Origin: an uncultured Clostridia bacterium
GTDB taxonomy: Bacteria; Bacillota; Clostridia; Christensenellales; CAG-138
Length of the DNA: 53,432 nucleotides
NCBI GenBank assembly: GCA_937894955.1
Contig: CALAXO010000070.1
Coordinates: 1 to 53,432, forward strand
Direction of reading: 5' to 3'
In this document: piece by piece, positions 1 through 53,432 of the stretch
How positions within the stretch are numbered: the first letter of the stretch is position 1
Layout of the letters: every line of letters starts with the position of its first letter
The notes under the pieces: generated by a model
Databases searched by the model: none
The model's input: only the letters and a program-made list of their open reading frames with translations
Told to the model about the DNA's origin: nothing
Position numbers and translations under genes: made by a program

Positions 1-529
1 CACCGGCGGTTTCCGAACGGCAATGCTTAAAAAAGCGGCGCGGATGCAGGGCATCGGCATCCTCTTCAACCCCGAGATAATGCCCGAGGGAGAAGTAGCT
101 TATGCCAAGGGGCTGATTGCCGCCGGCATCATCGGCGTTTATTGCGGAGATTGGCAGCGCAGGCGTATTTTCCGTAAAAATTTCGCCGGGTGTGTGCTCA
201 AGATAGCTTTTGCGCAGGGCAACTCTCCGCTCGATATAGCAAAGTCCCGCCTGCATATCCGCCATTTGCTGCATGACGCGCTGACGGCAGTCGTTTATAA
301 TGTCGATATTATGTCCGCTTTCGCAGAGCAGCATGGATTTGATTTCACGAAGGTTCAGCCCCGCCGATTGCAGCAGGCGGATGGATTCCATGCGCGGCAA
401 CTGCGAAAAATCGTATTCACGGTAGCCGTTGGGCAGTATGCGCGCAGGCTTGAGCAAATCAATTTCATCATAAAAGAACAGCGTCCGCTTTTCAACTCCG
501 CAGAGCTTTGCAAATTCCTTTGTTGTCAC
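1..529 (-). CDS. MerR-family transcriptional regulator (C-terminal end runs off the window)
   Basis: GTG start at 529 with AAGGAG (535-540, minus strand) upstream. My own translation is VTTKEFAKLCGVEKRTLFFYDEIDLLKPARILPNGYREYDFSQL..., a MerR-type N-terminal HTH. The frame stays open to position 1. It is absent from the ORF track because it is edge-truncated. Confidence 0.75.
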   Translation of the reverse strand, partial: MTTKEFAKLCGVEKRTLFFYDEIDLLKPARILPNGYREYDFSQLPRMESIRLLQSAGLNLREIKSMLLCESGHNIDIINDCRQRVMQQMADMQAGLCYIERRVALRKSYLEHTPGEIFTENTPALPISAINADDAGGNQPLGISYFSLGHYLGVEEDADALHPRRFFKHCRSETAG

Positions 530-567
530 GGCGGCTCCTTCCATCCCAAAAAATTTTCCTAAAGGGC

Positions 568-598
568 TTGACTGTAACGTAACGTTATACCCTATATT
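568..598 (+). promoter_or_regulatory. MerR-type promoter: TTGACT, 19-bp spacer, TATATT, with operator dyad in the spacer
   Basis: TTGACT at 568-573 and TATATT at 593-598, separated by exactly 19 bp. The spacer holds the imperfect dyad TGTAACGT-A-ACGTTATA (573-589). It lies divergent to the MerR gene. Confidence 0.45.
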
Positions 599-885
599 GA
601 TTGTATCACCGAAATCGACATTATTCAACCCCAAAACGGAGGTTTTTCGGGTCACACGTTTGAGTGCGGCCCGAATTTCCTCCCAAAACGGTGATTAAGC
701 TATTGGCTGATAAAAGCGGCGGGGTTCCGTGCTTTTTTTCATAATCAGATGACTCCTTTCGAAAACGGGGCGGCACGGCTGCTCCGTTTTCGAGTTTGCA
801 AAAAGGCTTCAGTACGTATTGCAGCCGTGACGCATGTGCAGCACCTCTTTTTGAAACAGAGCAATTTTTACGGAAAACACTAATG

Positions 886-933
886 TCAAAAAATGCAAAA
901 GAAAACTCCGCACCGAAAAACGGCGGAGTTTTC
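886..933 (-). terminator. Rho-independent terminator of the decarboxylase operon
   Basis: 11-bp stem GAAAACTCCGC (901-911) / GCGGAGTTTTC (923-933), followed on the minus strand by a T-rich run (A-rich 886-900 on plus). Confidence 0.6.
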
Positions 934-995
934 CGAATTCATTCGATTATTCCGACTGAATTTATGTATGCTGTAAAAACAACGATAAATATACT

Positions 996-1214
996 TTATT
1001 CATTCTTTCCCGCGTTCCTTTTGTCTTCGGAACGCTTGCCCCTTGCGCTCATTTTGTTGAGTGCGGCAACGCAAAGAATCAAAACGCCCGTAACAACAAA
1101 GATGATGATAAGCCCGAGCAGCATGACCTTAAGCGAATCGACAAAGCCGAAACCATCCTTGCTGAAATCGAAAAATCCGTTCATAACGGCTGAATTTGCA
1201 CTGAATAACATCAT
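996..1214 (-). CDS. Small single-TM protein, OadG-like (gamma-type subunit of a Na+-translocating decarboxylase)
   Basis: 72 aa with one hydrophobic helix (LKVMLLGLIIIFVVTGVLILCVAAL) and a basic tail. AAAGGAG RBS; starts 18 nt after the beta-subunit gene on the same strand. Confidence 0.5.
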   Translation of the reverse strand: MMLFSANSAVMNGFFDFSKDGFGFVDSLKVMLLGLIIIFVVTGVLILCVAALNKMSARGKRSEDKRNAGKNE

Positions 1215-1232
1215 AATATTCGCTCCTTTCCG

Positions 1233-2366
1233 TCAACCGAGCATTGAACCGAAAATGCTGAGAATCAAGCCGCCCGCAATGACGGACGCAATCTGACCGG
1301 AAACATTTGCGCCGACAGCGTGCATAAGCAGAAAATTCTGATTATCCTCTTCCTGACCAAGCTTGTGAACAACCCTTGAAGACATCGGAAAAGCGGAAAT
1401 GCCCGCTGCACCGATCATGGGATTTATCTTTTTCTTTGCAAACAGATTGATGAATTTTGCAAAGAAAACGCCGCCGACCGTGTCAAACACGAATGCAACA
1501 AGGCCAAGCCCCAGAACAAGCAGCGTCTGCGGGCGCAGGAATTTGTCCGCGCTCATCGTGGCTGCAATGGAAAGCCCGAGGAAGAGAGTGATAAGGTTTG
1601 CAAGCACCTTCTGAGCCGTTTCGGAAAGTGCATTCAGAACGCCGCATTCGCGAAGCAGATTTCCGAACATCAGGCAGGCAATGAGCGGCAGACCGCCCGG
1701 CGCAACGATGCCGACAATAAATGTGATAACGATCGGGAACAGAATTCGGGTCAGCTTTGAAACATCCCGCTGTTCGTATTCCATGCGGATAAGCCGTTCG
1801 TGCTTGGTTGTGATAAGTTTTATTACCGGCCGCTGGATAATCGGAACAAGAGCCATATAGGAATACGCCGCAACAACGATCGCACTGAAAAGCCCCGGGT
1901 TGTTTGCGCTGATGCCAAGGTGGTTTGCAACAACAATGCTTGTCGGGCCGTCCGCCGCGCCGATTATCGCAATGGAAGCGGATTCCATCGGACCGAACCC
2001 GCAGAGGGTTGCCATGCAGAGCGTGAAAAAGATGCCGAACTGCGCCGCCGCACCGAAAAGCATAAGTTTCGGGTTGGTCAGCACGGGACCGAAGTCAATC
2101 ATTGCACCGATGCCGATGAAAAGCACCAGCGGGAAAAACTCGTTTGCAATGCCGCAGTCGTAAAGAATGCGGATGATTCCGCCGTCCGCCGCAATTGCGG
2201 AACCCGGCAGGTTCACGATGATCGCGCCGAATCCCATCGGCAAAAGAAGAGTGGGCTCCATATCCTTTTTGATTGCAAGATAAATAAGGATTCCGCCGAT
2301 AACCCACATAATGGCGTTGTCCCAGTTCGCGACGGCAAAATCGCGTGCGATTTCCAGAAGACCCAT
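1233..2366 (-). CDS. Sodium ion-translocating decarboxylase beta subunit (OadB/GcdB/MmdB family)
   Basis: 377-aa polytopic protein with family-typical stretches (GIANEFFPLVLFIGIGAMIDFGP, IIGAADGPTSI, AAGISAFPMSSRV). AAAGGAG RBS before the ATG at 2366. Confidence 0.9.
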   Translation of the reverse strand: MGLLEIARDFAVANWDNAIMWVIGGILIYLAIKKDMEPTLLLPMGFGAIIVNLPGSAIAADGGIIRILYDCGIANEFFPLVLFIGIGAMIDFGPVLTNPKLMLFGAAAQFGIFFTLCMATLCGFGPMESASIAIIGAADGPTSIVVANHLGISANNPGLFSAIVVAAYSYMALVPIIQRPVIKLITTKHERLIRMEYEQRDVSKLTRILFPIVITFIVGIVAPGGLPLIACLMFGNLLRECGVLNALSETAQKVLANLITLFLGLSIAATMSADKFLRPQTLLVLGLGLVAFVFDTVGGVFFAKFINLFAKKKINPMIGAAGISAFPMSSRVVHKLGQEEDNQNFLLMHAVGANVSGQIASVIAGGLILSIFGSMLG

Positions 2367-2513
2367 AGATGCTCCTTTGTTTTTTGTTTTTGCGGCTGCG
2401 CACTGCGCATTGCACAGTCTGCATTATACCCTTTTTTATATTCACAAACAAGTGCAAATTTGCAGCTTTTTTCCGAAACGGTAAATTAATGAAAAATTTA
2501 CACTCAATAAGGC

Positions 2514-2542
2514 TTGACGGATGTAAATGTTTTCGGTATAAT
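2514..2542 (+). promoter_or_regulatory. Sigma-A type promoter (TTGACG, 17 bp, TATAAT)
   Basis: TTGACG at 2514-2519 and TATAAT at 2537-2542. About 50 bp here is near-identical to the promoter at 3203-3231. Confidence 0.6.
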
Positions 2543-2583
2543 ATCAAATGTGACAACACAAAAATGTTGATATTGGGAGGTTT

Positions 2584-3042
2584 ATGATGAAAAAGAGGCT
2601 GCTTTTTATTGCGTTGGCGGTTTTGGTGGTTCTTGCTGCGGTTTTTGCTTTCGGCTGTGAAAAACAGTTTCCGAGCGAACAAGAGGTGCTGAAATCGCAT
2701 CTCGATAAGTATTGCAGGGAAAACGGCGAAAAAATCATTGAAAAATACAAAAACTGTTTCAGCGGCGCCGAATGCTCCGCCTGCTATGTTAACGATTCGG
2801 CTCTTGTGATCGAGTTCAGATTTGACGAGAAAATATCCGATCCTGAGTTTCAGCAGAGGTTTGCTCCGGATACGGAAAACATCATTGCCGAGTTCCGGCC
2901 GATCGCTCAGGAGATTGCCGATGCATCGGAAATCACATATACAGGCGTTGTCCTGATGTTTTTGGACAGCGAAGGCCAACGGGTTCAATCAATTCCGATT
3001 GGTGCAAATAATTCGAATATGATTATCGATTATTCGGATTAG
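2584..3042 (+). CDS. Small lipoprotein (hypothetical), paralogous to the C-terminal domain of the 3906-4809 gene
   Basis: GGGAGG RBS, signal peptide with lipobox (VFAFGC). KYCRENGEK...VIEFRFDEKISDPEFQQRF...VLMFLDSEGQ aligns by eye with KYCSENAER...VFEFKYNKAVDSQEFESKY...VFRCIDSDGN. Confidence 0.7.
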   Translation: MMKKRLLFIALAVLVVLAAVFAFGCEKQFPSEQEVLKSHLDKYCRENGEKIIEKYKNCFSGAECSACYVNDSALVIEFRFDEKISDPEFQQRFAPDTENIIAEFRPIAQEIADASEITYTGVVLMFLDSEGQRVQSIPIGANNSNMIIDYSD

Positions 3043-3095
3043 GCGCAATAAACCGACGCGGGCATGTTCGATTGAATAAAACATCGGGCAAAAGA

Positions 3096-3147
3096 AGAAT
3101 CGGGCAGGCGGTGAAAGCCGTATGTCCGATTCTTTTATTTTTATTTT
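3096..3147 (+). terminator. Rho-independent terminator
   Basis: Stem AGAATCGGGCA (3096-3106) / TGTCCGATTCT (3123-3133), then TTTTATTTTTATTTT. Confidence 0.6.
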
Positions 3148-3202
3148 GGATGAAAGACTAAAAAGCATTTAAAATATATTATTGATTGACGCGATATGAT
3201 AC

Positions 3203-3231
3203 TTGACGGATGTCAATATTTGCTGTATAGT
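3203..3231 (+). promoter_or_regulatory. Sigma-A type promoter (TTGACG, 17 bp, TATAGT), duplicate of the 2514 promoter
   Basis: TTGACG at 3203-3208 and TATAGT at 3226-3231. CTTGACGGATGT.AAT.TTT....GTATA.TATCA.ATGTGA.CACAAAAA is shared with 2513-2563. Confidence 0.6.
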
Positions 3232-3273
3232 ATCAGATGTGATCACAAAAAATAAATTTTAGAGGAGATTTTC

Positions 3274-3732
3274 ATGAAGAGAATCATATGTTTCGTTATG
3301 ATGGCAGCAATGCTGCTGTGTGTAGGATTCGGCACAAAGTCGAACGCCGCCGCAGAACCCGGCCAAGAGCCGAACTTCGAACTTCAGCCCGTAGCTCTCG
3401 ATGCTTCAGATCCGGATTATAATCCGTACGCTGTGTGCCGAGAAATCACCTTCACCCCTGTTGACGATCCGAACATTTCCGCCCGCGAACTCGGCATCAT
3501 GCGCATTCAGGAATCCGGCGGTTCCGATTTCCTTGACTGCTTTGACGATGAATTCCTTGAATTGATTTCAACCGCAACAAGTGTCATTGTCACTGAGGCA
3601 TATTTCCTTGAAGAGGGCGATTCCGAAGAAACGGAGCTTGTCGCTGTTTCTTATGAGGAATTCATGAATGCCGAACCCGACGACTCCGTCGGAGAGGACA
3701 TTCCCGTTATTGTTCCCGGCGATAACGGCTGA
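3274..3732 (+). CDS. Secreted acidic protein (hypothetical)
   Basis: GAGGAG RBS, N-terminal signal peptide (MKRIICFVMMAAMLLCVGFGTKSNAAAE), 152 aa, Asp/Glu-rich. Confidence 0.6.
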   Translation: MKRIICFVMMAAMLLCVGFGTKSNAAAEPGQEPNFELQPVALDASDPDYNPYAVCREITFTPVDDPNISARELGIMRIQESGGSDFLDCFDDEFLELISTATSVIVTEAYFLEEGDSEETELVAVSYEEFMNAEPDDSVGEDIPVIVPGDNG

Positions 3733-3771
3733 TACGTTACAGCGGAATGCAATATTAACCCGGTTGAACTT

Positions 3772-3827
3772 TCGGCACGGAGGCAGGCGCAATTAAAAAA
3801 GAGTTTGCTTCCGTGCCGATTTATTTT
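3772..3827 (+). terminator. Hairpin plus T-tract (probable terminator)
   Basis: Stem TCGGCACGGA (3772-3781) / TCCGTGCCGA (3810-3819) with a long loop, followed by TTTATTTT. Confidence 0.4.
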
Positions 3828-3905
3828 GAAAGATTCAGCGAAACAATTTACAAAACAACCCTCCGCAAAAAAGAAAGAAAGGAAGCTTTCGACACTGCGA
3901 AAGCG

Positions 3906-4809
3906 ATGATAACAAACATGAAAAACATGAAAAGGATTATTTCAGCGATTTTGATTTTGCTCCTTGCGGTTTCAATCTGCGCCTGCAGGGACTCTGCCGA
4001 AAAAAACGAAGACCCGATTGCAAAAAAGGTAAGCGAATACGCCGAGCTTATGAATAAGGACCTCTCCGAAAGCATTGAAACATTGCCGACGGGCTTGGAA
4101 TATGATGAAACAACAATTGAATGCTACAAAGCGGAGGGGCGCGACCTTGTTTATGTTAGGCCGTTCGATTCGTCTGTGGCTTCCATGTGGACGCAGGAGA
4201 TTTATGGTTATGCCCGGCGACAACATTCGCATGGAAGTGGCTTCCATGTGGACGCAGGAGATTTGGGAGGAATACGCTCGCACCGATGATCTGTACAACA
4301 ATACCCTGTTCAAGAACCTTACGGAAACCGTTGGGGACGACAGCGTAAGGCTGATTATCAGATTCATCGATAATGACGATAATGTGCTGTATGACCACAT
4401 AATTGACAAAAACTATAAATCCTCCGCCGGCACGATTACAATTATCGATGACACGGACGAAGCCGAATATGCGGTAAAAGCCGCCGCGAAATATTGCAGC
4501 GAGAATGCGGAGCGGTTGAATGCGGAATTAAGCATGTTTATGGAGGATGCAAAGTGGAACGGATGCCATGCCGAAGAGAGCGATATTGTGTTTGAATTCA
4601 AATACAACAAGGCCGTTGACAGTCAGGAGTTCGAAAGCAAATACAGTCAGGCCGATATCACAGAGGCACTTCAGCGATATGCGGACGAGATTGCATCCGA
4701 AACGGGAACACCGCTTGTGAGGCTTGTTTTCCGCTGCATTGACAGCGACGGAAACAACATTGCCGAGATTCATATCAAGGATCGAATGTTTGTTCATGAT
4801 GAGAATTAA
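3906..4809 (+). pseudogene. Lipoprotein gene split by a 61-bp insertion (frameshift)
   Basis: The N-terminal part (MITNMKNMKRIISAILILLLAVSICAC lipobox) is in frame 0 and stops at 4289. The rest is in frame +1 and runs to 4809. VASMWTQEI is encoded twice by the 28-bp repeat, and removing 61 bp gives one ORF. The exact start (3906, 3918 or 3927) is uncertain. Confidence 0.65.
4176..4264. repeat. Exact 28-bp direct repeat x2 flanking a unique 33-bp insert
   Basis: GTGGCTTCCATGTGGACGCAGGAGATTT occurs at 4176-4203 and 4237-4264. The insert ATGGTTATGCCCGGCGACAACATTCGCATGGAA is at 4204-4236. The flanking bases differ on both sides. Confidence 0.95.
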
Positions 4810-4859
4810 ACCGCAGACAGCGGACTTAAACTGAAAAAGGGCAATCAAGCATGAACTTT

Positions 4860-4903
4860 TCGGGCGGACGGCAAAAGCTGTTCGCCCGATTTGCTTGCTT
4901 TTG
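4860..4903 (+). terminator. Rho-independent terminator
   Basis: Stem TCGGGCG (4860-4866) / CGCCCGA (4883-4889), followed by TTTGCTTGCTTTT. Confidence 0.5.
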
Positions 4904-4956
4904 CGGGGCGGCGAATGTATAATGAAACAGAGAAAGACGAAAAGGAGGGATTGAAA

Positions 4957-5499
4957 ATGATGCAAAGCGGTGCGGATGAACGAATTCTTGATATAACGCC
5001 CGAACTCAGACTGCGGAGGTACGCGGGCGAATGCGATTTTGCACTTGAATGGTATTCGGACCCGGAACTCGTGTTCCTTGTTGACGGCGTTCGTGAACCG
5101 TATACTTCGGAAAAACTGCACAGAATGTATGATTATTTGAACGTTCACGGCGAGCTGTATTTTATTGAAGCAAAGGAAAACGGTGAGTTTCGCCCGGTCG
5201 GAGATGTTACGTTTTCCGCGCAGGATATGCCGATTGTTATCGGCGCGGCAGAATATCGCGGGCGCGGCATAGGCAGGGCTGTTGTAAGCTTTCTTGCGGC
5301 AAGGGCGAAGCGGAACGGCATTTCGGAGCTTTTCGTTCAGGAGATTCATTCGTGGAACATCGGCTCGAAACGCTGCTTTGAGTCGGTTGGATTCGTGCCG
5401 TATAGGCCGACGGAAAAAGGGTTTTCCTATCGGCTGGATTTGCGGCAGTTCGAGCCGGCGGAGTTTTTGCCGGAACAGGATCATGCCGAAACAAAGTGA
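4957..5499 (+). CDS. GNAT-family N-acetyltransferase
   Basis: AAAGGAGG RBS 7 nt before the ATG at 4957. Acetyl-CoA binding motif context YRGRGIGRAVVSFLAARAKRNG, followed by NIGSKRCFESVGF. Confidence 0.8.
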   Translation: MMQSGADERILDITPELRLRRYAGECDFALEWYSDPELVFLVDGVREPYTSEKLHRMYDYLNVHGELYFIEAKENGEFRPVGDVTFSAQDMPIVIGAAEYRGRGIGRAVVSFLAARAKRNGISELFVQEIHSWNIGSKRCFESVGFVPYRPTEKGFSYRLDLRQFEPAEFLPEQDHAETK

Positions 5500-5515
5500 A
5501 CAAATGCAAACAAAA

Positions 5516-5550
5516 CCCTTCCGTCAACGTTCGGCGGAAGGGTTATTTGT
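5516..5550. terminator. Bidirectional terminator between convergent genes
   Basis: Stem CCCTTCCG (5516-5523) / CGGAAGGG (5535-5542), with an A-run before it and a T-rich run after it. Confidence 0.55.
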
Positions 5551-5575
5551 CGGGCGCGGCGCCGAAAGCGAAAAG

Positions 5576-5947
5576 TCAATCGCTGTGTTCGGCGGCAAAG
5601 CGTTTTATTGCCTCAAAGGTTTCATCGGAAATAACATGCTCGATTTTGCAGGCATCCTCTGCGGCAATTCCGGCGGAAACACCGAGCTTTGTGAATACTT
5701 TTGTTAAAACGCGGTGACGTTCGAATGTTTTTTCGGCGACCGAACGCCCTTCATCCGTGAGATAAAGATGTCCGGAACCATCCATGATGATATAGCCGTT
5801 TTTCTTCAATATGCCGACGGCGCGGCTGACGCTGGGCTTCGAATAGCCCATTTCTTCCGCAACGTCAACGCTGCGAACCTTGTTCAACCTGCGGGAAAGC
5901 ACAAGAATGGTTTCAAGATACATTTCGCCGGATTCCTGCAAATGCAT
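5576..5947 (-). CDS. DtxR/MntR-family metal-dependent transcriptional repressor
   Basis: MHLQESGEMYLETILVL...VRSVDVAEEMGYSKPSVSRAVGILKKNGYI...LTDEGRSVAEKTFERHRVL is the typical DtxR N-terminal HTH plus dimerisation helix. GAAAGGGG RBS before the ATG at 5947. Confidence 0.85.
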   Translation of the reverse strand: MHLQESGEMYLETILVLSRRLNKVRSVDVAEEMGYSKPSVSRAVGILKKNGYIIMDGSGHLYLTDEGRSVAEKTFERHRVLTKVFTKLGVSAGIAAEDACKIEHVISDETFEAIKRFAAEHSD

Positions 5948-5987
5948 TCGATTCACCCCTTTCAAAGTTTTTTAATTCAGTTGAACC

Positions 5988-6578
5988 TTACATAACTGCG
6001 GTCAGAAGGTAGATGACATAGGCATCGATCCATTCGGAGGGATCGCGTGACAAGCTTGACGCATAGTCGGCATAGGTAACATCCTCATCGTTTGTGAGCA
6101 TATAGCCGGAGCTGAAAATCTGCGTTGAAGTGCCTCTTACGCGGTCAATGGCGATAAGATATTTGTATTCGTCGTCGAATGCCTCTTTTGTGCCGTCCTC
6201 GTTTGTCTGTTCGTAATGCGTGCGATAAACGCCGTCCTTGTATTCAATATCGACAATTACAAGCTCCGGATCACCGCCGGTGACAACTTTTTCATAGTAA
6301 GTTGCAACGCGCAGAAGTGCAGGGTTGCCTTTTTTTGTTGTTTTTGCAAAGTCGGTCATGACGGATGCGTTTTTGATTGTTCCTTGGCTTTGGTAAACAA
6401 CAAGGCAGCCGTCCTCCTCAGCCTGCTCGGGTGTGTAATCGGCAGGAATTTCGGAATAGGCGCAATAGTCGGTTTCGATCGTCTGCGGAGTTTTTTTGCA
6501 GGCGCAAAGGCTCAGCGCAGCAGACACGAAGCAAAGTGCAAGTGCAAATAATATAACGTTGCGGAAGGGTTTTTTCAT
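5988..6578 (-). CDS. Lipoprotein (hypothetical)
   Basis: Signal peptide with lipobox LSLCAC; 196 aa; no recognisable catalytic motif. Confidence 0.65.
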   Translation of the reverse strand: MKKPFRNVILFALALCFVSAALSLCACKKTPQTIETDYCAYSEIPADYTPEQAEEDGCLVVYQSQGTIKNASVMTDFAKTTKKGNPALLRVATYYEKVVTGGDPELVIVDIEYKDGVYRTHYEQTNEDGTKEAFDDEYKYLIAIDRVRGTSTQIFSSGYMLTNDEDVTYADYASSLSRDPSEWIDAYVIYLLTAVM

Positions 6579-6623
6579 TGTTTTTCTCCTTTTGCGGGTT
6601 AAGTTTAAACGGTGTCGGGCGAT

Positions 6624-7163
6624 TCAGCGGCGGGTTATGATAACGTTGCGGAGCCTGTCATCAAAAACGCGTACGCAAAGCGTGAAAATAAGTTCATATG
6701 CGATAAAGAAAATCTCAATCGCAGGAATAATAATGTACAACGGATAATTCGGCAGCTGAGCGATTATGTCAAGACTGAACAGTTTGCCTGCGCCGAATAT
6801 CACAAGTGCAGCAAGGCCGTTGCAAAGAATAAGCTTTGCGGCAAAGGCAACAAGCTTGTCGCGGATAACGCTGTCGATGCCGAGTTTAATCATTCCGTAA
6901 CAGCCGAAAAACAGGATATACACCGCAAAATACAACTTGTTCGGAATGAGAAAAAAGGATATCGCACCCGTTGCCGCATAGCTCAGCAGGGCGTAGACAA
7001 ACCCGCCCCGCTCCCTGAGGGGTATCCAAGGCATAAGCGATGTCAAAAAACACAGCGCGAGCTTTGCCGTCGGAATGACGGATGCCGCATAAAGAAACAC
7101 AACGCTGAGCGCAGTGCTCATGGCGGAAAGAGTCAGTTTTGTTGTTGCAGAAAGTTTTTTCAT
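6624..7163 (-). CDS. Polytopic membrane protein (hypothetical)
   Basis: 179 aa with about 5 hydrophobic helices. No clear RBS. Confidence 0.5.
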   Translation of the reverse strand: MKKLSATTKLTLSAMSTALSVVFLYAASVIPTAKLALCFLTSLMPWIPLRERGGFVYALLSYAATGAISFFLIPNKLYFAVYILFFGCYGMIKLGIDSVIRDKLVAFAAKLILCNGLAALVIFGAGKLFSLDIIAQLPNYPLYIIIPAIEIFFIAYELIFTLCVRVFDDRLRNVIITRR

Positions 7164-7211
7164 CTTTTTAAAGCAATTGCAAAGCCCGAAAGCGGCCGAA
7201 AAAGCAGAAAA

Positions 7212-7889
7212 TCAGCAGCAGCGAATCAAATCTCCGCCCATGCATTCGCAGCAGGAATCCGCACAAAGCAAAGTCGAACAGCAGTTGCATGCAGTGTTCA
7301 TGTCTGCTCCCGTATTGTCGTTGTCATAGGTGTGGTAGCTCCGCGTGCTGCGTGCGTTAAGGGAATCCCTTGCGCGGCGGTACTCTGCGCTGCGCGGTTC
7401 CATTGAAACGGCTATGTCAAGATAATTGCGGGCGGATGAGTAATCGCCGACGCGGAAACAGACAATGCCGTAAAGATAATGCCATTCCGCATTGTGCAGC
7501 GGTATGCCGTCCAGCATTGCCTGTGCTTCATACAGAGAACCTGTGTTTATGCATTGCCGCACACGCGCGAATTCAGCCGAAAAATTGCCGGAATAACCGT
7601 TGCTGTAATTTCCGGAATAACCGCCGGAGGAAGTGCCGGAGCTGCTGCCCGAATAGCCTTCGAATCCGCTGCCGGAATAAGTGTTTTGGGAAGCGGCGCC
7701 GTTTTTGCGCATGTTGTTTATTGTGTCATACGCTTCGTTGACCTGCTTCAGCTTTTCGTTTGCAAGGTCCTGCAGGTCGCTGTCCCGATAGCGATCGGGA
7801 TGATATTTTTTGACTAATTTAATGTAGGCGGAACGGATCTGCTCATCGGTGGCGGTTTCCGAAACGCCGAGCACCTCATATGGGTTCAC
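7212..7889 (-). CDS. J-domain (DnaJ-like) protein with Gly/Ser/Tyr-rich linker, TPR-like segment and Cys-rich tail
   Basis: GTG start. NPYEVLGVSETATDEQIRSAYIKLVKKYHPDR carries the HPD motif. The C-terminal tail is CNCCSTLLCADSCCECMGGDLIRCC. Confidence 0.85.
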   Translation of the reverse strand: MNPYEVLGVSETATDEQIRSAYIKLVKKYHPDRYRDSDLQDLANEKLKQVNEAYDTINNMRKNGAASQNTYSGSGFEGYSGSSSGTSSGGYSGNYSNGYSGNFSAEFARVRQCINTGSLYEAQAMLDGIPLHNAEWHYLYGIVCFRVGDYSSARNYLDIAVSMEPRSAEYRRARDSLNARSTRSYHTYDNDNTGADMNTACNCCSTLLCADSCCECMGGDLIRCC

Positions 7890-7924
7890 GAGTTCGTCCT
7901 TTCTTAATATACAGACAGAAAATT

Positions 7925-8863
7925 TCAGGCTTTGTACGCTGCCGGAATGCCGTTGTTCGGCAGCGGCCGTTTTTCCTTTGCAAAAACGGCATCGGAAACG
8001 GCAAAAAGCCCCTGGAACAGAATGTTGTCGAGAATCGTCCTGTCGCGGCCGGTGCTCAACAGATTATATGCCGAAATTGCAGAATTTATCGAGATATTAA
8101 TAATAAATTCTGCATCATCGCGGGTGCAGCCGCAGATATTGAACGGGTTGAAAAGCGAGTGCTTTTTATCACTTTCGCGATCGTCCCATGCATCGCAAAG
8201 GTAGATGAACCTTCCGATAAAAAAACCTGTTTCCTTCAGCGCGGGTATTTCCTTTTGCGGAACGGGTGCCGATGCAAGCACATCGCGCAGCATTTCGCCG
8301 AAAATATTTGCGGGAAGATCCGGCGAACGCAGCGTTTGAGAACGCAGTTCCGCCGCCGAATCGTTTTTCGCAGCTTTGCGGCGGGGAAAAGCCCGGCTGC
8401 CGCGATAGAGTGCTTCAACGGAGGCAAGCTCCCGCATACTTTTTTTTACCGCTGCATAAACTTCCGGCCGACGCAAACGCGCTTTTTTGAATGCGCGGAG
8501 CAGGGGGAGTTTTGCGGCAATTCGCAGCGGCTTTCCGTCCGCAATATCGTCCGAAAGCTTGAATTCGGATAAAATAACGCAGACATCGGCTGCAAAATCG
8601 AGTGCGGCGGAAGGCGAACCGAGCATTGCCCGCTTTTTGCCGAAGGGCTTGAACGGGCAGTGCAGCAAATCTTCAGGCGGATCTTCTCCGCTGACGGAGG
8701 CAGCGAGCAGCGCAAGGAAGGTGCAGTCAAAGCTCAGCAGCGCACGGGCTGCTGTTCCGTACCGCGCCCCGAGGCGGCGGCACAACCCGCAGTACCATGC
8801 ATCATAGCGTGATTTTTCGCGAACCCGAAGCTCCGGAATGTTTGGCTTTATATATCCGAACAA
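7925..8863 (-). CDS. Hypothetical protein of the family I recall as DUF5685 (usual neighbour of the clostridial J-domain protein)
   Basis: The ORF is open from 8941, but a TTG at 8863 gives MFGYIKPNIPELRVRE...YDAWYCGLCRRLGARYG, the N-terminus typical of this family. The start choice is uncertain. Confidence 0.55.
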   Translation of the reverse strand: MFGYIKPNIPELRVREKSRYDAWYCGLCRRLGARYGTAARALLSFDCTFLALLAASVSGEDPPEDLLHCPFKPFGKKRAMLGSPSAALDFAADVCVILSEFKLSDDIADGKPLRIAAKLPLLRAFKKARLRRPEVYAAVKKSMRELASVEALYRGSRAFPRRKAAKNDSAAELRSQTLRSPDLPANIFGEMLRDVLASAPVPQKEIPALKETGFFIGRFIYLCDAWDDRESDKKHSLFNPFNICGCTRDDAEFIINISINSAISAYNLLSTGRDRTILDNILFQGLFAVSDAVFAKEKRPLPNNGIPAAYKA

Positions 8864-9047
8864 AATTTTTTCCGCCGAAAGTTGATTTTGCGGGCAAATC
8901 GCAGACGCGGCAGATTCCGCAAACGGGTTTGCCCATATCATATTTTATACCAATACGGACTTTTTTTCAACCGTCCCGAAGCAGGACAATTAAAGAAAAA
9001 CGCGGAAAATTATGAAATTAATGCGGCAATCGGTTCCGCAGCCCGTT

Positions 9048-10646
9048 TTAAAACACGCTCAATACGCACATATACATGACCGTATAACCGGCATATGCAA
9101 TCGCCGAGACTGTAAAAATTGCAGCGGTTCTTTCTTCTGACTTGCAGCTCATTGCAATTGCAGCGATAACCGCGGGCACAACGCTCAAATAGCGCATTGC
9201 GGAAAGCAGCCATGTGCAGCCCATAGTAAGCGCGAAATAGGCGAGAAAATGCAGCGTGTATGCGGCAGGAAGCTTGCGGGCGCGGCGAAGAATCAGCAGC
9301 GGAGTCAGCACAATCAGTGCGACCGTCGGCAGGAAGAGCACAAACACGGATGTGATGTTCGTTCCGGTAAACGCTCCCGCACTCAATACAGCCTTCAAAT
9401 CACCGATTGCCCTTTGATACATGTAGCGTGCCGTATCAAAGAAAAGGCCGAGACTCTGACTCCAGTTGGATTTTTGATAAACGGAGAACATAAACCAATC
9501 GCCCGCGACGACCTTGTTTATGTAAAGATAGGCAAGCGTGCCGAAGGTCGATATAACAAGCGAAAGCGCGATTTCCGCAATCGTTGACCCGATTTTTTTC
9601 CCGCTGCGGGCTCTGCGGACGCAGTGCCCGATGCCTTCAAGCACAAGAGGAACGGCAAGCAGCACGCCCGGCGAACGTGTGAATCCGGCGCATGCTGCGG
9701 CTATGCCCGCCGCAAGGTATTTCTTTTTTTGCAGCGCATAGAAGCAAAGTGCGGTGAAAAGCATGAACAGCGGCTCTGTCATTCCCGAATTCAGAAAAAT
9801 CGAACCGGGCAGCATCAGCCAGATGAAGGGTGCAAGGCGAGCTTTTTTTTCACCGAGCAGAGGACGAAGCGTGAGATACAGAATGCCTGCCGTTGAGCAG
9901 GAGGCGAGCGTGTTGATTATTTGTGCGGAAACAAAGCTGCTTTGGGTCAACAGGTTGAATCCGCGCATAAGCAGCGGCAGCATCGGAAAAAACACGATGA
10001 GCACGCTGTCTTTGCCTGTTGCAGCATACCAGTTTTCGGCTATGCTGCAGTAATGCGGGGCGTCCGTGTTGACTTTTGTCCACGCAGCTTGCCAAAGGCT
10101 GAGCAAACTGCCCTGAAAATTACGATTAAGACAGTAAAAAACGATCATTCCGAATATTGTCAGTGCCGCACGAAGAATGAATGCGGCAAGAACGATTTTC
10201 AGGAAGGTTTTTCCGTTTGCCTTTTCGGCGCCGGACGGTGCAAGCTGAGCATCGTCCCCGCTCAAAACTTTGATGATCTGAGGAACGGCCGCAATAAGCA
10301 CCGCGGTAAAAACGGCAAGCGACACTGCCGAAACCGCAAGGCTGTCAATACTGAACTTTGCGCTGTTTTTGGCACAGTACACAGCGAACAGCACGGAAAA
10401 GACAATTATGATAAATAAGCGAACAAAAAGCACGGCGCGCTTTTTGGGACTCATTCGCCCGATTTTATTGAAAATGCCGGTTTTTTTCGGCTTTGCTTCT
10501 TCAACAGACGGTTGAAACGGTTCGCCTGCCGGGTCTTGAGACATATCGCTCTGCGGCAGCGCATTTGCTGTATCGGCTGCTGAGTAACCAAACACATTTT
10601 CGTCGGAGCTTTGAATATTATTTGTTTCGCCGCTTCTGCTTTCCAT
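9048..10646 (-). CDS. Polytopic membrane protein, GT-C-type glycosyltransferase-like (PMT/ArnT/PIG-V-like)
   Basis: GGGAGGAG RBS before the ATG at 10646. About 90-aa soluble N-terminus followed by more than 10 TM helices. The functional call is from overall architecture only. Confidence 0.45.
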   Translation of the reverse strand: MESRSGETNNIQSSDENVFGYSAADTANALPQSDMSQDPAGEPFQPSVEEAKPKKTGIFNKIGRMSPKKRAVLFVRLFIIIVFSVLFAVYCAKNSAKFSIDSLAVSAVSLAVFTAVLIAAVPQIIKVLSGDDAQLAPSGAEKANGKTFLKIVLAAFILRAALTIFGMIVFYCLNRNFQGSLLSLWQAAWTKVNTDAPHYCSIAENWYAATGKDSVLIVFFPMLPLLMRGFNLLTQSSFVSAQIINTLASCSTAGILYLTLRPLLGEKKARLAPFIWLMLPGSIFLNSGMTEPLFMLFTALCFYALQKKKYLAAGIAAACAGFTRSPGVLLAVPLVLEGIGHCVRRARSGKKIGSTIAEIALSLVISTFGTLAYLYINKVVAGDWFMFSVYQKSNWSQSLGLFFDTARYMYQRAIGDLKAVLSAGAFTGTNITSVFVLFLPTVALIVLTPLLILRRARKLPAAYTLHFLAYFALTMGCTWLLSAMRYLSVVPAVIAAIAMSCKSEERTAAIFTVSAIAYAGYTVMYMCVLSVF

Positions 10647-10761
10647 AAAAAGGTTCTCCTCCCGCAAAGATTTTAATCAGAGCTTTTTCAAGTATATCAC
10701 ACTATGCGCACTTATTCAATGCAAAAAACAAACAAGAACGTGAAAGGAAAGCGGGAAAAAG

Positions 10762-10800
10762 CAAAAACCCAAAAAACCGGACAGGCTTTCGCCTGCCCGG
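10762..10800 (-). terminator. Rho-independent terminator of the BMP gene
   Basis: Minus strand reads CCGGGCAGGCGAAAGCCTGTCCGG followed by TTTTTTGGGTTTTTGC. Confidence 0.7.
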
Positions 10801-10872
10801 CCGGGTTTCATGCTGCCGTAAACCTGTGAACCGAATCGATGAAAGGATTCCGCTCACGACGGCTGCAATTTG

Positions 10873-12051
10873 TTACATAATGTTGTCGTATTCGTTTACG
10901 ATGATGCCGTGTGCGGGCATTGCGGAAGTATCGTCGGATACCTTAACGGTGCCGTCGAACATGCTCTTTACAAGAGCCTTATAGTCGTCCTTTGTGAAGG
11001 TGTCCGCCCACTGAGTGGATTCCATGGGGAGCTGAACGTAGTTAAGTTCGGGGTCGTCGCCGGATACGAGGCCGAGGGTTGCGATCTTGCCGCCGTAGTT
11101 AGCCCAATTGCCGTTTTCGATAACGTCCTTGAGGGTTGCCTTGACGGTTGCGCCGAGACCCTTCATTGCGGAGGTAACGGTCATGCCTTCGGTGCCGAGC
11201 TTGTTGATGGTTGCAGCCTGGTCGGTGTCAACGCCGATAACCTTGCCGTTTGCCTTCTTTGCGGCTTCGGTTGCGGAGGTGTAGATGCCGCCGCCGCATG
11301 CGAACACAACCTGAACGCCCTTTTCCTGATACCAGGTGTCCATATAAGCGGTGATTTCGGGAGTGCCCGAGAACTTGTTGCCGTAAACATATTCAACGGT
11401 GATTTCATCGTTCATTTCTTTGCCTGCATCGTTGCAGCCCTGAACGAAACCGTAGCCGTAGCGGATAACAGCGGGAACCGCCATGCCGCCGAGGAAGCCG
11501 AGGTGGGTATAACCGAGCTTAACCGCTGCATAACCTGCCATATAGCCGCAGAGTTCCTCTTTGTAAACTGCGCAGTATACGTTCTCGCTGATGTGTTCCT
11601 TGTTGTTCTCGTCGATGAGGCCGGTTCTTGCGCCGTTTTCGTCATGCTTATAGAAGCAGTCGAAAAGGTCATATTCGGAAACATCGAGAGCGATGAACTT
11701 AACATCCTTGTACTCTTCCTTGTCCTGAACCTGATAAAGCGTTCCCGCAAAAGCAAAGCCGGGCATAACGATGATGTTGTAGCCGCCGTCGATGGCTTCT
11801 TCAACTTTTGCAACGCGCTCTTCGGTGGAGTCGCCTGCGGGTTTGAAGTACTGGAAGTCGATCTTGTTTGCATCGCAGTATTCCTTGCAGGCTTCATAGG
11901 TGGTCTGGTTGAAAGACTGGTCGGTGATGTCGCCGTAGTCGGTGATCATTGCGACTTTGTAGTCGCCGTCCTGTGTTCCGCCCCGGTCACATGCGGCAAG
12001 CATGGGAACGAGCATCAGTGCTGCAAGAATGATTGCAAGCAGTTTTTTCAT
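10873..12051 (-). CDS. BMP-family (Med/PnrA-like) ABC-transporter substrate-binding lipoprotein
   Basis: GGAGG RBS before the ATG at 12051. Signal peptide plus lipobox (MLAAC). KVAMITDYGDITDQSFNQTTYE...NIIVMPGFAF...FLGGMAVPAVIRYGYGFVQG is typical of BMP proteins. Confidence 0.85.
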   Translation of the reverse strand: MKKLLAIILAALMLVPMLAACDRGGTQDGDYKVAMITDYGDITDQSFNQTTYEACKEYCDANKIDFQYFKPAGDSTEERVAKVEEAIDGGYNIIVMPGFAFAGTLYQVQDKEEYKDVKFIALDVSEYDLFDCFYKHDENGARTGLIDENNKEHISENVYCAVYKEELCGYMAGYAAVKLGYTHLGFLGGMAVPAVIRYGYGFVQGCNDAGKEMNDEITVEYVYGNKFSGTPEITAYMDTWYQEKGVQVVFACGGGIYTSATEAAKKANGKVIGVDTDQAATINKLGTEGMTVTSAMKGLGATVKATLKDVIENGNWANYGGKIATLGLVSGDDPELNYVQLPMESTQWADTFTKDDYKALVKSMFDGTVKVSDDTSAMPAHGIIVNEYDNIM

Positions 12052-12468
12052 GGTATTTATCCTCCATGTGGAAAATTTGATTATATACGCACCGTTCGGC
12101 AGTAAATTCCGCGTATAAACTGCGTATATATTCATTATAACAAACTTTCCCGCAAAAGGGAAGAGGAAAAATGAATCGGAAGTGTTTTTTTCAGAAAAAC
12201 TTTGACGGTTTTTTTCGGAAACGCTGCCGGATTGCATAAGATGCACGCTTTAATTCAGCGGAGACACAAAGAAGCCGGAATGCAAGCACGCCGACTTCTT
12301 ATATGTTATAAGAGCGAAAAAACAAACTTCCGCCAAGCCCATAAGATGTCTTTATCGAGCACTTTCACAAGCAGAACCCCTCGACTGTGGTTATTCATCT
12401 TTTTTGCGAAGGGTTATGATCCCTGTTCCTGCGGTAATAACCGCAATACTGAGACCGATAAGGCCGAC

Positions 12469-12564
12469 TGTGCCGGTTCCGGGTACGGGAGTGGGTTCCG
12501 GCACATCGGCGAAGAAATTCTCTCGTACGCTTGTGCCGGTTCCGGGCACGGGAGTGGGTTCCGG
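12469..12564. repeat. In-frame 63-bp-period coding repeat (PEPTPVPGTGT linker)
   Basis: TGTGCCGGTTCCGGG(T/C)ACGGGAGTGGGTTCCGG occurs at 12469-12501 and 12532-12564. Confidence 0.9.
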
Positions 12565-13418
12565 AGTGTCTGTGGGAGGCACGGGTGTGGGTTCCGTCGG
12601 CTGATCGGGATCCGAAACTTCAAGATCGTTCGGCAGGAATATTGCCATATAATCACCGCCGTTGTAAAGCCCTCCGCAAAACTCGGTTTCCCCGGTATGA
12701 TGATCGAGAATATAGAGCCTGTTGGACAGGGAGTTGCACCGGTAAATGCACTGGCTGCAGTGGTCGAATTTCATTGTGTTTGCGAAACAGGTCGGAATGC
12801 CGGTATCGGCGATGATTGTGCATCTGCCTGTTTCGAGGTTGACGCTTGCCGATCTGCCTGTATCCGTCCGGTCATAGGAACCGGTATCGCTTGCAGGAGT
12901 CGTGTAGGCATTTCCTTCGGAATCGATTGTGAAACCCCATGCATTTTTGCCGAGGGCATTCATTTCGGCAATGGTTGTAACAGAACCGTCGCGGCGGTCC
13001 GCTTCGATAAGCCAAAAGTCGCTGCAGTAATGAGTCGCCATTGCGAACATGCGCTGCCGTTCGTAATCATAAGCCATGTCATAAACGAAGCAGCCGCCTG
13101 CTTCCTCGCCGGCAGGGAAGGTGAATTTTTCAAGCGGAGCATAATAATCCATAATGCCGAACCAACGCACAATTTCCTGACCGTTGGAAAAAAACAGGAA
13201 GACACAGTCCTGCTGTGACATAACTCGATAGCTGAATTCGAGAACCTGCCCTGCTTGCGCAAAAACGGTGGTGGAGACGTTTGATTTTGAGTTGTCCGAG
13301 TCGCGGTTTGATGATTTTGCTGCATCGATGTCAATGGACCGGTCGAGTGCATTGTCGGAATCTCCGTTAAAGAAAGTAAGCTTTCCTTCTTCAATGTTCA
13401 GTACTTCGTCAAGAGTCT

Positions 13419-13507
13419 GCGCATTCCGCGCGTCGGCGGGAAGCCCTCCAACAAACGGGAATTTCACAATACAGTTTAAGCGCATTCCGCGCGTCGGCGG
13501 GAAGCCC
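13419..13507. repeat. Exact 28-bp direct repeat x2 flanking a unique 33-bp insert
   Basis: GCGCATTCCGCGCGTCGGCGGGAAGCCC occurs at 13419-13446 and 13480-13507. The insert TCCAACAAACGGGAATTTCACAATACAGTTTAA is at 13447-13479. The flanking bases differ on both sides. Confidence 0.95.
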
Positions 13508-14019
13508 GTTTGTGTCCGTTAAAAACGGTGCAGCTCCTGCAAGCGGCGCAGCAGCGACCGAAAGCAGTGCCACGGCAGTTACGATCAGTGCAAAAAACTT
13601 TTTCATTTTTTTCCGTATTGTTTAATTTTTGCCCGTCAGCGGGCTGTGTTCCTGCGGCTGCGGCTCTTGTGCTGCCGTTCACCGCCGCATTCGGAACAGA
13701 AGCCCTTTCCCGCGCCGACCGGCAAAACGAAAAATATAAATTGCGGAGCAGGGGCTCAAAGAAAACTGCGCACCGGAGCAGGACGACGGCAGTTTTCGGC
13801 CGGAATAAAATACCTGCGGGCAAAACGCCGTTAAATACAATAAATATGCGGCGAACGCCGCTTTCTTCAAAATCCGGCTGAAAAATCCCGTTCGGCAGTT
13901 GAAAGAAACCGCGCAGGGTATTATAATATGGTATGAGTATGCGGAGCGGTACGGAGTTTTTGCGAACTTCGGATGATTTGCCTATGCGCCGCATCCGACA
14001 CGAAAGGAGAAAACGGAAA

Positions 14020-14901
14020 ATGAGGAGAAGTATGCTGTTTTTGCCCGGCAACACGCCGAACATGATCATAAACGGCGATGCGCTCGGTGCCGACAGTATC
14101 ATTCTGGATCTGGAAGATGCAGTCTCGCCGGATGAAAAGGATTCCGCAAGGCTGCTCGTTCGCAGTGCAATGAAGAATATGGGCTTTGTCGGCTGTGAGA
14201 TCACCGTCCGCATAAATTCAATAGATACCGATTACTGGAAGGACGATCTTGAGGCCGTGATTCCTCTTAAGCCTGACCTTATTATGCCCCCAAAGGCAAG
14301 CTGCGCGGAGGATATGCGCATTGTTGATGAATACATTGCGGGAATCGAACGCCGCTGCGGCATGGAAGTCGGAACGGTAAAACTTATTCCGCTTATCGAA
14401 ACGGCTCTCGGTGTTGAAAACGCATTCAATATAGCCTCGGCCTGCCCGCGCGTTGCGGCATTATTCCTCGGCGGTGAGGATCTGACGGCGGATTTGCGCT
14501 GCAAGCGCACAAAGCAGGGCAACGAGATAAACTATGCCCGCACGCGGCTCGTTTGCGCCGCCCGTGCGGCCGGGATCGATGTTTATGACACTCCGTTCAC
14601 GGATGTTAACGATGACGAGGGCATAGTGCGCGACGCGGAATATGCAAAAAGCCTCGGCTTCAGCGGCAAATCTGCGATTGCACCGCGCCATGTCCGCGTG
14701 ATAAACGAAGTGTTCAGCCCGTCCGCAAAGGATATTGAGTACGCAAAGCTTGTGTTCGAGGCGATTCGCATCGGCAAGGAACAGGGCAAAGGCGCAGTTT
14801 CGCTGCGCGGCAAAATGATAGACAAGCCCATTGTTGAGCGCGCAAGGCAAACGCTTGAAATCGCAAAACAACTCGGACTGGACGGAGGTGCCGAACAATG
14901 A
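14020..14901 (+). CDS. citE: Citrate lyase beta subunit (citryl-CoA lyase)
   Basis: AAAGGAG RBS before the ATG at 14020. RRSMLFLPGN...DSIILDLEDAV...LIPLIETA...FLGGEDLTADL is HpcH/CitE-typical. The stop overlaps the citF start (ATGA). Confidence 0.88.
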   Translation: MRRSMLFLPGNTPNMIINGDALGADSIILDLEDAVSPDEKDSARLLVRSAMKNMGFVGCEITVRINSIDTDYWKDDLEAVIPLKPDLIMPPKASCAEDMRIVDEYIAGIERRCGMEVGTVKLIPLIETALGVENAFNIASACPRVAALFLGGEDLTADLRCKRTKQGNEINYARTRLVCAARAAGIDVYDTPFTDVNDDEGIVRDAEYAKSLGFSGKSAIAPRHVRVINEVFSPSAKDIEYAKLVFEAIRIGKEQGKGAVSLRGKMIDKPIVERARQTLEIAKQLGLDGGAEQ

Positions 14902-16307
14902 AAACAAAGCTTACCGAATCTGTCAAACAGGCAATTGTCAACAGCGGACTCCGCAGCGGAATGACAATTTCGTTCCATCACCACCTGCGCAACGGCGACT
15001 ATGTTTTGAACATGGTGCTTGAGGCGATTGCGGAACTCGGCATCGGCGATCTGACGGTGAACGCAAGCTCACTCTTTGATGCGCACCGTCCGCTTAAGGA
15101 ACATATCAAAAACGGCGTTGCAACAACGCTTCAAACGGACTACATGTCACGGGAACTCGGAAGATTCATTTCTGCCGGCGGAATGAAAAACCCCGTTCAA
15201 TTCCGCACGCACGGCGGCAGACCCTGCGATATTGAAAACGGAAAAACTCCGATCGATGTTGCATTTATCGCCGCGCCTGCTTCGGATGCAATGGGCAATT
15301 GCACGGGCAAAATCGGCAAATCCGCCTGCGGCTCGCTGGGCTATGCAATTCCGGACGCAAAATGTGCAAAGCATGTTGTTGTTATCACCGACGAACTGCA
15401 TCCCTATCCTCTCATCGAATGGTCGATTCCCGAGACGGATGTTGATCAGGTCGTTGCGGTGGAGTCCATCGGTGACCCGAACGGAATCGTTTCCGGAACA
15501 ACAAAAATCACCCGCGATCCCGTCGGTTTGCTGATGGCAATGACGGCTGTGGACGTTATAAAAGCTTCCGGTTTGCTGAAGGAAGGCTTCTCGTTCCAGA
15601 CGGGCGCGGGCGGAGCATCCCTTGCGGCGGCAAAATATCTTAAGGATGTTATGCTTGCCGAAAAAATACGCGGCAGCTTCGGCCTCGGCGGCATCACGGG
15701 CTATATGGTGGATATGCTCAACGAGGGCTGCTTCGAATCCCTGCTGGATGTTCAGTGCTTCGATTTGAAGGCGGTTGAATCCATAAGGAGCAACCCGCGT
15801 CACCGTGAGATTTCCGCAACACATTATGCTTCCCCCGGTGCAAAAAGCGCGGTGACGGACAGCCTTGATGTTGTGATTCTCGGCGCAACGCAGATAGACA
15901 CGGATTTTAATATCAACGTGCATACGGATTCCAACGGCAGTATAATGGGCGGCTCGGGCGGACACAGCGATACTGCGGCGGGTGCAAAACTTGCAATGAT
16001 AATCGCGCCGCTTTCCCGTGCAAGGCTCCCCATCGTGACGGACAGGGTGAACTGCATATCCACTCCGGGCAGCACGATAGACGTGCTTGTCACTCAAAAG
16101 GGCGTTGCCGTGAACCCGAAAAACACGGAACTGCATGACAGACTGCGTGAGGCAGGCATAAAACTTGTTGACATAAACGAGCTCAAAGCCCTGGCGGAAC
16201 GCACGGGCGGCGTGCCGAAAAAGCCCGCTCTCGGCGACAGAATCGTTGCAAACGTTATCTATCGCGACGGAACGGTTATCGACACGATAAAGCAGGTCGC
16301 GGACTGA
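14898..16307 (+). CDS. citF: Citrate lyase alpha subunit (citrate CoA-transferase)
   Basis: 469 aa with ISFHHHLRNGDYVLNMV and other CitF-typical blocks. Translationally coupled to citE. Confidence 0.88.
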   Translation: MKTKLTESVKQAIVNSGLRSGMTISFHHHLRNGDYVLNMVLEAIAELGIGDLTVNASSLFDAHRPLKEHIKNGVATTLQTDYMSRELGRFISAGGMKNPVQFRTHGGRPCDIENGKTPIDVAFIAAPASDAMGNCTGKIGKSACGSLGYAIPDAKCAKHVVVITDELHPYPLIEWSIPETDVDQVVAVESIGDPNGIVSGTTKITRDPVGLLMAMTAVDVIKASGLLKEGFSFQTGAGGASLAAAKYLKDVMLAEKIRGSFGLGGITGYMVDMLNEGCFESLLDVQCFDLKAVESIRSNPRHREISATHYASPGAKSAVTDSLDVVILGATQIDTDFNINVHTDSNGSIMGGSGGHSDTAAGAKLAMIIAPLSRARLPIVTDRVNCISTPGSTIDVLVTQKGVAVNPKNTELHDRLREAGIKLVDINELKALAERTGGVPKKPALGDRIVANVIYRDGTVIDTIKQVAD

Positions 16308-16488
16308 GCGGAATTGCGGTCCGAAAACTGACTGAAAAGCTGCGGGCGAGCGGGGCGGCAAAACAAAACGGCCGCGTTCGCCTGCACAAACAGAATACAT
16401 AAATGCCGGTTCGAATCGTTCGAAATACAAAATGCGGAGATTTAAAACCCGGTGTGTTCAAAAAAATACAGCATAAAGGAGATAAACC

Positions 16489-17328
16489 ATGCGGGAAATT
16501 AACGCGCAGCTCATAACCGATAAGGTTGCGGAGCTTTGCATTGACGCCAATTGCAGCCTCCCCTGCGATATCAGAAAGCGCATTGAGGATGCAAGGGCAA
16601 ACGAACCGTGGGCAACGGCTCGGGGCATACTCGATAAGATTATCGAAAACTATAATATTGCGGATGAAAACCGCGCACCCATCTGCCAGGATACGGGCGT
16701 TGCCTGTGTGTTTTTGAAGATCGGGCAGGATGTCCATATCAACGGCGACCTTACGGAGGCCGTCAACGAGGGTGTTCGCCGCGGCTATCGCGACGGATAT
16801 CTGCGTAAATCCGTTGTTAAAGACCCTCTGCGCAGAGTCAACACGGGCGACAACACGCCCGCAATGCTCTATATCGAGCTTGTTCCGGGCGATAAAATCG
16901 AGCTTACCGTTGCACCGAAAGGCTTCGGCAGCGAGAACATGAGCCGCATTGCAATGCTCAAGCCCTCAGACGGCATTGAAGGCGTGAAGAATTTCATCCT
17001 TAAAACGGCGGAAGAGGCGGGCCCCAATCCGTGTCCCCCGATCGTTATCGGCGTCGGCATCGGCGGAACGTTCGACAAAGCAGCATTGCTTGCGAAAAAA
17101 GCATTGATGCGCAGCACCGACGAACGCAATGCGGATGAGTTTTATGCGGAGCTGGAAAATGAAATGCTTCAAAAGGTCAATGCTCTCGGCATCGGGCCGC
17201 AGGGCTTCGGCGGAAAAACCACTGCGCTTGCGGTCAATATCGAGGCTATGCCCACGCATATTGCAGGCTTGCCCGTTGCAGTGAACATCAATTGTCATGT
17301 TACAAGGCATAAGAGCGCGATAATCTGA
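16489..17328 (+). CDS. Fe-S hydro-lyase alpha subunit (class I fumarate hydratase / L-tartrate dehydratase N-terminal type)
   Basis: AAAGGAG RBS. PICQDTGVACVFLKIGQDV and IVIGVGIGGTFD are motifs typical of the class I fumarase/TtdA family. Confidence 0.88.
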   Translation: MREINAQLITDKVAELCIDANCSLPCDIRKRIEDARANEPWATARGILDKIIENYNIADENRAPICQDTGVACVFLKIGQDVHINGDLTEAVNEGVRRGYRDGYLRKSVVKDPLRRVNTGDNTPAMLYIELVPGDKIELTVAPKGFGSENMSRIAMLKPSDGIEGVKNFILKTAEEAGPNPCPPIVIGVGIGGTFDKAALLAKKALMRSTDERNADEFYAELENEMLQKVNALGIGPQGFGGKTTALAVNIEAMPTHIAGLPVAVNINCHVTRHKSAII

Positions 17329-17347
17329 GGTCGGGAGGAACATAAAA

Positions 17348-17920
17348 ATGGAAAGACATATCACCCTGCCGTTAACGCGTGAGGAAGCGCGTACGATTAA
17401 AAGCGGCGAACAGCTCCTGCTGTCCGGCGTTATATACACCGCGAGGGATGCGGCGCACAAACGGCTTTGCGAACTTGTTGAAAACGGAGAGCCGCTCCCC
17501 TTTGATATTAAAAACGCAACGATTTATTACGTCGGCCCCACTCCCGCAAAGCCCGGACAGGTCATAGGTTCGGCAGGCCCGACAACAAGCTACCGCATGG
17601 ATGCGTATTCGCCGACGCTTATCCGCGAGGGCGAAACGGGCATGATCGGCAAAGGCAAGCGGGATGCGGAGGTCATCGATGCAATGAAAAAATACGGTGC
17701 GGTCTATTTCGCCGCAATCGGAGGCGCAGGCGCGCTGCTTTCAAGCTGCATCAAAAAGGCGGAGATAATTGCATATGAAGATCTCGGCGCAGAGGCTCTC
17801 AGAAGGCTTGAGGTCGAAAACTTCCCCGTGGTTGCGGTTATAGACAGCGAGGGAAACAACCTTTACGAAAAAGGCCGCAGAGAGTATCTTGAGACCGTTG
17901 GTGCAAAAGGAAATGCATAA
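17348..17920 (+). CDS. Fe-S hydro-lyase beta subunit (class I fumarate hydratase / tartrate dehydratase C-terminal type)
   Basis: GGGAGG RBS. SGVIYTARDAAHKRL...YYVGPTPAKPG...GPTTSYRMD...MIGKGKR is typical of the beta subunit. Confidence 0.88.
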   Translation: MERHITLPLTREEARTIKSGEQLLLSGVIYTARDAAHKRLCELVENGEPLPFDIKNATIYYVGPTPAKPGQVIGSAGPTTSYRMDAYSPTLIREGETGMIGKGKRDAEVIDAMKKYGAVYFAAIGGAGALLSSCIKKAEIIAYEDLGAEALRRLEVENFPVVAVIDSEGNNLYEKGRREYLETVGAKGNA

Positions 17921-18039
17921 TTCGTTCGGCTGCGCCGTATCGGCACAAGAACGATAAAAAACTTTTTTAAAACAGCCGGAACATCATCCGCCCCGAAAAT
18001 GCAGGGCGGCGGGTTTGGTTCCGGCTTTTCCGCATGGTG

Positions 18040-18363
18040 TCATTCAAGCGGACGATCGTCTTTTTGTTCAATCCCCATTCGTCGCTTTGCCGCGACAAGG
18101 TCATCGATAATAACACGGATATGTGACAATTCCTCCGTGCTCAGCCCGTCAACGATTATGGATGTTCGATTGTCCAGTCCGAGCAGAAAATCCGTTGATA
18201 CGGAGAAGAAATCCGCAATTTTCATAAGCATTTCGATCGAGGGCTGGATGTTTCCGTTTTCCCAGTTTGAAATGCTCTGTTTGGATACATTAAGTTTTTC
18301 TCCGAGTTCAACCTGGCTGATGCCGCGAACGCTGCGCAGCAGCCTTATGTTATCACCCAACAT
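18040..18363 (-). CDS. XRE-family HTH transcriptional regulator
   Basis: GAAGGGAG RBS before the ATG at 18363. MLGDNIRLLRSVRGISQVELGEKLNVSKQSISNWENGNIQPSIEMLMKIADFFSVSTDFLLG is a Cro/C1-type HTH. Confidence 0.8.
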   Translation of the reverse strand: MLGDNIRLLRSVRGISQVELGEKLNVSKQSISNWENGNIQPSIEMLMKIADFFSVSTDFLLGLDNRTSIIVDGLSTEELSHIRVIIDDLVAAKRRMGIEQKDDRPLE

Positions 18364-18848
18364 GGCATGCAGTCTCCCTTCTTTGCTTTTTTGTTGTGCA
18401 ATTGTATTTTGATACGGATTCACGCGCCGTATACGGCAGGGCTGCACACCGACTTCGGATTTTACCGTAAGAAGGTTTACTGTCTCCTGAATACAACCGC
18501 AGCCGATGGTACAATTTTAAGGTCAATATTTCCAATGCATAAATACTATGATATTGTATTAGTGGACAACGGACAACTTCGCTCAAAGTGATGAAAAAAA
18601 GGTACAGATAAAGGCAGTGTCTGCATAATTTCGCCGAACGGAGAAAATTTTGCTCCGGCGGCGTTTCGTTGTCAAATTTGCATTCAAAAACGAATAGATT
18701 TTATATTGAACCGCGTTTGCGGCATTTGGGTTCACGCAGCCGGGGAATTATGTTATAATACGCGGAATTGCTGCGATTTTTTTTAATACATATGCGCACC
18801 GCTTTGCAGCGGGAATGCACTGCATGCCGCCTGGAAGGAAATAAAACA

Positions 18849-19640
18849 ATGAGCAATATGACAAAAGTCATCATAGGCATAGTTCTGCCGTTTCTCGGAA
18901 CAACGCTCGGTTCCGCAACAGTCTTCTTTCTGAAGAAAGAAATGAATTCAAAGCTTCAAAACCTTCTGCGCGGTTTTGCGGCGGGCGTTATGATCGCCGC
19001 TTCGGTATGGTCGCTGCTGATTCCGTCAATAGACATGGCGGAGGCTGCGGGCAAAACTGCGGCATGGCTGCCCGCCGTTGTCGGTTTTCTTATCGGCATC
19101 GGATTCATGCTGCTGTTGGACAGCCTGATTCCGCATCTGCATACGGATTCCGCCCGCCCGGAAGGCCGCCCCTCCGCAATGGGAAAAAAACTTATGCTGA
19201 TGTTCGCCGTAACGCTGCATAACATTCCGGAAGGCATGGCCGTCGGCATTGTCCTTGCGGGTATGCTTAACGGAAACAATGCAATAAGCGCTTCGGGCGC
19301 AATAGCTCTCGCTGTCGGCATTGCAATTCAAAATTTTCCGGAAGGCGCAATAATTTCAGCCCCCCTCGCCGCAAGCGGAACCCCGAAAGGCAAAGCCTTT
19401 GCCTGCGGAACTCTCTCCGGCGCTGCCGAGCCGGTCGGCGCAATACTGACCATCCTCGTAACCTCTCTCGTAACACCCGTGCTGCCCTATATTCTCGCTT
19501 TCGCCGCCGGCGCAATGATCTATGTCGTAGTCGAAGAACTCATCCCCGAGTCCCGGTCCGATGAACACAGCAATGTCGGCACCGTCGGTGCCGCCGTCGG
19601 GTTCGCACTGATGATGCTGCTCGATGTCGCCTTGGGGTGA
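18849..19640 (+). CDS. ZIP-family (ZupT-like) divalent metal transporter
   Basis: Start at MSNMTKVIIG with a GGAAGGAA RBS. HNIPEGMAVG and IQNFPEGAI are the ZIP signature helices. Confidence 0.85.
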   Translation: MSNMTKVIIGIVLPFLGTTLGSATVFFLKKEMNSKLQNLLRGFAAGVMIAASVWSLLIPSIDMAEAAGKTAAWLPAVVGFLIGIGFMLLLDSLIPHLHTDSARPEGRPSAMGKKLMLMFAVTLHNIPEGMAVGIVLAGMLNGNNAISASGAIALAVGIAIQNFPEGAIISAPLAASGTPKGKAFACGTLSGAAEPVGAILTILVTSLVTPVLPYILAFAAGAMIYVVVEELIPESRSDEHSNVGTVGAAVGFALMMLLDVALG

Positions 19641-19779
19641 GGAAAGCAGCTGTTTTGATGCAGAACATATTGAGTAATGCGGCCTTGCGAAAACAAAGAC
19701 GGAATCCGCATTGAACCCTCCGCAGTCCGACAATCGACGGGCTGCGGACATTAATTTAGAAATATATTTTTAACAACAT

Positions 19780-19807
19780 TTGAATTTTCACCTTTTTTTG
19801 TTATAAT
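19780..19807 (+). promoter_or_regulatory. Promoter with extended -10 (TTGAAT, 16 bp, TGtTATAAT) for the TIR-STAND gene
   Basis: TTGAAT at 19780-19785, TG at 19799-19800 and TATAAT at 19802-19807, about 90 nt upstream of the ATG at 19900. Confidence 0.5.
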
Positions 19808-19899
19808 ACAACTGTATTTAAACAGTGCGTGCGCACTTTGTCAACAGTTTGATAATCCACGAATAATTACTTACGGCATAAACGAGAGGAGATTTCAAT

Positions 19900-22764
19900 A
19901 TGAAATGCATAAACTGTGGTTCGGAAGATGTCATTTATCGAAAATTTCATCACATATGGGAATGTCAGGTTTGCGGCGAATCATTTGATTCCGATGAACG
20001 TGAAAAAATGACGGAGGAAATTAATGTTTTCTTCAGCTATGCGCATGACGATGAGAGTTTCGAAAACGGTGCAGTCGTTGTTGACAGGCTGAAACAGCTC
20101 ATTGAGGAAAAATCAGGCGGAAAAATCAAAATCTGGCTGGATACCTATTCCATTCCGAGGAATAAGGATTGGCGCGAACTCATAACAGGCGGCATTGTCG
20201 AAAGCGATCGTTTTGTGGGTTTCATGTCTCGAAAGGCGTTGCGCGACCCCGGTGTTTGCAGAGATGAACTCGGAATTGCCGTCGGCAGCCGCTGCGGGAT
20301 CATAAGCTGCGTTTTGCTTGAAGGCGAACGCACACTGAACCCTCCCGCAGAGTTTACCGAGCGGCAGTGGATCGACCTTTCGGATTGGAAAAAGAAGCGG
20401 GATGAAGGCGAAGCGGAATTCGAACGCTTTCTGAACGATGCTGCGGACGAATTGATTGGCATTTTGAAAGATCCGGAAACGCTGCGCTTCAATCACGAAG
20501 TGAAAAAACTGAAGGAATCCCTCGGAATTTCCGCCGTTGACGAAATGACCCGCATTGACGAATTGCTGAAGTTCAAAATGACGGGGCGCGGTTGGCTTGA
20601 GAGCAAAATCAACACTTGGCTGAACGACAAAAACGGTTCACGCGTTATGACCCTTTATGCCGACCCGGGCGCGGGCAAATCACTTTTTTCGGCACATTTC
20701 CAATTTGCAAACCCGAACGTCATCGCTGCACTTGCCTGCGACAGCCGAAGCGAGGAATACAGCCAAACGGACAAAATCACCGATCGCCTTGCCTACCTTA
20801 TCGCCCTTAGACTGCCGGACTATCGCCGGCAGCTGATGTATATTTTGACAGATAAAAGCACATTGACCAAAACGGGACACGACAGGTTTAACACCCTTAT
20901 CGCAACCCCGCTCAGCAGGGTTATAGACGGTGAACGCTCTGCAAAGCTCATCATCATTGACGGATTGGACGAAGCAAAGAGCGGTGCGCTCGCCGGGTTC
21001 ATCCGCAGCTATCATGACAAGTTGAAACCTTATATCCGCATACTTATCACCGCAAGACCCGAACGCATGCTCAGGCGGCAGCTGGCGCCTTCCGCCGAAT
21101 TCAGCTGCACGGAGCTGAATCTTGACGATTATGCCGAAATGAACGATGCCGATATCCGTCAATACTATGAAGAAAACCTCGAAGACCTGCTGAAGGACCG
21201 TCCCGGCCGCGATATTTTCATGAACCGCCTTGTTGAAGCAAGCAGCGGGATCTTCTACTATGCCTTCACGATCCTGCCGCAGCTGCGCGAGTCGCTCGAA
21301 AACGGGGAGCCGCTCGAAGGCATGACCTTCCCGAAGGGGCTCAACGCCTTGCTGCTCAAAACCTTCCTGCGAAAATTCGGGGAACCGGATGCTTCCGGCA
21401 GTGTCGAAAAATACAATGCGTTCGTGCGCGAGCCGCTTTCAATGGTCGCCGCCTCCCCCTATGCCCTCCCGCTCAAAACGCTGCAAAAGATGCAGGGCTG
21501 GACGAACGCCCGGCTGGAGGATTTTCTGCGCCCGCTGGAGACGATGCTCGACCTCAGCGGCGGCTTCATCCGCCTTTTCCACAAATCCTTCACGGATTGG
21601 CTGAACGACGGCGAGGCTTCCGCTGCGTTCTATGCGCCGCAGGAGGATGGCATACGGAGCCTTGCCGCCGCCTGCTTCAAAGCCTTTGAACAGGGCGCGG
21701 ACGAAATGGATACATATGAGCTTGCAAATGCTTCACGCCTGCTGCGCAGTGCGGGAATGAAGAAGGAATACGAACAGCTCACGGATTCTTCGGAATACAC
21801 CTCCGCACTGAAAAAACTCGCAAAAGCCTGTGCGGACGACCGGCAGCATGAAAGAGCGGCGGAGCTCTGTCTTGAATATGCGCGAATATTTAAGGAGAAA
21901 TGCGAAAAAAGCGGTGATCCGGAGCAGGCGCACGAAGCCGTTTGGGGCAATATTTATGCCTGTGATGCGCTGGGGGACATGCTTGATTATTCTGCGGCGG
22001 AGGTCGCTGCAAATGCAGCGCTGAAAATTGCGGAAGAGTTTGCGGAAAAGTACCCGGATGACCCGCAAATGCAGCGCGGCCTGAGCATTTCGTATAATAA
22101 ACTCGGCGATATTGCGAAAGCCTTGAACGATTATAATGCGGCGGAAGGGTATTATGCAAAGGCGCTTGCAATCAGCAAAAGGCTTGCGGAAAAGTACCCG
22201 GATGACCCGCAAATGCAGCGCGACCTGAGCAATTCGTATAACAGACTCGGCGATATTGCGGAAGCACGGAATGATTATAACGCTGCGGAAGTGTATTATT
22301 CAAAGGATCTTGAAATCAGGGAAAGGCTTGCGGAAAACTTTCCGGGAGTTCCGATGCTGAAGGACGATCTTGCCGTTTCTCTTTTCAAGTGCGGGACATG
22401 CAGCGCGGACGGAAAGCTTTCGCCCGAACAAAAAGCGATGCTGCGCAGCGCTGCCGCGATTTGGGAGGAGCTTTACAAACAAACGGGATATGTATTGTAT
22501 GCGGAAAGAAGAGAGCTTGCTCAAAACCGATTAAATCAATGCAGTGAAGAAGGAGGAGAGAATACGGAACAGAAGAAACCCGGATTTTTTGCACGGCTGC
22601 GTGAGGAAATCAGAGCGTATCGCAAGATGAGAAGGCTGATCAGATTGCTTAAAAGCACAGATAAAGCCGTCAAAGAAATGGAAAAAACGCGGCGTGAGAC
22701 GGAGAGAATCCTTGCAAAATCGGATGAGTTGAAGCCGTGCGGCGAAACGGACGACGAAGAATAA
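19900..22764 (+). CDS. Zinc-ribbon - TIR - STAND (NACHT/NB-ARC-like P-loop NTPase) - TPR protein, antiphage-type sensor/effector architecture
   Basis: CINCGS...CQVCGE zinc ribbon. TIR block VFFSYAHDD...WLDTYSIPRNKDW...VCRDELGIAV. Walker A LYADPGAGKS and Walker B KLIIIDGLDEA. C-terminal 48-aa TPR units (AEKYPDDPQMQR.LS.SYN.LGDIA...YNAAE.YY). Confidence 0.85.
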   Translation: MKCINCGSEDVIYRKFHHIWECQVCGESFDSDEREKMTEEINVFFSYAHDDESFENGAVVVDRLKQLIEEKSGGKIKIWLDTYSIPRNKDWRELITGGIVESDRFVGFMSRKALRDPGVCRDELGIAVGSRCGIISCVLLEGERTLNPPAEFTERQWIDLSDWKKKRDEGEAEFERFLNDAADELIGILKDPETLRFNHEVKKLKESLGISAVDEMTRIDELLKFKMTGRGWLESKINTWLNDKNGSRVMTLYADPGAGKSLFSAHFQFANPNVIAALACDSRSEEYSQTDKITDRLAYLIALRLPDYRRQLMYILTDKSTLTKTGHDRFNTLIATPLSRVIDGERSAKLIIIDGLDEAKSGALAGFIRSYHDKLKPYIRILITARPERMLRRQLAPSAEFSCTELNLDDYAEMNDADIRQYYEENLEDLLKDRPGRDIFMNRLVEASSGIFYYAFTILPQLRESLENGEPLEGMTFPKGLNALLLKTFLRKFGEPDASGSVEKYNAFVREPLSMVAASPYALPLKTLQKMQGWTNARLEDFLRPLETMLDLSGGFIRLFHKSFTDWLNDGEASAAFYAPQEDGIRSLAAACFKAFEQGADEMDTYELANASRLLRSAGMKKEYEQLTDSSEYTSALKKLAKACADDRQHERAAELCLEYARIFKEKCEKSGDPEQAHEAVWGNIYACDALGDMLDYSAAEVAANAALKIAEEFAEKYPDDPQMQRGLSISYNKLGDIAKALNDYNAAEGYYAKALAISKRLAEKYPDDPQMQRDLSNSYNRLGDIAEARNDYNAAEVYYSKDLEIRERLAENFPGVPMLKDDLAVSLFKCGTCSADGKLSPEQKAMLRSAAAIWEELYKQTGYVLYAERRELAQNRLNQCSEEGGENTEQKKPGFFARLREEIRAYRKMRRLIRLLKSTDKAVKEMEKTRRETERILAKSDELKPCGETDDEE

Positions 22765-22804
22765 GCCGAATTTGACCCGCGGGGAACAAGAGCGGGGGAA
22801 GAAA

Positions 22805-22835
22805 CGCTTCCGGAGGGGTGCACTCTCCGGAAGCG
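22805..22835 (+). terminator. Hairpin after the TIR-STAND gene (possible terminator, no strong T-tract)
   Basis: Stem CGCTTCCGGAG (22805-22815) / CTCCGGAAGCG (22825-22835). Confidence 0.35.
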
Positions 22836-22857
22836 CAATTCATCAGTCACAAAACAA

Positions 22858-22886
22858 TTGACAAATGTTGGCGAATGCTGTATACT
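22858..22886 (+). promoter_or_regulatory. Sigma-A promoter (TTGACA, 17 bp, TATACT) heading the vWA/tubulin-like cluster
   Basis: TTGACA at 22858-22863 and TATACT at 22881-22886, followed by a leader of about 170 nt before the ATG at 23062. Confidence 0.55.
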
Positions 22887-23061
22887 GTGAACGAAGATGC
22901 AGATATACTGTCACATAATCTTCACAAATCAACAAAAAAGTATTGCTGTTTGACCCTTTGGGGATTGCTTTTCGGCGGAACGCGCCGAGGTGAATTCATC
23001 ATTTTAATCCTTTGGAGCAGGGGAATGCCCTGCCGAGATTTTATGCAAAGGAGAACATACC

Positions 23062-23334
23062 ATGCACGATAACACGGGAAACGCACGGAGAGTGTTTAAC
23101 AAGTTTTGCGGCGCACTTGACAAATGCGGCATTTCCTGTCAAAGGGATGACGAAGAATTGAGCGTTTCATGCCGATTCAAGGGCAATGATCTTGTGATTC
23201 CCGCAACAATTGATTTTTTAAAAGACTTTGAGCTTATGGTGATCCACTCGCAATTGCCCTGCATTGTTCCCGTTGAAAGAAGGGTTGAGTTCGCGCCGGC
23301 TGTTGCGGCTGTGAACTCATTGTTTGGAAGTTGA
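23062..23334 (+). CDS. Small YbjN-like (chaperone-fold-like) protein, possibly truncated by an in-frame TGA
   Basis: AAAGGAG RBS, 90 aa. Resemblance to YbjN is by eye only (CRFKGNDLVIPATIDF...LMVIHSQLP...ERRVEFAPAVAAVN). An in-frame 26-codon ORF follows directly after the TGA. Confidence 0.4.
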   Translation: MHDNTGNARRVFNKFCGALDKCGISCQRDDEELSVSCRFKGNDLVIPATIDFLKDFELMVIHSQLPCIVPVERRVEFAPAVAAVNSLFGS

Positions 23335-23472
23335 ATGGTTAACGAAAAACTGTTTGCTCTTGCCAAGGGCATTGTGAATATTACAGCGTTTGTCAAATTG
23401 CCGGATGAAGAGTAACAAATAAAACAAGTTGTGCAGCGCCTGGCGCTGCGAAGGAAGACTTTCGGAGGAAGA

Positions 23473-26088
23473 ATGATAAAAAGGATAGTATCATTATTGA
23501 CGGCGGCTTTACTGATCTGCGGCATTTTATTCGGCGTCGCAGCATCGGTCGTTTTTGCGGAGTCGCTTTATGTTCGAAAAATCGTTTCGGTTGTTTACGA
23601 TGATTCCGCAAGCATGGGCGGTCAAGACTGGGCTTATGCAAATTATGCCATGCAGACCTTCTGCGGCATGATGAACAGCGAGGATCAGCTTTTTATCACA
23701 TATATGAGCGGGGTTCTGTACAACCCGCTGTACAAGCCCTACAGTGCGGATCTGTCCTCCGGAGGCATTCAGGGCTCCGTGGATTCCATACGCAGCCACC
23801 AGGACAGCGGCTCTACCCCGTATGATGCCGTTGACACAGCGATGCACAAGCTCGAAAAAACGAAGGATTCGAATCCGAACACACAGTATTGGCTTGTTAT
23901 TATTACCGATGGCTATTTTAACGAGATGAACGGCATGTATGAAGACCGGGCAGTGAATATGCTTGATACCAATCTTGCCGATTTTACAAAGAAGACAATG
24001 CCGAACGGCACGAACCCGCAGGTGACTTTTCTCAGCATCGGTGACGGAGCTGTTTCTCCGACAGAAAAGACGGACAAGGGCATATTTACATATCACGCAG
24101 AGGATGCGGAAGGAATAATGACGACTATGTCCGCAATGGCGGACAGAATCTCCGGAAGAACACGTCTTTCAAGCAGTGATATAACTCAAGTTAACGATAC
24201 AACCATTCGGGTTGAGTCTGCAATACCGCTGCTGAACATTGTTATGCTCCTTCAACAGACGGATGCAAAGCCTGTAAAAACCGTGATGAACAACGAGCTG
24301 TCCGCCGACGTGAGCAGGGAAGTTCGAGTCAGTTTCCCGGACTGCAGCAACCTTCACGGCGGAATTTTCATGATCGGAGATTCAGCCAAAACGATGCCTG
24401 CCGGCACATATGAAATTACATTTGATGAAAAGGTGAATGTTGACGATCTGGTTATTCTGTTCGAACCCGCACTTGAAATTCGAATGAGAGTTTTTGTGAA
24501 CGGACGTGAGATTACGGATTACAGCGAGCTTGACAATCTTTCGGAGGGCGATGAAATAACGATTTCGTGCAGGATCTATGAAATGGGAACGGATAACGAG
24601 ATCGATTCATCACTGCTGCCGCCGGACACAAGCTACCGAATCAGCATTGCCGAAGACGGCACGGTGAAGGCGGAGTCGACCGACTCGACCATGACTATTG
24701 ACAAATACAAACTCGGAAAAAGTGACACCGAACTCACAGCAACGATAAGCATTCCCGGATTTAACCCGATAAAGTTGAACTTTGAATTTACGCCTGCCGA
24801 ACCGGACGGAAGCTTTACTCTGTCTGCAGATTACGGCGGAACGGCTCAAAGCGTGAGACTGAACGAGATTTTCAGCAATAAGGATCTGTCAATTGTGTTT
24901 ACAATTTACGAGGACGGTGTTCAGGTCACCGATCCTGGGAGGATTAAAAAGCTGAATCCGGTTATTGACGTTTCGCCCGCCGGAAACAGCGGCACGATTG
25001 AGTACCTTAACGACGGAAGAATCAAATTCACGCCGAATAATGCAAATGTTGAGCCAAATGCGGAAGGAAGCATGGATGTTACGGTAACCTGCACACTGAA
25101 AACAGGTGCGGCAGCAGCCCACATGTATACGGTTGTGATTTCGGATTATAAGGTAATTGCGATTCCGCAAACGGAAAGCATTATTAAAACAGAATTCTTC
25201 GGAAATCAGATCGGCGCATCATTTTATATCACCAAGGACGGACAGCGCCTTCCGAAAACCGAAGTTGACGGCAAATGCAGCGTGACTGTGGATAAGCGGT
25301 TCAAATCGATTGAGCTTTCCGTTTCAACGGAAGCGGATGGAACAATTGTCTGCATTCCGACGGAGAATGCAGCTATGGATATAGGCTTTGCCGATTGGTG
25401 GATTTACTGGGTAAAATACCTGTTCAAACTTCCGCACGGAACGATGAATATTCACCTTTCATCTCCGTGGGGAGAAGCGGATTCCGAAATTGCAATAAAG
25501 GATGCTCCGCTGAAGTTCCGCCTGCTGAATGTTTATTTGCCGCTTCTTATTGAAACTGCGGCCGCAGCGACACTGACGACGTGGGTTATCCTTGTCGCGA
25601 CAAAACCGCGTTTCGCAAAGAAAGCACAGCTGTATGTGGGGGATGTGATTTACATAAACAGCAGCGGCTCCCACCGAATTCAAAATTTTAAATCGATAAA
25701 ATTGAAAAAGTACAATAGATTAAAGTACTTGTGGAAATTCAAGAGGAAAGCCGAGGTTATTAAGGTTTTGGGTGTGGCATTCCGCGCGGATTACGGAAAC
25801 ATAATAAGCTGCGAAATGATGATGCCGTGGTACAAATGCGAAATCAAGCCGGAAGACTGCACTGTTCAGGTTCCTGATGCGGATTCATTAAAAGACTACA
25901 TTGCAAGATATCACTATATTATGGTGGAGGAATTGTCGATGTTGACAAAGGTGATGGACCCGAGTGCAAAACGATTGGCAGCATCAGTCAACAGGTATCC
26001 AAGGTACTTGGTGATTCCGACGCAGGTAAGCAAGATTGACGAAGTCGAAAGAATAGTTAAGGCAAAGATAATTCTTTATACAAATTAA
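23473..26088 (+). CDS. Membrane-anchored von Willebrand factor A (vWA) domain protein
   Basis: GGAGG RBS and N-terminal signal/anchor (IVSLLTAALLICGILFGVAASVVFA). MIDAS DxSxS (VVYDDSASMGG), a GSTPY Thr and WLVIITDGYF. A long beta-rich region, one late TM (LLIETAAAATLTTWVILVATKP) and a tail of about 170 aa. Confidence 0.85.
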   Translation: MIKRIVSLLTAALLICGILFGVAASVVFAESLYVRKIVSVVYDDSASMGGQDWAYANYAMQTFCGMMNSEDQLFITYMSGVLYNPLYKPYSADLSSGGIQGSVDSIRSHQDSGSTPYDAVDTAMHKLEKTKDSNPNTQYWLVIITDGYFNEMNGMYEDRAVNMLDTNLADFTKKTMPNGTNPQVTFLSIGDGAVSPTEKTDKGIFTYHAEDAEGIMTTMSAMADRISGRTRLSSSDITQVNDTTIRVESAIPLLNIVMLLQQTDAKPVKTVMNNELSADVSREVRVSFPDCSNLHGGIFMIGDSAKTMPAGTYEITFDEKVNVDDLVILFEPALEIRMRVFVNGREITDYSELDNLSEGDEITISCRIYEMGTDNEIDSSLLPPDTSYRISIAEDGTVKAESTDSTMTIDKYKLGKSDTELTATISIPGFNPIKLNFEFTPAEPDGSFTLSADYGGTAQSVRLNEIFSNKDLSIVFTIYEDGVQVTDPGRIKKLNPVIDVSPAGNSGTIEYLNDGRIKFTPNNANVEPNAEGSMDVTVTCTLKTGAAAAHMYTVVISDYKVIAIPQTESIIKTEFFGNQIGASFYITKDGQRLPKTEVDGKCSVTVDKRFKSIELSVSTEADGTIVCIPTENAAMDIGFADWWIYWVKYLFKLPHGTMNIHLSSPWGEADSEIAIKDAPLKFRLLNVYLPLLIETAAAATLTTWVILVATKPRFAKKAQLYVGDVIYINSSGSHRIQNFKSIKLKKYNRLKYLWKFKRKAEVIKVLGVAFRADYGNIISCEMMMPWYKCEIKPEDCTVQVPDADSLKDYIARYHYIMVEELSMLTKVMDPSAKRLAASVNRYPRYLVIPTQVSKIDEVERIVKAKIILYTN

Positions 26089-26104
26089 ACCGGGAGGAAA
26101 CAAA

Positions 26105-29100
26105 ATGGAACAACAATCTCTGCTGATAGGCCTTGGCGGAACGGGAAGCCGTGTCGTCAACAATGTTACAAAGCTGCTCACAAAGAACGGAAAAATGTTC
26201 AATGATAATTTGGGACGGATCTGCTGCGCGGTGCTTGATTCGGACAAAAACGACTATGAGCTCATAACGAAAAGCGGAACGCAAATCCCTGTTTTTCCGA
26301 TCAGCAAACCGCAGAAAATTAAACAGTATTTTGCTCAGTACAGTAATCGAAAGATTGCTGAGTGGAGTCCGGATTCACCCACATTCAGAGAGCAAAGCAT
26401 GCTTGACGGCTGCTCCGAAGTGCGTGTAAAATCGCGAATTGCATTTTTCGATTACCTTGAAACCAACATGAACGGAGAACTGGGTGAACTTATCAACCGA
26501 GTGTTGAAAAATAACATGAATACTGTCATCAGGATCATGATAGTATCCTCACTTTCCGGTGGGACCGGCTCCGGTATGTTTATTCAAACCGCATTATGGC
26601 TTCGCAAACATCTTGCGCAGAGCAATGTGGTCATCCGCGGCATTTTCCTGCTTCCCGACATTTTTATTGATACGGTAAAACATATTCGGGAAACATCAGC
26701 CACAAGGATCAGGCATTATGCAAACGCGTACGCAGCGATACGGGAGCTGAATGCTATAACCAGGATAAAGGGAAATCTTCCGATAGCTTTAAATGAGAAA
26801 ATCGAGTTGGAGGGGCTTTTCGACAGCGAGAGTGATGCAAACAGAGGTAAACCTGTCTTTGATTATTGCTTCTTTATTGACAGCAGGAACGCCAAAGGTG
26901 TAGGTGCAAGCGATATTGCCGAATACGAGCAAATGGTAGCTCAACTTGTATACATGCAGCTTTATTCGCCAATGGCAGGGAACATGTATACTGAAGAAGA
27001 CAATTCTTTCTCTGCGTTCAATGAAAATCCCGAGCCGCTGTTTGGCGCATGCGGCTCTGCAAAGGCGGAATACCCGGTTGACAGTGTGAAAACTTTTTGC
27101 GCAATTCGCGCAGCGCAGGATTCCATCAAAAACGGATGGAACAGGATCGACAGCGAGATTGCCGCAAAAAGAGATGAGATCAGGGCAAGAGAAAGGGACG
27201 GAATATATCAGGCTGAAAACTTTGATCCGCGTGCCGAGTATATAAAACTCTTCGATGAAGCGACATCAAGGCGTGCGGAAGAATACGGAAAAGACAGATT
27301 TTTCTTGAACGTTGGACGAGATGTAAAAAATGAAACCAAACAAACCCGACCGGACGGAAAGGTAATTGTTCAGTATTCCGATAAGGTTGATGATTTCCTT
27401 AAGAAACTAAAAAATGACAAAATTGCGGAAGCTGTGACGGAACACAATGGCTTAGAGCCGTTTAAGCGTGATGTAAATGCTTTTGTGAGCGAAGATCATG
27501 ACGAATCTCAACTTGAAGAACTTATTACATTGGACGAAGACGGTATGCGCGAGGCAGTCGATATCTTCGAGGACAAGGTTAATGAATATGCGGAAAGCAT
27601 TGTAAATGCAGCGTTCCCGCTGAGCATGGGTGATGTGAATTCCGGCAACGCTTGTTCCATATTCGGCCTTGCAACAAAGCTGAACGATGAAGGAAAGCGT
27701 GTTTTTATTCACCCGGTTGCGTTGAGATACATCCTCTGCCGAATTGTTGAAAAAATGAGGAACGAAATAAAGGCAACACCTCTTGAAACGCAAAGGATCG
27801 ATGCTGATACGGGCGGGGAACCCGGAACAATGCTTGATAACAGGAGGACCCCCCACAAGACGGAAACAACGCCCGCGGAATTGCTGAACAGCAAGACGCG
27901 GTTTCAGCGGCCGGCGCGATTCCTTGACATGTATGAAAAGCAATATGCTGAGTTTATTAATACAAAGATTGAACTTTGTAAAAAATACGAAACGGAGCTT
28001 CTTAAAGTACGCGTATATGAAAAGCTGATAGAGCGTGTGAATGCACTGCTGACTCAACTCGAAGCCTTTTTCAAAAGGCTGCCGGATATTCAGGAAAAGC
28101 TCTACGATGAACTGGATAACAATATAAAAGCAACGAGCGGAACTATCGGAAACACGTATTATGTTTTCAGCAGCGCAAGGGACAAAGAATCAATTTACAA
28201 AGAGCTCGACCTGACTGCGGACAGAGCGGACGAAATAAGCCGAAGCGTGATCGAAACAGCTTATGGAAGACTTTGTGCGGAGCAGCGTCCGTCCGTGTCG
28301 GAGAATAAACCATATGCAAATCGAGGCATCGCTGAGAAGTTTATGATGGATTCGGTAAGAACTTTCCGAAAAAGAATTGACAGCGATCCGAACAATCGAG
28401 AGATAGTCAATATGGACATCTATACTGCAATAAGCAAACAATGGGATGCAGAGAATGCTGCGCATACGGATGCAGAGCAGATTGAACGTGAGTCGCTGAG
28501 GAGTGTGAACTTCGAAGAAGGTGAAGAGTCAAATCGCTTCGACAGAACGTTGGCAAGCAGGCAGGCTTTCAAGCAGTGTACGGATAAGTTATATGCAATG
28601 GCTGCGCCGATGCTTATCAGCGACATTGAGCCTGCGGATATTAATGACGGTACAATAACAACGAGAACAAACACTTTCTGGGGATTTAATCCGATAGTGT
28701 CAGAGCGGTATTCGGAAATTGGGGCAACCTTGGGCATCAATGCCGGAACCGAGCAGAATGACGCATATCCGATAAACGAGCTGCATTGCTACAGAGCGGT
28801 CTATGGTCTTGAAGCGAAATACATTCCGAAGTTAAATGAGATTAACGGAGGAGTTTACTACGAAAGCTACAAGAATATAATCACCAAAATGGTGCGCCGA
28901 GCGGCAGGCGGTGAAGAAGAAAACGCATATGTGTCAAGCCCGCATCTTGATAAGAGGTGGCATCGCATTTTGCCTTACGTTACTCCGGAAAAGAATGCTG
29001 AAAGCAAAGAAAGATTCTTCCGCGGCGTGTGGCTTGCGCTTGCATACGGAAAGATCAGGGTGAATGCGGACGGCAACTTCTGTTTGCGGCATCGCGTAGA

Positions 29101-29584
29101 CAACGGCCGGCGTATGAGCATTGATGAGGATGTCGTGATAATGCATGGAGGACGCGGAGTCGACAGAAAAGCGATTTACAGGCTGATCGCCGCATTGAAT
29201 GCTGATTTGTACTTCAAAGATATCGTGGTTCCGGAGCTTGAAGGGAAGTATGTTGCGGATGTCAACGGTAAGGACAGCTATGAAGACACAACGGTATTCA
29301 AAGCACTGAAAAATAACGATTGCGGGCTTAACCCGGTGGATACAGTGCTGCTGTATTACAACGGCCTGAACAGAGATTTTGATATTGCAGCTTCTATGGT
29401 CGGAGCGATCGATCGGATAGCTGAAGAGATCGGATCAAGGTTCGGCTTAGACACTGATGCGAAACGTGCTGAAAAAACAAAGTACATGATTTGCAAAGCG
29501 TTCTACGATGCGGCCACGTCTGACAAAGAAAAAGACAACTTGTTCAGAGAGTGGAAAGAAAAATTTGCGGAACTCGGTCTGTAA
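26105..29584 (+). CDS. Giant tubulin/FtsZ-superfamily GTPase-like protein (FtsZ-like-1 / Pfam Tubulin_2 type) with a ~750-aa C-terminal extension
   Basis: GGGAGG RBS 17 nt after the vWA stop. N-terminal LLIGLGGTGSRVVNNV (T1-like loop) and IMIVSSLSGGTGSGMFIQTALWL (tubulin signature GGTGSG). No TM segments. Confidence 0.8.
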   Translation: MEQQSLLIGLGGTGSRVVNNVTKLLTKNGKMFNDNLGRICCAVLDSDKNDYELITKSGTQIPVFPISKPQKIKQYFAQYSNRKIAEWSPDSPTFREQSMLDGCSEVRVKSRIAFFDYLETNMNGELGELINRVLKNNMNTVIRIMIVSSLSGGTGSGMFIQTALWLRKHLAQSNVVIRGIFLLPDIFIDTVKHIRETSATRIRHYANAYAAIRELNAITRIKGNLPIALNEKIELEGLFDSESDANRGKPVFDYCFFIDSRNAKGVGASDIAEYEQMVAQLVYMQLYSPMAGNMYTEEDNSFSAFNENPEPLFGACGSAKAEYPVDSVKTFCAIRAAQDSIKNGWNRIDSEIAAKRDEIRARERDGIYQAENFDPRAEYIKLFDEATSRRAEEYGKDRFFLNVGRDVKNETKQTRPDGKVIVQYSDKVDDFLKKLKNDKIAEAVTEHNGLEPFKRDVNAFVSEDHDESQLEELITLDEDGMREAVDIFEDKVNEYAESIVNAAFPLSMGDVNSGNACSIFGLATKLNDEGKRVFIHPVALRYILCRIVEKMRNEIKATPLETQRIDADTGGEPGTMLDNRRTPHKTETTPAELLNSKTRFQRPARFLDMYEKQYAEFINTKIELCKKYETELLKVRVYEKLIERVNALLTQLEAFFKRLPDIQEKLYDELDNNIKATSGTIGNTYYVFSSARDKESIYKELDLTADRADEISRSVIETAYGRLCAEQRPSVSENKPYANRGIAEKFMMDSVRTFRKRIDSDPNNREIVNMDIYTAISKQWDAENAAHTDAEQIERESLRSVNFEEGEESNRFDRTLASRQAFKQCTDKLYAMAAPMLISDIEPADINDGTITTRTNTFWGFNPIVSERYSEIGATLGINAGTEQNDAYPINELHCYRAVYGLEAKYIPKLNEINGGVYYESYKNIITKMVRRAAGGEEENAYVSSPHLDKRWHRILPYVTPEKNAESKERFFRGVWLALAYGKIRVNADGNFCLRHRVDNGRRMSIDEDVVIMHGGRGVDRKAIYRLIAALNADLYFKDIVVPELEGKYVADVNGKDSYEDTTVFKALKNNDCGLNPVDTVLLYYNGLNRDFDIAASMVGAIDRIAEEIGSRFGLDTDAKRAEKTKYMICKAFYDAATSDKEKDNLFREWKEKFAELGL

Positions 29585-29615
29585 CGGTCGAACAGCAACT
29601 CAACAGCGGTAAAAC

Positions 29616-29645
29616 TCCCGGCGGCGCATTAGGTGCCGCCGGGGA
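29616..29645 (+). other. GC-rich intercistronic hairpin (attenuator or processing/stability element?)
   Basis: CCCGGCGGC / GCCGCCGGG forms a 9-bp perfect stem (extendable) in the 84-nt gap between the tubulin-like gene and the next gene. No U-tract follows. Confidence 0.4.
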
Positions 29646-29668
29646 ATTGTGATTAAGGGAACTTAGCT

Positions 29669-31960
29669 ATGCATACATTTTTTATCAATACATCCGACAA
29701 GAATGTTGACGAGGGAAAGATTCTGTTTGATATTAATTACGATAACAGAACGCTTGTTGCCATGAAGTGCCGCATTGAGGATTGGCCGGACAAGCAGAAA
29801 GGTTATTTGGCATACGTTGAAAAAATGAGCGAAATGATGGATATGTATGATATGAACGGACAGTTCAACTTGATTATATATATTGACCTTTCGACAATGC
29901 AAAAAGAAGCACTCGAACAAGATGCGATGGCAAACAGTTACAAAGGGTATATGGAGGCGTTGAGCATTGTGTACTGCCGAATTATGAGAAACACAGTAAT
30001 CAACGCTTTGGAATGCCGCAGCCGCAGCCCGAAAGAAATCCTGATAATGTTCGGTACAGAAGAGCAAAGAATTCGCGGGGCTGATATAAGCTCACCTTAT
30101 GAGAATAATTTGGTTATTGGCCCGCTGCGCCGCCTGATAGGTTTTCCGTCAGACGAGGAGCTTCGTGAACTTCACGATGATATGGCTTTATCCGAACATA
30201 ATGATGAAGAAAAAACGAGTGAAGTTCCCGCTGAATCCTGTAAAAAAAATGCAGAGTACTTCAGTGCTGCAGAACTATTTGCAGAGGAGTTTTCTAATTA
30301 TTGCAGGGAGGCAGAGACATCATGCGATCAGGAAAGAAAACATGAAGCGTATTTGGAGTTTGTGAGAACGGCGGTAAAAAATAATCAAAAATCGAAAAAC
30401 GGGACAAGGATTAATACGATATTTTGCCCTTTGGATAATGAAGCGGAAGCTGACAATAAAGCGGCCAGAACACTGGATTCGCTGCGAATTGCGTGTTATA
30501 TTCTTGCCTGCGTATACGACGGGACAATTTTCGACAATAACACGGAGCCAAAAGGACTGCGCTCGTTTGACGCCCTGAGCATTGAAAAGATGACAGAGGC
30601 ACTTGCAGAGAAAAAGAGGAAATATGTTTATACATTAGAATCATTAAAAGAAATGACCGGCAAGTTCAGCGAATTGGAGCTTGCACCTGTTTTGTACAGC
30701 TTTGAAGAAAATGTATTTGGCTATAATGAGGACGGAGATGCGATAAGCTGCTCTGTTGAACGTCCGGCCGGTGAGAGTAAGAAAAAAAAGAAAGCAGAAA
30801 GAAAAAAACGCAGAAAAAAAGAGGATATTTCCGAAACGGAAGACGGGAGGGTTATCGAAAGCGTCAAGTGCGAAAGAAAGAACTTGCTCAAAGCAAGAAA
30901 AGTTGAGTATTTCAGTCATAAAGAAAAGTTCAGCGAAAGCCCGGAAATCTCGGAAACAGCAGACGGATACATAATGCATTGTGAACGGTTAAAAGACTTT
31001 CAACTTGGTTTTCTAAAAAAAGTCCAAAATCATATACTTGGAATTTTGTCTCATTATGCCGGAAAATCCGATAACAATACAAAGGCAATTCTGCCCAAAA
31101 GGAGGGTCAGCCTTGCCGATCCGGATGTCGGAGATGAAACCAGAGAAAACTCGTATACAACATCCAAACTGCCGGAGGAGCGTGAAATAGAAAATGTTGA
31201 ACATAAAGCAAAAAAAATCTATAATGGTGCGGTTAAAGAGTATTTAATGTTTGAAGCTCGGGGGCCGCTTGCCGAGGTGGATATTTCACGGCAATGCGAT
31301 TGGTTTGCAACAAGGATTCGCAACATTGAATCAAGCAAAAAGATGCTTAAAATTATGTTTGGAGTGCTTACAGGTTTGTTGACGATCTCCTGCGTTCCGT
31401 ATATTGTTGTGCAGTGGAACGTGATTAAAGCATCGGCGGAGTCTATGCTTGTTGCTGCGGCAACGGTTCTGCTTCCGCTGCTGCTGCTGGCGGGGCTTTA
31501 TGTTTTAGAGGCAGCGAGGTATAAATACAAGTATAGACAGGCATGGCTTGAATTGATGGAAAAATATCGGGAAATTCAGCAGGAAAACCTTGAATCGATA
31601 GAAAATTATGATACGCTCATTTGCAGAATAATTCCAACATTGAGGTGGACCTATGAGTATAAACTTGACGTTGATTTCTTCAAGCAGTGCTGCATTTATG
31701 CGAGGGCAAAAATCATGCATCATGATAAAAAACTGAGGGAAAGGGTTAACGGCATCGGAAACCTTCTTGATAATCTCGGAGCAAATGGAAACGGAAGAAA
31801 TTCTTATGGAAGAAATTCTTATGATGGAGGTGAAAGCGATCGCAATGCTGTTGAATTTAACGAGGCATATTGCTGCGGAGAAAAAAACATTGCGTTTTAT
31901 ACTGTGATTGATCGGAATTTCATAAACGGTCTGCACAGCAAAAGGAGGAAAGATACATGA
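29669..31960 (+). CDS. Hypothetical 763-aa protein with a poly-Lys/Arg patch and two C-proximal TM helices
   Basis: Long ORF in the cluster with no motif I recognise. ESKKKKKAERKKRRKKED patch. TM helices MFGVLTGLLTISCVPYIVVQW and LVAAATVLLPLLLLAGLYVL. Confidence 0.7.
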   Translation: MHTFFINTSDKNVDEGKILFDINYDNRTLVAMKCRIEDWPDKQKGYLAYVEKMSEMMDMYDMNGQFNLIIYIDLSTMQKEALEQDAMANSYKGYMEALSIVYCRIMRNTVINALECRSRSPKEILIMFGTEEQRIRGADISSPYENNLVIGPLRRLIGFPSDEELRELHDDMALSEHNDEEKTSEVPAESCKKNAEYFSAAELFAEEFSNYCREAETSCDQERKHEAYLEFVRTAVKNNQKSKNGTRINTIFCPLDNEAEADNKAARTLDSLRIACYILACVYDGTIFDNNTEPKGLRSFDALSIEKMTEALAEKKRKYVYTLESLKEMTGKFSELELAPVLYSFEENVFGYNEDGDAISCSVERPAGESKKKKKAERKKRRKKEDISETEDGRVIESVKCERKNLLKARKVEYFSHKEKFSESPEISETADGYIMHCERLKDFQLGFLKKVQNHILGILSHYAGKSDNNTKAILPKRRVSLADPDVGDETRENSYTTSKLPEEREIENVEHKAKKIYNGAVKEYLMFEARGPLAEVDISRQCDWFATRIRNIESSKKMLKIMFGVLTGLLTISCVPYIVVQWNVIKASAESMLVAAATVLLPLLLLAGLYVLEAARYKYKYRQAWLELMEKYREIQQENLESIENYDTLICRIIPTLRWTYEYKLDVDFFKQCCIYARAKIMHHDKKLRERVNGIGNLLDNLGANGNGRNSYGRNSYDGGESDRNAVEFNEAYCCGEKNIAFYTVIDRNFINGLHSKRRKDT

Positions 31961-32799
31961 ACTTGCTCATAAGCATGCTGAAAATTGTTTTTGCCTTTGC
32001 AACAGTGTTCCTTGCAGCACTGCCGTTTGTTTTCGAGTACCACACGTACTTAAAAGATAAGGAAAAGAAAACGGCAAACAGGCGTTTCCGCATTATGTGC
32101 TTCACAATGATTTATGCGGCTGCGTTGACGCTTGTGCTTTGTGCTTTGCGTGATGTTATTACGGTCGTAGGCGGGTTGAGCGCAATTTCATGGTTGGCCG
32201 CCAAACTTGCATTGCCGGTGAGAGCGGCGTTCTTTTCAGATGTTGTTGCTGCGCTGTTAGTTAACTTCGCTATTGGATTTTTATTTAGATTACTGCTCAG
32301 GTTTGTGCGGATTGGGATGGGCAAGAGGAGCCTTAGTGAAGGCGAGAAAACAGGCGGCGCTTTCAGCTTCGCACAAAAAGTTGAAATCAAGGTAATAAAG
32401 CTTTTCAGGAAGGATGTCTGGGCGTCAGCTGCAAGCATTTTAAAAAGCCTAAGCATATTTTTATCAGCAGCATATGCTTTTTTTCAATTGATTGCTCTGT
32501 TTGGAGCAGACTGGGTTCCGTTTGATTTCCTTTCGCTTCTGTTCGATGCGGGAGCCAAGTATCCGGTGATTGCATTGCTTATGCTTTGGGAAAGCTTCTT
32601 TTTCCTTGACGGGATAAATGAGGACATCGATAAATGTCCTGAACCGGATCGATCGGAATATGAAAAATCTGATGAAGGTGAAACTGATATTGAAATGATG
32701 GACGAAGCGATTCGCAATGAGTTTGGAGCTTTTTATGCGTGTGATGTTGATGTGACTCTGTCGATTGATGATAGTGAGCAGGCAGATGATGCAAAGTGA
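31957..32799 (+). CDS. Polytopic membrane protein with acidic C-terminal tail (hypothetical)
   Basis: ATGA start/stop overlap with the preceding gene and a strong AAAGGAGG RBS. About 5-6 hydrophobic helices. Tail is EPDRSEYEKSDEGETDIEMMDE. Confidence 0.7.
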   Translation: MNLLISMLKIVFAFATVFLAALPFVFEYHTYLKDKEKKTANRRFRIMCFTMIYAAALTLVLCALRDVITVVGGLSAISWLAAKLALPVRAAFFSDVVAALLVNFAIGFLFRLLLRFVRIGMGKRSLSEGEKTGGAFSFAQKVEIKVIKLFRKDVWASAASILKSLSIFLSAAYAFFQLIALFGADWVPFDFLSLLFDAGAKYPVIALLMLWESFFFLDGINEDIDKCPEPDRSEYEKSDEGETDIEMMDEAIRNEFGAFYACDVDVTLSIDDSEQADDAK

Positions 32800-32836
32800 A
32801 GAAAAAGTATCAAACGCGAGAAAGGAAAATGATCTT

Positions 32837-35800
32837 ATGGAAAAACAAGCAACTATACAGAGATTTGATAAAAATAAAGTTGCGGATTTAATAATTGAAG
32901 CTGTCGAGCATAATTTCGGCAATTCCGAGCGTAAAAACAAAACATATCGAAATTGTATAGAAAGATTGGCAGAGTGCAGCAAAAGTGCAATAATAAACGG
33001 CAACATGTTTTCCGCATTTTCAGAATACTTCATTCGGTACTTGTTCATAGTAGCTGCAAGAGGGGATAATATCATTTTTATATGCAATACCGATGCCGAG
33101 ATAGAACTTACATATGATTTTCTTGTTCGGAAATTTTCGGAAATAACAAGTTTGCGTTGCAATGACAACACAGGTGAAATTAACCTTGATGATCCGATAT
33201 GGAAAATGATAAAGATAAAAGGCAGCGGAGATAATTCGGAAGAGGCTTCGGTAGATGAAAAAAGTATTCTTGTTACTTCATTGAGGTACCTTTCATCCTC
33301 ACGCTTCGAGAACGACCATAAAAGGTTCATTCACCTTATTGACACGGTTGTGTTTATTGACACGCTTGAAACCATAAACAAGTATAATCGTCAGATGACA
33401 ATGTTCAGTACAAGAGTTAAGCATATTGCCGAAACAAATGAATGCCTTGCCAGGAACGGAGGCAGGAACGAAGGGTTTCGTCTGAGATACATGGCACGTC
33501 CGATAAAGTATATTTGCTTTGATGATTCGAGGACACCCGGACTGGACAAGGTCCTTAAAAACCTTACGGCGGAGGAGTTTGAGTCTCTGGATGCAATGCA
33601 GTATAATCCGAACGCTGTCGTTAGGTGTTACAATTACGATGGATGCAAGGATATAGGCGGAAGAGTTGTTGTTCCGCAGTTTGTCAATACAAATGAAGAA
33701 TTGGGCCCGATGATGAATATCGCATTGATGTGTCTGAAGAAGGGAGCAAAATCCGTTGCGGTGTTTGCAGATGAAGACATACCATATGAAAACATTAAAG
33801 AGTCAATTGCAGCAAATGCGGGAGACATGAAAATCGGGGAGAAGCAGTTCAGGCTTAACAGTGCAGCGTGCGATGCAAGAGATTATTCCGTAATCATTGC
33901 AATGGACAGCGAAGAGAATCTTCCGAGGACATTAAGAAAGTATATATCATTGACGGCTTCTGAAAAAACGCTGATAATTATATTTTCAAAGCCGTACATG
34001 CTGCGTGATTTTTACTATGCAAATATCGATGAAATCTGGAGCAGGATTCAACTTGCGAGGATTCCGGTTGAAACCGGAACAAAAAAGGATTTTGCGCAGA
34101 AATTGCTTATAAGAGCGAGCTCGGGTGGAATGATTGTGGATGAAATATTCCGCTCGGCGTTGAATGTCAACACGAATGACTACAGAGAAATGGTGAATAG
34201 GCAGGATGTCGTCTCCATTCTTGCTGATGTGCTGGATATCTACGGCGTGTTGAACGTGGACGAAAAAGCAGACGATGAAAAAGCAAAACTCAGATATAGG
34301 GAACAAGTGCTGAAAATTTTCGAGTTTCGTCACGACTGTGTTTTCGGTTATGACGGTAAGTTCTGTTCAGAAGACAGAGTGTTTTTGCGCACAGAAGGAG
34401 AGCTGTATGATTTGATCAACGGACGGGACATGGCGTCGTTGATTTTGGACGGCAGCGATAAAACGGAAACCATCCCCCTTCCTCGTGCGAGAATAACTCA
34501 GAACTATATTGCAGGCCAAAATCTGGTATTTAATGGCAACATCTACACAATTAGAAACATAGATACCGAAAAGGGAATCCTGTATGTTCGTCTTGCTTTT
34601 GGAGGCATTAACACAGAGGTACATCAATATATCCAAAAAAGGGAATATATCATTCGCCTTGACGGCGAAAGTGCTGCTGTGCTTGCAAATAATGTTATAG
34701 TATTAAATGGCGCTAATAATGGTGAAATTGCCGTTGAGCAAGCATGGATTTCGGTGTTCAGAGCACCTACGGAGGTTATCACACACGGATATTACGAAGT
34801 CAGCTCAAGATCCTTTGCTCAGAACAACAATAATCAAAATTATCACATAATCGACGGTGAAGGTGATTCGCTTGCGCAAAGGTCATACAGACAATACGGG
34901 AAAGTGGTTGAACCGTATTACAAATCAAAGCCTGCCGTTGCCGGTAATAAGGGAGCTTTGATGATGACAATAAGGCTAAAGGGAAAACTTGGAGAAAAGC
35001 CGGAGAGAATTGCGAATCTTGCTGCTGCAATGATCAGGGAAATAATACGTTCAATGTTTCCCTCGGTGGCTGATTCCGTTGCGGTTTGTGTTTCGCAGCA
35101 AACTGAGGCTTGCGATACGGTTGATATCGGAAGACCCAAACTCACCGTGAAAGGAAAAAACAATATTTTTAATAAAGAAGACTTTGAGATTACATTAATT
35201 GAGGACAGCGTCACGGAACTGGGAGTTATATCTGCATTATCTGCATCCGGAGAGGACACACTCAAAACGCTTTTCACTCCGATTGATGAATATCTGGAAT
35301 GGTATTTAAAGTCGGAGAAAAAGAGCGATTACTTATATTACGGAAGCGACAGAGAGCCTGCGGGATTTGATTTTGTGTCCCTCTCAAAGTTGGCTGCATT
35401 GTTAGCAGACAGAGACCATGAACTTCGTTTTGGAAGATTACACGAGCATACAACAAATCGAAATTGTGATTTCTGTGGGAAGAGGGCACGGAAAAATGAA
35501 AGACTGGACAGGCTTTCGGACGGCAGGAAAATTTGTGATCAATGCAAGAAACAAATTGTGACGGGAAATAAAAGAGAACTGAAAGAACATGCGGCTGCTG
35601 CAAAACTCTTTCTTGAAAGTAATTACGGAATAAGAATTGATAATGAGTATGCGGTTTGTTTTGATTCTGCAGAGAGAATTTTACAAGAAATTAAGGCAAA
35701 GGGAGATACGGAATACAAGGGAGATATACCGCTTTTTTCCTTTTTCAAAAAAAAGAGGGTTCACGTTGAAAAAGGGTTGCCCTCAGCGAATCTGACCGAA

Positions 35801-37243
35801 TTATTTGTTCGTGAATTGACACATGCCTGGCAGCGAAAAAACGTTCCGGATCTTTCGGCAGACCTTTCGGAAGGGCTGCTTGCCATTGTGGATATACAGT
35901 ATTTAAGGTTTATCAGCAGGAATGGTTTGGCGGATGAAAGAACAAGCAAGCTGAACAGCTCCTATACGAGAGCAGGCACGGGATATAGGGAGATAGCCGG
36001 TAAACTAAAGGAAAACCCTAAGTACAGAAATAATCCGTTTTTGTATTTACGTGCAGCTGCTTCGGGAGAATTTTCGGATGAGCTTATCTCGGAGAAACCG
36101 CGAAAAAGGGAGATAGGGGAGGATATCTTCGGGAAAAAATATGAGCCAAAAGAATTTGACCGGGTTCTTGAAGGGCCCCCGGAGTATTTTTATCGCAATC
36201 GTTTGACATCCGCTCAGCAAATGCTTTATGATTCTATGATAGAAGCAATTATTCAGCATGCTGAGAGTGTGGATGCAAACGGACTGAAGGAAGGCAGTGT
36301 TTTAACGGTGTCTAAAGCGATAAGCTATGATCGTCCCGATTTGTTTTGGTACAATGACTGCGCATACATAGAAGATAAAATCCGTCTTAAGTACGGTGCC
36401 GGTAGGGAAGAACGGGAAACACTTCAAAAACAGATGGATGAGATGATTTCGAAATTTGTTGAAGACATTGATGACAAGATGAGCGCATATGATGCGGCAA
36501 TACGCATCTACGCAAAAGTTGTTAATGCAACGGATTACGATACCATTGCGCTTAACGAGCAGAAGGCTCAGGGCGGGCCGGCCAAGGATGAAATTGATTA
36601 TCTGAGAACAATATGCGGAGTTTTTATCAGAGGAACAGCAGTTTGCGAAGGATACGCGCGTGCGGTCGCATATTTGATGCAGAAATGCGGCATTGAGTGT
36701 GCCGAAACAGTCGGATATATAACAAAAGCCGACGGCGGGCAAGGAACGCCGCATGCATGGAACATTATTAAAATAGACGGCGAATACTACCATATGGATG
36801 CAACATGGGATGATTATTCCAATACGAATCAAGCGGTCAGGCATGATGAATTCGGATATAATTATTTCTGCATTACAACGGAAGAAATTCAAAGGACACG
36901 AAAAGTTGACCTTTGCCCGACGGATGTTCCGATTTGCTCGGCCGCGGCAGCAAACTACTATCATCATAATGCGTTGATATTAACGAAGTATGATTTGAAT
37001 GAAGTAAAACGGTTTGCCGCCGAGGCAGCGGAGCGGGGGCTTGATAAATTCTCGTTCAAATGCGGAAGTGTTGCGGTTTACAGAGAGGCCATAAACAGAT
37101 TGTTCGTGAGTTCGTCAGAAGGGTTTTCGGCTGTTGGTGCGGCAGCAAAGGCGAACAGAAAGATTGATGGCTCGACATATTCGTATTCATGGAATGCTGA
37201 AATACGCACAATAACCGTGAAATTCAAATTCAAAAACAGTTGA
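32837..37243 (+). CDS. Giant (~1470 aa) protein: unknown N-terminal ~1000 aa, CxxC...CxxC zinc ribbon, degenerate DA1-like metallopeptidase motif, C-terminal transglutaminase-like Cys-His-Asp core
   Basis: GAAAGGAAA RBS before the ATG at 32837 (ORF open from 32765). CDFCGKRARK...CDQCKKQ. RELTHAWQRK...SEGLL (35810-). GTAVCEGYARAVAYLMQ (Cys codon 36644-36646)...GTPHAWNIIKIDGEYYHMDATWDD. Confidence 0.8.
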   Translation: MEKQATIQRFDKNKVADLIIEAVEHNFGNSERKNKTYRNCIERLAECSKSAIINGNMFSAFSEYFIRYLFIVAARGDNIIFICNTDAEIELTYDFLVRKFSEITSLRCNDNTGEINLDDPIWKMIKIKGSGDNSEEASVDEKSILVTSLRYLSSSRFENDHKRFIHLIDTVVFIDTLETINKYNRQMTMFSTRVKHIAETNECLARNGGRNEGFRLRYMARPIKYICFDDSRTPGLDKVLKNLTAEEFESLDAMQYNPNAVVRCYNYDGCKDIGGRVVVPQFVNTNEELGPMMNIALMCLKKGAKSVAVFADEDIPYENIKESIAANAGDMKIGEKQFRLNSAACDARDYSVIIAMDSEENLPRTLRKYISLTASEKTLIIIFSKPYMLRDFYYANIDEIWSRIQLARIPVETGTKKDFAQKLLIRASSGGMIVDEIFRSALNVNTNDYREMVNRQDVVSILADVLDIYGVLNVDEKADDEKAKLRYREQVLKIFEFRHDCVFGYDGKFCSEDRVFLRTEGELYDLINGRDMASLILDGSDKTETIPLPRARITQNYIAGQNLVFNGNIYTIRNIDTEKGILYVRLAFGGINTEVHQYIQKREYIIRLDGESAAVLANNVIVLNGANNGEIAVEQAWISVFRAPTEVITHGYYEVSSRSFAQNNNNQNYHIIDGEGDSLAQRSYRQYGKVVEPYYKSKPAVAGNKGALMMTIRLKGKLGEKPERIANLAAAMIREIIRSMFPSVADSVAVCVSQQTEACDTVDIGRPKLTVKGKNNIFNKEDFEITLIEDSVTELGVISALSASGEDTLKTLFTPIDEYLEWYLKSEKKSDYLYYGSDREPAGFDFVSLSKLAALLADRDHELRFGRLHEHTTNRNCDFCGKRARKNERLDRLSDGRKICDQCKKQIVTGNKRELKEHAAAAKLFLESNYGIRIDNEYAVCFDSAERILQEIKAKGDTEYKGDIPLFSFFKKKRVHVEKGLPSANLTELFVRELTHAWQRKNVPDLSADLSEGLLAIVDIQYLRFISRNGLADERTSKLNSSYTRAGTGYREIAGKLKENPKYRNNPFLYLRAAASGEFSDELISEKPRKREIGEDIFGKKYEPKEFDRVLEGPPEYFYRNRLTSAQQMLYDSMIEAIIQHAESVDANGLKEGSVLTVSKAISYDRPDLFWYNDCAYIEDKIRLKYGAGREERETLQKQMDEMISKFVEDIDDKMSAYDAAIRIYAKVVNATDYDTIALNEQKAQGGPAKDEIDYLRTICGVFIRGTAVCEGYARAVAYLMQKCGIECAETVGYITKADGGQGTPHAWNIIKIDGEYYHMDATWDDYSNTNQAVRHDEFGYNYFCITTEEIQRTRKVDLCPTDVPICSAAAANYYHHNALILTKYDLNEVKRFAAEAAERGLDKFSFKCGSVAVYREAINRLFVSSSEGFSAVGAAAKANRKIDGSTYSYSWNAEIRTITVKFKFKNS

Positions 37244-37272
37244 CTTTTAAAAGATTGAAGGAAGATTAAATC

Positions 37273-37608
37273 ATGAAAAGATTGGTTTCGGTTGCAATTA
37301 TTGTTTTTATGCTTGCGATCTGCGCATGTTCCCCGGCAAAAAGAATTGTTGGGGAGTGGAAAACGCAAAGCACAGTGCTTGGAGTAGTTGTGGAAACGAC
37401 TTATGTCTTTGATGAAGACGGAACAGGCAAGAAATGCGGAGCCGCCGAAATGCCGTTTACATACGAGGTTCAAGACAATAAACTGTTGATAACAACAAGC
37501 ATCATAGGCGTTGATGTTTCAAAAAAAGAGTATTCCATTGATTTTAAAGGGAATACGATTATACTTACAGACGAAAATGAAACCATTGAACTCATAAAGA
37601 AAAAGTGA
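37273..37608 (+). CDS. Small lipoprotein, lipocalin-like (family I recall as DUF5640)
   Basis: GAAGGAAG RBS and lipobox LAICAC. GEWKTQ...YVFDEDGTG...FTYEVQDNKLLIT...YSIDFKGNTIILTD pattern. Confidence 0.65.
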   Translation: MKRLVSVAIIVFMLAICACSPAKRIVGEWKTQSTVLGVVVETTYVFDEDGTGKKCGAAEMPFTYEVQDNKLLITTSIIGVDVSKKEYSIDFKGNTIILTDENETIELIKKK

Positions 37609-37653
37609 TAAAATCAGTCTTGATAATCTCAACATAAAAACATAGGGGGAGTA

Positions 37654-40600
37654 ATGGAAGAACTTGAGTACAGTCCTCTTCTGAGAAGACTTATTGAGAA
37701 AGCAACAGAACTTGACGGCGAACCGAATCATAAGTTAACAGCAGAGGGCTTTATTGCGGCAGTCGTTTGCTATGTCAGAGATGTAAGCGATCCGGACAGC
37801 CAAAGACTGAAGAACATGCTGAAGCTGAAACTTCCGACAGCGATAAGCGATCCAAACGATATTGCAACAGACTTCATTTTGCATGCTACCGGTAAAGCCA
37901 CACCCGAGTCAAGGCGCATTGACGAAAGCTATATTGAAGGATGTCTTAAAAAGGCGCGCTGCATTGCGGCGAGCGAGGGTTCGGGAGAGGTGCATGCGTA
38001 CCGGCTGCTGAAATGTATCCTTGACGAGCCGAACGACTTTATACGTAACTATATAGTTTTCGATGATCTCTCCGAGACGGAGCAGACAGTGCCCGGCATA
38101 CAAACGCTCGAGGATGCTTACACACGAATATTCGGCAGCGACACTGCTGAGGCACAAAAATCATCCCACAGCGGAGAATGCAAGAAGGAGACTCGAAAAG
38201 AGGCACAAAAAAGTATTGCGGATATAATAAAAAGGACTAAGCTGATTCAGGAGTATCTGAGTGAGAGAGTCTTTGGTCAGGATAATGCGGTAAGTGTATT
38301 CGTTGAGGGATATTTTCGCGCGGAGCTTTCGTCACTGACGGACAAAAGCAGCAATCGACCGCGAGCAACCTTTTTGTTTGCCGGCCCTCCGGGAGTTGGC
38401 AAAACCTTCCTTGCAGAAAAGGCTGCTGAAGCTATCAGCTATGTGGAAGAAAAAGAAATTCCGTTTGTTCGATTCGATATGAGTGAATACTGCGACAAAG
38501 AGTCCTCGCTTGAATTCATTGGCAGTGACGGTGTTTACAAGGGTTCAAAATCGGGCAATTTTACGAGCTTTGTGGAAAAGAATCCGCGCTGCTTAATTCT
38601 TTTGGACGAGGTTGAAAAGGCGCACATTTCAATCATCCATTTATTCCTTCAAATTTTAGATGCAGGAAGGATACGAGACAGCAAAACGGACGAAGAAGTA
38701 TCCCTTGCGAGCGCAATAATGGTTTTTACAACCAATGTGGGCAAACAGCTTTACGAAAACTCCGAGTCGATTGATTTTTCGATTTTGCCGCGCAAAGTAA
38801 TTTTAAAGGCATTGCAAAAGGACGTTGAACCAAACACGAAAATGCCGTATTTCCCTGCTGCGATATGCTCAAGATTTGCGTCGGGAAATGTTGTTATGTT
38901 CAACCATATTCGGGCGCACGAACTTTGGGAAATGACAAAACGCGAAGTGTTAAGGAGTGCTGAGTCTTTTACAAAGAGAACCGGAATTGGGGTCTCTGTA
39001 GACGAAAAGGCATACACTGCGCTGCTTTTGGCAGAGGGAGGAGCAGCAGATGCACGTGCAGTAACATCACAGGCAAGGACATTTCTGAATAACGAGATAT
39101 ACGAGATGTTTAGATTGCTGAGCTCTGACCGGAGCAAAACAGGTATCGGAAAGCTCGAGGAAATTTCGATTGAAGTCGATTTGAAGTCCGACAACGATGA
39201 AATTAACTGTTTGTTTAACAATACAGAAATGCAGAACGCTATGATGGTATCAACATCGGACATTATTGAAGAGTGCATGAAACAATCTTCGGGTGTTGTT
39301 TTCTTGGGTGCTGAGGATATAAAAAGTGCAAAAAACATCGTCCACAATAACGAGCTAAGCTTTGCCGTTGTAGATTTATCGTTGAGAGAGCGCGGCAACT
39401 CGGAACTGCTGAATCAGGAAGACATTGAATCGACAGGCAGGGATATTTTTTGGTATCTCCGCGAGAACCTGCCGAACCTGCCGATATATGTCCTTGAAAA
39501 GAACTCCCAAACACTGAGTAAAGAAGAAAAGCGTTCTTTGCTTAAACAGGGAATAAGAGGAATCTTGCGGATTGGTGATGATGCAGCAACCTTTGACAGA
39601 AGCATTGAAGATATATGCGTTCGGGTGCATCAGCAAAAAAGTATGAATATGCTGGCAAGAGCGAACAAACTTATCTCGTTTGAAACATCACAGAAGGTGA
39701 GTGAGGACGGAAAACATGCAGTAATAACCTTGTTTGATTTTGAAACGGAGACCGCAATAGAAGCTGAGGATTCAAGCAATATAATGAGTACTGTTTCAAG
39801 GCCAAACATACGTTTTGATCACGTTATCGGAGCGGAAGATGCAAAGAAAGAACTGAAGTACTTTGTTGAATACCTGAAAAATCCCGGAAAATTTATCGGT
39901 ACAGGAGTAAGTGCACCCAAAGGAGTAATTCTTTACGGCCCTCCGGGCACGGGCAAAACAATGCTTGCAAAGGCAATGGCAGGTGAGTCGAATGCAACAT
40001 TCCTTTTTGCGGAGGGAAATCAGTTTTTAAGCAGATATGTGGGTGGCGGTTCCGAAAAGGTTCACGAGCTTTTTCGGACAGCACGTAAATACGCACCGTC
40101 CATTCTGTTCATCGACGAAATCGATGCTATTGCAAAAGAACGCCGAGGAGAAGATCGAACAGGAGCAGAGGCAACGTTGACGGCGTTCCTTACGGAGATG
40201 GATGGGTTCAATAAGGATCTTTCAAAACCTGTATTTGTTCTTGCGGCAACTAATTTTGATGTTGAATCCGGCGGAAGCAAAAGTCTTGACCCTGCGCTCA
40301 TGCGCAGATTTGACCGAAGAGTTTTAATTGATCTTCCCAACAAAGCAGAACGACGCACATATCTCAAAATGAAAATAAATAAAAACAATGTTTTTAACGT
40401 GTCTGACAGTAAACTTGAAAACATTGTTGTGCGCTCAACCGGCATGAGTCTTGCTGCACTGGAATCAGTTGCGGAACTCGCTTTGAGAATGGCAATTCGT
40501 AACGGAGAAATGAAAGTAACGAATGAAGTTTTCGAAAAGGCGTTTGAAACATTTAACAGCGGGGAATCCCAAAAATGGGATAGTGCAACGCTTGAACGCG

Positions 40601-41124
40601 TAGCTCGACATGAAGCCGGTCATGCGTTTCTTTGCTGGCAAGGCGGTGAAACCCCATCATATGTTACAGTGGTTGCAAGAGCGAATCATGGCGGTTATAT
40701 GCAGCGCGGTGACAACGAGGAAAAACCAATTTACACAAAGCGTGAATTGATTGGAAGGATCCGAACATCTCTTGGCGGGCGTGCGGCTGAGATGGTTTAT
40801 TACGGCAACGAAGACGGAATTTCAACCGGCGCAGCGGGAGACTTGGAAACTGCAACATCCTTGTCAAAGCGCTTGATATGCAGTTACGGCATGGTTGAAG
40901 AGTTCGGCCTTGCAGCAGTAGATCCGAATTCAGCGAGCGGTGAGCTTTCGAACGAGATAAGAAAAAGTATTAACAACATACTGGACATTGAGCTGAAGAA
41001 GGCAATACGAATTATCAGCGAGAATCGGGAAGCCGTAGACAAGCTTGTTGAAAAATTGCTCAAAGATGATTATGCTGCCGGGGACGAAATAGACGCGATT
41101 TTCGCATCGTGCATTAAGGGTTAA
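37654..41124 (+). CDS. TM-less fusion protease: Clp-N-like region + ClpA/B D2-type AAA+ module + receiver-like spacer + FtsH-type AAA+ module + M41 zinc peptidase
   Basis: First module: Walker A FAGPPGVGKT, Walker B LILLDEVEKAH, LLQILDAGRIRD. Second module: LYGPPGTGKTMLAKAMAGE and ILFIDEIDAI. HEAGH at 40609-40623. No hydrophobic N-terminal helices, unlike canonical FtsH. Confidence 0.85.
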   Translation: MEELEYSPLLRRLIEKATELDGEPNHKLTAEGFIAAVVCYVRDVSDPDSQRLKNMLKLKLPTAISDPNDIATDFILHATGKATPESRRIDESYIEGCLKKARCIAASEGSGEVHAYRLLKCILDEPNDFIRNYIVFDDLSETEQTVPGIQTLEDAYTRIFGSDTAEAQKSSHSGECKKETRKEAQKSIADIIKRTKLIQEYLSERVFGQDNAVSVFVEGYFRAELSSLTDKSSNRPRATFLFAGPPGVGKTFLAEKAAEAISYVEEKEIPFVRFDMSEYCDKESSLEFIGSDGVYKGSKSGNFTSFVEKNPRCLILLDEVEKAHISIIHLFLQILDAGRIRDSKTDEEVSLASAIMVFTTNVGKQLYENSESIDFSILPRKVILKALQKDVEPNTKMPYFPAAICSRFASGNVVMFNHIRAHELWEMTKREVLRSAESFTKRTGIGVSVDEKAYTALLLAEGGAADARAVTSQARTFLNNEIYEMFRLLSSDRSKTGIGKLEEISIEVDLKSDNDEINCLFNNTEMQNAMMVSTSDIIEECMKQSSGVVFLGAEDIKSAKNIVHNNELSFAVVDLSLRERGNSELLNQEDIESTGRDIFWYLRENLPNLPIYVLEKNSQTLSKEEKRSLLKQGIRGILRIGDDAATFDRSIEDICVRVHQQKSMNMLARANKLISFETSQKVSEDGKHAVITLFDFETETAIEAEDSSNIMSTVSRPNIRFDHVIGAEDAKKELKYFVEYLKNPGKFIGTGVSAPKGVILYGPPGTGKTMLAKAMAGESNATFLFAEGNQFLSRYVGGGSEKVHELFRTARKYAPSILFIDEIDAIAKERRGEDRTGAEATLTAFLTEMDGFNKDLSKPVFVLAATNFDVESGGSKSLDPALMRRFDRRVLIDLPNKAERRTYLKMKINKNNVFNVSDSKLENIVVRSTGMSLAALESVAELALRMAIRNGEMKVTNEVFEKAFETFNSGESQKWDSATLERVARHEAGHAFLCWQGGETPSYVTVVARANHGGYMQRGDNEEKPIYTKRELIGRIRTSLGGRAAEMVYYGNEDGISTGAAGDLETATSLSKRLICSYGMVEEFGLAAVDPNSASGELSNEIRKSINNILDIELKKAIRIISENREAVDKLVEKLLKDDYAAGDEIDAIFASCIKG

Positions 41125-41134
41125 TATAATAAAC

Positions 41135-41185
41135 ATTGCGAGACAGCCTTGATGAATGCCCGGATGGGACGGGCTGTCTCGCAAT
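41135..41185 (+). terminator. Long perfect hairpin after the protease gene (terminator-like, no T-tract)
   Basis: 14-bp stem ATTGCGAGACAGCC (41135-41148) / GGCTGTCTCGCAAT (41172-41185). Confidence 0.4.
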
Positions 41186-41293
41186 TACGGAGAAAATGCC
41201 ACGCCATGGCAGCAAGGCAATGCTGACAGCAATGAAATGATATTAAACGATGCCGTTTGCTGAACGAATGACAACTGAATGCGGATAATAAAC

Positions 41294-41321
41294 GAAACAG
41301 CCGTCGCACGACGGCTGTTTT
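41294..41321. terminator. Bidirectional rho-independent terminator
   Basis: ACAGCCGTCG (41297-41306) / CGACGGCTGT (41309-41318), with TTTT on plus and a T-rich run on minus. It sits between the island and the tRNA-Arg 3' end. Confidence 0.6.
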
Positions 41322-41397
41322 GGCATCCCCGGCGCGATTCGAACGCGCGACCTTCCGCTTAGGAGGCGGACGCTCTATCCTGCTGAGCTACGGAGAC
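41321..41397 (-). tRNA. tRNA-Arg (anticodon CCT)
   Basis: Minus strand reads GTCTCCGTAGCTCAGCAGGATAGAGCGTCCGCCTCCTAAGCGGAAGGTCGCGCGTTCGAATCGCGCCGGGGATGCCA. It folds as a cloverleaf with anticodon loop CTCCTAA, a GTTCGAATC T-loop and an encoded CCA. Confidence 0.85.
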
Positions 41398-41411
41398 ATT
41401 TACCAACAATT

Positions 41412-41440
41412 ATTCTATCTTATTTTTGAGAAAGAGTCAA
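41412..41440 (-). promoter_or_regulatory. Promoter for tRNA-Arg (TTGACT, 17 bp, TAGAAT on minus strand)
   Basis: The reverse complement of 41435-41440 is TTGACT and of 41412-41417 is TAGAAT, about 14 nt upstream of the tRNA 5' end. Confidence 0.45.
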
Positions 41441-41572
41441 TCACTTTATGCGGGCAGGGTGAAATATATCTTGGAGACGGCGCCGGGTACCGATATTTTT
41501 CGGACGGCAGCCGAAGAAGACGGCAGCCCGGGGTGCAATTTTCTGCTTTTGAGGAGAAAAATCGGGTTCCTC

Positions 41573-41600
41573 TTGAAAATAGAAAAAGAAATGGTAGAAT
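41573..41600 (+). promoter_or_regulatory. Promoter (TTGAAA, 16 bp, TGgTAGAAT) for the RpiR gene
   Basis: TTGAAA at 41573-41578 and TAGAAT at 41595-41600 with TG upstream. Confidence 0.4.
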
Positions 41601-41641
41601 ATTGGATAAAGGACATAAAAGTGTTTAAGGAGGTGCAAAAC

Positions 41642-42457
41642 ATGCCGGCGAGGACAAAAATCATTGCGGCGTACCCATCGCTTTCACCTGCGGAGCGGCA
41701 GGCGGCGGACTTTATCCTTTCCGATCCGGATGCGGTTCCGCATCTTTCGATAAAGCAGATTGCGGCGCGGGCGGGGGTCAGTATGCCGACCGTGACGCGG
41801 CTTGTACGGCGGGCGGGCTACAGCGGTTTTACGGAGCTGCGAATTGCGCTTGCCGGAAGTTTTACCAAAAATAAACCGGTTGCATCGGGCGATGATGACG
41901 GCGAGTTTTTCAGCAAATTGATGCTCGGCCAGATGCGTTCGGTCGAGGCAGCACTTAAGGCTGCGGATGAGGAAGGAATTTGCGCACTTGCCAAACGGCT
42001 TGTGACGAGCACGGGGTGTGTGCTGCTGTGCGGTGCGGGAGCAGCGGCGGGGATTGCCGAAAGTGCGGGCAGTGCACTTGTCGAACTCGGAATCCGTGCG
42101 GTTTGCCCGCAAAAACCCGAAACCCGGGCGGCATATTCCGCGCTGCTCGGTGAAGGAGACATTCTGTTCTGCATCCGTTCCGAAGGAAGCAGGGAAAGCG
42201 CGCAGCAACTGGCGGAATGCATTCGAACGGCAAAAAAGGGTGGTGCGTACACTGTTTTTGTTTGCAATGAGCCTTGCATTTCGGCGGAGAGCGAAGCGGA
42301 TTGCAGCATTTGCACAACATGCGAAAGCGATATTCGCGGACTTTTGGGCTATGCAACATCGGCATCGCTTGTTGCTTTTACGGAAGCTTTATTCGCGCTC
42401 ACGGCGCGATATGCGGGAAAAATTCCGGAGAATGCATACCGGGGAAGAATGCAGTGA
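41642..42457 (+). CDS. RpiR/MurR-family transcriptional regulator (HTH_6 + SIS domain)
   Basis: AAGGAGG RBS before the ATG at 41642. LSPAERQAADFILSDPDAVPHLSIKQIAARAGVSMPTVTRLVRRAGYSGFTELRIALA is followed by a SIS-like region. Confidence 0.85.
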   Translation: MPARTKIIAAYPSLSPAERQAADFILSDPDAVPHLSIKQIAARAGVSMPTVTRLVRRAGYSGFTELRIALAGSFTKNKPVASGDDDGEFFSKLMLGQMRSVEAALKAADEEGICALAKRLVTSTGCVLLCGAGAAAGIAESAGSALVELGIRAVCPQKPETRAAYSALLGEGDILFCIRSEGSRESAQQLAECIRTAKKGGAYTVFVCNEPCISAESEADCSICTTCESDIRGLLGYATSASLVAFTEALFALTARYAGKIPENAYRGRMQ

Positions 42458-42479
42458 GCAGCTGAAAGGAAAAAATAAA

Positions 42480-43181
42480 ATGAGAATCATTGAGGATTTG
42501 CATACACATACATATTACAGCCACGGTAAAAACGGCCCGCGCGACAATGTGCTTCGGGCGTTGGAACTCGGACTTGAGGCGGTTGCGGTCAGCGAACATG
42601 CGGGCGGCAACATGTATTACGGTGTCCGCGGGAAAAAACTGGAGCGGTTGAACACGGAGCTTGCGGAACTGCGTCGGGAGTTTGACGGACGTATCCGCGT
42701 GCTGCGCGGTTTGGAATGCAACGTAATGAATTTCGGTGAAAGCGATATCCCGAAGGATCGCAGCGAATATGATGTCATTATTCTTGGGTACCACAAGGGA
42801 ATTCCGCCGGTGAACAGATTTGCGCAGCATATCCTTTTCGAAAGTTTCGGCGGGAAATCGACTCCGCGGCGCAACACCGAATCGCTCATGGCGGCGGCGG
42901 AAAAGGGCCATGCAGATATTATTTCGCACCCGAACCTTTATTTGACTCTGGACATTCCGTATCTTGCGGACTGCGCAAGGCAGCTTGGCATTTTGCTGGA
43001 AATAAACTCCTCGCATGTAAGCCTGACCCCGGAGGAGATAAAAACGATACACGAACACGGTGCGGGGCTTATCATCGGCAGCGATGCTCACGTCAGCTCC
43101 CGTGTCGGTGATTTTGCAAACGGAATCGAATCCGCAAAACAGGCGGGAGTTTTGAATTCGGTTGTTAATATTGAATTATAA
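42480..43181 (+). CDS. PHP-domain phosphoesterase (histidinol-phosphatase-like family)
   Basis: MRIIEDLHTHTYYSHG...AVSEHA...GLECN...ISHPN...IGSDAHV is the PHP metal-ligand pattern. Confidence 0.8.
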   Translation: MRIIEDLHTHTYYSHGKNGPRDNVLRALELGLEAVAVSEHAGGNMYYGVRGKKLERLNTELAELRREFDGRIRVLRGLECNVMNFGESDIPKDRSEYDVIILGYHKGIPPVNRFAQHILFESFGGKSTPRRNTESLMAAAEKGHADIISHPNLYLTLDIPYLADCARQLGILLEINSSHVSLTPEEIKTIHEHGAGLIIGSDAHVSSRVGDFANGIESAKQAGVLNSVVNIEL

Positions 43182-43224
43182 TGCAGAATGCACGGTGTAT
43201 CCCGATGTCCGAAAGTACGGAGGC

Positions 43225-44046
43225 TCAGGTTCGGAAAAACCGCCTGCAAAGCTCCGAAAGCGCGGCCTCGAGCTGCGCACAGCTGCGCCAACCGCTTCCG
43301 ATAGGCGCATTCGGACGGCTTTTTCCGTGGAAATCGCTTCCGCAGGTTGCAAACAGTCCGAATTCACGGGAAAGGGAAGAGAAAAGCCGCGTTTCACCTT
43401 CCGTTGCGGCACCGTAAAAAGCTTCAACGCCCCATATTCCCTTGTCGGCAAGGTCGCGGACAAGCTCATGCGGATCGCATTTTTTCATCAGCATCGGGTG
43501 GGCAAGTATTGCAGCTCCGCCCGCGCCCGCAACGGCATCGATGACAGCCTGCGGAGAGGGGTGTTTTTGCTTTATATCCGCAAGAGCGTCGCTGTTCAGT
43601 ATGCGGCGGAAGGCATCGGCTGTGTTTTCGGCGTGGCCTGCTGCGGTGAGCGCGGCAGCATAGTTTGCGCGGGTTGTGGATTCGCTGCGGATAAGATAAT
43701 CCGAAACATCCATGCCCATTTTGCGCAGCTTGATTTCAAGCAGACGGTTGCGCTCCTCGCGAAGAGCGGTTTGTTCCGCAAGCAGTTTTTGAAAACACGG
43801 CGCGCCGATATCCTGCCCGATGCCGAGAATGTGGAGCGTGTCGGCATAGTCCGCTTCAGCCTCAACTCCGGGAAGCATCCGAAGCCCAAGCTGCGCGGCA
43901 CGCGAGAGTGCGGCGGAAACTCCGCGCACACAATCATGGTCCGTCAATGCAAGCAGCTCAATTCCGGCAGCTTTTGCAAGCTCCGCAATGTGTTCCGGGG
44001 ATTCACTTCCGTCGGAACAGCGGGAGTGTGTGTGCAAATCATACAT
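43225..44046 (-). CDS. PHP-domain phosphoesterase (TrpH/YciV-like)
   Basis: GGAGGAAAACACA RBS before the ATG at 44046. MYDLHTHSRCSDGS...LALTDHD...LAHP...CGSDFHG. Confidence 0.8.
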   Translation of the reverse strand: MYDLHTHSRCSDGSESPEHIAELAKAAGIELLALTDHDCVRGVSAALSRAAQLGLRMLPGVEAEADYADTLHILGIGQDIGAPCFQKLLAEQTALREERNRLLEIKLRKMGMDVSDYLIRSESTTRANYAAALTAAGHAENTADAFRRILNSDALADIKQKHPSPQAVIDAVAGAGGAAILAHPMLMKKCDPHELVRDLADKGIWGVEAFYGAATEGETRLFSSLSREFGLFATCGSDFHGKSRPNAPIGSGWRSCAQLEAALSELCRRFFRT

Positions 44047-44247
44047 TGTGTTTTCCTCCGTGCACACGGCGAAGCCCGTGCGGGTGATTCGGCCGTGCTT
44101 TAGTCTGTCGGAATGCCGACTGTGTTTGAATAATTATACATGAGACCGCGGAGAAATACAACGGCGGAACAAAAACAATATATCCGCCGGAGATGATTGT
44201 CGAAAAAGCATGTATATTGTATAATTAAAGAATGCGGGAGTTTACGC

Positions 44248-45267
44248 ATGAAGGGCGGGAAACTCAAAAATATCGAGGCGAAAACCGATATGATAAACGT
44301 GAAAGAAAAGAAAACCGAACGAACCGAAAAAATCGGGAAAGGACAAACAGCACCGAAAAGAAAGAAAACGGCGGAGGTCAAGCACATTGCGCAGGCGATA
44401 GGCTCAAAACGTTTTCTTGCAATTGTGCTGTGCTGCTGTGCCTGGGCGGTGTTCCATGCAGTGAACATGTATGCCGTTTATTCCGATTTGCTTAAGCGCG
44501 TTCGGGATGCGCTTCCGATTTATTCCGGAGAGGAAATGCAGCGATTTGCGGAGCTGACTTCCGACCTGATATATACTTTCAGAGTCACGGCGGGCATTTA
44601 CTGCATACTTGAATGCATTTTGCCGATTGCGGCGGCGGCGGCATTTGCGGCGGTGCATTGCGATGCACGGCGGGGACAGCTTGCGGAGGGTTCGGGAATT
44701 CCGCTGCTTCGAATGACGCTTGCGGTGCAGGTTGTCATCGGAATTGCCGCAGCCGTGACGCTGTGCCTGCTTATCATCCGTGCGGCGGAACTGGAGCAAG
44801 ATATAATCGTTTTTCGCAAAACCGTACTTAACATCATTGCAACGCCTCCGCCCGTGTTTACTCCGATGCGCATTGCGGCGATAATAATTACTGCGGGCGG
44901 GATAAATGCTGCGCTGTGCACACTTGAATGCTTTTTGTTCCGCATGTTCGGAAATGTTCGGAGTCAGCTTTCTGCGGATTCGAACGGCGGCAGCGCGGAA
45001 ATCCGGCTGCAGCGGGTGGAATATCTGCTGTTTGGTCTCGGGTTTGCTTCGGCGGCGTGTGCGGCTGTTCTGCTTGCGGCGGTTGTGGCAATGGGGCTGC
45101 GGCACCCATCCGTTTACAAAAGCGGAATCATCAATGCGTTCAATCCGCCGGCATTTGCCGCCGCAGCGTGCGCGCTTTTCACCGGTATGAATCTGTGCAG
45201 AAGCTGTGAACAAAACGGAGATGTGAACAATAAGGATAAATTCGCTGCGGAAGATGCAGGCAATTAA
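44248..45267 (+). CDS. Polytopic membrane protein with basic N-terminus (hypothetical)
   Basis: The ORF is open from 44197, and the ATG at 44248 has a GGGAG RBS. About 6 hydrophobic Ala-rich helices. Confidence 0.5.
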   Translation: MKGGKLKNIEAKTDMINVKEKKTERTEKIGKGQTAPKRKKTAEVKHIAQAIGSKRFLAIVLCCCAWAVFHAVNMYAVYSDLLKRVRDALPIYSGEEMQRFAELTSDLIYTFRVTAGIYCILECILPIAAAAAFAAVHCDARRGQLAEGSGIPLLRMTLAVQVVIGIAAAVTLCLLIIRAAELEQDIIVFRKTVLNIIATPPPVFTPMRIAAIIITAGGINAALCTLECFLFRMFGNVRSQLSADSNGGSAEIRLQRVEYLLFGLGFASAACAAVLLAAVVAMGLRHPSVYKSGIINAFNPPAFAAAACALFTGMNLCRSCEQNGDVNNKDKFAAEDAGN

Positions 45268-45295
45268 CGACGGCTGCGAATCCGTTTATAACGAC

Positions 45296-45331
45296 AAAAA
45301 AGCAGAGCCGCTGCGGCGAACTCTGCTTTTT
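45296..45331. terminator. Bidirectional rho-independent terminator
   Basis: AAAAAA-GCAGAG (45302-45307)...CTCTGC (45321-45326)-TTTTT. Confidence 0.6.
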
Positions 45332-45441
45332 GTTGTTCTTGCGGGAAGAGTCTCGGAAAGTCGCTTTTGCGAAAACGGTTTGCTTAACAGCCTTTTTCAC
45401 AAAACACGAAACGTTAACTCAACCGACGGTTGAAGGAACCG

Positions 45442-46551
45442 TTATTTTTCGTCCTTTGAATCGTCACACTCGGAGAACACAGCCCTGAGCCTGTCAAGAA
45501 TATCGATTACATATTCTTTGTTGAGCGTGTAATAGGTTTTGGCGGTGCGCAGATCGCATTCCACAAGGTTTGCCGCAACAAGGCGCGCCATATGATGGGA
45601 AATGGTGGTGGGGTGCAGCGCGGTCTTTTCGGAAAGCTCCTGTCCGTAGGCGGGGCTTTCGCGAAGCAGGTTGATAATGTCCAAACGGCTCGGCTCGGAA
45701 AGGGCTTTGAACAGCATTGCGAGTTCCTCGGGGGACGAGATGATGTCACGAACGCTTGAAACAAGGTCATAACCGATGCCCATGAGAACCATGCCGTTGT
45801 CCTTTCCCGTATTGTCCTGATACTGCTTGATGAAAGCAGCAATATGGTCATACATAAAGATGGAGCAGTAAGGAGTCATTTCGATATTATCGGGAAGTCC
45901 CATTCCGTAGCAGTCATTAATTTTTTTGAGGACGCCGCTGCCTTCGGGATAGCGTTTGGAAAATGCGGAGCAGATTGCCGCAACGTTTGTGCGCTCACGG
46001 CGCATTGCATTGAGGAATCCGTCAACAAGCAGGGATACGCGTTCGGAATAGCTCTTGTATTTGAACAGGAGCTTCATTACGCCGAGTCGGGACTGTTCAT
46101 CAAGGCCGGTGTTTTCAAGCCGCTCATAGAAGGCATCGGAAGTGATCTCATCGGTCACGGTTGCGGTGCCGGGGGATTCGAGAACGCTCAGAATGTCAAC
46201 CATGATGTCTCCATCGGTTTTCGAATAAATATATTCAGTGAAATTATCCGGATCAACACCGTCGCGAATCGCAGGGAAGACCATCATGTATAGAATGCTG
46301 TTGCTGCAGGCGAAGGGTGTGGGACTGCTGCAAACAGGAGTCAACAGCTGACTGAGCTCACGCTTACCCACACGAACAAGGTAGTCAAGGCGATCCTGAA
46401 GGTCTGCAACCGGAGAGAGAAGCCTTAAGAATTCGTTGGTTTTTGAAGGAAATCTTGTGCACAATCTGTCGAGTTCAATGCGAACAAGACGGCCTTCGGC
46501 CCTGCGGTGGAAGTATTGAAGAGCTTCAAAAAGAGGATTGATGTTTATCAT
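45442..46551 (-). CDS. ArsR/SmtB-family HTH regulator with a ~270-aa N-terminal extension
   Basis: The C-terminal LSEPSRLDIINLLRESPAYGQELSEKTALHPTTISHHMARLVAANLV is an ArsR wHTH. The start is ATG 46551 or TTG 46563. Confidence 0.7.
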   Translation of the reverse strand: MININPLFEALQYFHRRAEGRLVRIELDRLCTRFPSKTNEFLRLLSPVADLQDRLDYLVRVGKRELSQLLTPVCSSPTPFACSNSILYMMVFPAIRDGVDPDNFTEYIYSKTDGDIMVDILSVLESPGTATVTDEITSDAFYERLENTGLDEQSRLGVMKLLFKYKSYSERVSLLVDGFLNAMRRERTNVAAICSAFSKRYPEGSGVLKKINDCYGMGLPDNIEMTPYCSIFMYDHIAAFIKQYQDNTGKDNGMVLMGIGYDLVSSVRDIISSPEELAMLFKALSEPSRLDIINLLRESPAYGQELSEKTALHPTTISHHMARLVAANLVECDLRTAKTYYTLNKEYVIDILDRLRAVFSECDDSKDEK

Positions 46552-46635
46552 ACGGGAGACCAACCTTTCGTATTTTTGTTTTATACTCTTTTATTTTAAT
46601 ACATTTAAAAAATATGTCAAGTACAGAATTTCCTG

Positions 46636-46665
46636 TTGACAAGGTATTGTTGGGCATTGTACAAT
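46636..46665 (+). promoter_or_regulatory. Sigma-A promoter (TTGACA, 18 bp, TACAAT) for the S8 protease
   Basis: TTGACA at 46636-46641 and TACAAT at 46660-46665. Confidence 0.5.
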
Positions 46666-46712
46666 GCATAGGATACCAATCCTACAACTGCGGTTGGAGA
46701 AGGATGATAAAC

Positions 46713-49700
46713 ATGAAACTCAAACGTTTGGCGGCACTTGTGCTCGCGGTTATGATGACATTGACCGCGGCTTCCGTGACGGGGCTTTCGAAGCTTGCGG
46801 CGGAAGGAACACAAAAACCCGAAAAGTCCGTTGTTGATGCGACGGGTGCAACATGGTACCACGCCGATGCAGGCGAGGAACTGCGTTTTGATGACGACTC
46901 AAGCTATTGCTTTGAAAGCGAAAGCTGGATTATGCGTCAGAAGAGCGGAAGCACGATTGACGAAGCTGTTTTCGACGGCATCACGCCCGACAATGTTCGG
47001 ACATTGACCAATGAAAACGGCGAGACCTACACCGTTTCAATGTATTCCCAGGCAACGGTTGTTGCAGAACTCAACCGCATGCTCGGCAAGGAAACGAAAA
47101 AACCCGAACGAACCCTTGTTGAAAGGTACAAAATTGATGATGAAGGCATGATTGACGTCATTATCAAGCTTTCCGGCGATGCCGTGCTCGAAAACGGCGG
47201 CGCGGTTCTCGGCGAAGGACTTACCAAACAGCAGTCCGCCGCACGCGAGAAGCTTGCAGCGGAACACGAAATCATTAAAAAGCGCATTGAATGTGCCGCT
47301 TCGGCAATCTCTTTTGAATATGATTTCACCCTGCTCTGCAACGGCTTTGCGGCAAGCGTACCTTTCAACGAGGTTTCGCGCATTGCGGCGGTTGCGGGCG
47401 TTGAAAGCGTTGAATACATGCCCGTGTTTGAAATTCCCACGGAAAGCTATGAGATCGTTCGCCCCGACGACACAAAGATGACGATTGCGAACGATGTTAT
47501 TGAATCCGGCTATGCATGGGATCTCGGCATTGACGGCAGCGGCATGGTTATTGCAATTATCGATACAGGCATCGATACCGATAACGAGTGCTTTGCTCCC
47601 GGACTTGAAACAGTCAAACTGACTCAGGAGGATATCAGCCGCACAATTGCCGAAAATCCGGATATGAACATGCTTGCGCTCCGTCCCGGAACGACTGCGG
47701 AACAGGTTTATATCAACGATAAGATTCCGTTCGCATTTGACTATGCGGATAAGGACTGCAATGTTAACCACGGCGGACAGGCTTCCGCACACGGCACGCA
47801 TGTTGCCGGCATCGCAGCGGGGCAGGCGGTCGAAAGCGCGGGCACAAGCTTCGGCCTGACATCTCTCGGTGTTGCACCCAAGGCACAGATCCTGCCGCTC
47901 AAGGTGTTCAGCGACCGCGATGCTTCCGCAACTCTCGGCAGCGTTGCGGCCGCAATGGAGGATGCGCTCGTTCTCGGTGCGGATGCGATAAACCTCAGCC
48001 TCGGCGCTGTCGGGGGCCCCGTGTATTACGAGGGCTATACGGAAATTTTTGATGCGGCACTTGCCAACGGCATCAATGTTGTTGCTTCCGCGGGCAACTC
48101 CGCTTCTTCCACTTACCACAGCCTTTGGGAAGCGGATCTCGGCCTTACGGATAATCCCGATATCGGCATGGTCGGTATGCCCGGAAGCTTCAATTCCGTT
48201 CTGACGGTTGCAAGTCTTAATAACCCCGAATACTTCGTTGCGATTCAGACTCAGGATGCGCTGCTGTTCGACGATGCATATCCCGAATACGGCGGTTCAT
48301 GGAAATCCCGCTACGACGACAAGGCGGATTATGAGTACAAAGTTGCAACCCGCATCGGCGGACACAGCTATGAGTACAGCATTTTCCATACTGCCATCGA
48401 CAATGCGGATCTTTCCGATGTTTCCGGCAAGCTTCTGTTTGTTGATTATAACTCCGAACTGACGATCGATGAACATGCGGCATTTGCACGCGAAGCGGGT
48501 GCGGCTGCACTGTTTATCTTTGACTCTTCAAGAAAAACGACCTTTGTTGACACGACGAGAGAGGATTGGACCTATCCCGTTGCAGCATACAAATATGATT
48601 CTCTGACCAAAGCGCTTGAACCGTCTCACCCGGCGACGATTCATATTAACCCCTATTGGGATATTGACGATCAGGGCGGTTACATGTCCTCATTCTCAAG
48701 CTGGGGCACAACCGGCGGACTGACCATCAAGCCCGAGATAACGGCTGTCGGCGGCAATGTTTTCTCCGCATATAACGGCAGCGGCGCATACGCACTTTCA
48801 AGCGGCACGTCAATGTCCGCTCCGATGACGGCGGGCAGCGCATTGCTTGTTCGTCAGTATCTGATGAACAATTTCGATATTCCTGCGGCGGAACTTCCGG
48901 AAGTTGTGAACAATCTGCTCATGAGCGCCGCAGCTCCGGTGCTCAATCCCGACGGACTTACCTATTCCCCCCGTTATCAGGGCGCGGGCTTTGAGAACAT
49001 CCGTGCGGCAATGACCGCCGGCGCCTACATCACCACCGAATGCGGCAGGGCAAAGCTTGAACTCGGCGATGACCCGCAGAAAACAGGTGTTTACAACCTT
49101 AATTTCACCGTTGTGAACATGACCGATTCGGACAAGACCTATACTGTTGATGCTTCTGTTCAGACGGAAAGTGCGGAGACGGGCCGGATCAATGCGGACG
49201 GCACCCGCCGTTATCTCATGACTCAGACTCCGCACATTCTGAATTCCGAAATTGCGGGCGACGGCATGATCACGGTTCCCGCAGGCGGTTCAACCGAAGT
49301 TTCCGTAACGATTACGCTCACCGAAGCGGATATCGCTTATATCGAAAATTACTTCCCGAACGGCATATATGTTGAAGGTTTCGTGACTCTCACCGCAGGT
49401 GAGGAGAACGGAGTTGATCTTTCCGCTCCGTTCCTTGCATTCTACGGTGACTGGCTTGCATTGCCCGCAATCGAGCAGAGCAGCTACTATGATTTCACCG
49501 AAATTGAAACAGGTGAATGCGATGCAACCCATGTTGTTAACGGCGTATATACCTATGATGCAAATTACGATGAATATATCGGTCTCGGAACAAGCATGGC
49601 TTGGCCCAACAACAGCGTTTACTCCACGGAAGAACTCGGCACGATGCGCTATGTTGCAAACCGCAACGCGATCTCTCCCAACGGGGACAGTATCCGTGAC

Positions 49701-51242
49701 GCAATCGATGCGATTGTAATCGGTTTGAGTCGCAACGTTGAAAATTTCTGTTACAGTGTTGTGGATGCGGAAACCGGTGTTGAATACTACCGCAAGGATC
49801 TCGGTTTTGTACCGAAGACGTACTACAACGATAATGCGGGTCAGGCACTTTACGTCGGAGCCTATGATAACGAGGAGTTTGACTGGGATTATACCGACCT
49901 TGAAGGCAACCCCCTGCCCAACAACACAAAGCTTACTGTTGCATTCTGTGCGGAATTGGCTTATAATGGCAGGGAACGCACCGAAAAGTGGGAGATGCCG
50001 CTCACGATCGACACCGAAAGCCCCATCAAGAATGTTTCCATGGTCAGCTATGAATGGGAATATGAAGAATGGAGCGATGAGGAAGACGACTATGTCGGCA
50101 CGGGAGAGTACTACCACGTTCCCACTATCGTCATTGACTACAGCGAGAATCAGTATATGGACTGGAATTGCGGCAGGTCTATGAGCGTCGGCGGCGGCAG
50201 CAGCAGCAAAGTGTTCCACAATGCCGTTGAACCCGGCACCGTGCGCGGAACGGCAAAGCTCGGCCTCGGTCCCGATGACTTGAGCGACCTCAACAGTTTC
50301 CTCTTCCTTGAATGCATGATAAGCGACTATGCGGGCAACGGCCTGTTTATTCGCATCGAGCGCGATGATCGCCCCGAAATCTACAACTCCGGCGAACTTT
50401 CCGACAGCGTTGTAAATCTCCGCCCCGGCGAAACTTACACCGTCAGCGCATATTCCGATATCTGGGATTTGTTCACGGATTTCGACTTTGCATGGAGCGT
50501 TGAGGATGAGTCCGTTGCATCGGTTACCCAGAACGAGGGTGACATTTTCTCCGCAACGATAACCGCAAACGAAGTCGGCAGCACCACGCTGAAACTTACG
50601 AACGGTTTCCTTAAAGAGATGACCTGCACGATTAACGTTGTTGCCGAAAGCTACGATATCACCGCCTCCGCAGGGATCGGCGGAACTATTACACCATACG
50701 GCACAACCACTGTTGATTCCCGCAGTTCTGCATCGTATACGATTACTCCGAATGAGGGTTGGCATGTTGCGGATATTATTGTTGACGGCGAATCAGTCGG
50801 TGCCGCAAACGAATACACCTTTGACTGCGTGATTGCAAATCACACGATCGAGGCCGTGTTCGCAAGCGATAACTACTTTAATGTTTATTTCGTTGACTGG
50901 GACGGCACAACGATCAGTGTTCAGACAGTCGGCTACGGCATGGATGCGGAAGCGCCTGCCGACCCCGTACGTGAAGGCTATGATTTCATCGGCTGGAGCG
51001 GATGCTTCACCGGAATCACGGCAAACACCGTCCTTGTTGCGCAATATGAACCCGCAAGCGGAATCCTTGCGGGTGATATTGACGGCGACGGCATTGTGAC
51101 CGCCGCAGATGCTCTGCTCGTTATGCGTTATTGCAGCGACCTTGCGGAGCTGACCCCCGAACAGCTTGAGGCTGCCGACTTTAACGGCAGCGGCGTTGTT
51201 GAACTTATCGACGCGCTGCTTATCCTCCGCGCTGTTGTCTGA
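46713..51242 (+). CDS. Cell-envelope-type S8 subtilisin-like serine protease with PA domain, Listeria-Bacteroides/InlB-B-type repeats and C-terminal type I dockerin
   Basis: Signal peptide MKLKRLAALVLAVMMTLTAASV. Triad contexts VIAIIDTGID, HGTHVAGIAAG and SGTSMSAPMTAG. PA-like LLFVDYNSE...AGAAALFIFD. YFVDWDGTTISVQTVGYGMDAEAPADPVREGYDFIGWSG. Dockerin GDIDGDGIVTAADALLVMRY...ADFNGSGVVELIDALLILR. Confidence 0.9.
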   Translation: MKLKRLAALVLAVMMTLTAASVTGLSKLAAEGTQKPEKSVVDATGATWYHADAGEELRFDDDSSYCFESESWIMRQKSGSTIDEAVFDGITPDNVRTLTNENGETYTVSMYSQATVVAELNRMLGKETKKPERTLVERYKIDDEGMIDVIIKLSGDAVLENGGAVLGEGLTKQQSAAREKLAAEHEIIKKRIECAASAISFEYDFTLLCNGFAASVPFNEVSRIAAVAGVESVEYMPVFEIPTESYEIVRPDDTKMTIANDVIESGYAWDLGIDGSGMVIAIIDTGIDTDNECFAPGLETVKLTQEDISRTIAENPDMNMLALRPGTTAEQVYINDKIPFAFDYADKDCNVNHGGQASAHGTHVAGIAAGQAVESAGTSFGLTSLGVAPKAQILPLKVFSDRDASATLGSVAAAMEDALVLGADAINLSLGAVGGPVYYEGYTEIFDAALANGINVVASAGNSASSTYHSLWEADLGLTDNPDIGMVGMPGSFNSVLTVASLNNPEYFVAIQTQDALLFDDAYPEYGGSWKSRYDDKADYEYKVATRIGGHSYEYSIFHTAIDNADLSDVSGKLLFVDYNSELTIDEHAAFAREAGAAALFIFDSSRKTTFVDTTREDWTYPVAAYKYDSLTKALEPSHPATIHINPYWDIDDQGGYMSSFSSWGTTGGLTIKPEITAVGGNVFSAYNGSGAYALSSGTSMSAPMTAGSALLVRQYLMNNFDIPAAELPEVVNNLLMSAAAPVLNPDGLTYSPRYQGAGFENIRAAMTAGAYITTECGRAKLELGDDPQKTGVYNLNFTVVNMTDSDKTYTVDASVQTESAETGRINADGTRRYLMTQTPHILNSEIAGDGMITVPAGGSTEVSVTITLTEADIAYIENYFPNGIYVEGFVTLTAGEENGVDLSAPFLAFYGDWLALPAIEQSSYYDFTEIETGECDATHVVNGVYTYDANYDEYIGLGTSMAWPNNSVYSTEELGTMRYVANRNAISPNGDSIRDAIDAIVIGLSRNVENFCYSVVDAETGVEYYRKDLGFVPKTYYNDNAGQALYVGAYDNEEFDWDYTDLEGNPLPNNTKLTVAFCAELAYNGRERTEKWEMPLTIDTESPIKNVSMVSYEWEYEEWSDEEDDYVGTGEYYHVPTIVIDYSENQYMDWNCGRSMSVGGGSSSKVFHNAVEPGTVRGTAKLGLGPDDLSDLNSFLFLECMISDYAGNGLFIRIERDDRPEIYNSGELSDSVVNLRPGETYTVSAYSDIWDLFTDFDFAWSVEDESVASVTQNEGDIFSATITANEVGSTTLKLTNGFLKEMTCTINVVAESYDITASAGIGGTITPYGTTTVDSRSSASYTITPNEGWHVADIIVDGESVGAANEYTFDCVIANHTIEAVFASDNYFNVYFVDWDGTTISVQTVGYGMDAEAPADPVREGYDFIGWSGCFTGITANTVLVAQYEPASGILAGDIDGDGIVTAADALLVMRYCSDLAELTPEQLEAADFNGSGVVELIDALLILRAVV

Positions 51243-51402
51243 TTTGCTGCTGACGGCCGTTATCAGGGTACGAGCGGGAACGGCCTTTCAGCAACCCTGC
51301 ATCGGTTCCCCGAACAAAAGCCTATCATCCTTTCTGTCCTTTGCATCCTGACTTTGGTTTTGCAAAGCCGTTCGGAAAATCGGTGCAGGGCATAGAGCCT
51401 GC

Positions 51403-51439
51403 ATTGCCGCAATTGTTGACCGGTTGCGGCAATGTTTTT
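51403..51439 (+). terminator. Rho-independent terminator of the protease gene
   Basis: 10-bp stem ATTGCCGCAA (51403-51412) / TTGCGGCAAT (51424-51433), then GTTTTT. Confidence 0.7.
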
Positions 51440-51577
51440 ACTCCTGAATCAATTTAACGGATACACAGCCTCCGAAGGAAAACAGTGGATCAAATTTTTA
51501 ATATAATGTGATTCGCCCTCTTGAATCCGTTAAAAAAATGTGTTAGACTGATATGCGTACAAAATTTGAACATATTC

Positions 51578-51664
51578 GCCGGTGTGATGGAATTGGCAGA
51601 CGTGACGGACTCAAAATCCGTTGGTAGCAATACCGTGTGGGTTCGAGTCCCACCACCGGCACCA
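51578..51664 (+). tRNA. tRNA-Leu (anticodon CAA), class II with long variable arm
   Basis: GCCGGTG...acceptor pairs with CACCGGC-A-CCA. Anticodon loop CTCAAAA, variable arm GTTGGTAGCAATACC, GTTCGAGTC T-loop, 87 nt. Confidence 0.85.
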
Positions 51665-51665
51665 T

Positions 51666-51716
51666 GGCGAGTGTTCTTACAGCATTTGAAAAGCTGTGAG
51701 GACACTCGCTTTTTTC
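51666..51716 (+). terminator. Terminator after tRNA-Leu
   Basis: GGCGAGTGT (51666-51674) / ACACTCGC (51702-51709), then TTTTTT. Confidence 0.55.
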
Positions 51717-51719
51717 TGC

Positions 51720-53246
51720 TCAAACAGCGGGTCTGTCGTCAGTTGTGTAGCTCACGAACACGCCTTTTCCGGTGTTGACGGTGACGGCCGGGATGGGCAG
51801 TGCCGGTTCGTTGGGAATGTTCATTTCCCCCACGCAGTTGTAGTGAATGCGAAGCCGCTGTACCCATTCGCCGTCGATCTTCTCGGCATTGTAGACCTCG
51901 ATTTTCTCCACCAGTTCGTTGAGCATCCGCGGCGTGAGCTTTCTGGCGCGGGTGTATTTGCGGACGATGGACACGAACATATCCGTTGAGGCTGCGCGGC
52001 TGCTCTGCTTCTCTGTCTCGGAACGGAGCTTTTTTATTTTCTCCGAAAGCTCCTTCTGTTCCTCCTCATAGCGGCGGGACATCTTCGCAAAGCGGTCGTC
52101 GCTGAGCTTGCCGGAAACATTGTCCTCATAGATGCGCTCGAACAGGCCGTCCGGTTCATCGTCGCGGGCAAGGAGTGATTTCAGCTCCTTCTCCTTCAGT
52201 CTGCGCTCCGTTTCCTCCGCCTGCCGGGAGTGACCGATCACTTCCTTGAGAAAATCGTCCTCGTAAAGGCCGGCATACTTCGTCAGACGACGGATTTCGC
52301 CGAGAACGACCTGCTCCAGAAAGTCCACTCTGACATAGTGCGTGGAACCGCAGGTACCGCGATTGCCCTTGTAGTTGGAACAGTTGAAATACTTGATTTC
52401 CGGGTTCCCCTGATTGAAATGAAAGTGAAGGTTGCTCCCGCAGTCGGAACAGACCGGAAGCCCGGAAAACGTGCTCCTTTCGCCGTCCTTCGCTTGACGC
52501 TTTCTCATCCTGCCGCGCTTTTGCTGCACCTGTTCAAAGACGGTCCGCTCAATGATCGACTCATGCACATCCTTGAAAATCGCCCAATTCTCACGGTCAT
52601 TCTCCAGACGCTTCTTGTTCTTGTATGACTTGGAATAGGTCTTGAAGTTGAGAATGTCCCCGCAATACTCCTGCACTGAAAGCATCTTTATGACGCTGGA
52701 GCTGTTCCAATGGGTGGGCGGCAGATCCTTGACCTTGCCGAGACGATTGATCCCCTTGGAGTGCCGGTAGGCGCGCGGGGTCAGGACGCCGTCCTCTTCA
52801 AGCTTCGCGGCAATCTGCTCCGTTCCGACCCCTTCCGGCGTCATGCGGTAAATCCGCCGCACGACCTGCGCCGCTTCCTCGTCCACAATCCAGCGTTTGG
52901 GGTTCTCCGGGTCTTTGATGTACCCGTAAGCAGGCTGCCCCATGGGTTCGCCGGCATTTCCCTTGATCTTGTTGCTGATGCGCCGCTTCTTGCTGATGTC
53001 GCGCGCATACCATTCGTTGAAAAGATTACGGATGGGAGCCAGCTCGTTCTCGCCTTCGTCGGTGTCGATGTTGTCCGAAACAGCGATCAGACGAATGTCG
53101 TGATTGGGGAAGAACTCCTCGGTCAGTCTGCCGACTTCGATGTAGCTAAGACCCAGGCGGCTGAGATCTTTTACAATCAATGTTCCGACATTGCCCGCTT
53201 CAATTTCCTTAATCAACGCTTGAAAGCCGGGGCAATTGAAATTCAC
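51720..53246 (-). CDS. Large serine recombinase (TnpX/TndX-like), N-terminally truncated: catalytic-Ser segment absent, probable pseudogene
   Basis: The resolvase-domain remainder begins at ...DDGFSGVNFNCPGFQALIKEIEAGNVGTLIVKDLSRLG. Recombinase and zinc-ribbon regions follow (CSDCGSNLHF...FNCSNYKGNRGTCGSTHY), then a coiled coil. An in-frame stop lies only 27 codons upstream of the GTG. No RBS. Confidence 0.7.
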   Translation of the reverse strand: MNFNCPGFQALIKEIEAGNVGTLIVKDLSRLGLSYIEVGRLTEEFFPNHDIRLIAVSDNIDTDEGENELAPIRNLFNEWYARDISKKRRISNKIKGNAGEPMGQPAYGYIKDPENPKRWIVDEEAAQVVRRIYRMTPEGVGTEQIAAKLEEDGVLTPRAYRHSKGINRLGKVKDLPPTHWNSSSVIKMLSVQEYCGDILNFKTYSKSYKNKKRLENDRENWAIFKDVHESIIERTVFEQVQQKRGRMRKRQAKDGERSTFSGLPVCSDCGSNLHFHFNQGNPEIKYFNCSNYKGNRGTCGSTHYVRVDFLEQVVLGEIRRLTKYAGLYEDDFLKEVIGHSRQAEETERRLKEKELKSLLARDDEPDGLFERIYEDNVSGKLSDDRFAKMSRRYEEEQKELSEKIKKLRSETEKQSSRAASTDMFVSIVRKYTRARKLTPRMLNELVEKIEVYNAEKIDGEWVQRLRIHYNCVGEMNIPNEPALPIPAVTVNTGKGVFVSYTTDDRPAV

Positions 53247-53292
53247 ACCCGAAAAACCATCGTCGGCTGCTGTACAAAAAGGACTAATAAAT

Positions 53293-53432
53293 TTACGCCG
53301 GACAGGATTCCCGGCGTAGGGTCTCCATCAGAGCCTTGATCTCATCGGCGAGGTTCAGCCGGATGTCCATGCGCCCATCCGGGTAGATGGTGACGGATTG
53401 CAGCAGCTCGGCAGAAATCTCTTTGGTCAGCG
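53293..53432 (-). CDS. 3' end of another ORF, probably the C-terminus of a second large serine recombinase (5' part outside window)
   Basis: My translation is ...LTKEISAELLQSVTIYPDGRMDIRLNLADEIKALMETLRRESCPA*, with stop TAA at 53295-53293. This resembles the usual ...I.V..DGRI.I.F.. tail of these recombinases. Confidence 0.4.
   Translation of the reverse strand, partial: LTKEISAELLQSVTIYPDGRMDIRLNLADEIKALMETLRRESCPA

Follow-up and report, generated by a model that had tools for sequence, protein, structure and literature searches.

Two genes in the 53,432-bp contig analysed here (the whole stretch, referred to below as the window) were found to be interrupted by short units of the same layout, in which a 28-bp sequence is present twice with a 33-bp insert between the copies (Table 1). 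The first unit lies in a lipoprotein gene (locus 1) and the second in a gene for a secreted or surface protein (locus 2), and the products of both genes carry signal peptides. At locus 1, the 28-mer GTGGCTTCCATGTGGACGCAGGAGATTT occurs as two exact copies. The base preceding them is T and A, and the base following them is A and G, respectively; the flanking bases are thus unlike on both sides, and the repeat is exactly 28 bp long. No third copy of this 28-mer was present in the window when up to three mismatches were tolerated, and none is expected from shuffled sequences. The 33-bp insert of locus 1 occurs only once in the window. At locus 2, the 28-mer GCGCATTCCGCGCGTCGGCGGGAAGCCC is present as two exact copies around a 33-bp insert. 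The 28/33/28 geometry is common to both loci, and their sequences are unrelated.

Table 1. Features of the two insertion loci and of the genes that hold them (positions in the window)
Feature	Position	Strand	Remarks
Lipoprotein gene, broken by a +61 frameshift; intact in nine related strains (312 aa by gene call, faint DUF4854)	3813..4809	+	
GTCT that directly precedes target site 1 (leader-like, -4 to -1)	4172..4175	+	Same four bases precede site 2
Locus 1, 28-bp target-site duplication, copy 1; native coding sequence, VASMWTQEI	4176..4203	+	Exact repeat; single copy in relatives
33-bp insert 1, spacer-like, ATGGTTATGCCCGGCGACAACATTCGCATGGAA; EF-Tu (tuf) fragment, MVMPGDNIRME	4204..4236	+	Unique in window; tuf 33/33
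Locus 1, 28-bp target-site duplication, copy 2	4237..4264	+	Exact repeat; single copy in relatives
Secreted/surface-protein gene (signal peptide, PT-rich linker, C-terminal anchor), broken by a +61 frameshift	12391..13606	-	Intact homologues of 573-628 aa with a Big_2 domain
GTCT directly upstream of target site 2	13415..13418	+	From comparison of both sites
Locus 2, 28-bp target-site duplication, copy 1; native coding sequence of the minus-strand gene	13419..13446	+	Single orthologous 28-mer in three relatives
33-bp insert 2, spacer-like, TCCAACAAACGGGAATTTCACAATACAGTTTAA, 33% GC	13447..13479	+	No source match in sequence searches
Locus 2, 28-bp target-site duplication, copy 2	13480..13507	+	Exact repeat; single copy in relatives

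When exact repeats were scanned over all offsets from 13 to 600 in the window, these two loci were the only ones at offset 61. A tolerant scan of the window (at least 20 of 28 matches, offsets 55-70) gave no further or decayed units, and 19 of 20 shuffled sequences gave none either. Across the Clostridia loci fetched for comparison (1.47 Mb), every 28-bp repeat at offset 61 was an orthologue of one of these two loci. These results bear out the original prediction in several respects. It had described the duplication at locus 1 as exactly 28 bp long and its 33-mer as unique in the window, had pointed to a second locus at 13419-13507 with the identical geometry, had argued from it for an enzymatic ruler and against chance, and had proposed a scan for X(28)-N(33)-X(28) structures. 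The scan, run on the window and on the 1.47 Mb of control DNA, returned both loci and their orthologues only, and chance does not explain two identical 28/33/28 geometries. A tandem duplication, also dismissed in the prediction, was rejected because the 33-mers are found neither in the flanks nor elsewhere in the window.

Empty sites, independent assemblies and origin of the inserts

Deletion of 61 bp in silico restored a single long open reading frame at each locus, as had been predicted for the lipoprotein gene, and the same uninterrupted sequence was found in related strains for both loci. The empty site of locus 1 was present in nine contigs from strains approximately 95% identical to the window. 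Each contig has one 28-mer and an intact gene, and in two of the nine the 28-mer is identical to that of the window. The empty site of locus 2 was present in three related contigs, in each of which the orthologous 28-mer occurs once and exactly 61 bp of the window are missing, and the intact homologues are collinear across the insertion site. These empty sites with a single 28-mer show that each event duplicated 28 bp of the target and inserted 33 bp, a gain of 61 bp. Because 61 bp is 3n+1, the reading frame is shifted at each locus, and both insertions are predicted to inactivate their gene. The surface-protein gene also has a 198-aa in-frame deletion at approximately 13120-13125 compared to the 573-628-aa homologues; this deletion takes out the Big_2 domain region, and its junction reads ...APLEKF/TFPAG....

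Both insertions were present in independent MEGAHIT, SPAdes and Logan assemblies. The insertion at locus 2 was found in five samples or more, from strains whose divergence reaches 0.34%, and has been inherited across them: ERZ26858319 (99.66% identical to the window over 13.8 kb), ERZ27300200 (100%), SRR29834387 (99.93%), ERZ26858461 (product found by exact look-up) and ERR8981346, whose contig begins 2 nt inside the insert. The ERR8981346 Logan contig thus starts directly before the second 28-mer, and the break could be a graph branch between filled and empty alleles or an effect of low coverage. The 28+33+28 structure of locus 1 was also present in an ERZ27300200 contig 99.99% identical to the window (ENA). 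The product that marks the locus 1 insertion turned up in a single further sample, this same ERZ27300200, which holds the window's own strain, and look-ups of the genes neighbouring locus 1 in sibling strains returned only that sample. Since identical junctions occur in several independent assemblies, the insertions are not artefacts, a possibility that the original prediction had named among its refutations and that is contradicted by at least five samples and different assemblers for locus 2 and by a second sample for locus 1. As the product of locus 1 was found in ERZ27300200 only, the two insertions look to have arisen at separate times, with locus 2 apparently the older.

The 33-mer of locus 1 had been proposed for comparison with genome, phage and metagenome collections, and an exact match was found. 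Insert 1 matches the EF-Tu gene (tuf) at 33 of 33 positions in Clostridium sp. CAG:138 and in a Hadza Clostridia MAG, which were the sole matches among representative genomes. In these donor genes the fragment is preceded by GTTGAA and followed by ATCGAA or ATAACC. The peptide encoded by insert 1 is typical of EF-Tu in a large clade of gut Clostridia. It is present in most of the more than 100 EF-Tu variants that are 96-100% identical to that of CAG:138, variants among which the host's own tuf is not distinguishable. Judged by this match, insert 1 was copied from another stretch of DNA and not templated from adjacent sequence. The GC content of insert 2 is 33%, compared to 48.5% for the window. 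Exact scans of the genome, viral and metagenome collections found no source of insert 2, BLAST searches of phage and plasmid sequences gave matches at chance level only, and three wobble-masked viral scans and an approximate search of the fetched loci gave no match. The two inserts are unrelated to each other (10 of 33 positions identical) and have no terminal inverted repeats, and neither 33-mer had a further copy in the window or among 2.1 Mb of loci.

Source of the insertions and alternative explanations

Type I-E systems have an A-rich 5′ PAM (AAG in E. coli), the last base of which is carried into the spacer. In the E. coli K-12 CRISPR-I array (NC_000913.3), an invariant 28-mer and 33 bp recur at a period of 61 bp and every spacer starts with G, and Shmakov et al. 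(2014; PMC4027179) described the insertion of 33-bp fragments whose first base is PAM-derived. The 28 bp duplicated and 33 bp inserted at both loci equal the type I-E acquisition unit, in agreement with the predicted reading of the 61 bp. An 'AA' at the 3′ end of both inserts was considered as an acquisition-affecting motif and rejected, since the motif was not reproduced in PMC4027179 and the coincidence is not significant. The first base is A in insert 1 and T in insert 2; neither starts with G, and the duplication therefore shows its true 28 bp and not an apparent 29 bp. The PAM-side evidence is that of a single protospacer, the one of insert 1, which reads GTTGAA/ATGG... in both donor genomes (the slash marks its border) and has GAA before it.

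These findings indicate, with a probability that we put at about 0.8, that both insertions were made by a Cas1-Cas2-type integrase through complete two-ended off-target integration with a ruler of 28 bp for the repeat and 33 bp for the spacer, the type I-E unit. We know of no other process that duplicates a fixed target of approximately 28 bp around a fixed, unrelated insert of approximately 33 bp. The integrase would have captured a 33-bp fragment, in one case from the tuf gene, and would have mistaken a chromosomal sequence for a leader-repeat junction (GTCT/G..TTCC... 28 bp/G). Strand transfer at staggered positions, 28 bp apart on opposite strands, followed by gap repair, would leave the 28 bp duplicated on either side of the insert. 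Each of the two insertions lengthens a coding sequence by 61 bp, puts it out of frame and thereby inactivates a secreted or surface-protein gene, and the two appear to have arisen separately in one lineage. The original prediction of ectopic Cas1-Cas2 integration thus gains support from the empty sites, the fixed lengths of 28 and 33 bp, the tuf-derived insert 1, the likeness of the two sites and the independent assemblies.

The two sites before insertion, read on the plus strand, are alike at 18 of 33 positions (GTCT/G.G..TTCC..G.G…GC.GGA…/G, slashes marking the borders of the 28 bp). Among the matching positions are GTCT at -4 to -1, G at +1, TTCC at +6 to +9 and G at +29. A likeness this close was reached by no more than 3.5e-4 of the 33-mers in the window (p approximately 3.5e-4), a value for the two sites compared with each other. 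If a single integrase chose both sites, its targets would be expected to resemble each other in this way, including the four upstream bases and the downstream base, and the shared motif may reflect the leader-repeat preference of that integrase. Compared to type I-E repeats, the 28-mers are identical at 13-16 of 28 positions, which serves as a lead only, and the orientation of site 2 is ambiguous.

Attempts to guess the cognate repeat gave no usable candidate. A search of IMG/VR for the nine-position shared motif occurring three times at a period of 61 returned 64 I-E-like arrays; these had been picked by the shared motif, so that their likeness to the sites does not count as independent support. 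Those that have TTCC at positions 6-9 were 29/32 arrays beside Cas12f/TnpB-like ORFs, and a metagenome scan for the core of the 29/32 arrays gave 13 unrelated short arrays. This lead was dropped. As an observation in its own right, these searches brought up a group of related short arrays whose period is 61 bp (29-nt repeat, 32-nt spacer) and whose conserved core is YTCCGCGCGCGCGAGGG; they are present in IMG/VR and on metagenome contigs. The GC content of the contigs that hold them ranges from 36% to 71%, many of the spacers are palindromic, and two of the viral arrays adjoin Cas12f/TnpB-like ORFs.

The 28-mers themselves are the genes' own coding sequence, differ between the loci and are single-copy in relatives. 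They gave no match to the Rfam CRISPR-DR families, and their fold z-scores were -0.15 and -0.81, compared to -4.24 for the E. coli repeat. Being native coding sequence that is specific to each locus, matches no CRISPR-DR family and folds no better than shuffled sequence, the 28-mers are not evolved CRISPR repeats. No cas1, cas2 or CRISPR array was found with Pfam, PADLOC, NCBIfam and TRF on the 53,432-bp sequence, which is a complete MAG contig. On these grounds (repeats that are native and differ between the loci, no hairpin, no cas genes on the contig), a genuine CRISPR array was rejected as an explanation. With cas genes absent from the contig, it is from the footprint that we infer the enzyme and the I-E subtype, and confidence that a resident type I-E system was the source is somewhat below that for a Cas1-Cas2-type integrase.

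The same chemistry could have been carried out by Cas1-Cas2 of another subtype, or by a Cas1-Cas2 whose mobile element has meanwhile disappeared (for instance I-F, IV-associated or an adaptation module that has no array), in place of a resident type I-E system. This is unlikely. The absence of cas genes from the contig would agree with it, as would the viral contigs on which 61-bp-period arrays also lie beside Cas12f/TnpB-like genes and the island with a serine recombinase in the window, but the 28-bp duplications and 33-bp inserts fit the I-E unit at both loci, whereas the units added by other subtypes are 28+32 (I-F), 36+30 (II-A) and about 32+34 (I-C).

A non-CRISPR mobile element or integrase that makes 28-bp target duplications, with the 33-mers as its cargo or footprints, is highly improbable. 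The GTCT before both sites could be the preference of any recombinase, and the integrating enzyme is known here from its footprint alone. However, the inserts have no sequence in common beyond the 10 of 33 positions given above and lack terminal inverted repeats, insert 1 is a plain fragment of tuf, and the window and the 2.1 Mb of loci hold no other copies of the inserts. The footprint of a transposon, MITE or IS was rejected for the same lack of inverted termini and extra copies and because a 28-bp duplication is too long; to our knowledge, no transposon family makes duplications of 28 bp.

A replication or repair accident, in which template switching or templated insertion copied 33 bp and duplicated the local sequence, is scarcely credible: insert 1 does come from a chromosomal gene, but such accidents would have had to yield exactly 28 and 33 bp on two separate occasions and at unrelated sites, and the ends of the inserts share no microhomology with the flanks. 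An artefact (of assembly or by chimera formation) and a decayed genuine CRISPR array, for which nothing more than the repeat-spacer-repeat appearance speaks, are effectively refuted by the recurrence of identical junctions across at least five samples and different assembly tools and by 28-mers that are native coding sequence, occur once in relatives, are unlike between loci, match no Rfam CRISPR-DR family and show no selected hairpin.

Relation to known systems and significance

Off-target integration by Cas1-Cas2, the reading preferred here, has precedents. Nivala, Shipman and Church (2018; Nat Microbiol 3:310), as described in papers that cite their work, reported that off-target integration produces neo-CRISPR units in E. 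coli over-expressing type I-E Cas1-Cas2, and the original prediction had likewise mentioned off-target integration in E. coli. As summarised in those papers, their events share with the two loci a spacer-sized insert, a repeat-length duplication of non-CRISPR chromosomal DNA and the I-E geometry, and can likewise fall inside genes. Unlike the summarised experiments, the events here are natural, belong to an uncultured gut Clostridia lineage with no over-expression known, are fixed and inherited across samples, comprise two independent events 9 kb apart, and have an integrase that is deduced from its footprint. A clear demonstration of such misplaced insertion has so far come from engineered E. 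coli only; in a paper citing Nivala et al. (2018), the evidence for natural off-target integration is described as no more than circumstantial, for two other species.

Canonical type I-E adaptation at the leader-proximal repeat of E. coli K-12 CRISPR-I resembles the two loci in adding 28+33=61 bp and in having G at repeat position 1 and at target position 29. It differs from them in that the targets here are coding sequence without a leader, an array or a stable hairpin, and the inserts lack a PAM-derived initial G. The Cas1-Cas2 of P. furiosus integrates in vitro at off-target sites that share features of the repeat (PMC6698737). Just as those sites resemble the repeat borders, the two sites here resemble each other, and the analogy supports reading the shared motif as a probable integrase preference; unlike the present loci, the P. 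furiosus work concerned a different subtype with a ruler of about 30 bp, in vitro on plasmids. Ectopic acquisition within arrays has been described for the type II-A systems of S. thermophilus and S. mutans (PMC7999890 and others), and 'ectopic' acquisition otherwise referred to events inside arrays in the open literature searched. Those events are similar in that integration takes place away from the leader-proximal repeat, but they use genuine internal array repeats, whereas ordinary genes were used here.

The two loci are a natural instance of a phenomenon known from experiments. The evidence is unusually clean for natural events, with two independent insertions, alleles that have and that lack the insert, a spacer taken from a chromosomal gene, inactivated genes and persistence across samples. 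It would mean that CRISPR adaptation carries a mutational cost in the wild, that single repeat-spacer-repeat seeds of possible new arrays arise and persist, and that, for an uncultured organism, the lengths of duplication and insert in a footprint are enough to show what ruler its adaptation system uses. A scan for X28-N33-X28 structures combined with confirmation of empty sites could measure the frequency of such events across genomes.

A further reading, doubtful but worth stating, is that an adaptation module, still present in the lineage or present until recently, integrates time and again at chromosomal pseudo-repeats (GTCT/G..TTCC...) and samples host-type DNA such as tuf. This module might be a Cas1-Cas2 without a proper array, either lost or never had. 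If so, it would be a natural, ongoing source of insertional knock-outs and of seeds of new CRISPR arrays. The stray units, not being processed into crRNA, would keep the self-derived spacers that selection purges from real arrays, and would form an uncensored record of naive acquisition in the wild.

Genomic surroundings

A lineage-specific cluster of citE, citF and fumarate hydratase genes (13933-17920) adjoins locus 2; in related strains, genes for an HTH_5 regulator and for a large Big_2/dockerin protein stand in its place. Large genes at 19900-41124 form an island that looks like a conflict or defence locus. It codes for a TIR-NPHP3_N(STAND)-TPR protein, an 885-aa protein with a weak VWA match, a 1159-aa Tubulin_2 protein, proteins of 763 and 280 aa without a family match, a 1492-aa transglutaminase-like protein and, with a match to PADLOC IetA, a double AAA+ protein joined to an M41 peptidase. 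The TPR part of the TIR-STAND gene contains a 144-bp tandem repeat (22040-22337; 2.1 copies, 88% identical).

A 373-aa regulator (45442-46563, minus strand) matched PADLOC Csa3 through its C-terminal winged-helix domain only (E = 2e-14). Its equivalent in relatives is annotated HTH_5, and it does not speak for a CRISPR system. A dockerin-bearing S8 subtilase is encoded at 46614-51242. In the region 51720-53432, the ORF of a serine recombinase is missing roughly the first 50 residues of the resolvase domain, and beyond it, at approximately 53300-53432 on the minus strand, lies the apparent C-terminal end of another ORF. This end of the contig may be the remnant of a mobile element.

Follow-up and report, generated by a model that had tools for sequence, protein, structure and literature searches.

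The window analysed here, a stretch of 53,432 bp with 48.5 % GC, is a segment of a Clostridia chromosome that carries genes for oxaloacetate decarboxylase, citrate lyase, fumarase and a ZIP transporter. An exact-protein look-up with its longest CitE ORF and its fumarase beta subunit returned no record. Two genes for exported proteins in this segment are each split by a short unit of the same build, in which two identical copies of a 28-bp sequence enclose a 33-bp insert. We refer to the units as locus 1 (4176-4264) and locus 2 (13419-13507), and to their inserts as spacer 1 and spacer 2. An earlier note on this DNA, which described the locus-2 unit and named locus 1 as its companion, was correct in coordinates, letters and 28/33/28 geometry. 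The features of the two loci are as follows.

3813..4809, + strand: interrupted DUF4854 signal-peptide gene of locus 1 (probable lipoprotein)
4172..4175, + strand: GTCT flank of locus 1, from the in-register comparison of the pre-integration sites
4176..4203, + strand: target-site duplication copy A of locus 1, 28 bp; single copy in nine contigs that are ~95 % identical
4204..4236, + strand: spacer 1, 33 bp; exact fragment of an EF-Tu gene, with GAA before it and ATC after it in the donor
4237..4264, + strand: target-site duplication copy B of locus 1, 28 bp
12391..13606, - strand: interrupted surface-protein gene of locus 2, with a signal peptide and a C-terminal anchor
13415..13418, + strand: GTCT flank of locus 2, directly upstream of the duplicated segment; candidate leader-side recognition element
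13419..13446, + strand: target-site duplication copy A of locus 2; leader-proximal in the proposed orientation, ordinary coding sequence
13447..13479, + strand: spacer 2, 33 bp, 33 % GC; frame +2 reads (N)PTNGNFTIQF
13480..13507, + strand: target-site duplication copy B of locus 2, 28 bp, identical to copy A

The locus-2 28-mer is GCGCATTCCGCGCGTCGGCGGGAAGCCC and the 33-mer between its copies is TCCAACAAACGGGAATTTCACAATACAGTTTAA, which occurs once in the window in a search that tolerated up to three mismatches. At locus 1 the 28-mer is GTGGCTTCCATGTGGACGCAGGAGATTT and the 33-mer ATGGTTATGCCCGGCGACAACATTCGCATGGAA. Because the bases beside the two copies differ on either side, the locus-2 repeat is exactly 28 bp long, and the same sizes hold at locus 1, where a duplication of exactly 28 bp with differing flanks surrounds an insert of exactly 33 bp. 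No further perfect direct repeats (at least 18 nt, 40-100 nt apart) were found in the whole window. When imperfect copies, matching at 23 or more of 28 positions, were allowed, the window added nothing except coding Pro/Thr repeats, and a shuffled window returned zero pairs. No older or degenerate events of the same kind were seen, either in the window or among 25 related loci.

Beyond the two loci, a run of about 25 kb of same-strand genes for large unusual proteins (19900-45267) looks like a conflict or defence island. Its products include a TIR + STAND NTPase + TPR protein (954 aa), a VWA-like protein (885 aa), a Tubulin_2 tubulin-like protein (1159 aa), a transglutaminase-like protein (1492 aa), a PHP-domain protein, and a double AAA+ protein with an M41 peptidase domain (1156 aa) in which PADLOC matches only IetA/DolB-type ATPase domains. 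No known PADLOC system was matched in the island. A 144-nt tandem repeat (22040-22337; 2.1 copies, 88 % identity) lies in the TPR region of the TIR-STAND gene. At the contig end stands a gene for a large serine recombinase (Resolvase/Recombinase/DUF4368; 51720-53246), which suggests that the island next to it is an integrated element and would explain the assembly break there.

Empty sites and broken genes

The locus-2 unit recurs base for base in four other samples (ERZ26858319, ERZ26858461, ERZ27300200 and SRR29834387). Three of these contigs, built by different assemblers, are 99.66-100 % identical to the window, so that the insertion is kept across strains differing by 0.34 %. The locus-1 unit is likewise present in a second ERZ27300200 contig, at 99.99 % identity.

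More distant relatives carry the corresponding empty sites. Clostridium sp. CAG:138, which is 92-96 % identical in the region, has a single locus-2 28-mer with five substitutions, and its alignment to the window leaves a gap of exactly 61 bp opposite the spacer and the second copy. Three long contigs from another relative (L023-L025) also hold one locus-2 28-mer and the same 61-bp gap. Homologs of the locus-2 protein (552-628 aa, more than 30 in the search) are uninterrupted across the site in every one inspected. For locus 1, nine contigs of ~95 % identity give alignment blocks that overlap by exactly 28 nt on the window, and these contigs therefore carry one 28-mer and no spacer there. It follows from the empty sites that both insertions are derived and confined to the window's lineage.

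Two other features of these genomes were seen in passing. The L023-L025 contigs have about 4.4 kb of extra sequence between citE and the locus-2 gene (5630-9755), missing from the window, with genes for a Big_2/dockerin protein of 881-896 aa and an HTH_5 protein of 362 aa; the window has genes for an HTH_5 protein and for an S8 peptidase with a dockerin far off, at 45442-51242. Downstream of tuf, Clostridium sp. CAG:138 has a tandem repeat with a 29-nt period (CGCTTATGCAATGCAACGCTCATA...; L001 5706-5867), which runs head-to-tail and is no CRISPR array.

Both interrupted genes are mended on paper by removing 61 bp. The earlier note had stated that each locus-2 copy encodes GLPADARNA on the minus strand, that the two locus-2 ORFs fuse once 61 bp is taken out, and that two exported-protein genes had been hit; all three points are borne out. 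The ORFs at 13606-13409 and 13485-12391 join into one frame of 385 codons (384 aa plus stop), whose product has a signal peptide and a C-terminal anchor. With the insertion in place, the frame is shifted after ~43 codons, and the residual ORF of 364 aa restarts at an ATG within the repeat and lacks the signal peptide. Database entries for this 364-aa product come from contigs up to 53,432 bp in length, and the window is therefore an entire deposited contig. At locus 1 the same operation restores an intact gene for a DUF4854 signal-peptide protein, and this gene is intact, at 309-312 aa, in the ~95 % identical relatives.

Each gene has a further history of change. In the window's lineage the locus-2 gene has moreover lost ~200 aa by an in-frame deletion (window 12391-13485 compared with L006 8966-10741), which takes out a Big_2/Big-like domain found in all the 552-628-aa homologs. 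The segment that holds the locus-1 gene and its paralog (window 3131-4860) is missing in Clostridium sp. CAG:138 and in L023-L025 and is uninterrupted in the ~95 % identical relatives, so that these DUF4854 paralogs form an accessory tandem cluster. Given the deletion at locus 2, and at locus 1 a segment that some relatives do without and that sits beside paralogs, both genes look dispensable. This apparent dispensability could explain how the insertions were tolerated without invoking selection.

Origin of the inserts and character of the target sites

Spacer 1 is identical over all 33 nt to a stretch of tuf, the gene for EF-Tu, in Clostridium sp. CAG:138 and in a second Clostridia MAG. It reads MVMPGDNIRME in frame, with a host-like coding score, and it comes from a tuf gene of the clade, probably the cell's own. 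In tuf, GAA directly precedes the sequence of spacer 1.

Spacer 2 is AT-rich and has no host-like coding frame. Nothing above chance was returned by exact searches for it in genome contigs and viral contigs, by searches for its 26-nt core in metagenome contigs, or by BLAST against phages and plasmids. With its wobble positions masked, spacer 2 matched nothing in viral contigs in any of three codon phases, nor in genome contigs in one phase. The other phase, searched in genome contigs and metagenomes, yielded matches to genes of the type IX secretion system (T9SS) in frame +2. A Polaribacter gene agrees with spacer 2 at 28/33 positions, all five differences falling at codon third positions, and a second metagenomic gene agrees at 25/33. 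Both matches cover the first residues of the T9SS type A C-terminal sorting domain (PF18962 / TIGR04183). One more match (L027, the same as L030) was rejected as a chance match spanning a start codon. To our knowledge the T9SS is restricted to Bacteroidota and their relatives, and for this reason the donor of spacer 2, judged from homologs at 25-28/33, was most likely a Bacteroidota gene for a protein with a T9SS sorting domain.

The two donors have a flanking dinucleotide in common. In every T9SS homolog the match is preceded by AA, the first two bases of a conserved AAT (Asn) codon; the T of this codon is base 1 of spacer 2. AA stands directly 5′ of both 33-mers on the + strand, as read in the donor gene for spacer 1 and as deduced from the homologs for spacer 2; the third PAM-like base is A or T, not G. 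The chance of finding AA at both flanks, with either orientation allowed and the flank of spacer 2 taken from its homologs, is ~0.008. In the type I-E system of E. coli, the integrated unit is 33 bp long and opens with the final base of the AAG PAM, and its PAM-side end abuts the leader-proximal repeat copy (PMC10011333). As the first spacer base is the last PAM base, AA is therefore the dinucleotide directly 5′ of the integrated unit in E. coli I-E.

The sites themselves are also alike. When the two pre-integration sites are compared on the same strand and in register, they agree in GTCT upstream and in 13 of the 28 positions within the duplicated segment, giving the pattern GTCT followed directly by G.G..TTCC..G.G...GC.GGA. 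About 1.6e-4 of random pairs of sites in the window reach such a match, a post hoc figure for two sites only. This alignment outscores the one offered in the earlier note, which had matched G(T)GGCTTCC on opposite strands and 1 nt out of register.

The common positions resemble the E. coli I-E repeat. The K-12 repeat, GAGTTCCCCGCGCCAGCGGGGATAAACC, was taken from NC_000913.3, where the array period of 61 bp was confirmed. Of the 13 positions common to both sites, 11 agree with it (G..TTCC..G.G...GC.GG; P=0.002 from composition-preserving shuffles, taken post hoc as the best of 14 orientation/offset configurations), the repeat compared being that of E. coli, from which the host's own may differ. 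The locus-2 28-mer alone agrees at 16/28 (P=0.02), and the similarity of the locus-1 28-mer alone is not significant. These values lend weight to the suggestion, made before from the locus-2 28-mer, that it is enough like an I-E repeat to be mistaken for one by an integrase. The best alignment is to the + strand, with a 2-nt shift relative to the E. coli cut sites; this strand suits both the PAM orientation and a leader side at the conserved flank. An alignment in exact register falls on the opposite strand and reaches 9/13; the PAM orientation would then be wrong. Both events would accordingly be oriented along the + strand, with the leader side at the GTCT flank.

In type I-E systems, only two inverted-repeat motifs of the repeat are essential (Goren et al., PMC5039180). 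They anchor rulers 16 and 8 bp from the second cut, which produce a 28-bp duplication whatever the downstream sequence (PMC5039180). A degenerate look-alike within a gene would therefore be duplicated to exactly 28 bp.

Each spacer also contains a short sequence found in its own target. Spacer 1 ends in CATGGAA, which is exactly complementary, in reverse, to a TTCCATG of the downstream repeat copy and forms with it a 7-bp hairpin (window 4230-4248), and spacer 2 (13455-13462) holds CGGGAA, which equals positions 19-24 of the locus-2 28-mer. In both cases a copy of the target's GGAA arm is involved (joint chance ~0.02, post hoc), which could be coincidence or a sequence preference of the integrase.

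The surroundings of the sites are not those of a CRISPR locus. No cas genes and no CRISPR array were found within the 53,432-bp window. Leader-like and IHF-like motifs, which the earlier note had thought worth looking for, were seen at neither site: there is no IHF consensus site (up to one mismatch) within 100 nt of either and no AT-rich leader near them, the flanks having 45-51 % GC. IHF is not expected in most Firmicutes (PMC9456107), so that the IHF criterion may not apply here. An Rfam CRISPR-DR scan of both loci gave no match; the scan is insensitive, and is uninformative here because a genuine E. coli repeat, with just 14.5 bits, fails too. A bona fide CRISPR array was rejected as a description of the units, each of which has two copies per locus, 28-mers that differ between the loci, and a position in coding sequence without leader or cas genes.

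Probable off-target integration and its alternatives

We consider it very probable that, in an ancestor of this lineage, a type I-E-like Cas1-Cas2 integrase produced both units by off-target (non-array) integration. This reading follows from the anatomy of the units, their empty sites, the captured DNA that makes up the inserts, the I-E-like motif of the targets, and the AA flank. Direct observation covers the anatomy and the empty sites, the source of spacer 1, the likeness between the two sites and their freedom from artefact; the enzyme, the donor of spacer 2 and the orientation are deduced. The earlier note had proposed as much, namely that a CRISPR integrase inserted a 33-bp spacer and duplicated a repeat-like 28 bp. 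Its proposal gains from the 61-bp empty sites, the independent assemblies and the tuf spacer, and further from the unrelatedness of the two 33-mers, the AA flank and the similarity of the sites to the I-E repeat. Other CRISPR types that are common in Clostridia do not fit the 28/33 geometry: type I-B has repeats and spacers of ~30/36, I-C of ~32/34, II-A of 36/30, and I-F of 28/32 with a CC PAM.

The integrase would have captured 33-bp prespacers with AA directly 5′, one from the clade's tuf gene, probably the cell's own, and the other probably from a Bacteroidota gene for a T9SS-sorted protein. It would then have docked on ordinary coding DNA that resembles the I-E repeat in the pattern given above. 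Staggered cuts 28 bp apart, their spacing set by the repeat-measuring rulers, would have been joined to the spacer ends, and gap repair would then have doubled the 28 bp. Each event would have added 61 bp, shifted the frame, and inactivated a dispensable gene for an exported protein. That I-E Cas1-Cas2 can integrate off target in vivo is established, according to the accounts of Nivala et al. 2018 in PMC7054753, PMC11788318 and PMC9456107.

The same integration mechanism could also give rise to functional, selected mini-CRISPR arrays, and the units could be read as nascent neo-CRISPR loci making guide RNAs and not as accidental mutations. Out-of-array integration has been proposed as a route of array birth (PMC6698737; bioRxiv 10.1101/148544), the locus-2 event has been kept across the strains 0.34 % apart, and the locus-2 28-mer can form a hairpin of -12 kcal/mol. 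However, the locus-1 28-mer hardly folds, and shuffled sequence folds no worse than either 28-mer. The units have stayed at a single spacer each, their 'repeats' are unlike each other and are coding and single-copy in relatives, and both a leader and a nearby cas gene are absent. A guide made from spacer 1 would target tuf beside an AA flank and would be lethal if interference were active. A functional spacer-1 guide should hence be autoimmune, which argues that the units are unprocessed or that interference is inactive. We regard functional arrays as very unlikely.

A direct duplication around an insert is the generic signature of transposition, and a small non-autonomous transposable element, or another integrase such as a casposase-like one, might have placed a 33-bp cargo within a 28-bp target-site duplication. 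A common element as the source of both inserts had been raised in the earlier note as an outcome that would count against a CRISPR integrase. The inserts are instead unrelated, with 10/33 and 7/33 identities, and neither has terminal inverted repeats (3-4/10 terminal matches). One of them is a fragment of a housekeeping gene, and no extra copies of either 33-mer were found in the window or in any searched collection. Known transposons make target duplications of 2-14 bp, and casposons, which carry genes, of ~14-15 bp, as against the 28 bp seen here. This origin is highly improbable.

Filler DNA from template switching or break repair, with 33 bp copied from elsewhere and the adjacent sequence duplicated, would suit the cellular origin of spacer 1 and the 7-nt complementarity between its end and the downstream repeat copy. 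Yet random repair predicts neither equal 28/33 sizes at two loci nor a common flanking motif nor a common AA donor flank, and spacer 2 apparently comes from another phylum, so that we give this explanation only the slimmest of chances. Sequencing or assembly artefact, which had also been named as a reason for doubt, can be practically discounted, given that the structures are identical in the window and in the contigs of the four independent metagenome samples listed above, which were made by different assemblers.

If off-target integration by an I-E-like integrase is accepted, the machinery of CRISPR adaptation can mutate the genes of wild gut bacteria by insertion, and the specificity of the integrase can be read from two natural pseudo-repeat sites. 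Spacer 1 matches an essential gene of the clade beside a PAM-like flank, and one may ask how the cell avoids autoimmunity; spacer 2 hints at a Clostridia cell sampling Bacteroidota DNA. One may go further and suppose that off-target Cas1-Cas2 activity is a recurrent natural mutagen in gut Clostridia, that it comes in bursts (the two events lie 9 kb apart) and samples other phyla as well as the cell's own essential genes, and that the surface-protein knock-outs were selected, through loss of phage receptors or antigens, or that the units are one-spacer nascent arrays. This wider scenario is speculative, and we think it rather unlikely. A local hotspot, which the earlier note put forward beside selection, may also lie behind the nearness of the two events.

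Comparison with known systems

Casposon and transposon insertions share with the present units the staggered cleavage and gap repair that lead to a direct target duplication. They differ in having their own genes, conserved ends, and duplications of at most 15 bp, in place of the 33-bp unrelated captured cargo and the 28-bp duplication found here.

Canonical I-E adaptation, as in the CRISPR-I array of E. coli K-12, is much closer. It has the same 28-bp duplication, 33-bp unit and 61-bp period (PMC5039180, PMC10011333), AA directly 5′ of the unit (for spacer 2, as deduced from its homologs), and inverted-repeat motifs (TTCC...GGA) in the duplicated segment. Unlike canonical I-E, the sites described here have a coding 'repeat' with no leader, array or nearby cas genes, a third PAM base other than G, and a motif register that is shifted by 2 nt. 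Ectopic acquisition by the II-A system of Streptococcus thermophilus (PMC7999890) likewise places a spacer away from the leader-proximal repeat. Its targets are genuine repeats inside an array (PMC7999890), whereas those in the Clostridia lineage are protein-coding genes.

The nearest parallel is the off-target activity of the E. coli I-E integrase described by Nivala, Shipman & Church in 2018. As far as the accounts of that study go, it too found spacer-sized inserts between duplicated, repeat-length stretches of non-CRISPR chromosomal DNA, with repeat-like targets, the 28/33 geometry, and possible self-derived spacers. In those accounts the E. coli events came from an over-expressed integrase and fed oligonucleotides (PMC7054753, PMC11788318), whereas the Clostridia events are natural. 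The latter are also fixed in a gut lineage, break genes, can be set against empty-site alleles in relatives, and have no IHF-like site nearby.

For natural out-of-array integration, bioRxiv 10.1101/148544 speaks only of 'circumstantial' evidence, from two other species, and no later reports of natural off-target integration were found in the searchable literature. The mechanism is already known, and the present pair is an unusually well-documented natural case of it. Combined here are alleles from before and after insertion, one exact and one deduced donor, a consistent PAM-like flank, and a recognition motif common to both sites.

Follow-up and report, generated by a model that had tools for sequence, protein, structure and literature searches.

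Two accessory gene modules, one around an FtsZ-like GTPase and one around a Clp/FtsH fusion protease, in an uncultured Clostridia bacterium

A block of same-strand genes at 23062-41124 of a 53,432-nt stretch of DNA from an uncultured Clostridia bacterium (the window), in which a vWA protein and a giant tubulin-like GTPase lie close to a transglutaminase (TGase)-like protein and a Clp/FtsH fusion protease, raises the question of whether these genes make up a single system and whether that system serves in defence. The initial annotation took nine ORFs at 23062-41124 as a candidate conflict or defence system, read here as one obligate, co-evolving operon. A synteny survey of 160 related loci indicates that the cluster is two accessory modules that are frequent together in gut Clostridia, not one conserved unit. 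Module A (23431-37608) comprises the vWA protein, FtsZl1, B5 and B12, plus an optional lipoprotein, and module B comprises a YbjN-like family, reduced here to a decayed copy of 90 aa (23062-23334), and the Clp/FtsH fusion protease, which is intact (37654-41124). The features are as follows.

19900..22764, + strand: TIR-STAND-TPR protein, a neighbour outside both modules (Pfam: TIR_2 E 4e-14, NPHP3_N/NACHT, TPR)
22858..22886, + strand: candidate sigma-70-like promoter match upstream of the cluster (consensus match, TTGACA-17-TATACT)
23062..23334, + strand: g1, decayed truncated copy of the 158-aa module B family (tblastn matches to family members)
23431..26088, + strand: g2, two-TM receptor-like vWA protein (Pfam VWA, hydropathy scan)
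26105..29584, + strand: g3, FtsZl1 (Pfam Tubulin_2) giant GTPase, 1159 aa (PF13809, predicted fold)
29616..29644, + strand: GC-rich hairpin with a 12-bp stem between g3 and g4 (terminator-like scan)
29669..31960, + strand: g4, B5-type protein (TM segments, synteny, hhalign)
31957..32799, + strand: g5, polytopic membrane domain, 280 aa (several hydrophobic segments)
32837..37243, + strand: g6, soluble part of B12, 1468 aa from ATG 32837 (Pfam, PDB match)
35465-35545, + strand: Zn ribbon of g6 (conserved CxxC...CxxC)
35810-35824, + strand: RELTH motif of g6 (degenerate zincin)
36458-36802, + strand: TGase-like Cys-His-Asp peptidase core of g6 (Transglut_core)
37273..37608, + strand: g7, small DUF5640 lipoprotein, optional appendage of module A (PF18692 E 8e-10)
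37654..41124, + strand: g8, soluble ClpB-D2/FtsH/M41 fusion protease of module B (Pfam, NCBIfam)
38356-38796, + strand: ClpA/B-D2-type AAA+ domain of g8 (AAA_2 E 3e-32)
39925-40332, + strand: FtsH-type AAA+ domain of g8 (AAA E 2e-47)
40594-41097, + strand: M41 metalloprotease domain of g8 (Peptidase_M41 E 2e-30)
41321..41397, - strand: tRNA-Arg(CCT), just past the downstream end of the cluster (ARAGORN)

Layout and genomic setting of the cluster

Eight genes, all on the + strand, are supported in 23062-41124; the 84-aa ORF at 22818-23072 lies across the promoter-like site and is without homologues. The operon-like spacing described by the initial annotation is present, with gaps of 16, 29 and 45 nt and an ATGA overlap at 31957-31960, and the proposed promoter is the top sigma-70-like consensus match within 22600-41500 (11/12 positions). 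The 84-nt gap directly 3' of g3 holds the hairpin, which has a weak T-tail and could be an attenuator or a stabiliser. The common strand, the tight spacing, the one strong promoter-like site and the adjoining TIR-STAND gene, whose domains were recovered as claimed, would suit a single obligate operon. That reading is nevertheless very improbable, as only eight ORFs are supported and g1 is a remnant, g5 and g6 are one protein elsewhere, the lipoprotein follows B12 in just 10/34 complete-core loci, no known defence system matches, and the Clp/FtsH gene mostly occurs without the core, so that the synteny survey contradicts it.

The truncated g1 aligns with the first ~90 of the 158 residues of a family located ahead of Clp/FtsH genes, and homology goes on in frame beyond its stop codon, to ~23397; thus, it is a decayed remnant. 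Its proposed YbjN-like identity found no support in Pfam and PDB sequence searches, and the label is kept here only as an unverified family name.

The cluster is poorer in GC than its flanks (44.0% vs 50-52%), a dip that is genuine and smaller than the ~45% against ~60% first estimated, and its GC3 is 0.42-0.53 vs 0.58-0.62 in the flanks. The tRNA-Arg gene abuts the downstream end and is the sole tRNA that abuts the cluster, which corrects the proposed tRNA-flanked island; genes for citrate lyase, fumarase and a ZIP transporter make up the upstream flank. Downstream, Clostridium sp. CAG:138 shows 95% identity, yet it is devoid of 22789-37067, retaining the lipoprotein and Clp/FtsH genes without the core. 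The lower GC and this absence mark the region as accessory.

Conservation of the two modules

About 34 Clostridia genomes have the four core genes in one order, vWA-FtsZl1-B5-B12, between flanks that vary among loci. In 49/51 loci a vWA gene precedes the tubulin-like gene, B5 comes after the latter in 34 of the 41 informative loci, and the TGase giant (B12) comes after B5 in 34 of 35. Co-occurrence therefore goes well past the vWA and tubulin-like pair; the initial annotation had named co-occurrence of that pair alone, with the rest varying at random, as the outcome that would count against it. Moreover, all four families are found again in a distant subgroup whose tubulin-like protein is just 25-28% identical. 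The nine-gene block as a single conserved system does not hold, since the Clp/FtsH and YbjN-like genes form a separate module, found without tubulin genes in 38/46 informative Clp/FtsH loci.

Module B genes are located at most 10 kb from the core in 20/34 complete-core loci, always on the same strand, and no module B gene lies within 10 kb in the other 14/34. These 14 core loci, together with the 38/46 Clp/FtsH loci devoid of the core, make the coupling optional. The usual linked order is two YbjN-like genes, core, CARF nuclease, TM protein and Clp/FtsH, so that module A is nested inside module B, as it is here; the Clp/FtsH gene lies upstream of the core in loci L031, L051 and L055. At least 18/53 core-bearing MAGs also carry a Clp/FtsH gene, according to a hand tally of contig names.

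The two modules could also be unrelated cargo at shared variable spots, with the Clp/FtsH gene and the 90-aa remnant unconnected to the tubulin-like protein. Each module is found alone in the proportions given above, CAG:138 has only the lipoprotein and Clp/FtsH genes, and the modules are on different contigs in several MAGs. This explanation seems improbable, as linked cores are inside module B on the same strand with short gaps and constant order, the linkage is kept in a different arrangement in lineages just 25-33% identical (L031, L051, L055), and 20/34 is far above chance for a family present in about 310/185,579 species representatives.

Module B often includes a CARF + PD-(D/E)xK nuclease (PADLOC E 3.5e-32) and RyR proteins, and the commonest family in the flanks of the Clp/FtsH module is TIR_2 (5/137), with ADP-ribosylglycohydrolase in 3/137. 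Core flanks elsewhere are mostly housekeeping, with TIR in 2/104 and no integrase among the top families of these 104, and searches of plasmid and phage collections turned up essentially no copies of the core module.

Domains and catalytic motifs of the proteins

The vWA protein g2 probably begins at ATG 23473. Its hydropathy scan shows an anchor near the N-terminus (aa 19-37) and a second TM segment (aa 705-723), which predict an extracellular vWA domain with a MIDAS and a beta-rich stalk, followed by the TM segment and a 160-aa cytoplasmic tail. The Pfam VWA match is weak (E 8e-4, under the gathering score). The four MIDAS residues compared (D57, S59, T129 and D160) show no variation across 78 homologues, and with the topology they bear out the signal-anchored vWA protein proposed before. 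Median identity in the family is 57% in the vWA domain vs 29% in the tail; the ectodomain is thus the best conserved part of the protein, not the most variable.

The tubulin/FtsZ fold, whose absence the initial annotation had named as fatal to its reading, is present in the 26105 product, g3. PF13809 Tubulin_2 matches at E 6e-48 (164 bits vs a cut-off of 27), neither the T1 motif GLGGTG nor the T4 motif GGTGSG varies among 26 homologues, and the AF2 model (pLDDT 83.9) has a tubulin/FtsZ fold at aa 1-345 followed by long helices, with a C-terminal region that is alpha-helical. The top Foldseek matches are CetZ, TubZ, tubulins and FtsZ (E 7e-6 to 3e-4), and all 50 PDB matches listed, of 280 with E <= 0.001, belong to these same proteins. 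The search for full-length homologues found 663. In the Bacillus cereus group and a related bacillus, the vWA-FtsZl1 pair always occupies one conserved place on the chromosome (25 loci, one per species representative). In some MAGs, tubulin-like genes are present twice or in tandem (L029/L049, L047/L053, L044, L039).

The B5-type protein g4 starts with an invariant MHTFFINTS, part of an alpha/beta N-domain predicted to be cytoplasmic, and its long helices bear a two-TM hairpin (aa 562-612), in agreement with the two helices noted earlier in this 763-aa protein. It has no Pfam match, and its AF2 model (pLDDT 78.5) has no significant match among PDB folds (best E 0.1). The gene of 670-700 aa in the distant subgroup is a member of this family too (hhalign 99.7%, E 1e-26).

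Several hydrophobic segments are predicted in g5, in line with its description as polytopic, and no Pfam family matches it. B12 is one ORF of 1730-1775 aa in relatives, whose residues 1-277 align to the g5 frame and those from 284 onwards to the next frame. By these alignments, g5 is the N-terminal ~280 residues of an ancestral ~1735-aa B12, here a gene of its own, and g5 and g6 are a lineage-specific split of that single protein, common to the 92% and 65% identical relatives. Besides a large uncharacterised region, g6 contains the claimed TGase Cys-His-Asp core (Transglut_core, E 1.7e-8), which matches the solved structure 9crn_A (E 1e-18 with a single sequence, 3e-35 with a profile) with its catalytic motifs aligned. 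The Zn ribbon noted before is conserved, and the RELTH motif is better read as a degenerate zincin HExxH, which is intact only in the distant subgroup; weak DA1-like, DUF6782 and ClpX zinc-finger matches occur among g6 homologues. B12 retains at least one catalytic motif intact, the HExxH or the TGase triad (both in L054), which suggests that its conserved output is peptidase activity. The small lipoprotein g7 was correctly recognised, its N-terminus showing a signal and a lipobox-like motif.

The fusion protease g8 comprises an N-domain, a ClpA/B-D2-type AAA+, a linker domain, an FtsH-type AAA+ and an M41 metalloprotease, with two Walker A motifs and HEAGH all intact and no TM segment in the hydropathy scan, as expected from its description as a soluble double-AAA+ M41 protease. 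Its 310 relatives among species-representative genomes have their own gene neighbourhood. The FtsH_fam model matches across its C-terminal half (E 7e-101), at 339 bits vs a family cut-off of 600, and residues 190-460 match the D2 of ClpA and ClpB (E 4e-41 and 7e-37). Models of the anti-phage ATPases IetA/IteA match its FtsH-type AAA+ domain, and scores for all of these families are far under their cut-offs. Unlike FtsH, g8 has no TM segments, and its fusion order is absent from FtsH and Clp proteins. An IetA/IteA identity was rejected, as the similarity is generic to classical AAA+ proteins and an IetS-like partner is absent.

Known systems and a possible role

Makarova & Koonin 2010 (Biol Direct 5:33, PMC2875224) already list the vWA-FtsZl1-B5-B12 arrangement in their Additional file 5, with proteins of 861, 1183, 658 and 1435 aa in 'Bacteroides' capillosus ATCC 29799 and 732, 1136, 678 and 1418 aa in Ruminococcus lactaris ATCC 29176; the large protein listed there corrects the view that the TGase giant lay outside the known pairing. 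The B5 and B12 of module A appear, from order, sizes and annotation, to be these published families. The locus shares with these predicted FtsZl1-vWA operons, of the B5/B12 subtype, an adjacent vWA gene with an intact MIDAS, and differs from them in its degenerate zincin (RELTH), its C-terminal TGase-fold Cys-His-Asp domain, its B12 split in two genes, its appended lipoprotein and its nesting in a Clp/FtsH module, unmentioned in PMC2875224.

Kaur, Burroughs, Iyer & Aravind 2020 (eLife 9:e52696, PMC7159879) put forward related tubulin+vWA systems as predicted conflict systems. In the DO-GTPase/GAP1-N2 systems of Firmicutes, tubulin-domain proteins with a C-terminal coiled coil and a TM protein with an extracellular vWA are described, with membrane-proximal, NTP-dependent, regulated assembly of cytoskeleton-like complexes (PMC7159879). 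The tubulin-domain protein and the TM protein with an extracellular vWA are found here too. However, 23062-37608 has no P-loop GTPase (no Walker A motif), GAP1, FNIII and HSP70 components are undetected, as g4 and g5 lack any Pfam match, and the effector is a Zn-ribbon/zincin/TGase protein outside that description. The MoxR-vWA-YebA/TgpA type, a predicted membrane-proximal degradation system (Zhang & Aravind 2012, Cell Cycle 11:3861, PMC3495828), likewise combines a vWA protein, a multi-TM transglutaminase-like peptidase and an NTPase. Here, in contrast, the NTPase is a tubulin-superfamily GTPase instead of a MoxR AAA+, about 1000 cytoplasmic residues precede the TGase domain, which is C-terminal instead of lying in the TM7-TM8 loop, and the vWA domain is extracellular.

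No characterised system in PADLOC or NCBIfam matches the cluster, and no PADLOC system matches any core protein. On the points that the initial annotation saw as decisive, the fold is present, synteny is broad and no system matches, so that none tells completely against it. A defence role of the cluster is plausible from its gene content: the CARF nuclease of module B, the TIR neighbours and the published prediction for related tubulin+vWA systems argue for it, and the housekeeping core flanks, the fixed place of the vWA-FtsZl1 pair in the bacillus loci, the absence of PADLOC matches and the conserved vWA argue against it, the conserved ectodomain being unlike what is expected of an arms-race sensor.

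Module A could instead be a membrane-remodelling, surface-anchoring or envelope quality-control apparatus, along the lines of the hypothesis published by Makarova & Koonin 2010 (PMC2875224); the vWA would then bind a conserved self or host ligand, FtsZl1 would be a membrane scaffold and B12 would process envelope or cytoskeletal proteins. This non-conflict role, the detail included, is the less likely reading. It would agree with a vWA domain that is the most conserved part and has an invariant MIDAS, with the context conserved in the 25 bacillus loci, the mainly housekeeping core flanks, the absence of PADLOC matches, the near absence from the plasmids and phages searched and the membrane-associated or membrane-proximal nature of all core components. 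Nevertheless, the module is patchy among Clostridia, with insertion sites that vary by genome; the 95%-identical relative lacks it and its GC is below that of the flanks; some MAGs have two copies or tandem tubulin-like arrays; and it is repeatedly nested in a second module with a CARF nuclease and TIR neighbours.

Two modules, with module A as a receptor-GTPase-peptidase membrane complex in a stress or conflict (defence) role, is the reading that we tentatively favour. The analysis shows which genes are present, their predicted topology and folds, the intact catalytic motifs, the synteny and the division into two modules, and from these we infer every functional step of what, as a best guess, may be a signal-to-proteolysis conflict system. 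A ligand or peptide would bind at the extracellular MIDAS site of the vWA protein, and the signal would cross the membrane to its cytoplasmic tail, which could nucleate or release GTP-dependent FtsZl1 assembly on the inner face, with B5 as a putative membrane adaptor. This assembly would position or activate the B12 peptidase, probably through the TGase-fold Cys-His-Asp domain in this lineage and through the intact zincin in distant relatives, and the Clp/FtsH unfoldase-protease, where present, may degrade the products or reset the complex.

Gene layout, composition and flanks of the cluster

The + strand ORFs that the initial annotation had listed at 23062-41124 are present, separated by gaps of 16 nt (from the vWA gene to the FtsZl1 gene), 84, 37, 29 and 45 nt; one neighbouring pair overlaps by ATGA (31957-31960).

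Genes of the cluster and neighbouring features of the window
19900-22764, + strand: TIR-STAND gene
23062-23334, + strand: 90-aa ORF, decayed copy of a 158-aa family
23431-26088, + strand: vWA protein
26105-29584, + strand: FtsZl1 tubulin-like protein
29669-31960, + strand: B5-type protein
31957-32799, + strand: first part of B12
32837-37243, + strand: second part of B12, with the transglutaminase (TGase) domain
37273-37608, + strand: lipoprotein
37654-41124, + strand: Clp/FtsH fusion protease
46614-51242: S8 subtilase, 1542 aa, with Fn3-like, Big_2 and Listeria-Bacteroides repeats and a C-terminal dockerin
51720-53246, minus strand: large serine recombinase, past tRNA-Leu(CAA)

In a promoter-consensus scan, the top sigma-70-like match of the region lies at 22858-22886, ahead of the first of these ORFs. 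A second promoter-like match (36203-36232, 11/12) is located within the TGase gene, approximately 1 kb 5' of the lipoprotein and Clp/FtsH genes, and could provide for their independent expression. Moreover, the 84-nt gap between the FtsZl1 and B5 genes holds a strong, GC-rich hairpin of 12 bp (29616-29644), which might act as an attenuator for the genes that follow or as a stabiliser of the mRNA ahead of it. The dip in GC content reported previously is real, but it is far smaller than the 45 versus 60% then claimed, since the cluster has 44.0% GC and its flanks 50-52%, with GC3 values of 0.42-0.53 and 0.58-0.62, respectively.

Upstream, the cluster is preceded by genes for citrate lyase, fumarase and a ZIP transporter and then by a TIR-NACHT-TPR gene, while the downstream flank contains tRNA-Arg(CCT), a PHP-domain protein, an ArsR regulator and the dockerin-bearing S8 protease. 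A tRNA-Leu and the serine recombinase, perhaps the border of another mobile element, are found about 10 kb further on.

The vWA-FtsZl1-B5-B12 core

The 1159-aa tubulin-like protein matches Tubulin_2 (PF13809) with 164.3 bits (cut-off 27; E 6e-48), its residues 6-341 spanning profile positions 1-355 of 356. It contains a T1 loop, GLGGTG (aa 9-14), and, where a superfamily T4 signature of the GGGTG(S/T)G type was sought, the loop GGTGSG (aa 152-157); G9, G11, G12, T13, G14, G152, G153, G155 and G157 are invariant across 26 homologues. In a Foldseek search of the PDB with an AF2 model built from the alignment of these homologues (pLDDT 83.9, pTM 0.66), the best 50 matches listed are all CetZ, TubZ, alpha/beta/gamma-tubulins, BtubAB or FtsZ, headed by CetZ2 (4b45, E 7.5e-6), with target TM-scores of 0.4-0.5 over approximately 340 columns. 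The model, these matches and the invariant T1/T4 glycines agree in giving the product the tubulin/FtsZ fold on which the initial annotation had staked its proposal. With helices at 603-657 and 659-676 and a C-terminal part that is largely helical, the model conforms to the published FtsZl1 layout of a long helical/coiled-coil middle and an alpha-helical C-terminal domain in proteins of ~1050-1180 aa. The protein is thus a member of the FtsZl1/Pfam Tubulin_2 family, for which GTP hydrolysis and filament formation are predicted only. The T6-H7 elements of FtsZl1 could not be aligned by Makarova & Koonin 2010 (PMC2875224), a profile of the present FtsZl1 type retrieved nothing meaningful from PDB sequences, and no reported experimental function for FtsZl1 was found in the literature searched.

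The vWA assignment of the preceding gene product holds as well: its Pfam match is sub-threshold (E 8e-4), yet all 78 homologues compared retain D57, S59, T129 and D160. Hydropathy indicates two TM segments around an ectodomain of ~670 residues, and a cytoplasmic tail of 160 residues. Linkage of FtsZl1 with vWA, for which a membrane-remodelling role was proposed, was defined by Makarova & Koonin 2010 (PMC2875224), and here too a vWA gene with invariant checked MIDAS residues adjoins the FtsZl1 gene. In the B5-type protein, hydropathy places a TM hairpin at residues 562-612, which in the model (m8838a2c3a946) tips a hairpin of two very long helices (540-581 and 590-702). Comparison of this model with PDB folds gave non-significant matches only (E >= 0.1), and a likeness of the long hairpin to ClyA-family alpha-pore-forming toxins (MakA, AhlB, SmhB, YaxA) was discarded as non-significant (E 0.17 or worse). 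Neither this protein nor the first part of B12 has any Pfam match. The B5-type protein is homologous to a 670-700-aa gene product of a distant subgroup (hhalign 99.7%, E 1e-26), with which it has in common an invariant N-terminal MHT(F/V)FINTS motif.

In nearly all relatives, the two parts of B12 form a single ORF of 1730-1775 aa, and these single-ORF relatives align to the first part in one frame and to the second in the next. A sequencing error is ruled out as the source of the split because the two closest relatives of the second part (92% and 65% identity) are likewise ~1470-1480 aa, whereas the unsplit relatives of ~1735 aa show 54% identity or less; the split, being common to these relatives, reflects inherited fission of the gene at a linker of low conservation. 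The second part most likely starts at ATG 32837, preceded by its own ribosome-binding site. By hydropathy, the first part is polytopic and the second is devoid of TM segments.

The Zn ribbon CxxC...CxxC is kept throughout the B12 family, and the RELTH sequence at 35810-35824 is a degenerate zincin motif. A distant B12 subgroup of four surveyed loci (L050, L051, L054, L055), the only one with an intact HExxH, carries VHELTHFWQ and lacks the TGase domain in three of them, and the main subgroup combines RExx(H/Y) with an intact TGase Cys-His-Asp; B12 of L054 contains both an intact HExxH and the TGase triad. Weak matches of B12 homologues to DA1-like, DUF6782 and BSP metallopeptidase families fit the degenerate-zincin reading. 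The TGase call made previously is supported by a Transglut_core match (PF01841; E 1.7e-8; 35.2 bits, cut-off 23), and the motifs AVCEGYA, HAWN and D are conserved among relatives and align to the solved structure 9crn_A, which the TGase region matches at E 3e-35 by profile and 1e-18 by single sequence; a literature search for 9CRN found nothing. The C-terminal domain belongs to the transglutaminase-like (papain-fold) superfamily and is a predicted peptidase or cross-linker. This pattern looks like an evolutionary swap of the B12 peptidase from zincin to TGase fold in an unchanged architecture. As the chemistry has been swapped while the architecture remained constant, proteolysis is picked out as the output to test, and we infer that peptidase activity is the conserved output of B12.

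A scan of one genome per species with the FtsZl1 alignment gave 370 relatives, the best 80 loci of which were kept, 55 of them from Clostridia MAGs and 25 from the Bacillus cereus group and a related bacillus; a single-protein query scan of species-representative genomes gave no match, nor did E. coli genomes when the cluster was compared with them by megablast. In the Clostridia, 49 of 51 informative loci have the vWA gene ahead of the tubulin-like gene, the B5 family comes next in 34 of 41, and the TGase giant, B12, then follows in 34 of 35, so that the complete four-gene core occurs in 34 loci. The same four families recur in a subgroup whose tubulin-like protein is 25-28% identical. Tandem arrays of the tubulin-like gene were observed (three or four genes in L044, two in L039), as were two separate module copies per genome (L029/L049 and L047/L053, with MAGs JAZPXN01 and CAMAGA01 among such multi-copy carriers). 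The module proteins are abundant in gut metagenomes, with 90%-identity clusters of 597-1040 member sequences. Plasmid and phage collections yielded only distant megaplasmid homologues and one 9.8-kb "Bacteriophage sp." contig, and the core is not evidently plasmid- or phage-borne. This unannotated human-faeces contig (MT836542.1, H6) encodes a tubulin-like protein 25% identical over 85% of the one in the window, and is probably a misclassified bacterial fragment.

Different loci have different genes around the core, and 104 sampled flanking proteins matched 104 different Pfam families, most of them housekeeping, with TIR in two. The 25 Bacillus-type loci (L056-L080, one per species representative) encode a vWA protein of ~720 aa and a tubulin-like protein of ~1123 aa, 23-24% identical to those of the window, at a constant chromosomal position adjoining oligopeptide-binding-protein genes, with neither B5 nor B12 downstream of the pair. 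The housekeeping flanks of the core, the fixed vWA-tubulin locus in Bacillus and the conservation of the vWA ectodomain all speak against a conflict or defence reading. A housekeeping-type envelope role of the core is regarded as the less likely reading.

The Clp/FtsH module and its pairing with the core

The last gene of the cluster had been described as a Clp/FtsH fusion, and its matches to AAA_2 (3e-32), AAA (2e-47) and Peptidase_M41 (2e-30) bear this out. Both Walker A motifs and HEAGH are intact and there is no TM segment. With 339 bits against FtsH_fam TIGR01241 (cut-off 600) and 127 bits against ClpB TIGR03346 (cut-off 1232), the protein is a fusion of parts outside both the FtsH and the ClpB equivalogs. 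The adjacent lipoprotein has a lipoprotein-type signal and matches DUF5640 (E 8e-10).

An alignment of the N-terminal 700 residues of the fusion protease retrieved 310 relatives among species representatives, and 80 loci were kept. The typical module starts with an optional pair of 300-aa and 92-aa genes, followed by the 158-aa family, usually in two copies, an optional CARF + PD-(D/E)xK nuclease (PADLOC CARF4, E 3.5e-32, full length), an optional TM protein with a weak TrkA_N match and then Clp/FtsH, and ends with an optional further TM protein and an optional RyR-domain protein (E 5.5e-39). Other optional partners (L082-L160) are large TM proteins, a metzincin-like protein and a TerB-like protein. 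The TGase giant is found in only 8 of the 46 Clp/FtsH loci with more than 8 kb of upstream sequence. Among 137 flanking genes, TIR_2 is the most frequent family (5/137), followed by ADP-ribosylglycohydrolase (3/137), a T4SS coupling protein and ClpP are recurrent in several loci, and no cyclase or CRISPR genes were seen among the surveyed neighbours. A description of this module was not found in the literature examined.

The 90-aa ORF at the head of the cluster matches the N-terminal ~90 residues of the 158-aa family, with in-frame similarity continuing past the stop codon (23062-23397), and is a decayed copy of this family, which normally forms a tandem pair before Clp/FtsH; the "YbjN-like" label formerly given to it finds no support in Pfam or PDB sequence/profile searches. 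In the window, the core sits between this remnant and Clp/FtsH, and the CARF nuclease, TM and RyR genes are missing.

At least one gene of the Clp/FtsH module lies within 10 kb in 20 of the 34 complete-core loci. On long contigs the order, on one strand throughout, is two 158-aa genes, vWA-FtsZl1-B5-B12-(lipoprotein), CARF nuclease, TM protein and Clp/FtsH (full joint order in L025/L103, L015/L104, L003/L106, L024/L114, L009/L138 and L020/L152), while in L031, L051 and L055 Clp/FtsH is upstream of the core. A hand tally of contig names finds a Clp/FtsH gene in at least 18 of the 53 MAGs that bear the core, a lower bound given that only 80 of the 310 Clp/FtsH loci were included. Linkage that outlasts rearrangement argues for an optional functional partnership rather than accidental adjacency.

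The scaffold of Clostridium sp. CAG:138 (L081, FR879697.1) is 95.4% identical to 37068-49714 and 84% to 22049-22788, and is without 22789-37067 (14.3 kb), from the 90-aa ORF through most of the second part of B12. What remains there, directly behind the TIR-STAND gene and with 35 unaligned bases at the junction, is the 3' end of the TGase gene (~58 codons), the lipoprotein and Clp/FtsH. This absence points to a deletion, or possibly to a metagenomic mis-join; barring such a mis-join, the scaffold shows that the core is dispensable.

Relation to known systems and functional reading

The order vWA-FtsZl1-B5-B12 was listed for 'Bacteroides' capillosus ATCC 29799 and Ruminococcus lactaris ATCC 29176 (PMC2875224, Additional file 5). 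The gene order, sizes, Zn ribbon, membrane anchor and distant-subgroup HExxH make the genes here candidate members of the published B5 (~660-890 aa) and B12 (~1420 aa; zincin and Zn finger, membrane-associated) families, represented by BACCAP_04121/04122 and RUMLAC_01526/01527. A search for the cultured-strain genes with the alignment of HExxH-type B12 returned the same MAGs only.

Firmicute neighbourhoods of tubulin with extracellular vWA were placed in the DO-GTPase/GAP1-N2 conflict systems by Kaur et al. 2020 (PMC7159879). However, these systems have one or two P-loop DO-GTPase genes, often with N-terminal Zn ribbons, whereas the seven genes preceding Clp/FtsH show neither a Walker A motif nor a GTPase Pfam match, and a sequence-based Pfam search (E <= 0.01) detected no GAP1 or FNIII in the cluster proteins; membership was rejected for want of the GTPase. 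Likewise rejected were the MoxR-vWA-TGL operons, proposed membrane-proximal degradation systems (Zhang & Aravind 2012, PMC3495828), as there is no MoxR; TerY-P, with no kinase or phosphatase; and IetAS, to which similarity is of a generic AAA+ kind only. No experimental work on FtsZl1-vWA, DO-GTPase/GAP1-N2 or MoxR-vWA-TGL systems was found in the literature searched. In PADLOC-DB v2.0.0 (2023) no named system emerged, the first seven genes having no meaningful match there and no named family in NCBIfam, and the fusion protease matching only generic AAA+ models, e.g., IetA, DolB and TRIP13.

The four core genes constitute a genuine accessory module, conserved and mobile, that was catalogued before and never characterised, and the window holds a variant in which a TGase domain replaces the active zincin, B12 is split and the whole is nested within a second accessory module. 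The initial annotation, which took the entire cluster for one candidate conflict system, was largely right in its observations and partly right in its interpretation. A signal-to-proteolysis conflict or stress system is tentatively favoured over the envelope role, the case for defence coming solely from gene context.

A more far-reaching and improbable proposal is that the core is a bacterial machine of a new class, serving immunity or conflict, that works via a receptor, a GTPase polymer and a peptidase. The integrin-like extracellular vWA/MIDAS receptor would signal outside-in through the membrane and switch the polymerisation of the tubulin-superfamily GTPase, and the polymer would license the membrane-tethered peptidase and, optionally, the AAA+ unfoldase-protease and CARF nuclease, effectors that could arrest or kill the cell or block the entry of foreign DNA. 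If true, this would be the first instance of defence that relies on a polymer of the tubulin/FtsZ family.

Within the tubulin/FtsZ superfamily, FtsZl1, described in 2010, is the branch that has diverged furthest, and its obligate partners in gut Clostridia are now set as the vWA receptor, B5 and the B12 peptidase. Newly seen is the recurrent, optional pairing of this core with an apparently undescribed Clp/FtsH fusion-protease module, which is widespread, includes CARF-nuclease and RyR components and is often found near TIR genes. Moreover, cultured carriers appear in the 2010 supplement (Pseudoflavonifractor ('Bacteroides') capillosus ATCC 29799 and [Ruminococcus] lactaris ATCC 29176), which makes the function of FtsZl1 directly testable.

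Follow-up and report, generated by a model that had tools for sequence, protein, structure and literature searches.

A Clostridia locus pairing a predicted membrane vWA receptor with a soluble FtsZl1/Tubulin_2 protein belongs to a known operon family with a mosaic history

The DNA analyzed here, a 53,432-nt contig from an uncultured Clostridia bacterium (hereafter the window), carries a cassette of four genes in the order vWA receptor, FtsZl1, "B5" and "B12". The vWA and tubulin-like genes are clearly both real genes: the first has more than 600 homologues and the second more than 360. Both could be called in 76 related loci; in each of these the vWA gene immediately precedes the tubulin-like gene in the same orientation, and in Bacillus loci these two are the only cassette genes detected. 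The features of the cassette and its immediate surroundings are as follows.

23473..26088, + strand: gene 1, type-I membrane vWA receptor, 871 aa (ATG at 23473, stop at 26086-26088)
23473..23559, + strand: signal peptide, aa 1-29, predicted cleavage VFA/ES (A29-E30-S31 conserved in 56 homologues)
23578..24153, + strand: vWA domain, aa 36-227, with complete MIDAS (model fold, invariant residues, Foldseek)
24181..25500, + strand: stalk of Ig-like/cadherin-like beta-sandwich domains, aa 237-676 (AF2 secondary structure, Foldseek)
25543..25599, + strand: single TM helix, aa 691-709 (hydropathy, K/R asymmetry)
25600..26085, + strand: cytoplasmic tail domain, 162 aa (folded alpha+beta, pLDDT about 85-94)
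26092..26097, + strand: GGGAGG Shine-Dalgarno sequence of the tubulin-like gene, 3 nt past the vWA stop and 7 nt before the ATG
26105..29584, + strand: gene 2, FtsZl1/Tubulin_2 family protein, 1159 aa, soluble
26105..27139, + strand: tubulin/FtsZ-fold GTPase-like domain, aa 1-345 (Pfam PF13809, 164 bits; Foldseek)
27140..29581, + strand: family-specific C-terminal region, aa 346-1159, conserved along its whole length in homologues
29616..29644, + strand: strong GC-rich stem-loop of 12 bp, 10 of them G-C, after the tubulin-like gene, without a U-tract
29669..31960, + strand: gene 3, 763 aa, equivalent to family "B5" of Makarova and Koonin by position and size
31957..32799, + strand: N-terminal piece of gene 4, 280 aa, 4-5 TM helices
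32765..37243, + strand: main piece of gene 4, 1492 aa, corresponding to family "B12"
37654..41124, + strand: facultative neighbor, soluble double-AAA+ protein with an M41 (FtsH-type) protease domain

Gene 1 is laid out as a signal peptide, a MIDAS vWA domain, an Ig-like stalk, one TM helix and a folded cytoplasmic tail, and its AF2 model has a pLDDT of 86.9. The N-terminal hydrophobic segment, which an earlier note on this DNA had called a cleavable-looking signal, indeed ends at a conserved signal-peptidase site of the VSA/ES type (A29/E30; 56 homologues), and the model places a helix at aa 2-21 followed by low pLDDT at aa 23-31. The MIDAS residues D43-x-S45-x-S47 (23599-23613), T115 and D146 are invariant in the same 56 homologues. 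The Pfam VWA match falls under the curated threshold (20.2 versus 23.8 bits), and Foldseek matches the modeled domain to the vWA structure 4fx5, factor B and integrin. The beta-rich region that had been noted beyond the vWA domain models as the beta-sandwiches of the stalk, which match the S-layer proteins SbsB and EA1, cadherins and titin Ig domains; for the ectodomain as a whole, the best Foldseek matches are S-layer proteins, cadherins, factor B and integrin.

The sole late hydrophobic segment, previously placed around 25540-25610 and found at 25543-25599, sits within a long modeled helix (aa 680-710). Lysine and arginine are more numerous after it than before it in nearly all of about 75 homologues, an excess that fits an N-out/C-in topology. 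Together, the signal peptide, the extracellular-type architecture and the positive-inside rule support a predicted placement of the vWA domain outside the cell and the tail inside. The tail had been described as basic and about 170 aa long. It comprises 162 aa with a net charge of +14 in the window, and it is confidently folded in the model, not disordered; its basicity is not a conserved feature, because the charge spans -1 to +18 among relatives. The tail family is small (36 representatives) and occupies the C terminus of every near-full-length one (about 860-1220 aa). The signal peptide, MIDAS, late TM helix and a tail of 118-190 aa are kept from Oscillospiraceae to the Bacillus cereus group.

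The protein encoded by gene 2 has no hydrophobic segment at TM level, as the earlier note had observed, and the same holds for its homologues except 3 of about 75, each with one segment just at the TM threshold. Thus, the topological complementarity proposed for the two proteins is borne out by these predictions. The GTPase-like region had been confined to the first ~350-400 aa; Pfam Tubulin_2 (PF13809) spans aa 6-341 (E = 6e-48) and the domain occupies the first ~345 aa. Its T1 loop (G9LGGTGS15, 26129-26149) and T4 signature (S151GGTGSG157, 26555-26575) contain glycines that are invariant across 64 homologues. A non-tubulin Rossmann fold had been raised as an alternative for the GGTGSG region. 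This alternative fails because Foldseek gives CetZ (3zid; E = 4e-5, 332 columns) as the best match to the N-terminal domain, followed by more than 200 tubulin-type chains, and the domain models as a genuine tubulin/FtsZ fold. Pfam finds neither FtsZ_C nor Tubulin_C in gene 2, and the T6-H7 elements could not be identified in the FtsZl1 family by Makarova and Koonin (PMC2875224).

For the other ~815 aa, no match was obtained in Pfam, NCBIfam or PDB sequences, in keeping with the earlier description of a helix-rich remainder with no recognizable motif. In the AF2 model of gene 2 (pLDDT 86.6, pTM 0.73) this region is mostly helical, with two small alpha/beta subdomains, one of them at about aa 854-1011. 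A long helical hairpin (aa 603-676; 27911-28132) includes the ELLKVRVYEK... stretch that had been singled out previously.

The two genes had also been said to look translationally linked. The tubulin-like gene does have its own GGGAGG at 26092-26097, and the spacing from the vWA stop to its start (26105) is 16 nt and not the 17 nt given before. The claim of linkage is overstated: stop and start do not overlap, the Shine-Dalgarno sequence is separate, and the median gap in relatives, nearly all of which have a GGAGG of their own before the tubulin-like gene, is 28 nt. The arrangement is ordinary operon adjacency. Behind the tubulin-like gene, a strong stem-loop recurs in 36 of 37 relatives' loci, conserved in structure and not in sequence, with a mean hairpin energy of -28.1 kcal/mol versus a background of -13.4 +/- 3.6. 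We infer that this conserved stem-loop closes an expression sub-unit made up of the vWA and tubulin-like genes, whose two products are probably made in excess over those of genes 3 and 4.

Gene 3 encodes about 555 cytoplasmic residues at the N terminus, then a TM hairpin (aa 559-612; 31343-31504) and finally a C-terminal stretch of ~150 aa; it is fast-evolving, with only 29 detectable homologues. Gene 4 contains a Zn ribbon (C901/C904/C924/C927; 35465-35545) and, in a transglutaminase-like core (Pfam match at 36458-36802), a C1294/H1330/D1345 triad; triad and ribbon are both at least 95% conserved. Its two pieces are fused in frame in 34 of 34 relatives with an intact gene 4. In the window, a frame change separates the membrane anchor from the main piece, and this copy may therefore be impaired. 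The FtsH-like neighbor retains both Walker A/B pairs and HEAGH, and its gene adjoins the cassette, on either side, in L019, L022, L033, L047, L053 and L057. Here the cassette sits in a low-GC stretch beside a TIR-NACHT-TPR gene; its Thermus counterpart has BrxL-like and TROVE neighbors, and in other genomes it is flanked mostly by housekeeping genes, not defense islands. PADLOC finds no known defense family in the cassette, and neither DO-GTPase nor GAP1 components were detected in it.

The FtsZl1 (Pfam Tubulin_2)-vWA operon family is already known, and this locus belongs to its four-gene Clostridia subtype. Makarova and Koonin (2010, PMC2875224) described the operon, reported that its vWA partners have an intact MIDAS and carry signal peptides or TM segments, and tabulated the cassette of vWA, FtsZl1, B5 and B12 for gut Clostridia, with identical order and similar sizes in R. 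lactaris and "B." capillosus (Additional file 5). The question of outside versus inside topology was already raised there by Reviewer 1. Kaur et al. (2020, PMC7159879) classed related tubulin-plus-vWA neighborhoods as conflict systems and reported tubulin systems of Firmicutes in which the vWA protein is extracellular and TM-anchored. The suggestion that a cytoplasmic tubulin homologue tethered to an extracellular vWA sensor would be an unusual signaling arrangement is therefore not borne out. The searched literature yielded no experimental work on any FtsZl1 protein. Beyond these two papers, the present analysis adds the mosaicism of the cassette with its break in the TM helix, the stem-loop after the tubulin-like gene and the frameshift in the fourth gene. 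Relative to PMC2875224 it also adds structure models, the conserved topology of the vWA protein from its signal peptide through one late TM helix to the cytoplasmic tail, and the transglutaminase-like core of B12, a protein annotated there as zincin plus Zn finger.

The mosaic is seen among 30 relatives, in which the tail of the vWA protein has had the same history as the tubulin-like protein and the gene after it, and not that of its own ectodomain. Mantel correlations of the tail are 0.72 with the GTPase-like domain (Tub_N), 0.73 with Tub_C1 and 0.66 with the N domain of gene 3, versus 0.26 with its own ectodomain; the partial correlations are 0.70 for tail and Tub_N given the ectodomain and 0.07 for tail and ectodomain given Tub_N. 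Likewise, tail type clusters agree with those of Tub_N (ARI 0.95) and far less with those of the ectodomain (0.23). The discordance runs in both directions, the tail being closer than the ectodomain in 27 pairs and more distant by at least 0.30 in 75, which rules out a uniform rate difference as its explanation. Across 11 different combinations of types, the break repeatedly falls within the TM helix (median change point at aa 710 in an 885-aa numbering, where the TM helix is 705-723). Rightward, the correlation does not decay even at Tub_C1, more than 2.5 kb away, and one history extends over the tail, the tubulin-like gene, gene 3 and the N-terminal two thirds of gene 4; leftward, it collapses within the tail's own gene. 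Such co-segregation is what coupling of the tail to the GTPase would predict. It falls short of proof, since the DNA for the tail also adjoins the tubulin-like gene, and co-inheritance could reflect this linkage and a recombination-prone boundary instead of binding.

We tentatively favor, at somewhat less than an even chance, an outside-in machine in which a receptor is coupled to a GTPase scaffold with membrane-anchored, protease-like outputs and a conflict- or defense-type trigger. Going by sequence and model, gene 1 is exported by Sec and kept in the membrane by its single C-terminal TM helix, with the predicted MIDAS ligand-binding head on its Ig-like stalk outside and the folded 162-aa domain inside. 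The strict co-segregation of types suggests that the tail serves as the cognate module on which the cytoplasmic tubulin-superfamily protein docks, and on which the gene 3 N-terminal domain probably docks as well. By analogy with FtsZ-FtsA/ZipA and integrin-cytoskeleton coupling, binding or clustering of a surface ligand might be relayed via the TM helix and might recruit or nucleate GTP-dependent FtsZl1 assembly at the membrane. The assembly could then scaffold or activate two membrane-anchored partners, the TM-hairpin protein and the polytopic giant with its Zn ribbon and intact transglutaminase-like Cys-His-Asp center, joined in some genomes by the soluble FtsH-like AAA+ protease, and the response might be proteolysis, cross-linking or membrane perturbation. 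The constant adjacency in 76 loci and the two-gene Bacillus form support the vWA/tubulin-like pair as the core unit; the conserved hairpin supports its closure as a sub-unit, probably made in excess over genes 3 and 4, and the conservation of triad and ribbon and the recurring FtsH-like neighbor support the proposed outputs. The trigger, most likely an invader or envelope event, is the weakest step. The low-GC stretch with its TIR-NACHT-TPR neighbor, the classification by Kaur et al. and the BrxL-like/TROVE neighbors in Thermus argue for a conflict role, whereas the lack of a PADLOC match, the mostly housekeeping flanks, the T6-H7 elements that Makarova and Koonin could not find in the family and the frameshift in gene 4 of the window argue against the favored reading.

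A less likely account, which still deserves weight, is the membrane-remodeling or cytoskeletal housekeeping machine hypothesized by Makarova and Koonin (PMC2875224), in which no invader is sensed and FtsZl1 filaments on the membrane's inner face, anchored by the vWA tail and other membrane proteins, shape membranes, vesicles or surface structures. This published proposal is consistent with three membrane proteins among the four of the cassette, the fourth being a tubulin-superfamily member with a coiled-coil-like hairpin, with the ordinary metabolic genes that flank the cassette in several genomes and with the PADLOC result. However, the distribution is patchy, and some genomes have several paralogous loci (L031 and L051, and L049 and L055, are from the same MAGs); mosaic type-swapping and a fast-evolving gene 3 are more typical of conflict or sensor systems, and a long-stalked head whose MIDAS is intact implies that the ligand is external.

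It is rather improbable that signaling runs inside-out, with the cytoplasmic GTPase and its partners governing the clustering, conformation or turnover of the surface vWA adhesin in an integrin-like manner for attachment, within the gut, to host mucus, plant fiber or other cells. The adhesin-, S-layer- and cadherin-like ectodomain, its swapping independently of the cytoplasmic module, the gut or rumen Oscillospiraceae that carry the cassette and a nearby dockerin-bearing subtilase would suit such a role, but it leaves the protease-like/transglutaminase-like giant and the FtsH-like protease unexplained, the two-gene form occurs in soil Bacillus, and the vWA protein lacks a sortase motif or cell-wall anchor. 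We are equally doubtful that direct coupling is absent, the proteins being merely co-transcribed from a larger operon, the tail binding another partner such as gene 3, gene 4 or lipids, and the co-segregation a by-product of linkage and block recombination: the contiguity of tail and tubulin-like gene, the single history of the central block and the tail's correlation with gene 3 would fit, but the correlation fails to decay rightward while collapsing at the TM helix inside one gene, and Bacillus cereus-group loci, where only the vWA and tubulin-like genes were detected, argue that these two proteins are sufficient partners.

In the tethering of FtsZ by FtsA/ZipA, the cytoplasmic part of a membrane protein docks a polymer-forming cytoskeletal protein, and in integrin-talin-cytoskeleton coupling the extracellular ligand site is a MIDAS vWA-type I domain from which signaling crosses a single TM helix. 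The likeness of the outside-in machine to both is one of analogy only; FtsZl1 polymerization is putative, the tail has no sequence relationship to these coupling proteins, and FtsZ_C and Tubulin_C are absent.

The MoxR-vWA-YebA(TGL) membrane-proximal degradation operons (Zhang and Aravind 2012, PMC3495828) likewise pair vWA with a transglutaminase-like peptidase that is anchored in the membrane, and a double-AAA+ FtsH-type protein, present in some cassette loci, also occurs in the FtsH-type MoxR-vWA ternary systems (Kaur et al. 2020, PMC7159879). Unlike these systems, the cassette has no MoxR ATPase, its NTPase being a tubulin-superfamily protein, and its vWA domain is predicted to be extracellular rather than a cytoplasmic co-chaperone; moreover, the ternary systems were described with an inactive N-terminal AAA+ domain, whereas both AAA+ domains of the FtsH-like neighbor look active. 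Also related are the DO-GTPase-centric conflict systems of the GAP1-N2 type (PMC7159879), which also include tubulin-domain proteins with C-terminal coiled coils in Firmicute neighborhoods and TM-anchored proteins with an extracellular vWA domain, act near the membrane, and have been read as cytoskeleton-like complexes whose assembly is regulated and whose vWA domains bind peptides. The window cassette differs in having no detected DO-GTPase or GAP1 and only one tubulin-like and one vWA gene, with a TM-hairpin protein and a transglutaminase-like giant as partners. The FtsZl1 operons of PMC2875224 share the same family of diverged tubulin/FtsZ GTPase domain with a large helical, coiled-coil-containing C-terminal region and also the upstream vWA partner, which has an intact MIDAS motif and carries a signal peptide, TM segments or both. 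Gene order and sizes resemble those of RUMLAC_01529-01526 and BACCAP_04124-04121 (vWA, FtsZl1, B5, B12), and the two-gene form corresponds to BT9727_3336/3335. The window locus, which comes from an uncultured, Oscillospiraceae-like bacterium of the gut, shows no essential difference from these operons and is a new member of their family.

The cassette comprises four genes, and its components and the neighboring features considered here are as follows.

19900-22764, forward strand: protein of 954 aa with TIR, NACHT/NPHP3_N STAND NTPase and TPR regions, directly upstream of the cassette
23473-26088, forward strand: vWA protein (gene 1), 871 aa
26105-29584, forward strand: tubulin-like protein (gene 2), 1159 aa
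29616-29644: GC-rich stem-loop of 12 bp after the stop codon of the tubulin-like gene
29669-31960, forward strand: gene 3, 763 aa
31957-32799 and 32765-37243: gene 4, in two pieces
37654-41124, forward strand: soluble double-AAA+/M41 protease of 1156 aa, with GPPGVGKT at 244, GPPGTGKT at 762 and HEAGH at 986

The vWA and tubulin-like reading frames singled out in the earlier note are both real. The tubulin-like protein matches Pfam Tubulin_2 (PF13809) over aa 6 to 341 at 164.3 bits (E = 6e-48, cut-off 27 bits), wherein the match spans profile positions 1 to 355 of 356. Its AF2 model (64 homologues, pLDDT 86.6, pTM 0.73) is without a TM helix, and the first ~345 residues align to CetZ 3zid_A, which is the top Foldseek hit (E = 4e-5, 332 columns), ahead of more than 200 tubulin-type chains with E ≤ 1e-3. 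The glycines of the T1 (GxGGxG) and T4 (GGTGSG) loops, namely G9, G11, G12, G14, G152, G153, G155 and G157, do not vary among 64 homologues. With these structural matches and invariant glycines, a non-tubulin Rossmann fold, the alternative that had been raised for this region, is rejected.

The sole match to Pfam Tubulin (PF00091) is sub-threshold and covers the T4 region (aa 130–192, 28.3 versus 33 bits), and no FtsZ_C or Tubulin_C domain was found by Pfam. In an hhalign comparison of the family profile with E. coli FtsZ, only the T1 region was aligned (probability 0.95%), and T6, H7 and T7 were not placed. As judged from the model, the conserved residues F239-D240-S241, located after an H7-like helix at 198 to 223, may form a T7-like acidic loop. 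The C-terminal ~815 aa are conserved over their full length in more than 600 homologues and are mostly helical in the model, including a long helical hairpin at aa 603 to 676. This region has no relative in Pfam or among PDB sequences.

The vWA open reading frame extends from an ATG at 23473 to a stop codon at 26086-26088. Its N terminus reads MIKRIVSLLTAALLICGILFGVAASVVFA, followed after the predicted cleavage site by ES, and the MIDAS motif lies 14 residues past that site. The MIDAS (DxSxS...T...D) is complete, with D43, S45, S47, T115 and D146 invariant in 56 homologues. The Pfam VWA match is sub-threshold (20.2 versus 23.8 bits, E = 7.7e-4); a vWA fold is present, wherein the AF2 model (56 homologues, pLDDT 86.9) aligns by Foldseek to the vWA structure 4fx5, complement factor B/C2a and integrin. 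The model consists of a signal-peptide helix, the vWA fold (aa 36–227), a chain of beta-sandwiches (aa 237–676), a long helix (680–710) containing the sole late hydrophobic segment, and then a confidently folded alpha+beta domain of ~160 aa. Because the best Foldseek matches, in addition to bacterial vWA 4fx5, are the S-layer proteins SbsB and EA1, cadherins, titin Ig domains, factor B and integrin, the architecture as modeled is of an extracellular type.

The same layout is evident from hydropathy and charge among ~75 homologues ranging from Oscillospiraceae to the Bacillus cereus group. These proteins carry an N-terminal signal sequence with DxSxS ~20 residues further on, a single late TM helix that is richer in K/R after than before it, and a C-terminal domain (hereafter the tail) of 160 to 190 aa, or 118 aa in Bacillus. 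The 162-aa tail of the window protein has a charge of +14, and basicity is not conserved among the homologues. The tail family has 36 representatives in 1.84 billion proteins and is always C-terminal in the near-full-length members. With its folded inner domain, the vWA protein qualifies as a true single-pass receptor. Together with the TM-less tubulin-like protein, the topology signals uphold the proposal that the two proteins are topologically complementary.

The proposal that the two genes are also translationally linked fared less well. The vWA stop codon and the tubulin-like start (26105) are separated by a 16-nt gap without overlap, in which the tubulin-like gene has its own Shine–Dalgarno sequence (GGGAGG at 26092-26097). 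Among 50 Clostridia loci the median spacing is 28 nt (range 2–816) and the tubulin-like gene nearly always has its own GGAGG; in Thermus oshimai the two genes overlap by 20 nt. The gap data show co-transcription of the pair rather than a demonstrated translational coupling.

A hairpin of differing sequence occurs at the same place after the tubulin-like gene in 36 of 37 relatives (related loci from other genomes in the range L001–L048). The mean best hairpin is −28.1 kcal/mol versus −13.4 ± 3.6 for random windows, wherein 8.6% of the background reaches −19. A T-rich tract follows the hairpin in only 7 of the 37 loci, and nothing comparable is present on the downstream side of gene 3. The hairpin is probably an intra-operon attenuator or a 3′ mRNA stabilizer that marks the vWA and tubulin-like genes as an expression unit.

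Related loci were collected by a profile-based scan with one genome per species, which yielded 80 loci, and the window proteins were compared with them by tblastn and ORF calling; single-sequence peptide patterns found no relatives in the genome scan. The vWA gene lies directly upstream of the tubulin-like gene on the same strand in the window and in the 76 related loci wherein both genes could be called. Approximately 40 Clostridia loci carry the vWA gene, the tubulin-like gene, gene 3 (~750 aa) and gene 4 (~1730–1800 aa) in this order on one strand, with 25 to 50% identity to the window proteins. Only the vWA and tubulin-like genes were detected in loci of the Bacillus cereus group (~24% identity). 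PADLOC-DB v2 gave no significant match for genes 1 to 4, and PADLOC and NCBIfam supplied neither system-level nor family names for these genes, the vWA and tubulin-like proteins included.

In the gene 3 product a TM hairpin separates a cytoplasmic region of ~555 aa from ~150 C-terminal residues, and the gene occupies the position called B5, which adjoins the GTPase in other lineages. Searches of Pfam, NCBIfam and the PDB found no match for gene 3, and neither its profile nor that of the tubulin-like protein meaningfully matched PDB sequences. A SLATT or GAP1 identity for gene 3 is unsupported by Pfam at E ≤ 1.

Gene 4, at the position called B12, begins with four to five TM helices, followed by ~1450 aa that include a conserved Zn ribbon and a transglutaminase (TGase)-like core in which the Cys-His-Asp triad reaches at least 95% conservation. 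The TGase-like domain 9crn was its only match among PDB sequences. The zincin annotated in this gene previously (PMC2875224) was considered and rejected; no HExxH is conserved in the subfamily because the candidate, RELTHAWQ, has a conserved Arg at the His position. Gene 4 is one open reading frame in 34 of 34 relatives with the gene intact. In the window the membrane anchor (280 aa) and the main piece (1492 aa) are read in different frames, with the change located within ~32765-32845. This frameshift is probably real because a separate, gap-free ENA assembly (L085, 99.99% identical) has the same sequence, which makes an assembly error unlikely. The split copy may be a pseudogene, or its product may be made as two polypeptides.

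Several accessory genes accompany these cassettes. A small DUF5640 (lipocalin-like) gene is located directly after gene 4 in the window (37273-37608, forward strand) and in L001 (21048-21383), a related locus whose tubulin-like protein is 48% identical to that of the window, and may be a further accessory component. Extra genes that are missing from the window lie upstream of the vWA gene in ~16 related cassettes, about half of which have all four of these extra genes (L011 at 1802-3992, L017, L027, L038, L042 and others). One such pair consists of a ~300-aa protein and a ~96-aa protein with HxxxCxxC, has no Pfam match and is possibly sigma/anti-sigma-like; the other consists of two paralogous YbjN-like (PF10722) proteins of ~160 aa each. 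Some genomes have two divergent Tubulin_2 loci, as in the MAGs that contain the pairs L031/L051 and L049/L055, and an unannotated 9.8-kb "Bacteriophage sp." contig from human feces (MT836542.1) encodes a 25%-identical homologue.

We compared the evolutionary histories of the cassette parts across 30 complete cassettes and the window. The tail correlates with the N domain (Mantel rho 0.72) and C1 domain (0.73) of the tubulin-like protein and with the N domain of gene 3 (0.66), versus 0.26 with its own ectodomain, the part before the TM helix; these distances are uncorrected, the pairs are non-independent and physical linkage contributes to the correlations. The partial Mantel rho between tail and tubulin-like N domain given the ectodomain is 0.70, and that between tail and ectodomain given the N domain is 0.07. 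Average-linkage clusters of tails and tubulin-like N domains are nearly identical (ARI 0.95), and ectodomain clusters cut across both (ARI 0.23 and 0.19, respectively).

Individual pairs of related cassettes exhibit this pattern directly. In sliding windows, L011 and L038 share 67 to 87% identity in the ectodomain up to the TM helix, past which identity is 17 to 40% in the tail, 15 to 67% in the tubulin-like protein, 10 to 50% in gene 3 and 20 to 65% in the first two thirds of gene 4, before returning to mostly 65 to 92% in the last ~590 aa of gene 4. The reverse is observed for L007 and L011, wherein the ectodomains share ~50% identity and the tubulin-like N domains mostly 82 to 95%. Because the discordance goes both ways, with the tail closer than the ectodomain in 27 pairs and at least 0.30 more distant in 75, a uniform rate difference cannot explain the pattern, and the 27 pairs rule out that the change point stems from a uniformly faster tail. 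The median position of the maximum-likelihood change point along the vWA protein is residue 710 (IQR 706–717), and the TM helix spans 705 to 723 in the same numbering. The change point is at or next to this helix (medians 693–743) in 11 different type combinations. The right-hand boundary of the central block, in gene 4, is variable.

The ectodomain and the tail are separate evolutionary modules, and it is with the tubulin-like protein and gene 3 that the tail co-segregates. Such co-segregation of the tail and the tubulin-like protein is what a specific docking interaction would predict, and for a putative coupling between the tail and the GTPase it constitutes indirect evidence. Mere co-transcription is a rival reading; the tail correlation does not decay with distance rightward and collapses leftward within one gene. 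If the coupling is real, a tubulin-family protein would here be used for transmembrane signaling, not for division or segregation. The matching tail and tubulin-like types make cognate versus non-cognate binding directly testable.

The ectodomain (23578-25500) also has a history in common with the C-terminal ~590 aa of gene 4 (~35450-37240, Zn ribbon and TGase core), at a Mantel rho of 0.73. The two regions are located at opposite ends of the cassette with a center of another history, as observed in L011, L018, L038 and other related loci. Replacement of the central block would account for this, as would co-adaptation of the ectodomain and the TGase domain.

The cassette belongs to a series of large genes on one strand, within a low-G+C stretch (0.41–0.48 at ~22–40 kb versus ~0.5 in most flanks). 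The flanks of the window are chromosomal or housekeeping in character, with citrate lyase and fumarase upstream and RpiR and a dockerin subtilase downstream, and a large serine recombinase gene is present at the window end (51720-53246, reverse strand). The low G+C, these flanks and the recombinase suggest that ~19900-41100, encompassing the TIR-STAND gene, the cassette and the FtsH-like protease gene, is a horizontally acquired island.

The TIR-NACHT-TPR protein has an Avs/bNACHT-like anti-phage architecture, and its gene is not a conserved neighbor of the cassette elsewhere. A 154-nt tandem direct repeat (~22040-22193 and ~22184-22337, 88% identical) lies within the TPR region. The FtsH-like protein has two apparently active AAA+ domains and, unlike canonical FtsH, no TM helices; a double-AAA+/M41 protease adjoins the cassette, upstream or downstream, in six relatives, and the window protein partly matches IetA/IteA anti-phage ATPase models in PADLOC. 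In another phylum, the Thermus oshimai plasmid pTHEOS01 (L088, NC_019387.1 76449-93213) carries a vWA gene paired with a "tubulin-like doman-containing protein" gene. A TROVE-domain gene lies upstream of this pair, and genes for a BrxL-like Lon protease, a 3′-5′ exonuclease and RecQ lie further downstream, which is a defense-like context.

An outside-in working model is preferred here. The domain architectures, topology signals, fold, operon conservation, co-segregation and hairpin are shown by the data, whereas binding, polymerization, the direction of signaling and the biological trigger are inferred. The MIDAS head, held on its stalk, would bind an external ligand, and the single TM helix and tail would relay this signal to the tubulin-superfamily protein. 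GTP-dependent assembly of the latter at the membrane would then organize or activate the TM-hairpin protein and the TGase-like giant, with the FtsH-like protease joining the assembly where it is present. A conflict or defense flavor is suggested by the low-G+C stretch with its TIR-NACHT-TPR neighbor, mosaic evolution, multiple loci per genome, the classification of Kaur et al. (PMC7159879) and the defense-like Thermus neighbors. Against this reading stand the lack of a PADLOC match and the housekeeping flanks of the cassette in other genomes.

We offer only as a speculative proposal, with the odds against it, that the cassette serves Gram-positive bacteria as an integrin-like, outside-in machine for surface surveillance. 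Its vWA protein, with the MIDAS head on an Ig-like stalk, would detect an external ligand such as a phage, epibiont or neighbor cell, its tail would type-specifically nucleate a tubulin-like polymer, and the polymer would activate membrane-anchored TGase-like or protease effectors, with ectodomain and cytoplasmic engine exchangeable at the TM helix. Should the surveillance reading prove correct, the FtsZl1 family would gain its first function, and a tubulin homologue would for the first time be seen to act as a signal-transducing switch in bacterial immunity. One rival to the working model is housekeeping membrane remodeling, a membrane-remodeling role having been proposed for FtsZl1 operons (PMC2875224); the housekeeping flanks in other genomes fit it. 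Another is inside-out control of an adhesin, wherein the cytoplasmic GTPase would regulate the surface vWA protein.

The tubulin/FtsZ superfamily has few branches as diverged as the FtsZl1 family (equivalent to Pfam Tubulin_2), which was defined by Makarova and Koonin in 2010 (PMC2875224). Most FtsZl1 genes are in predicted operons with a vWA protein, in many cases one with an intact MIDAS and a signal peptide or TM segments (PMC2875224), and reviewer 1 of that paper pointed out the difficulty that the vWA protein is exported whereas its FtsZl1 partner is cytoplasmic. In its Additional file 5 the paper lists a "Bacteroides" capillosus cassette (vWA 861 aa, FtsZl1 1183, B5 658, B12 1435) and the Bacillus thuringiensis pair BT9727_3336/3335 (vWA 699 aa, FtsZl1 1120 aa, no B5 or B12). 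Kaur et al. (2020) placed Firmicute and actinobacterial tubulin and vWA neighborhoods within "GAP1-N2 GTPase-centric conflict systems" (PMC7159879); among the proteins of these neighborhoods is one that is anchored by a TM segment and has its vWA domain outside the cell. We found no study of an experimental or defense role of FtsZl1 in the literature, 15 years after its description. The comparative results make the function of the family more testable, and relatives provide handles in the folded inner domain, the RNA hairpin that sets the pair apart and a two-gene form in the tractable Bacillus cereus group.

Canonical FtsZ, tubulin, TubZ and CetZ have an FtsZ_C or Tubulin_C domain and a division or segregation context, whereas gene 2 lacks these and resides in a membrane-protein operon. 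GAP1-N2 conflict systems have a DO-GTPase (a double P-loop GTPase), whereas Pfam and NCBIfam find no P-loop GTPase domain in the window cassette, and one is also missing among cassette neighbors in relatives. MoxR–vWA ternary systems pair a MoxR-family AAA+ protein with vWA, whereas the window cassette is without MoxR and the nearby AAA+ protein is FtsH/Clp-like and facultative. Gene 2 agrees with FtsZl1/Tubulin_2 in its PF13809 match, tubulin/FtsZ fold, T1 and T4 loops, C-terminal extension with a coiled-coil region and vWA operon partner. The pairing, which the earlier note had considered unusual, is not in itself surprising to a specialist, and the window locus is a further FtsZl1–vWA operon of the family described in 2010 rather than a new kind of system.
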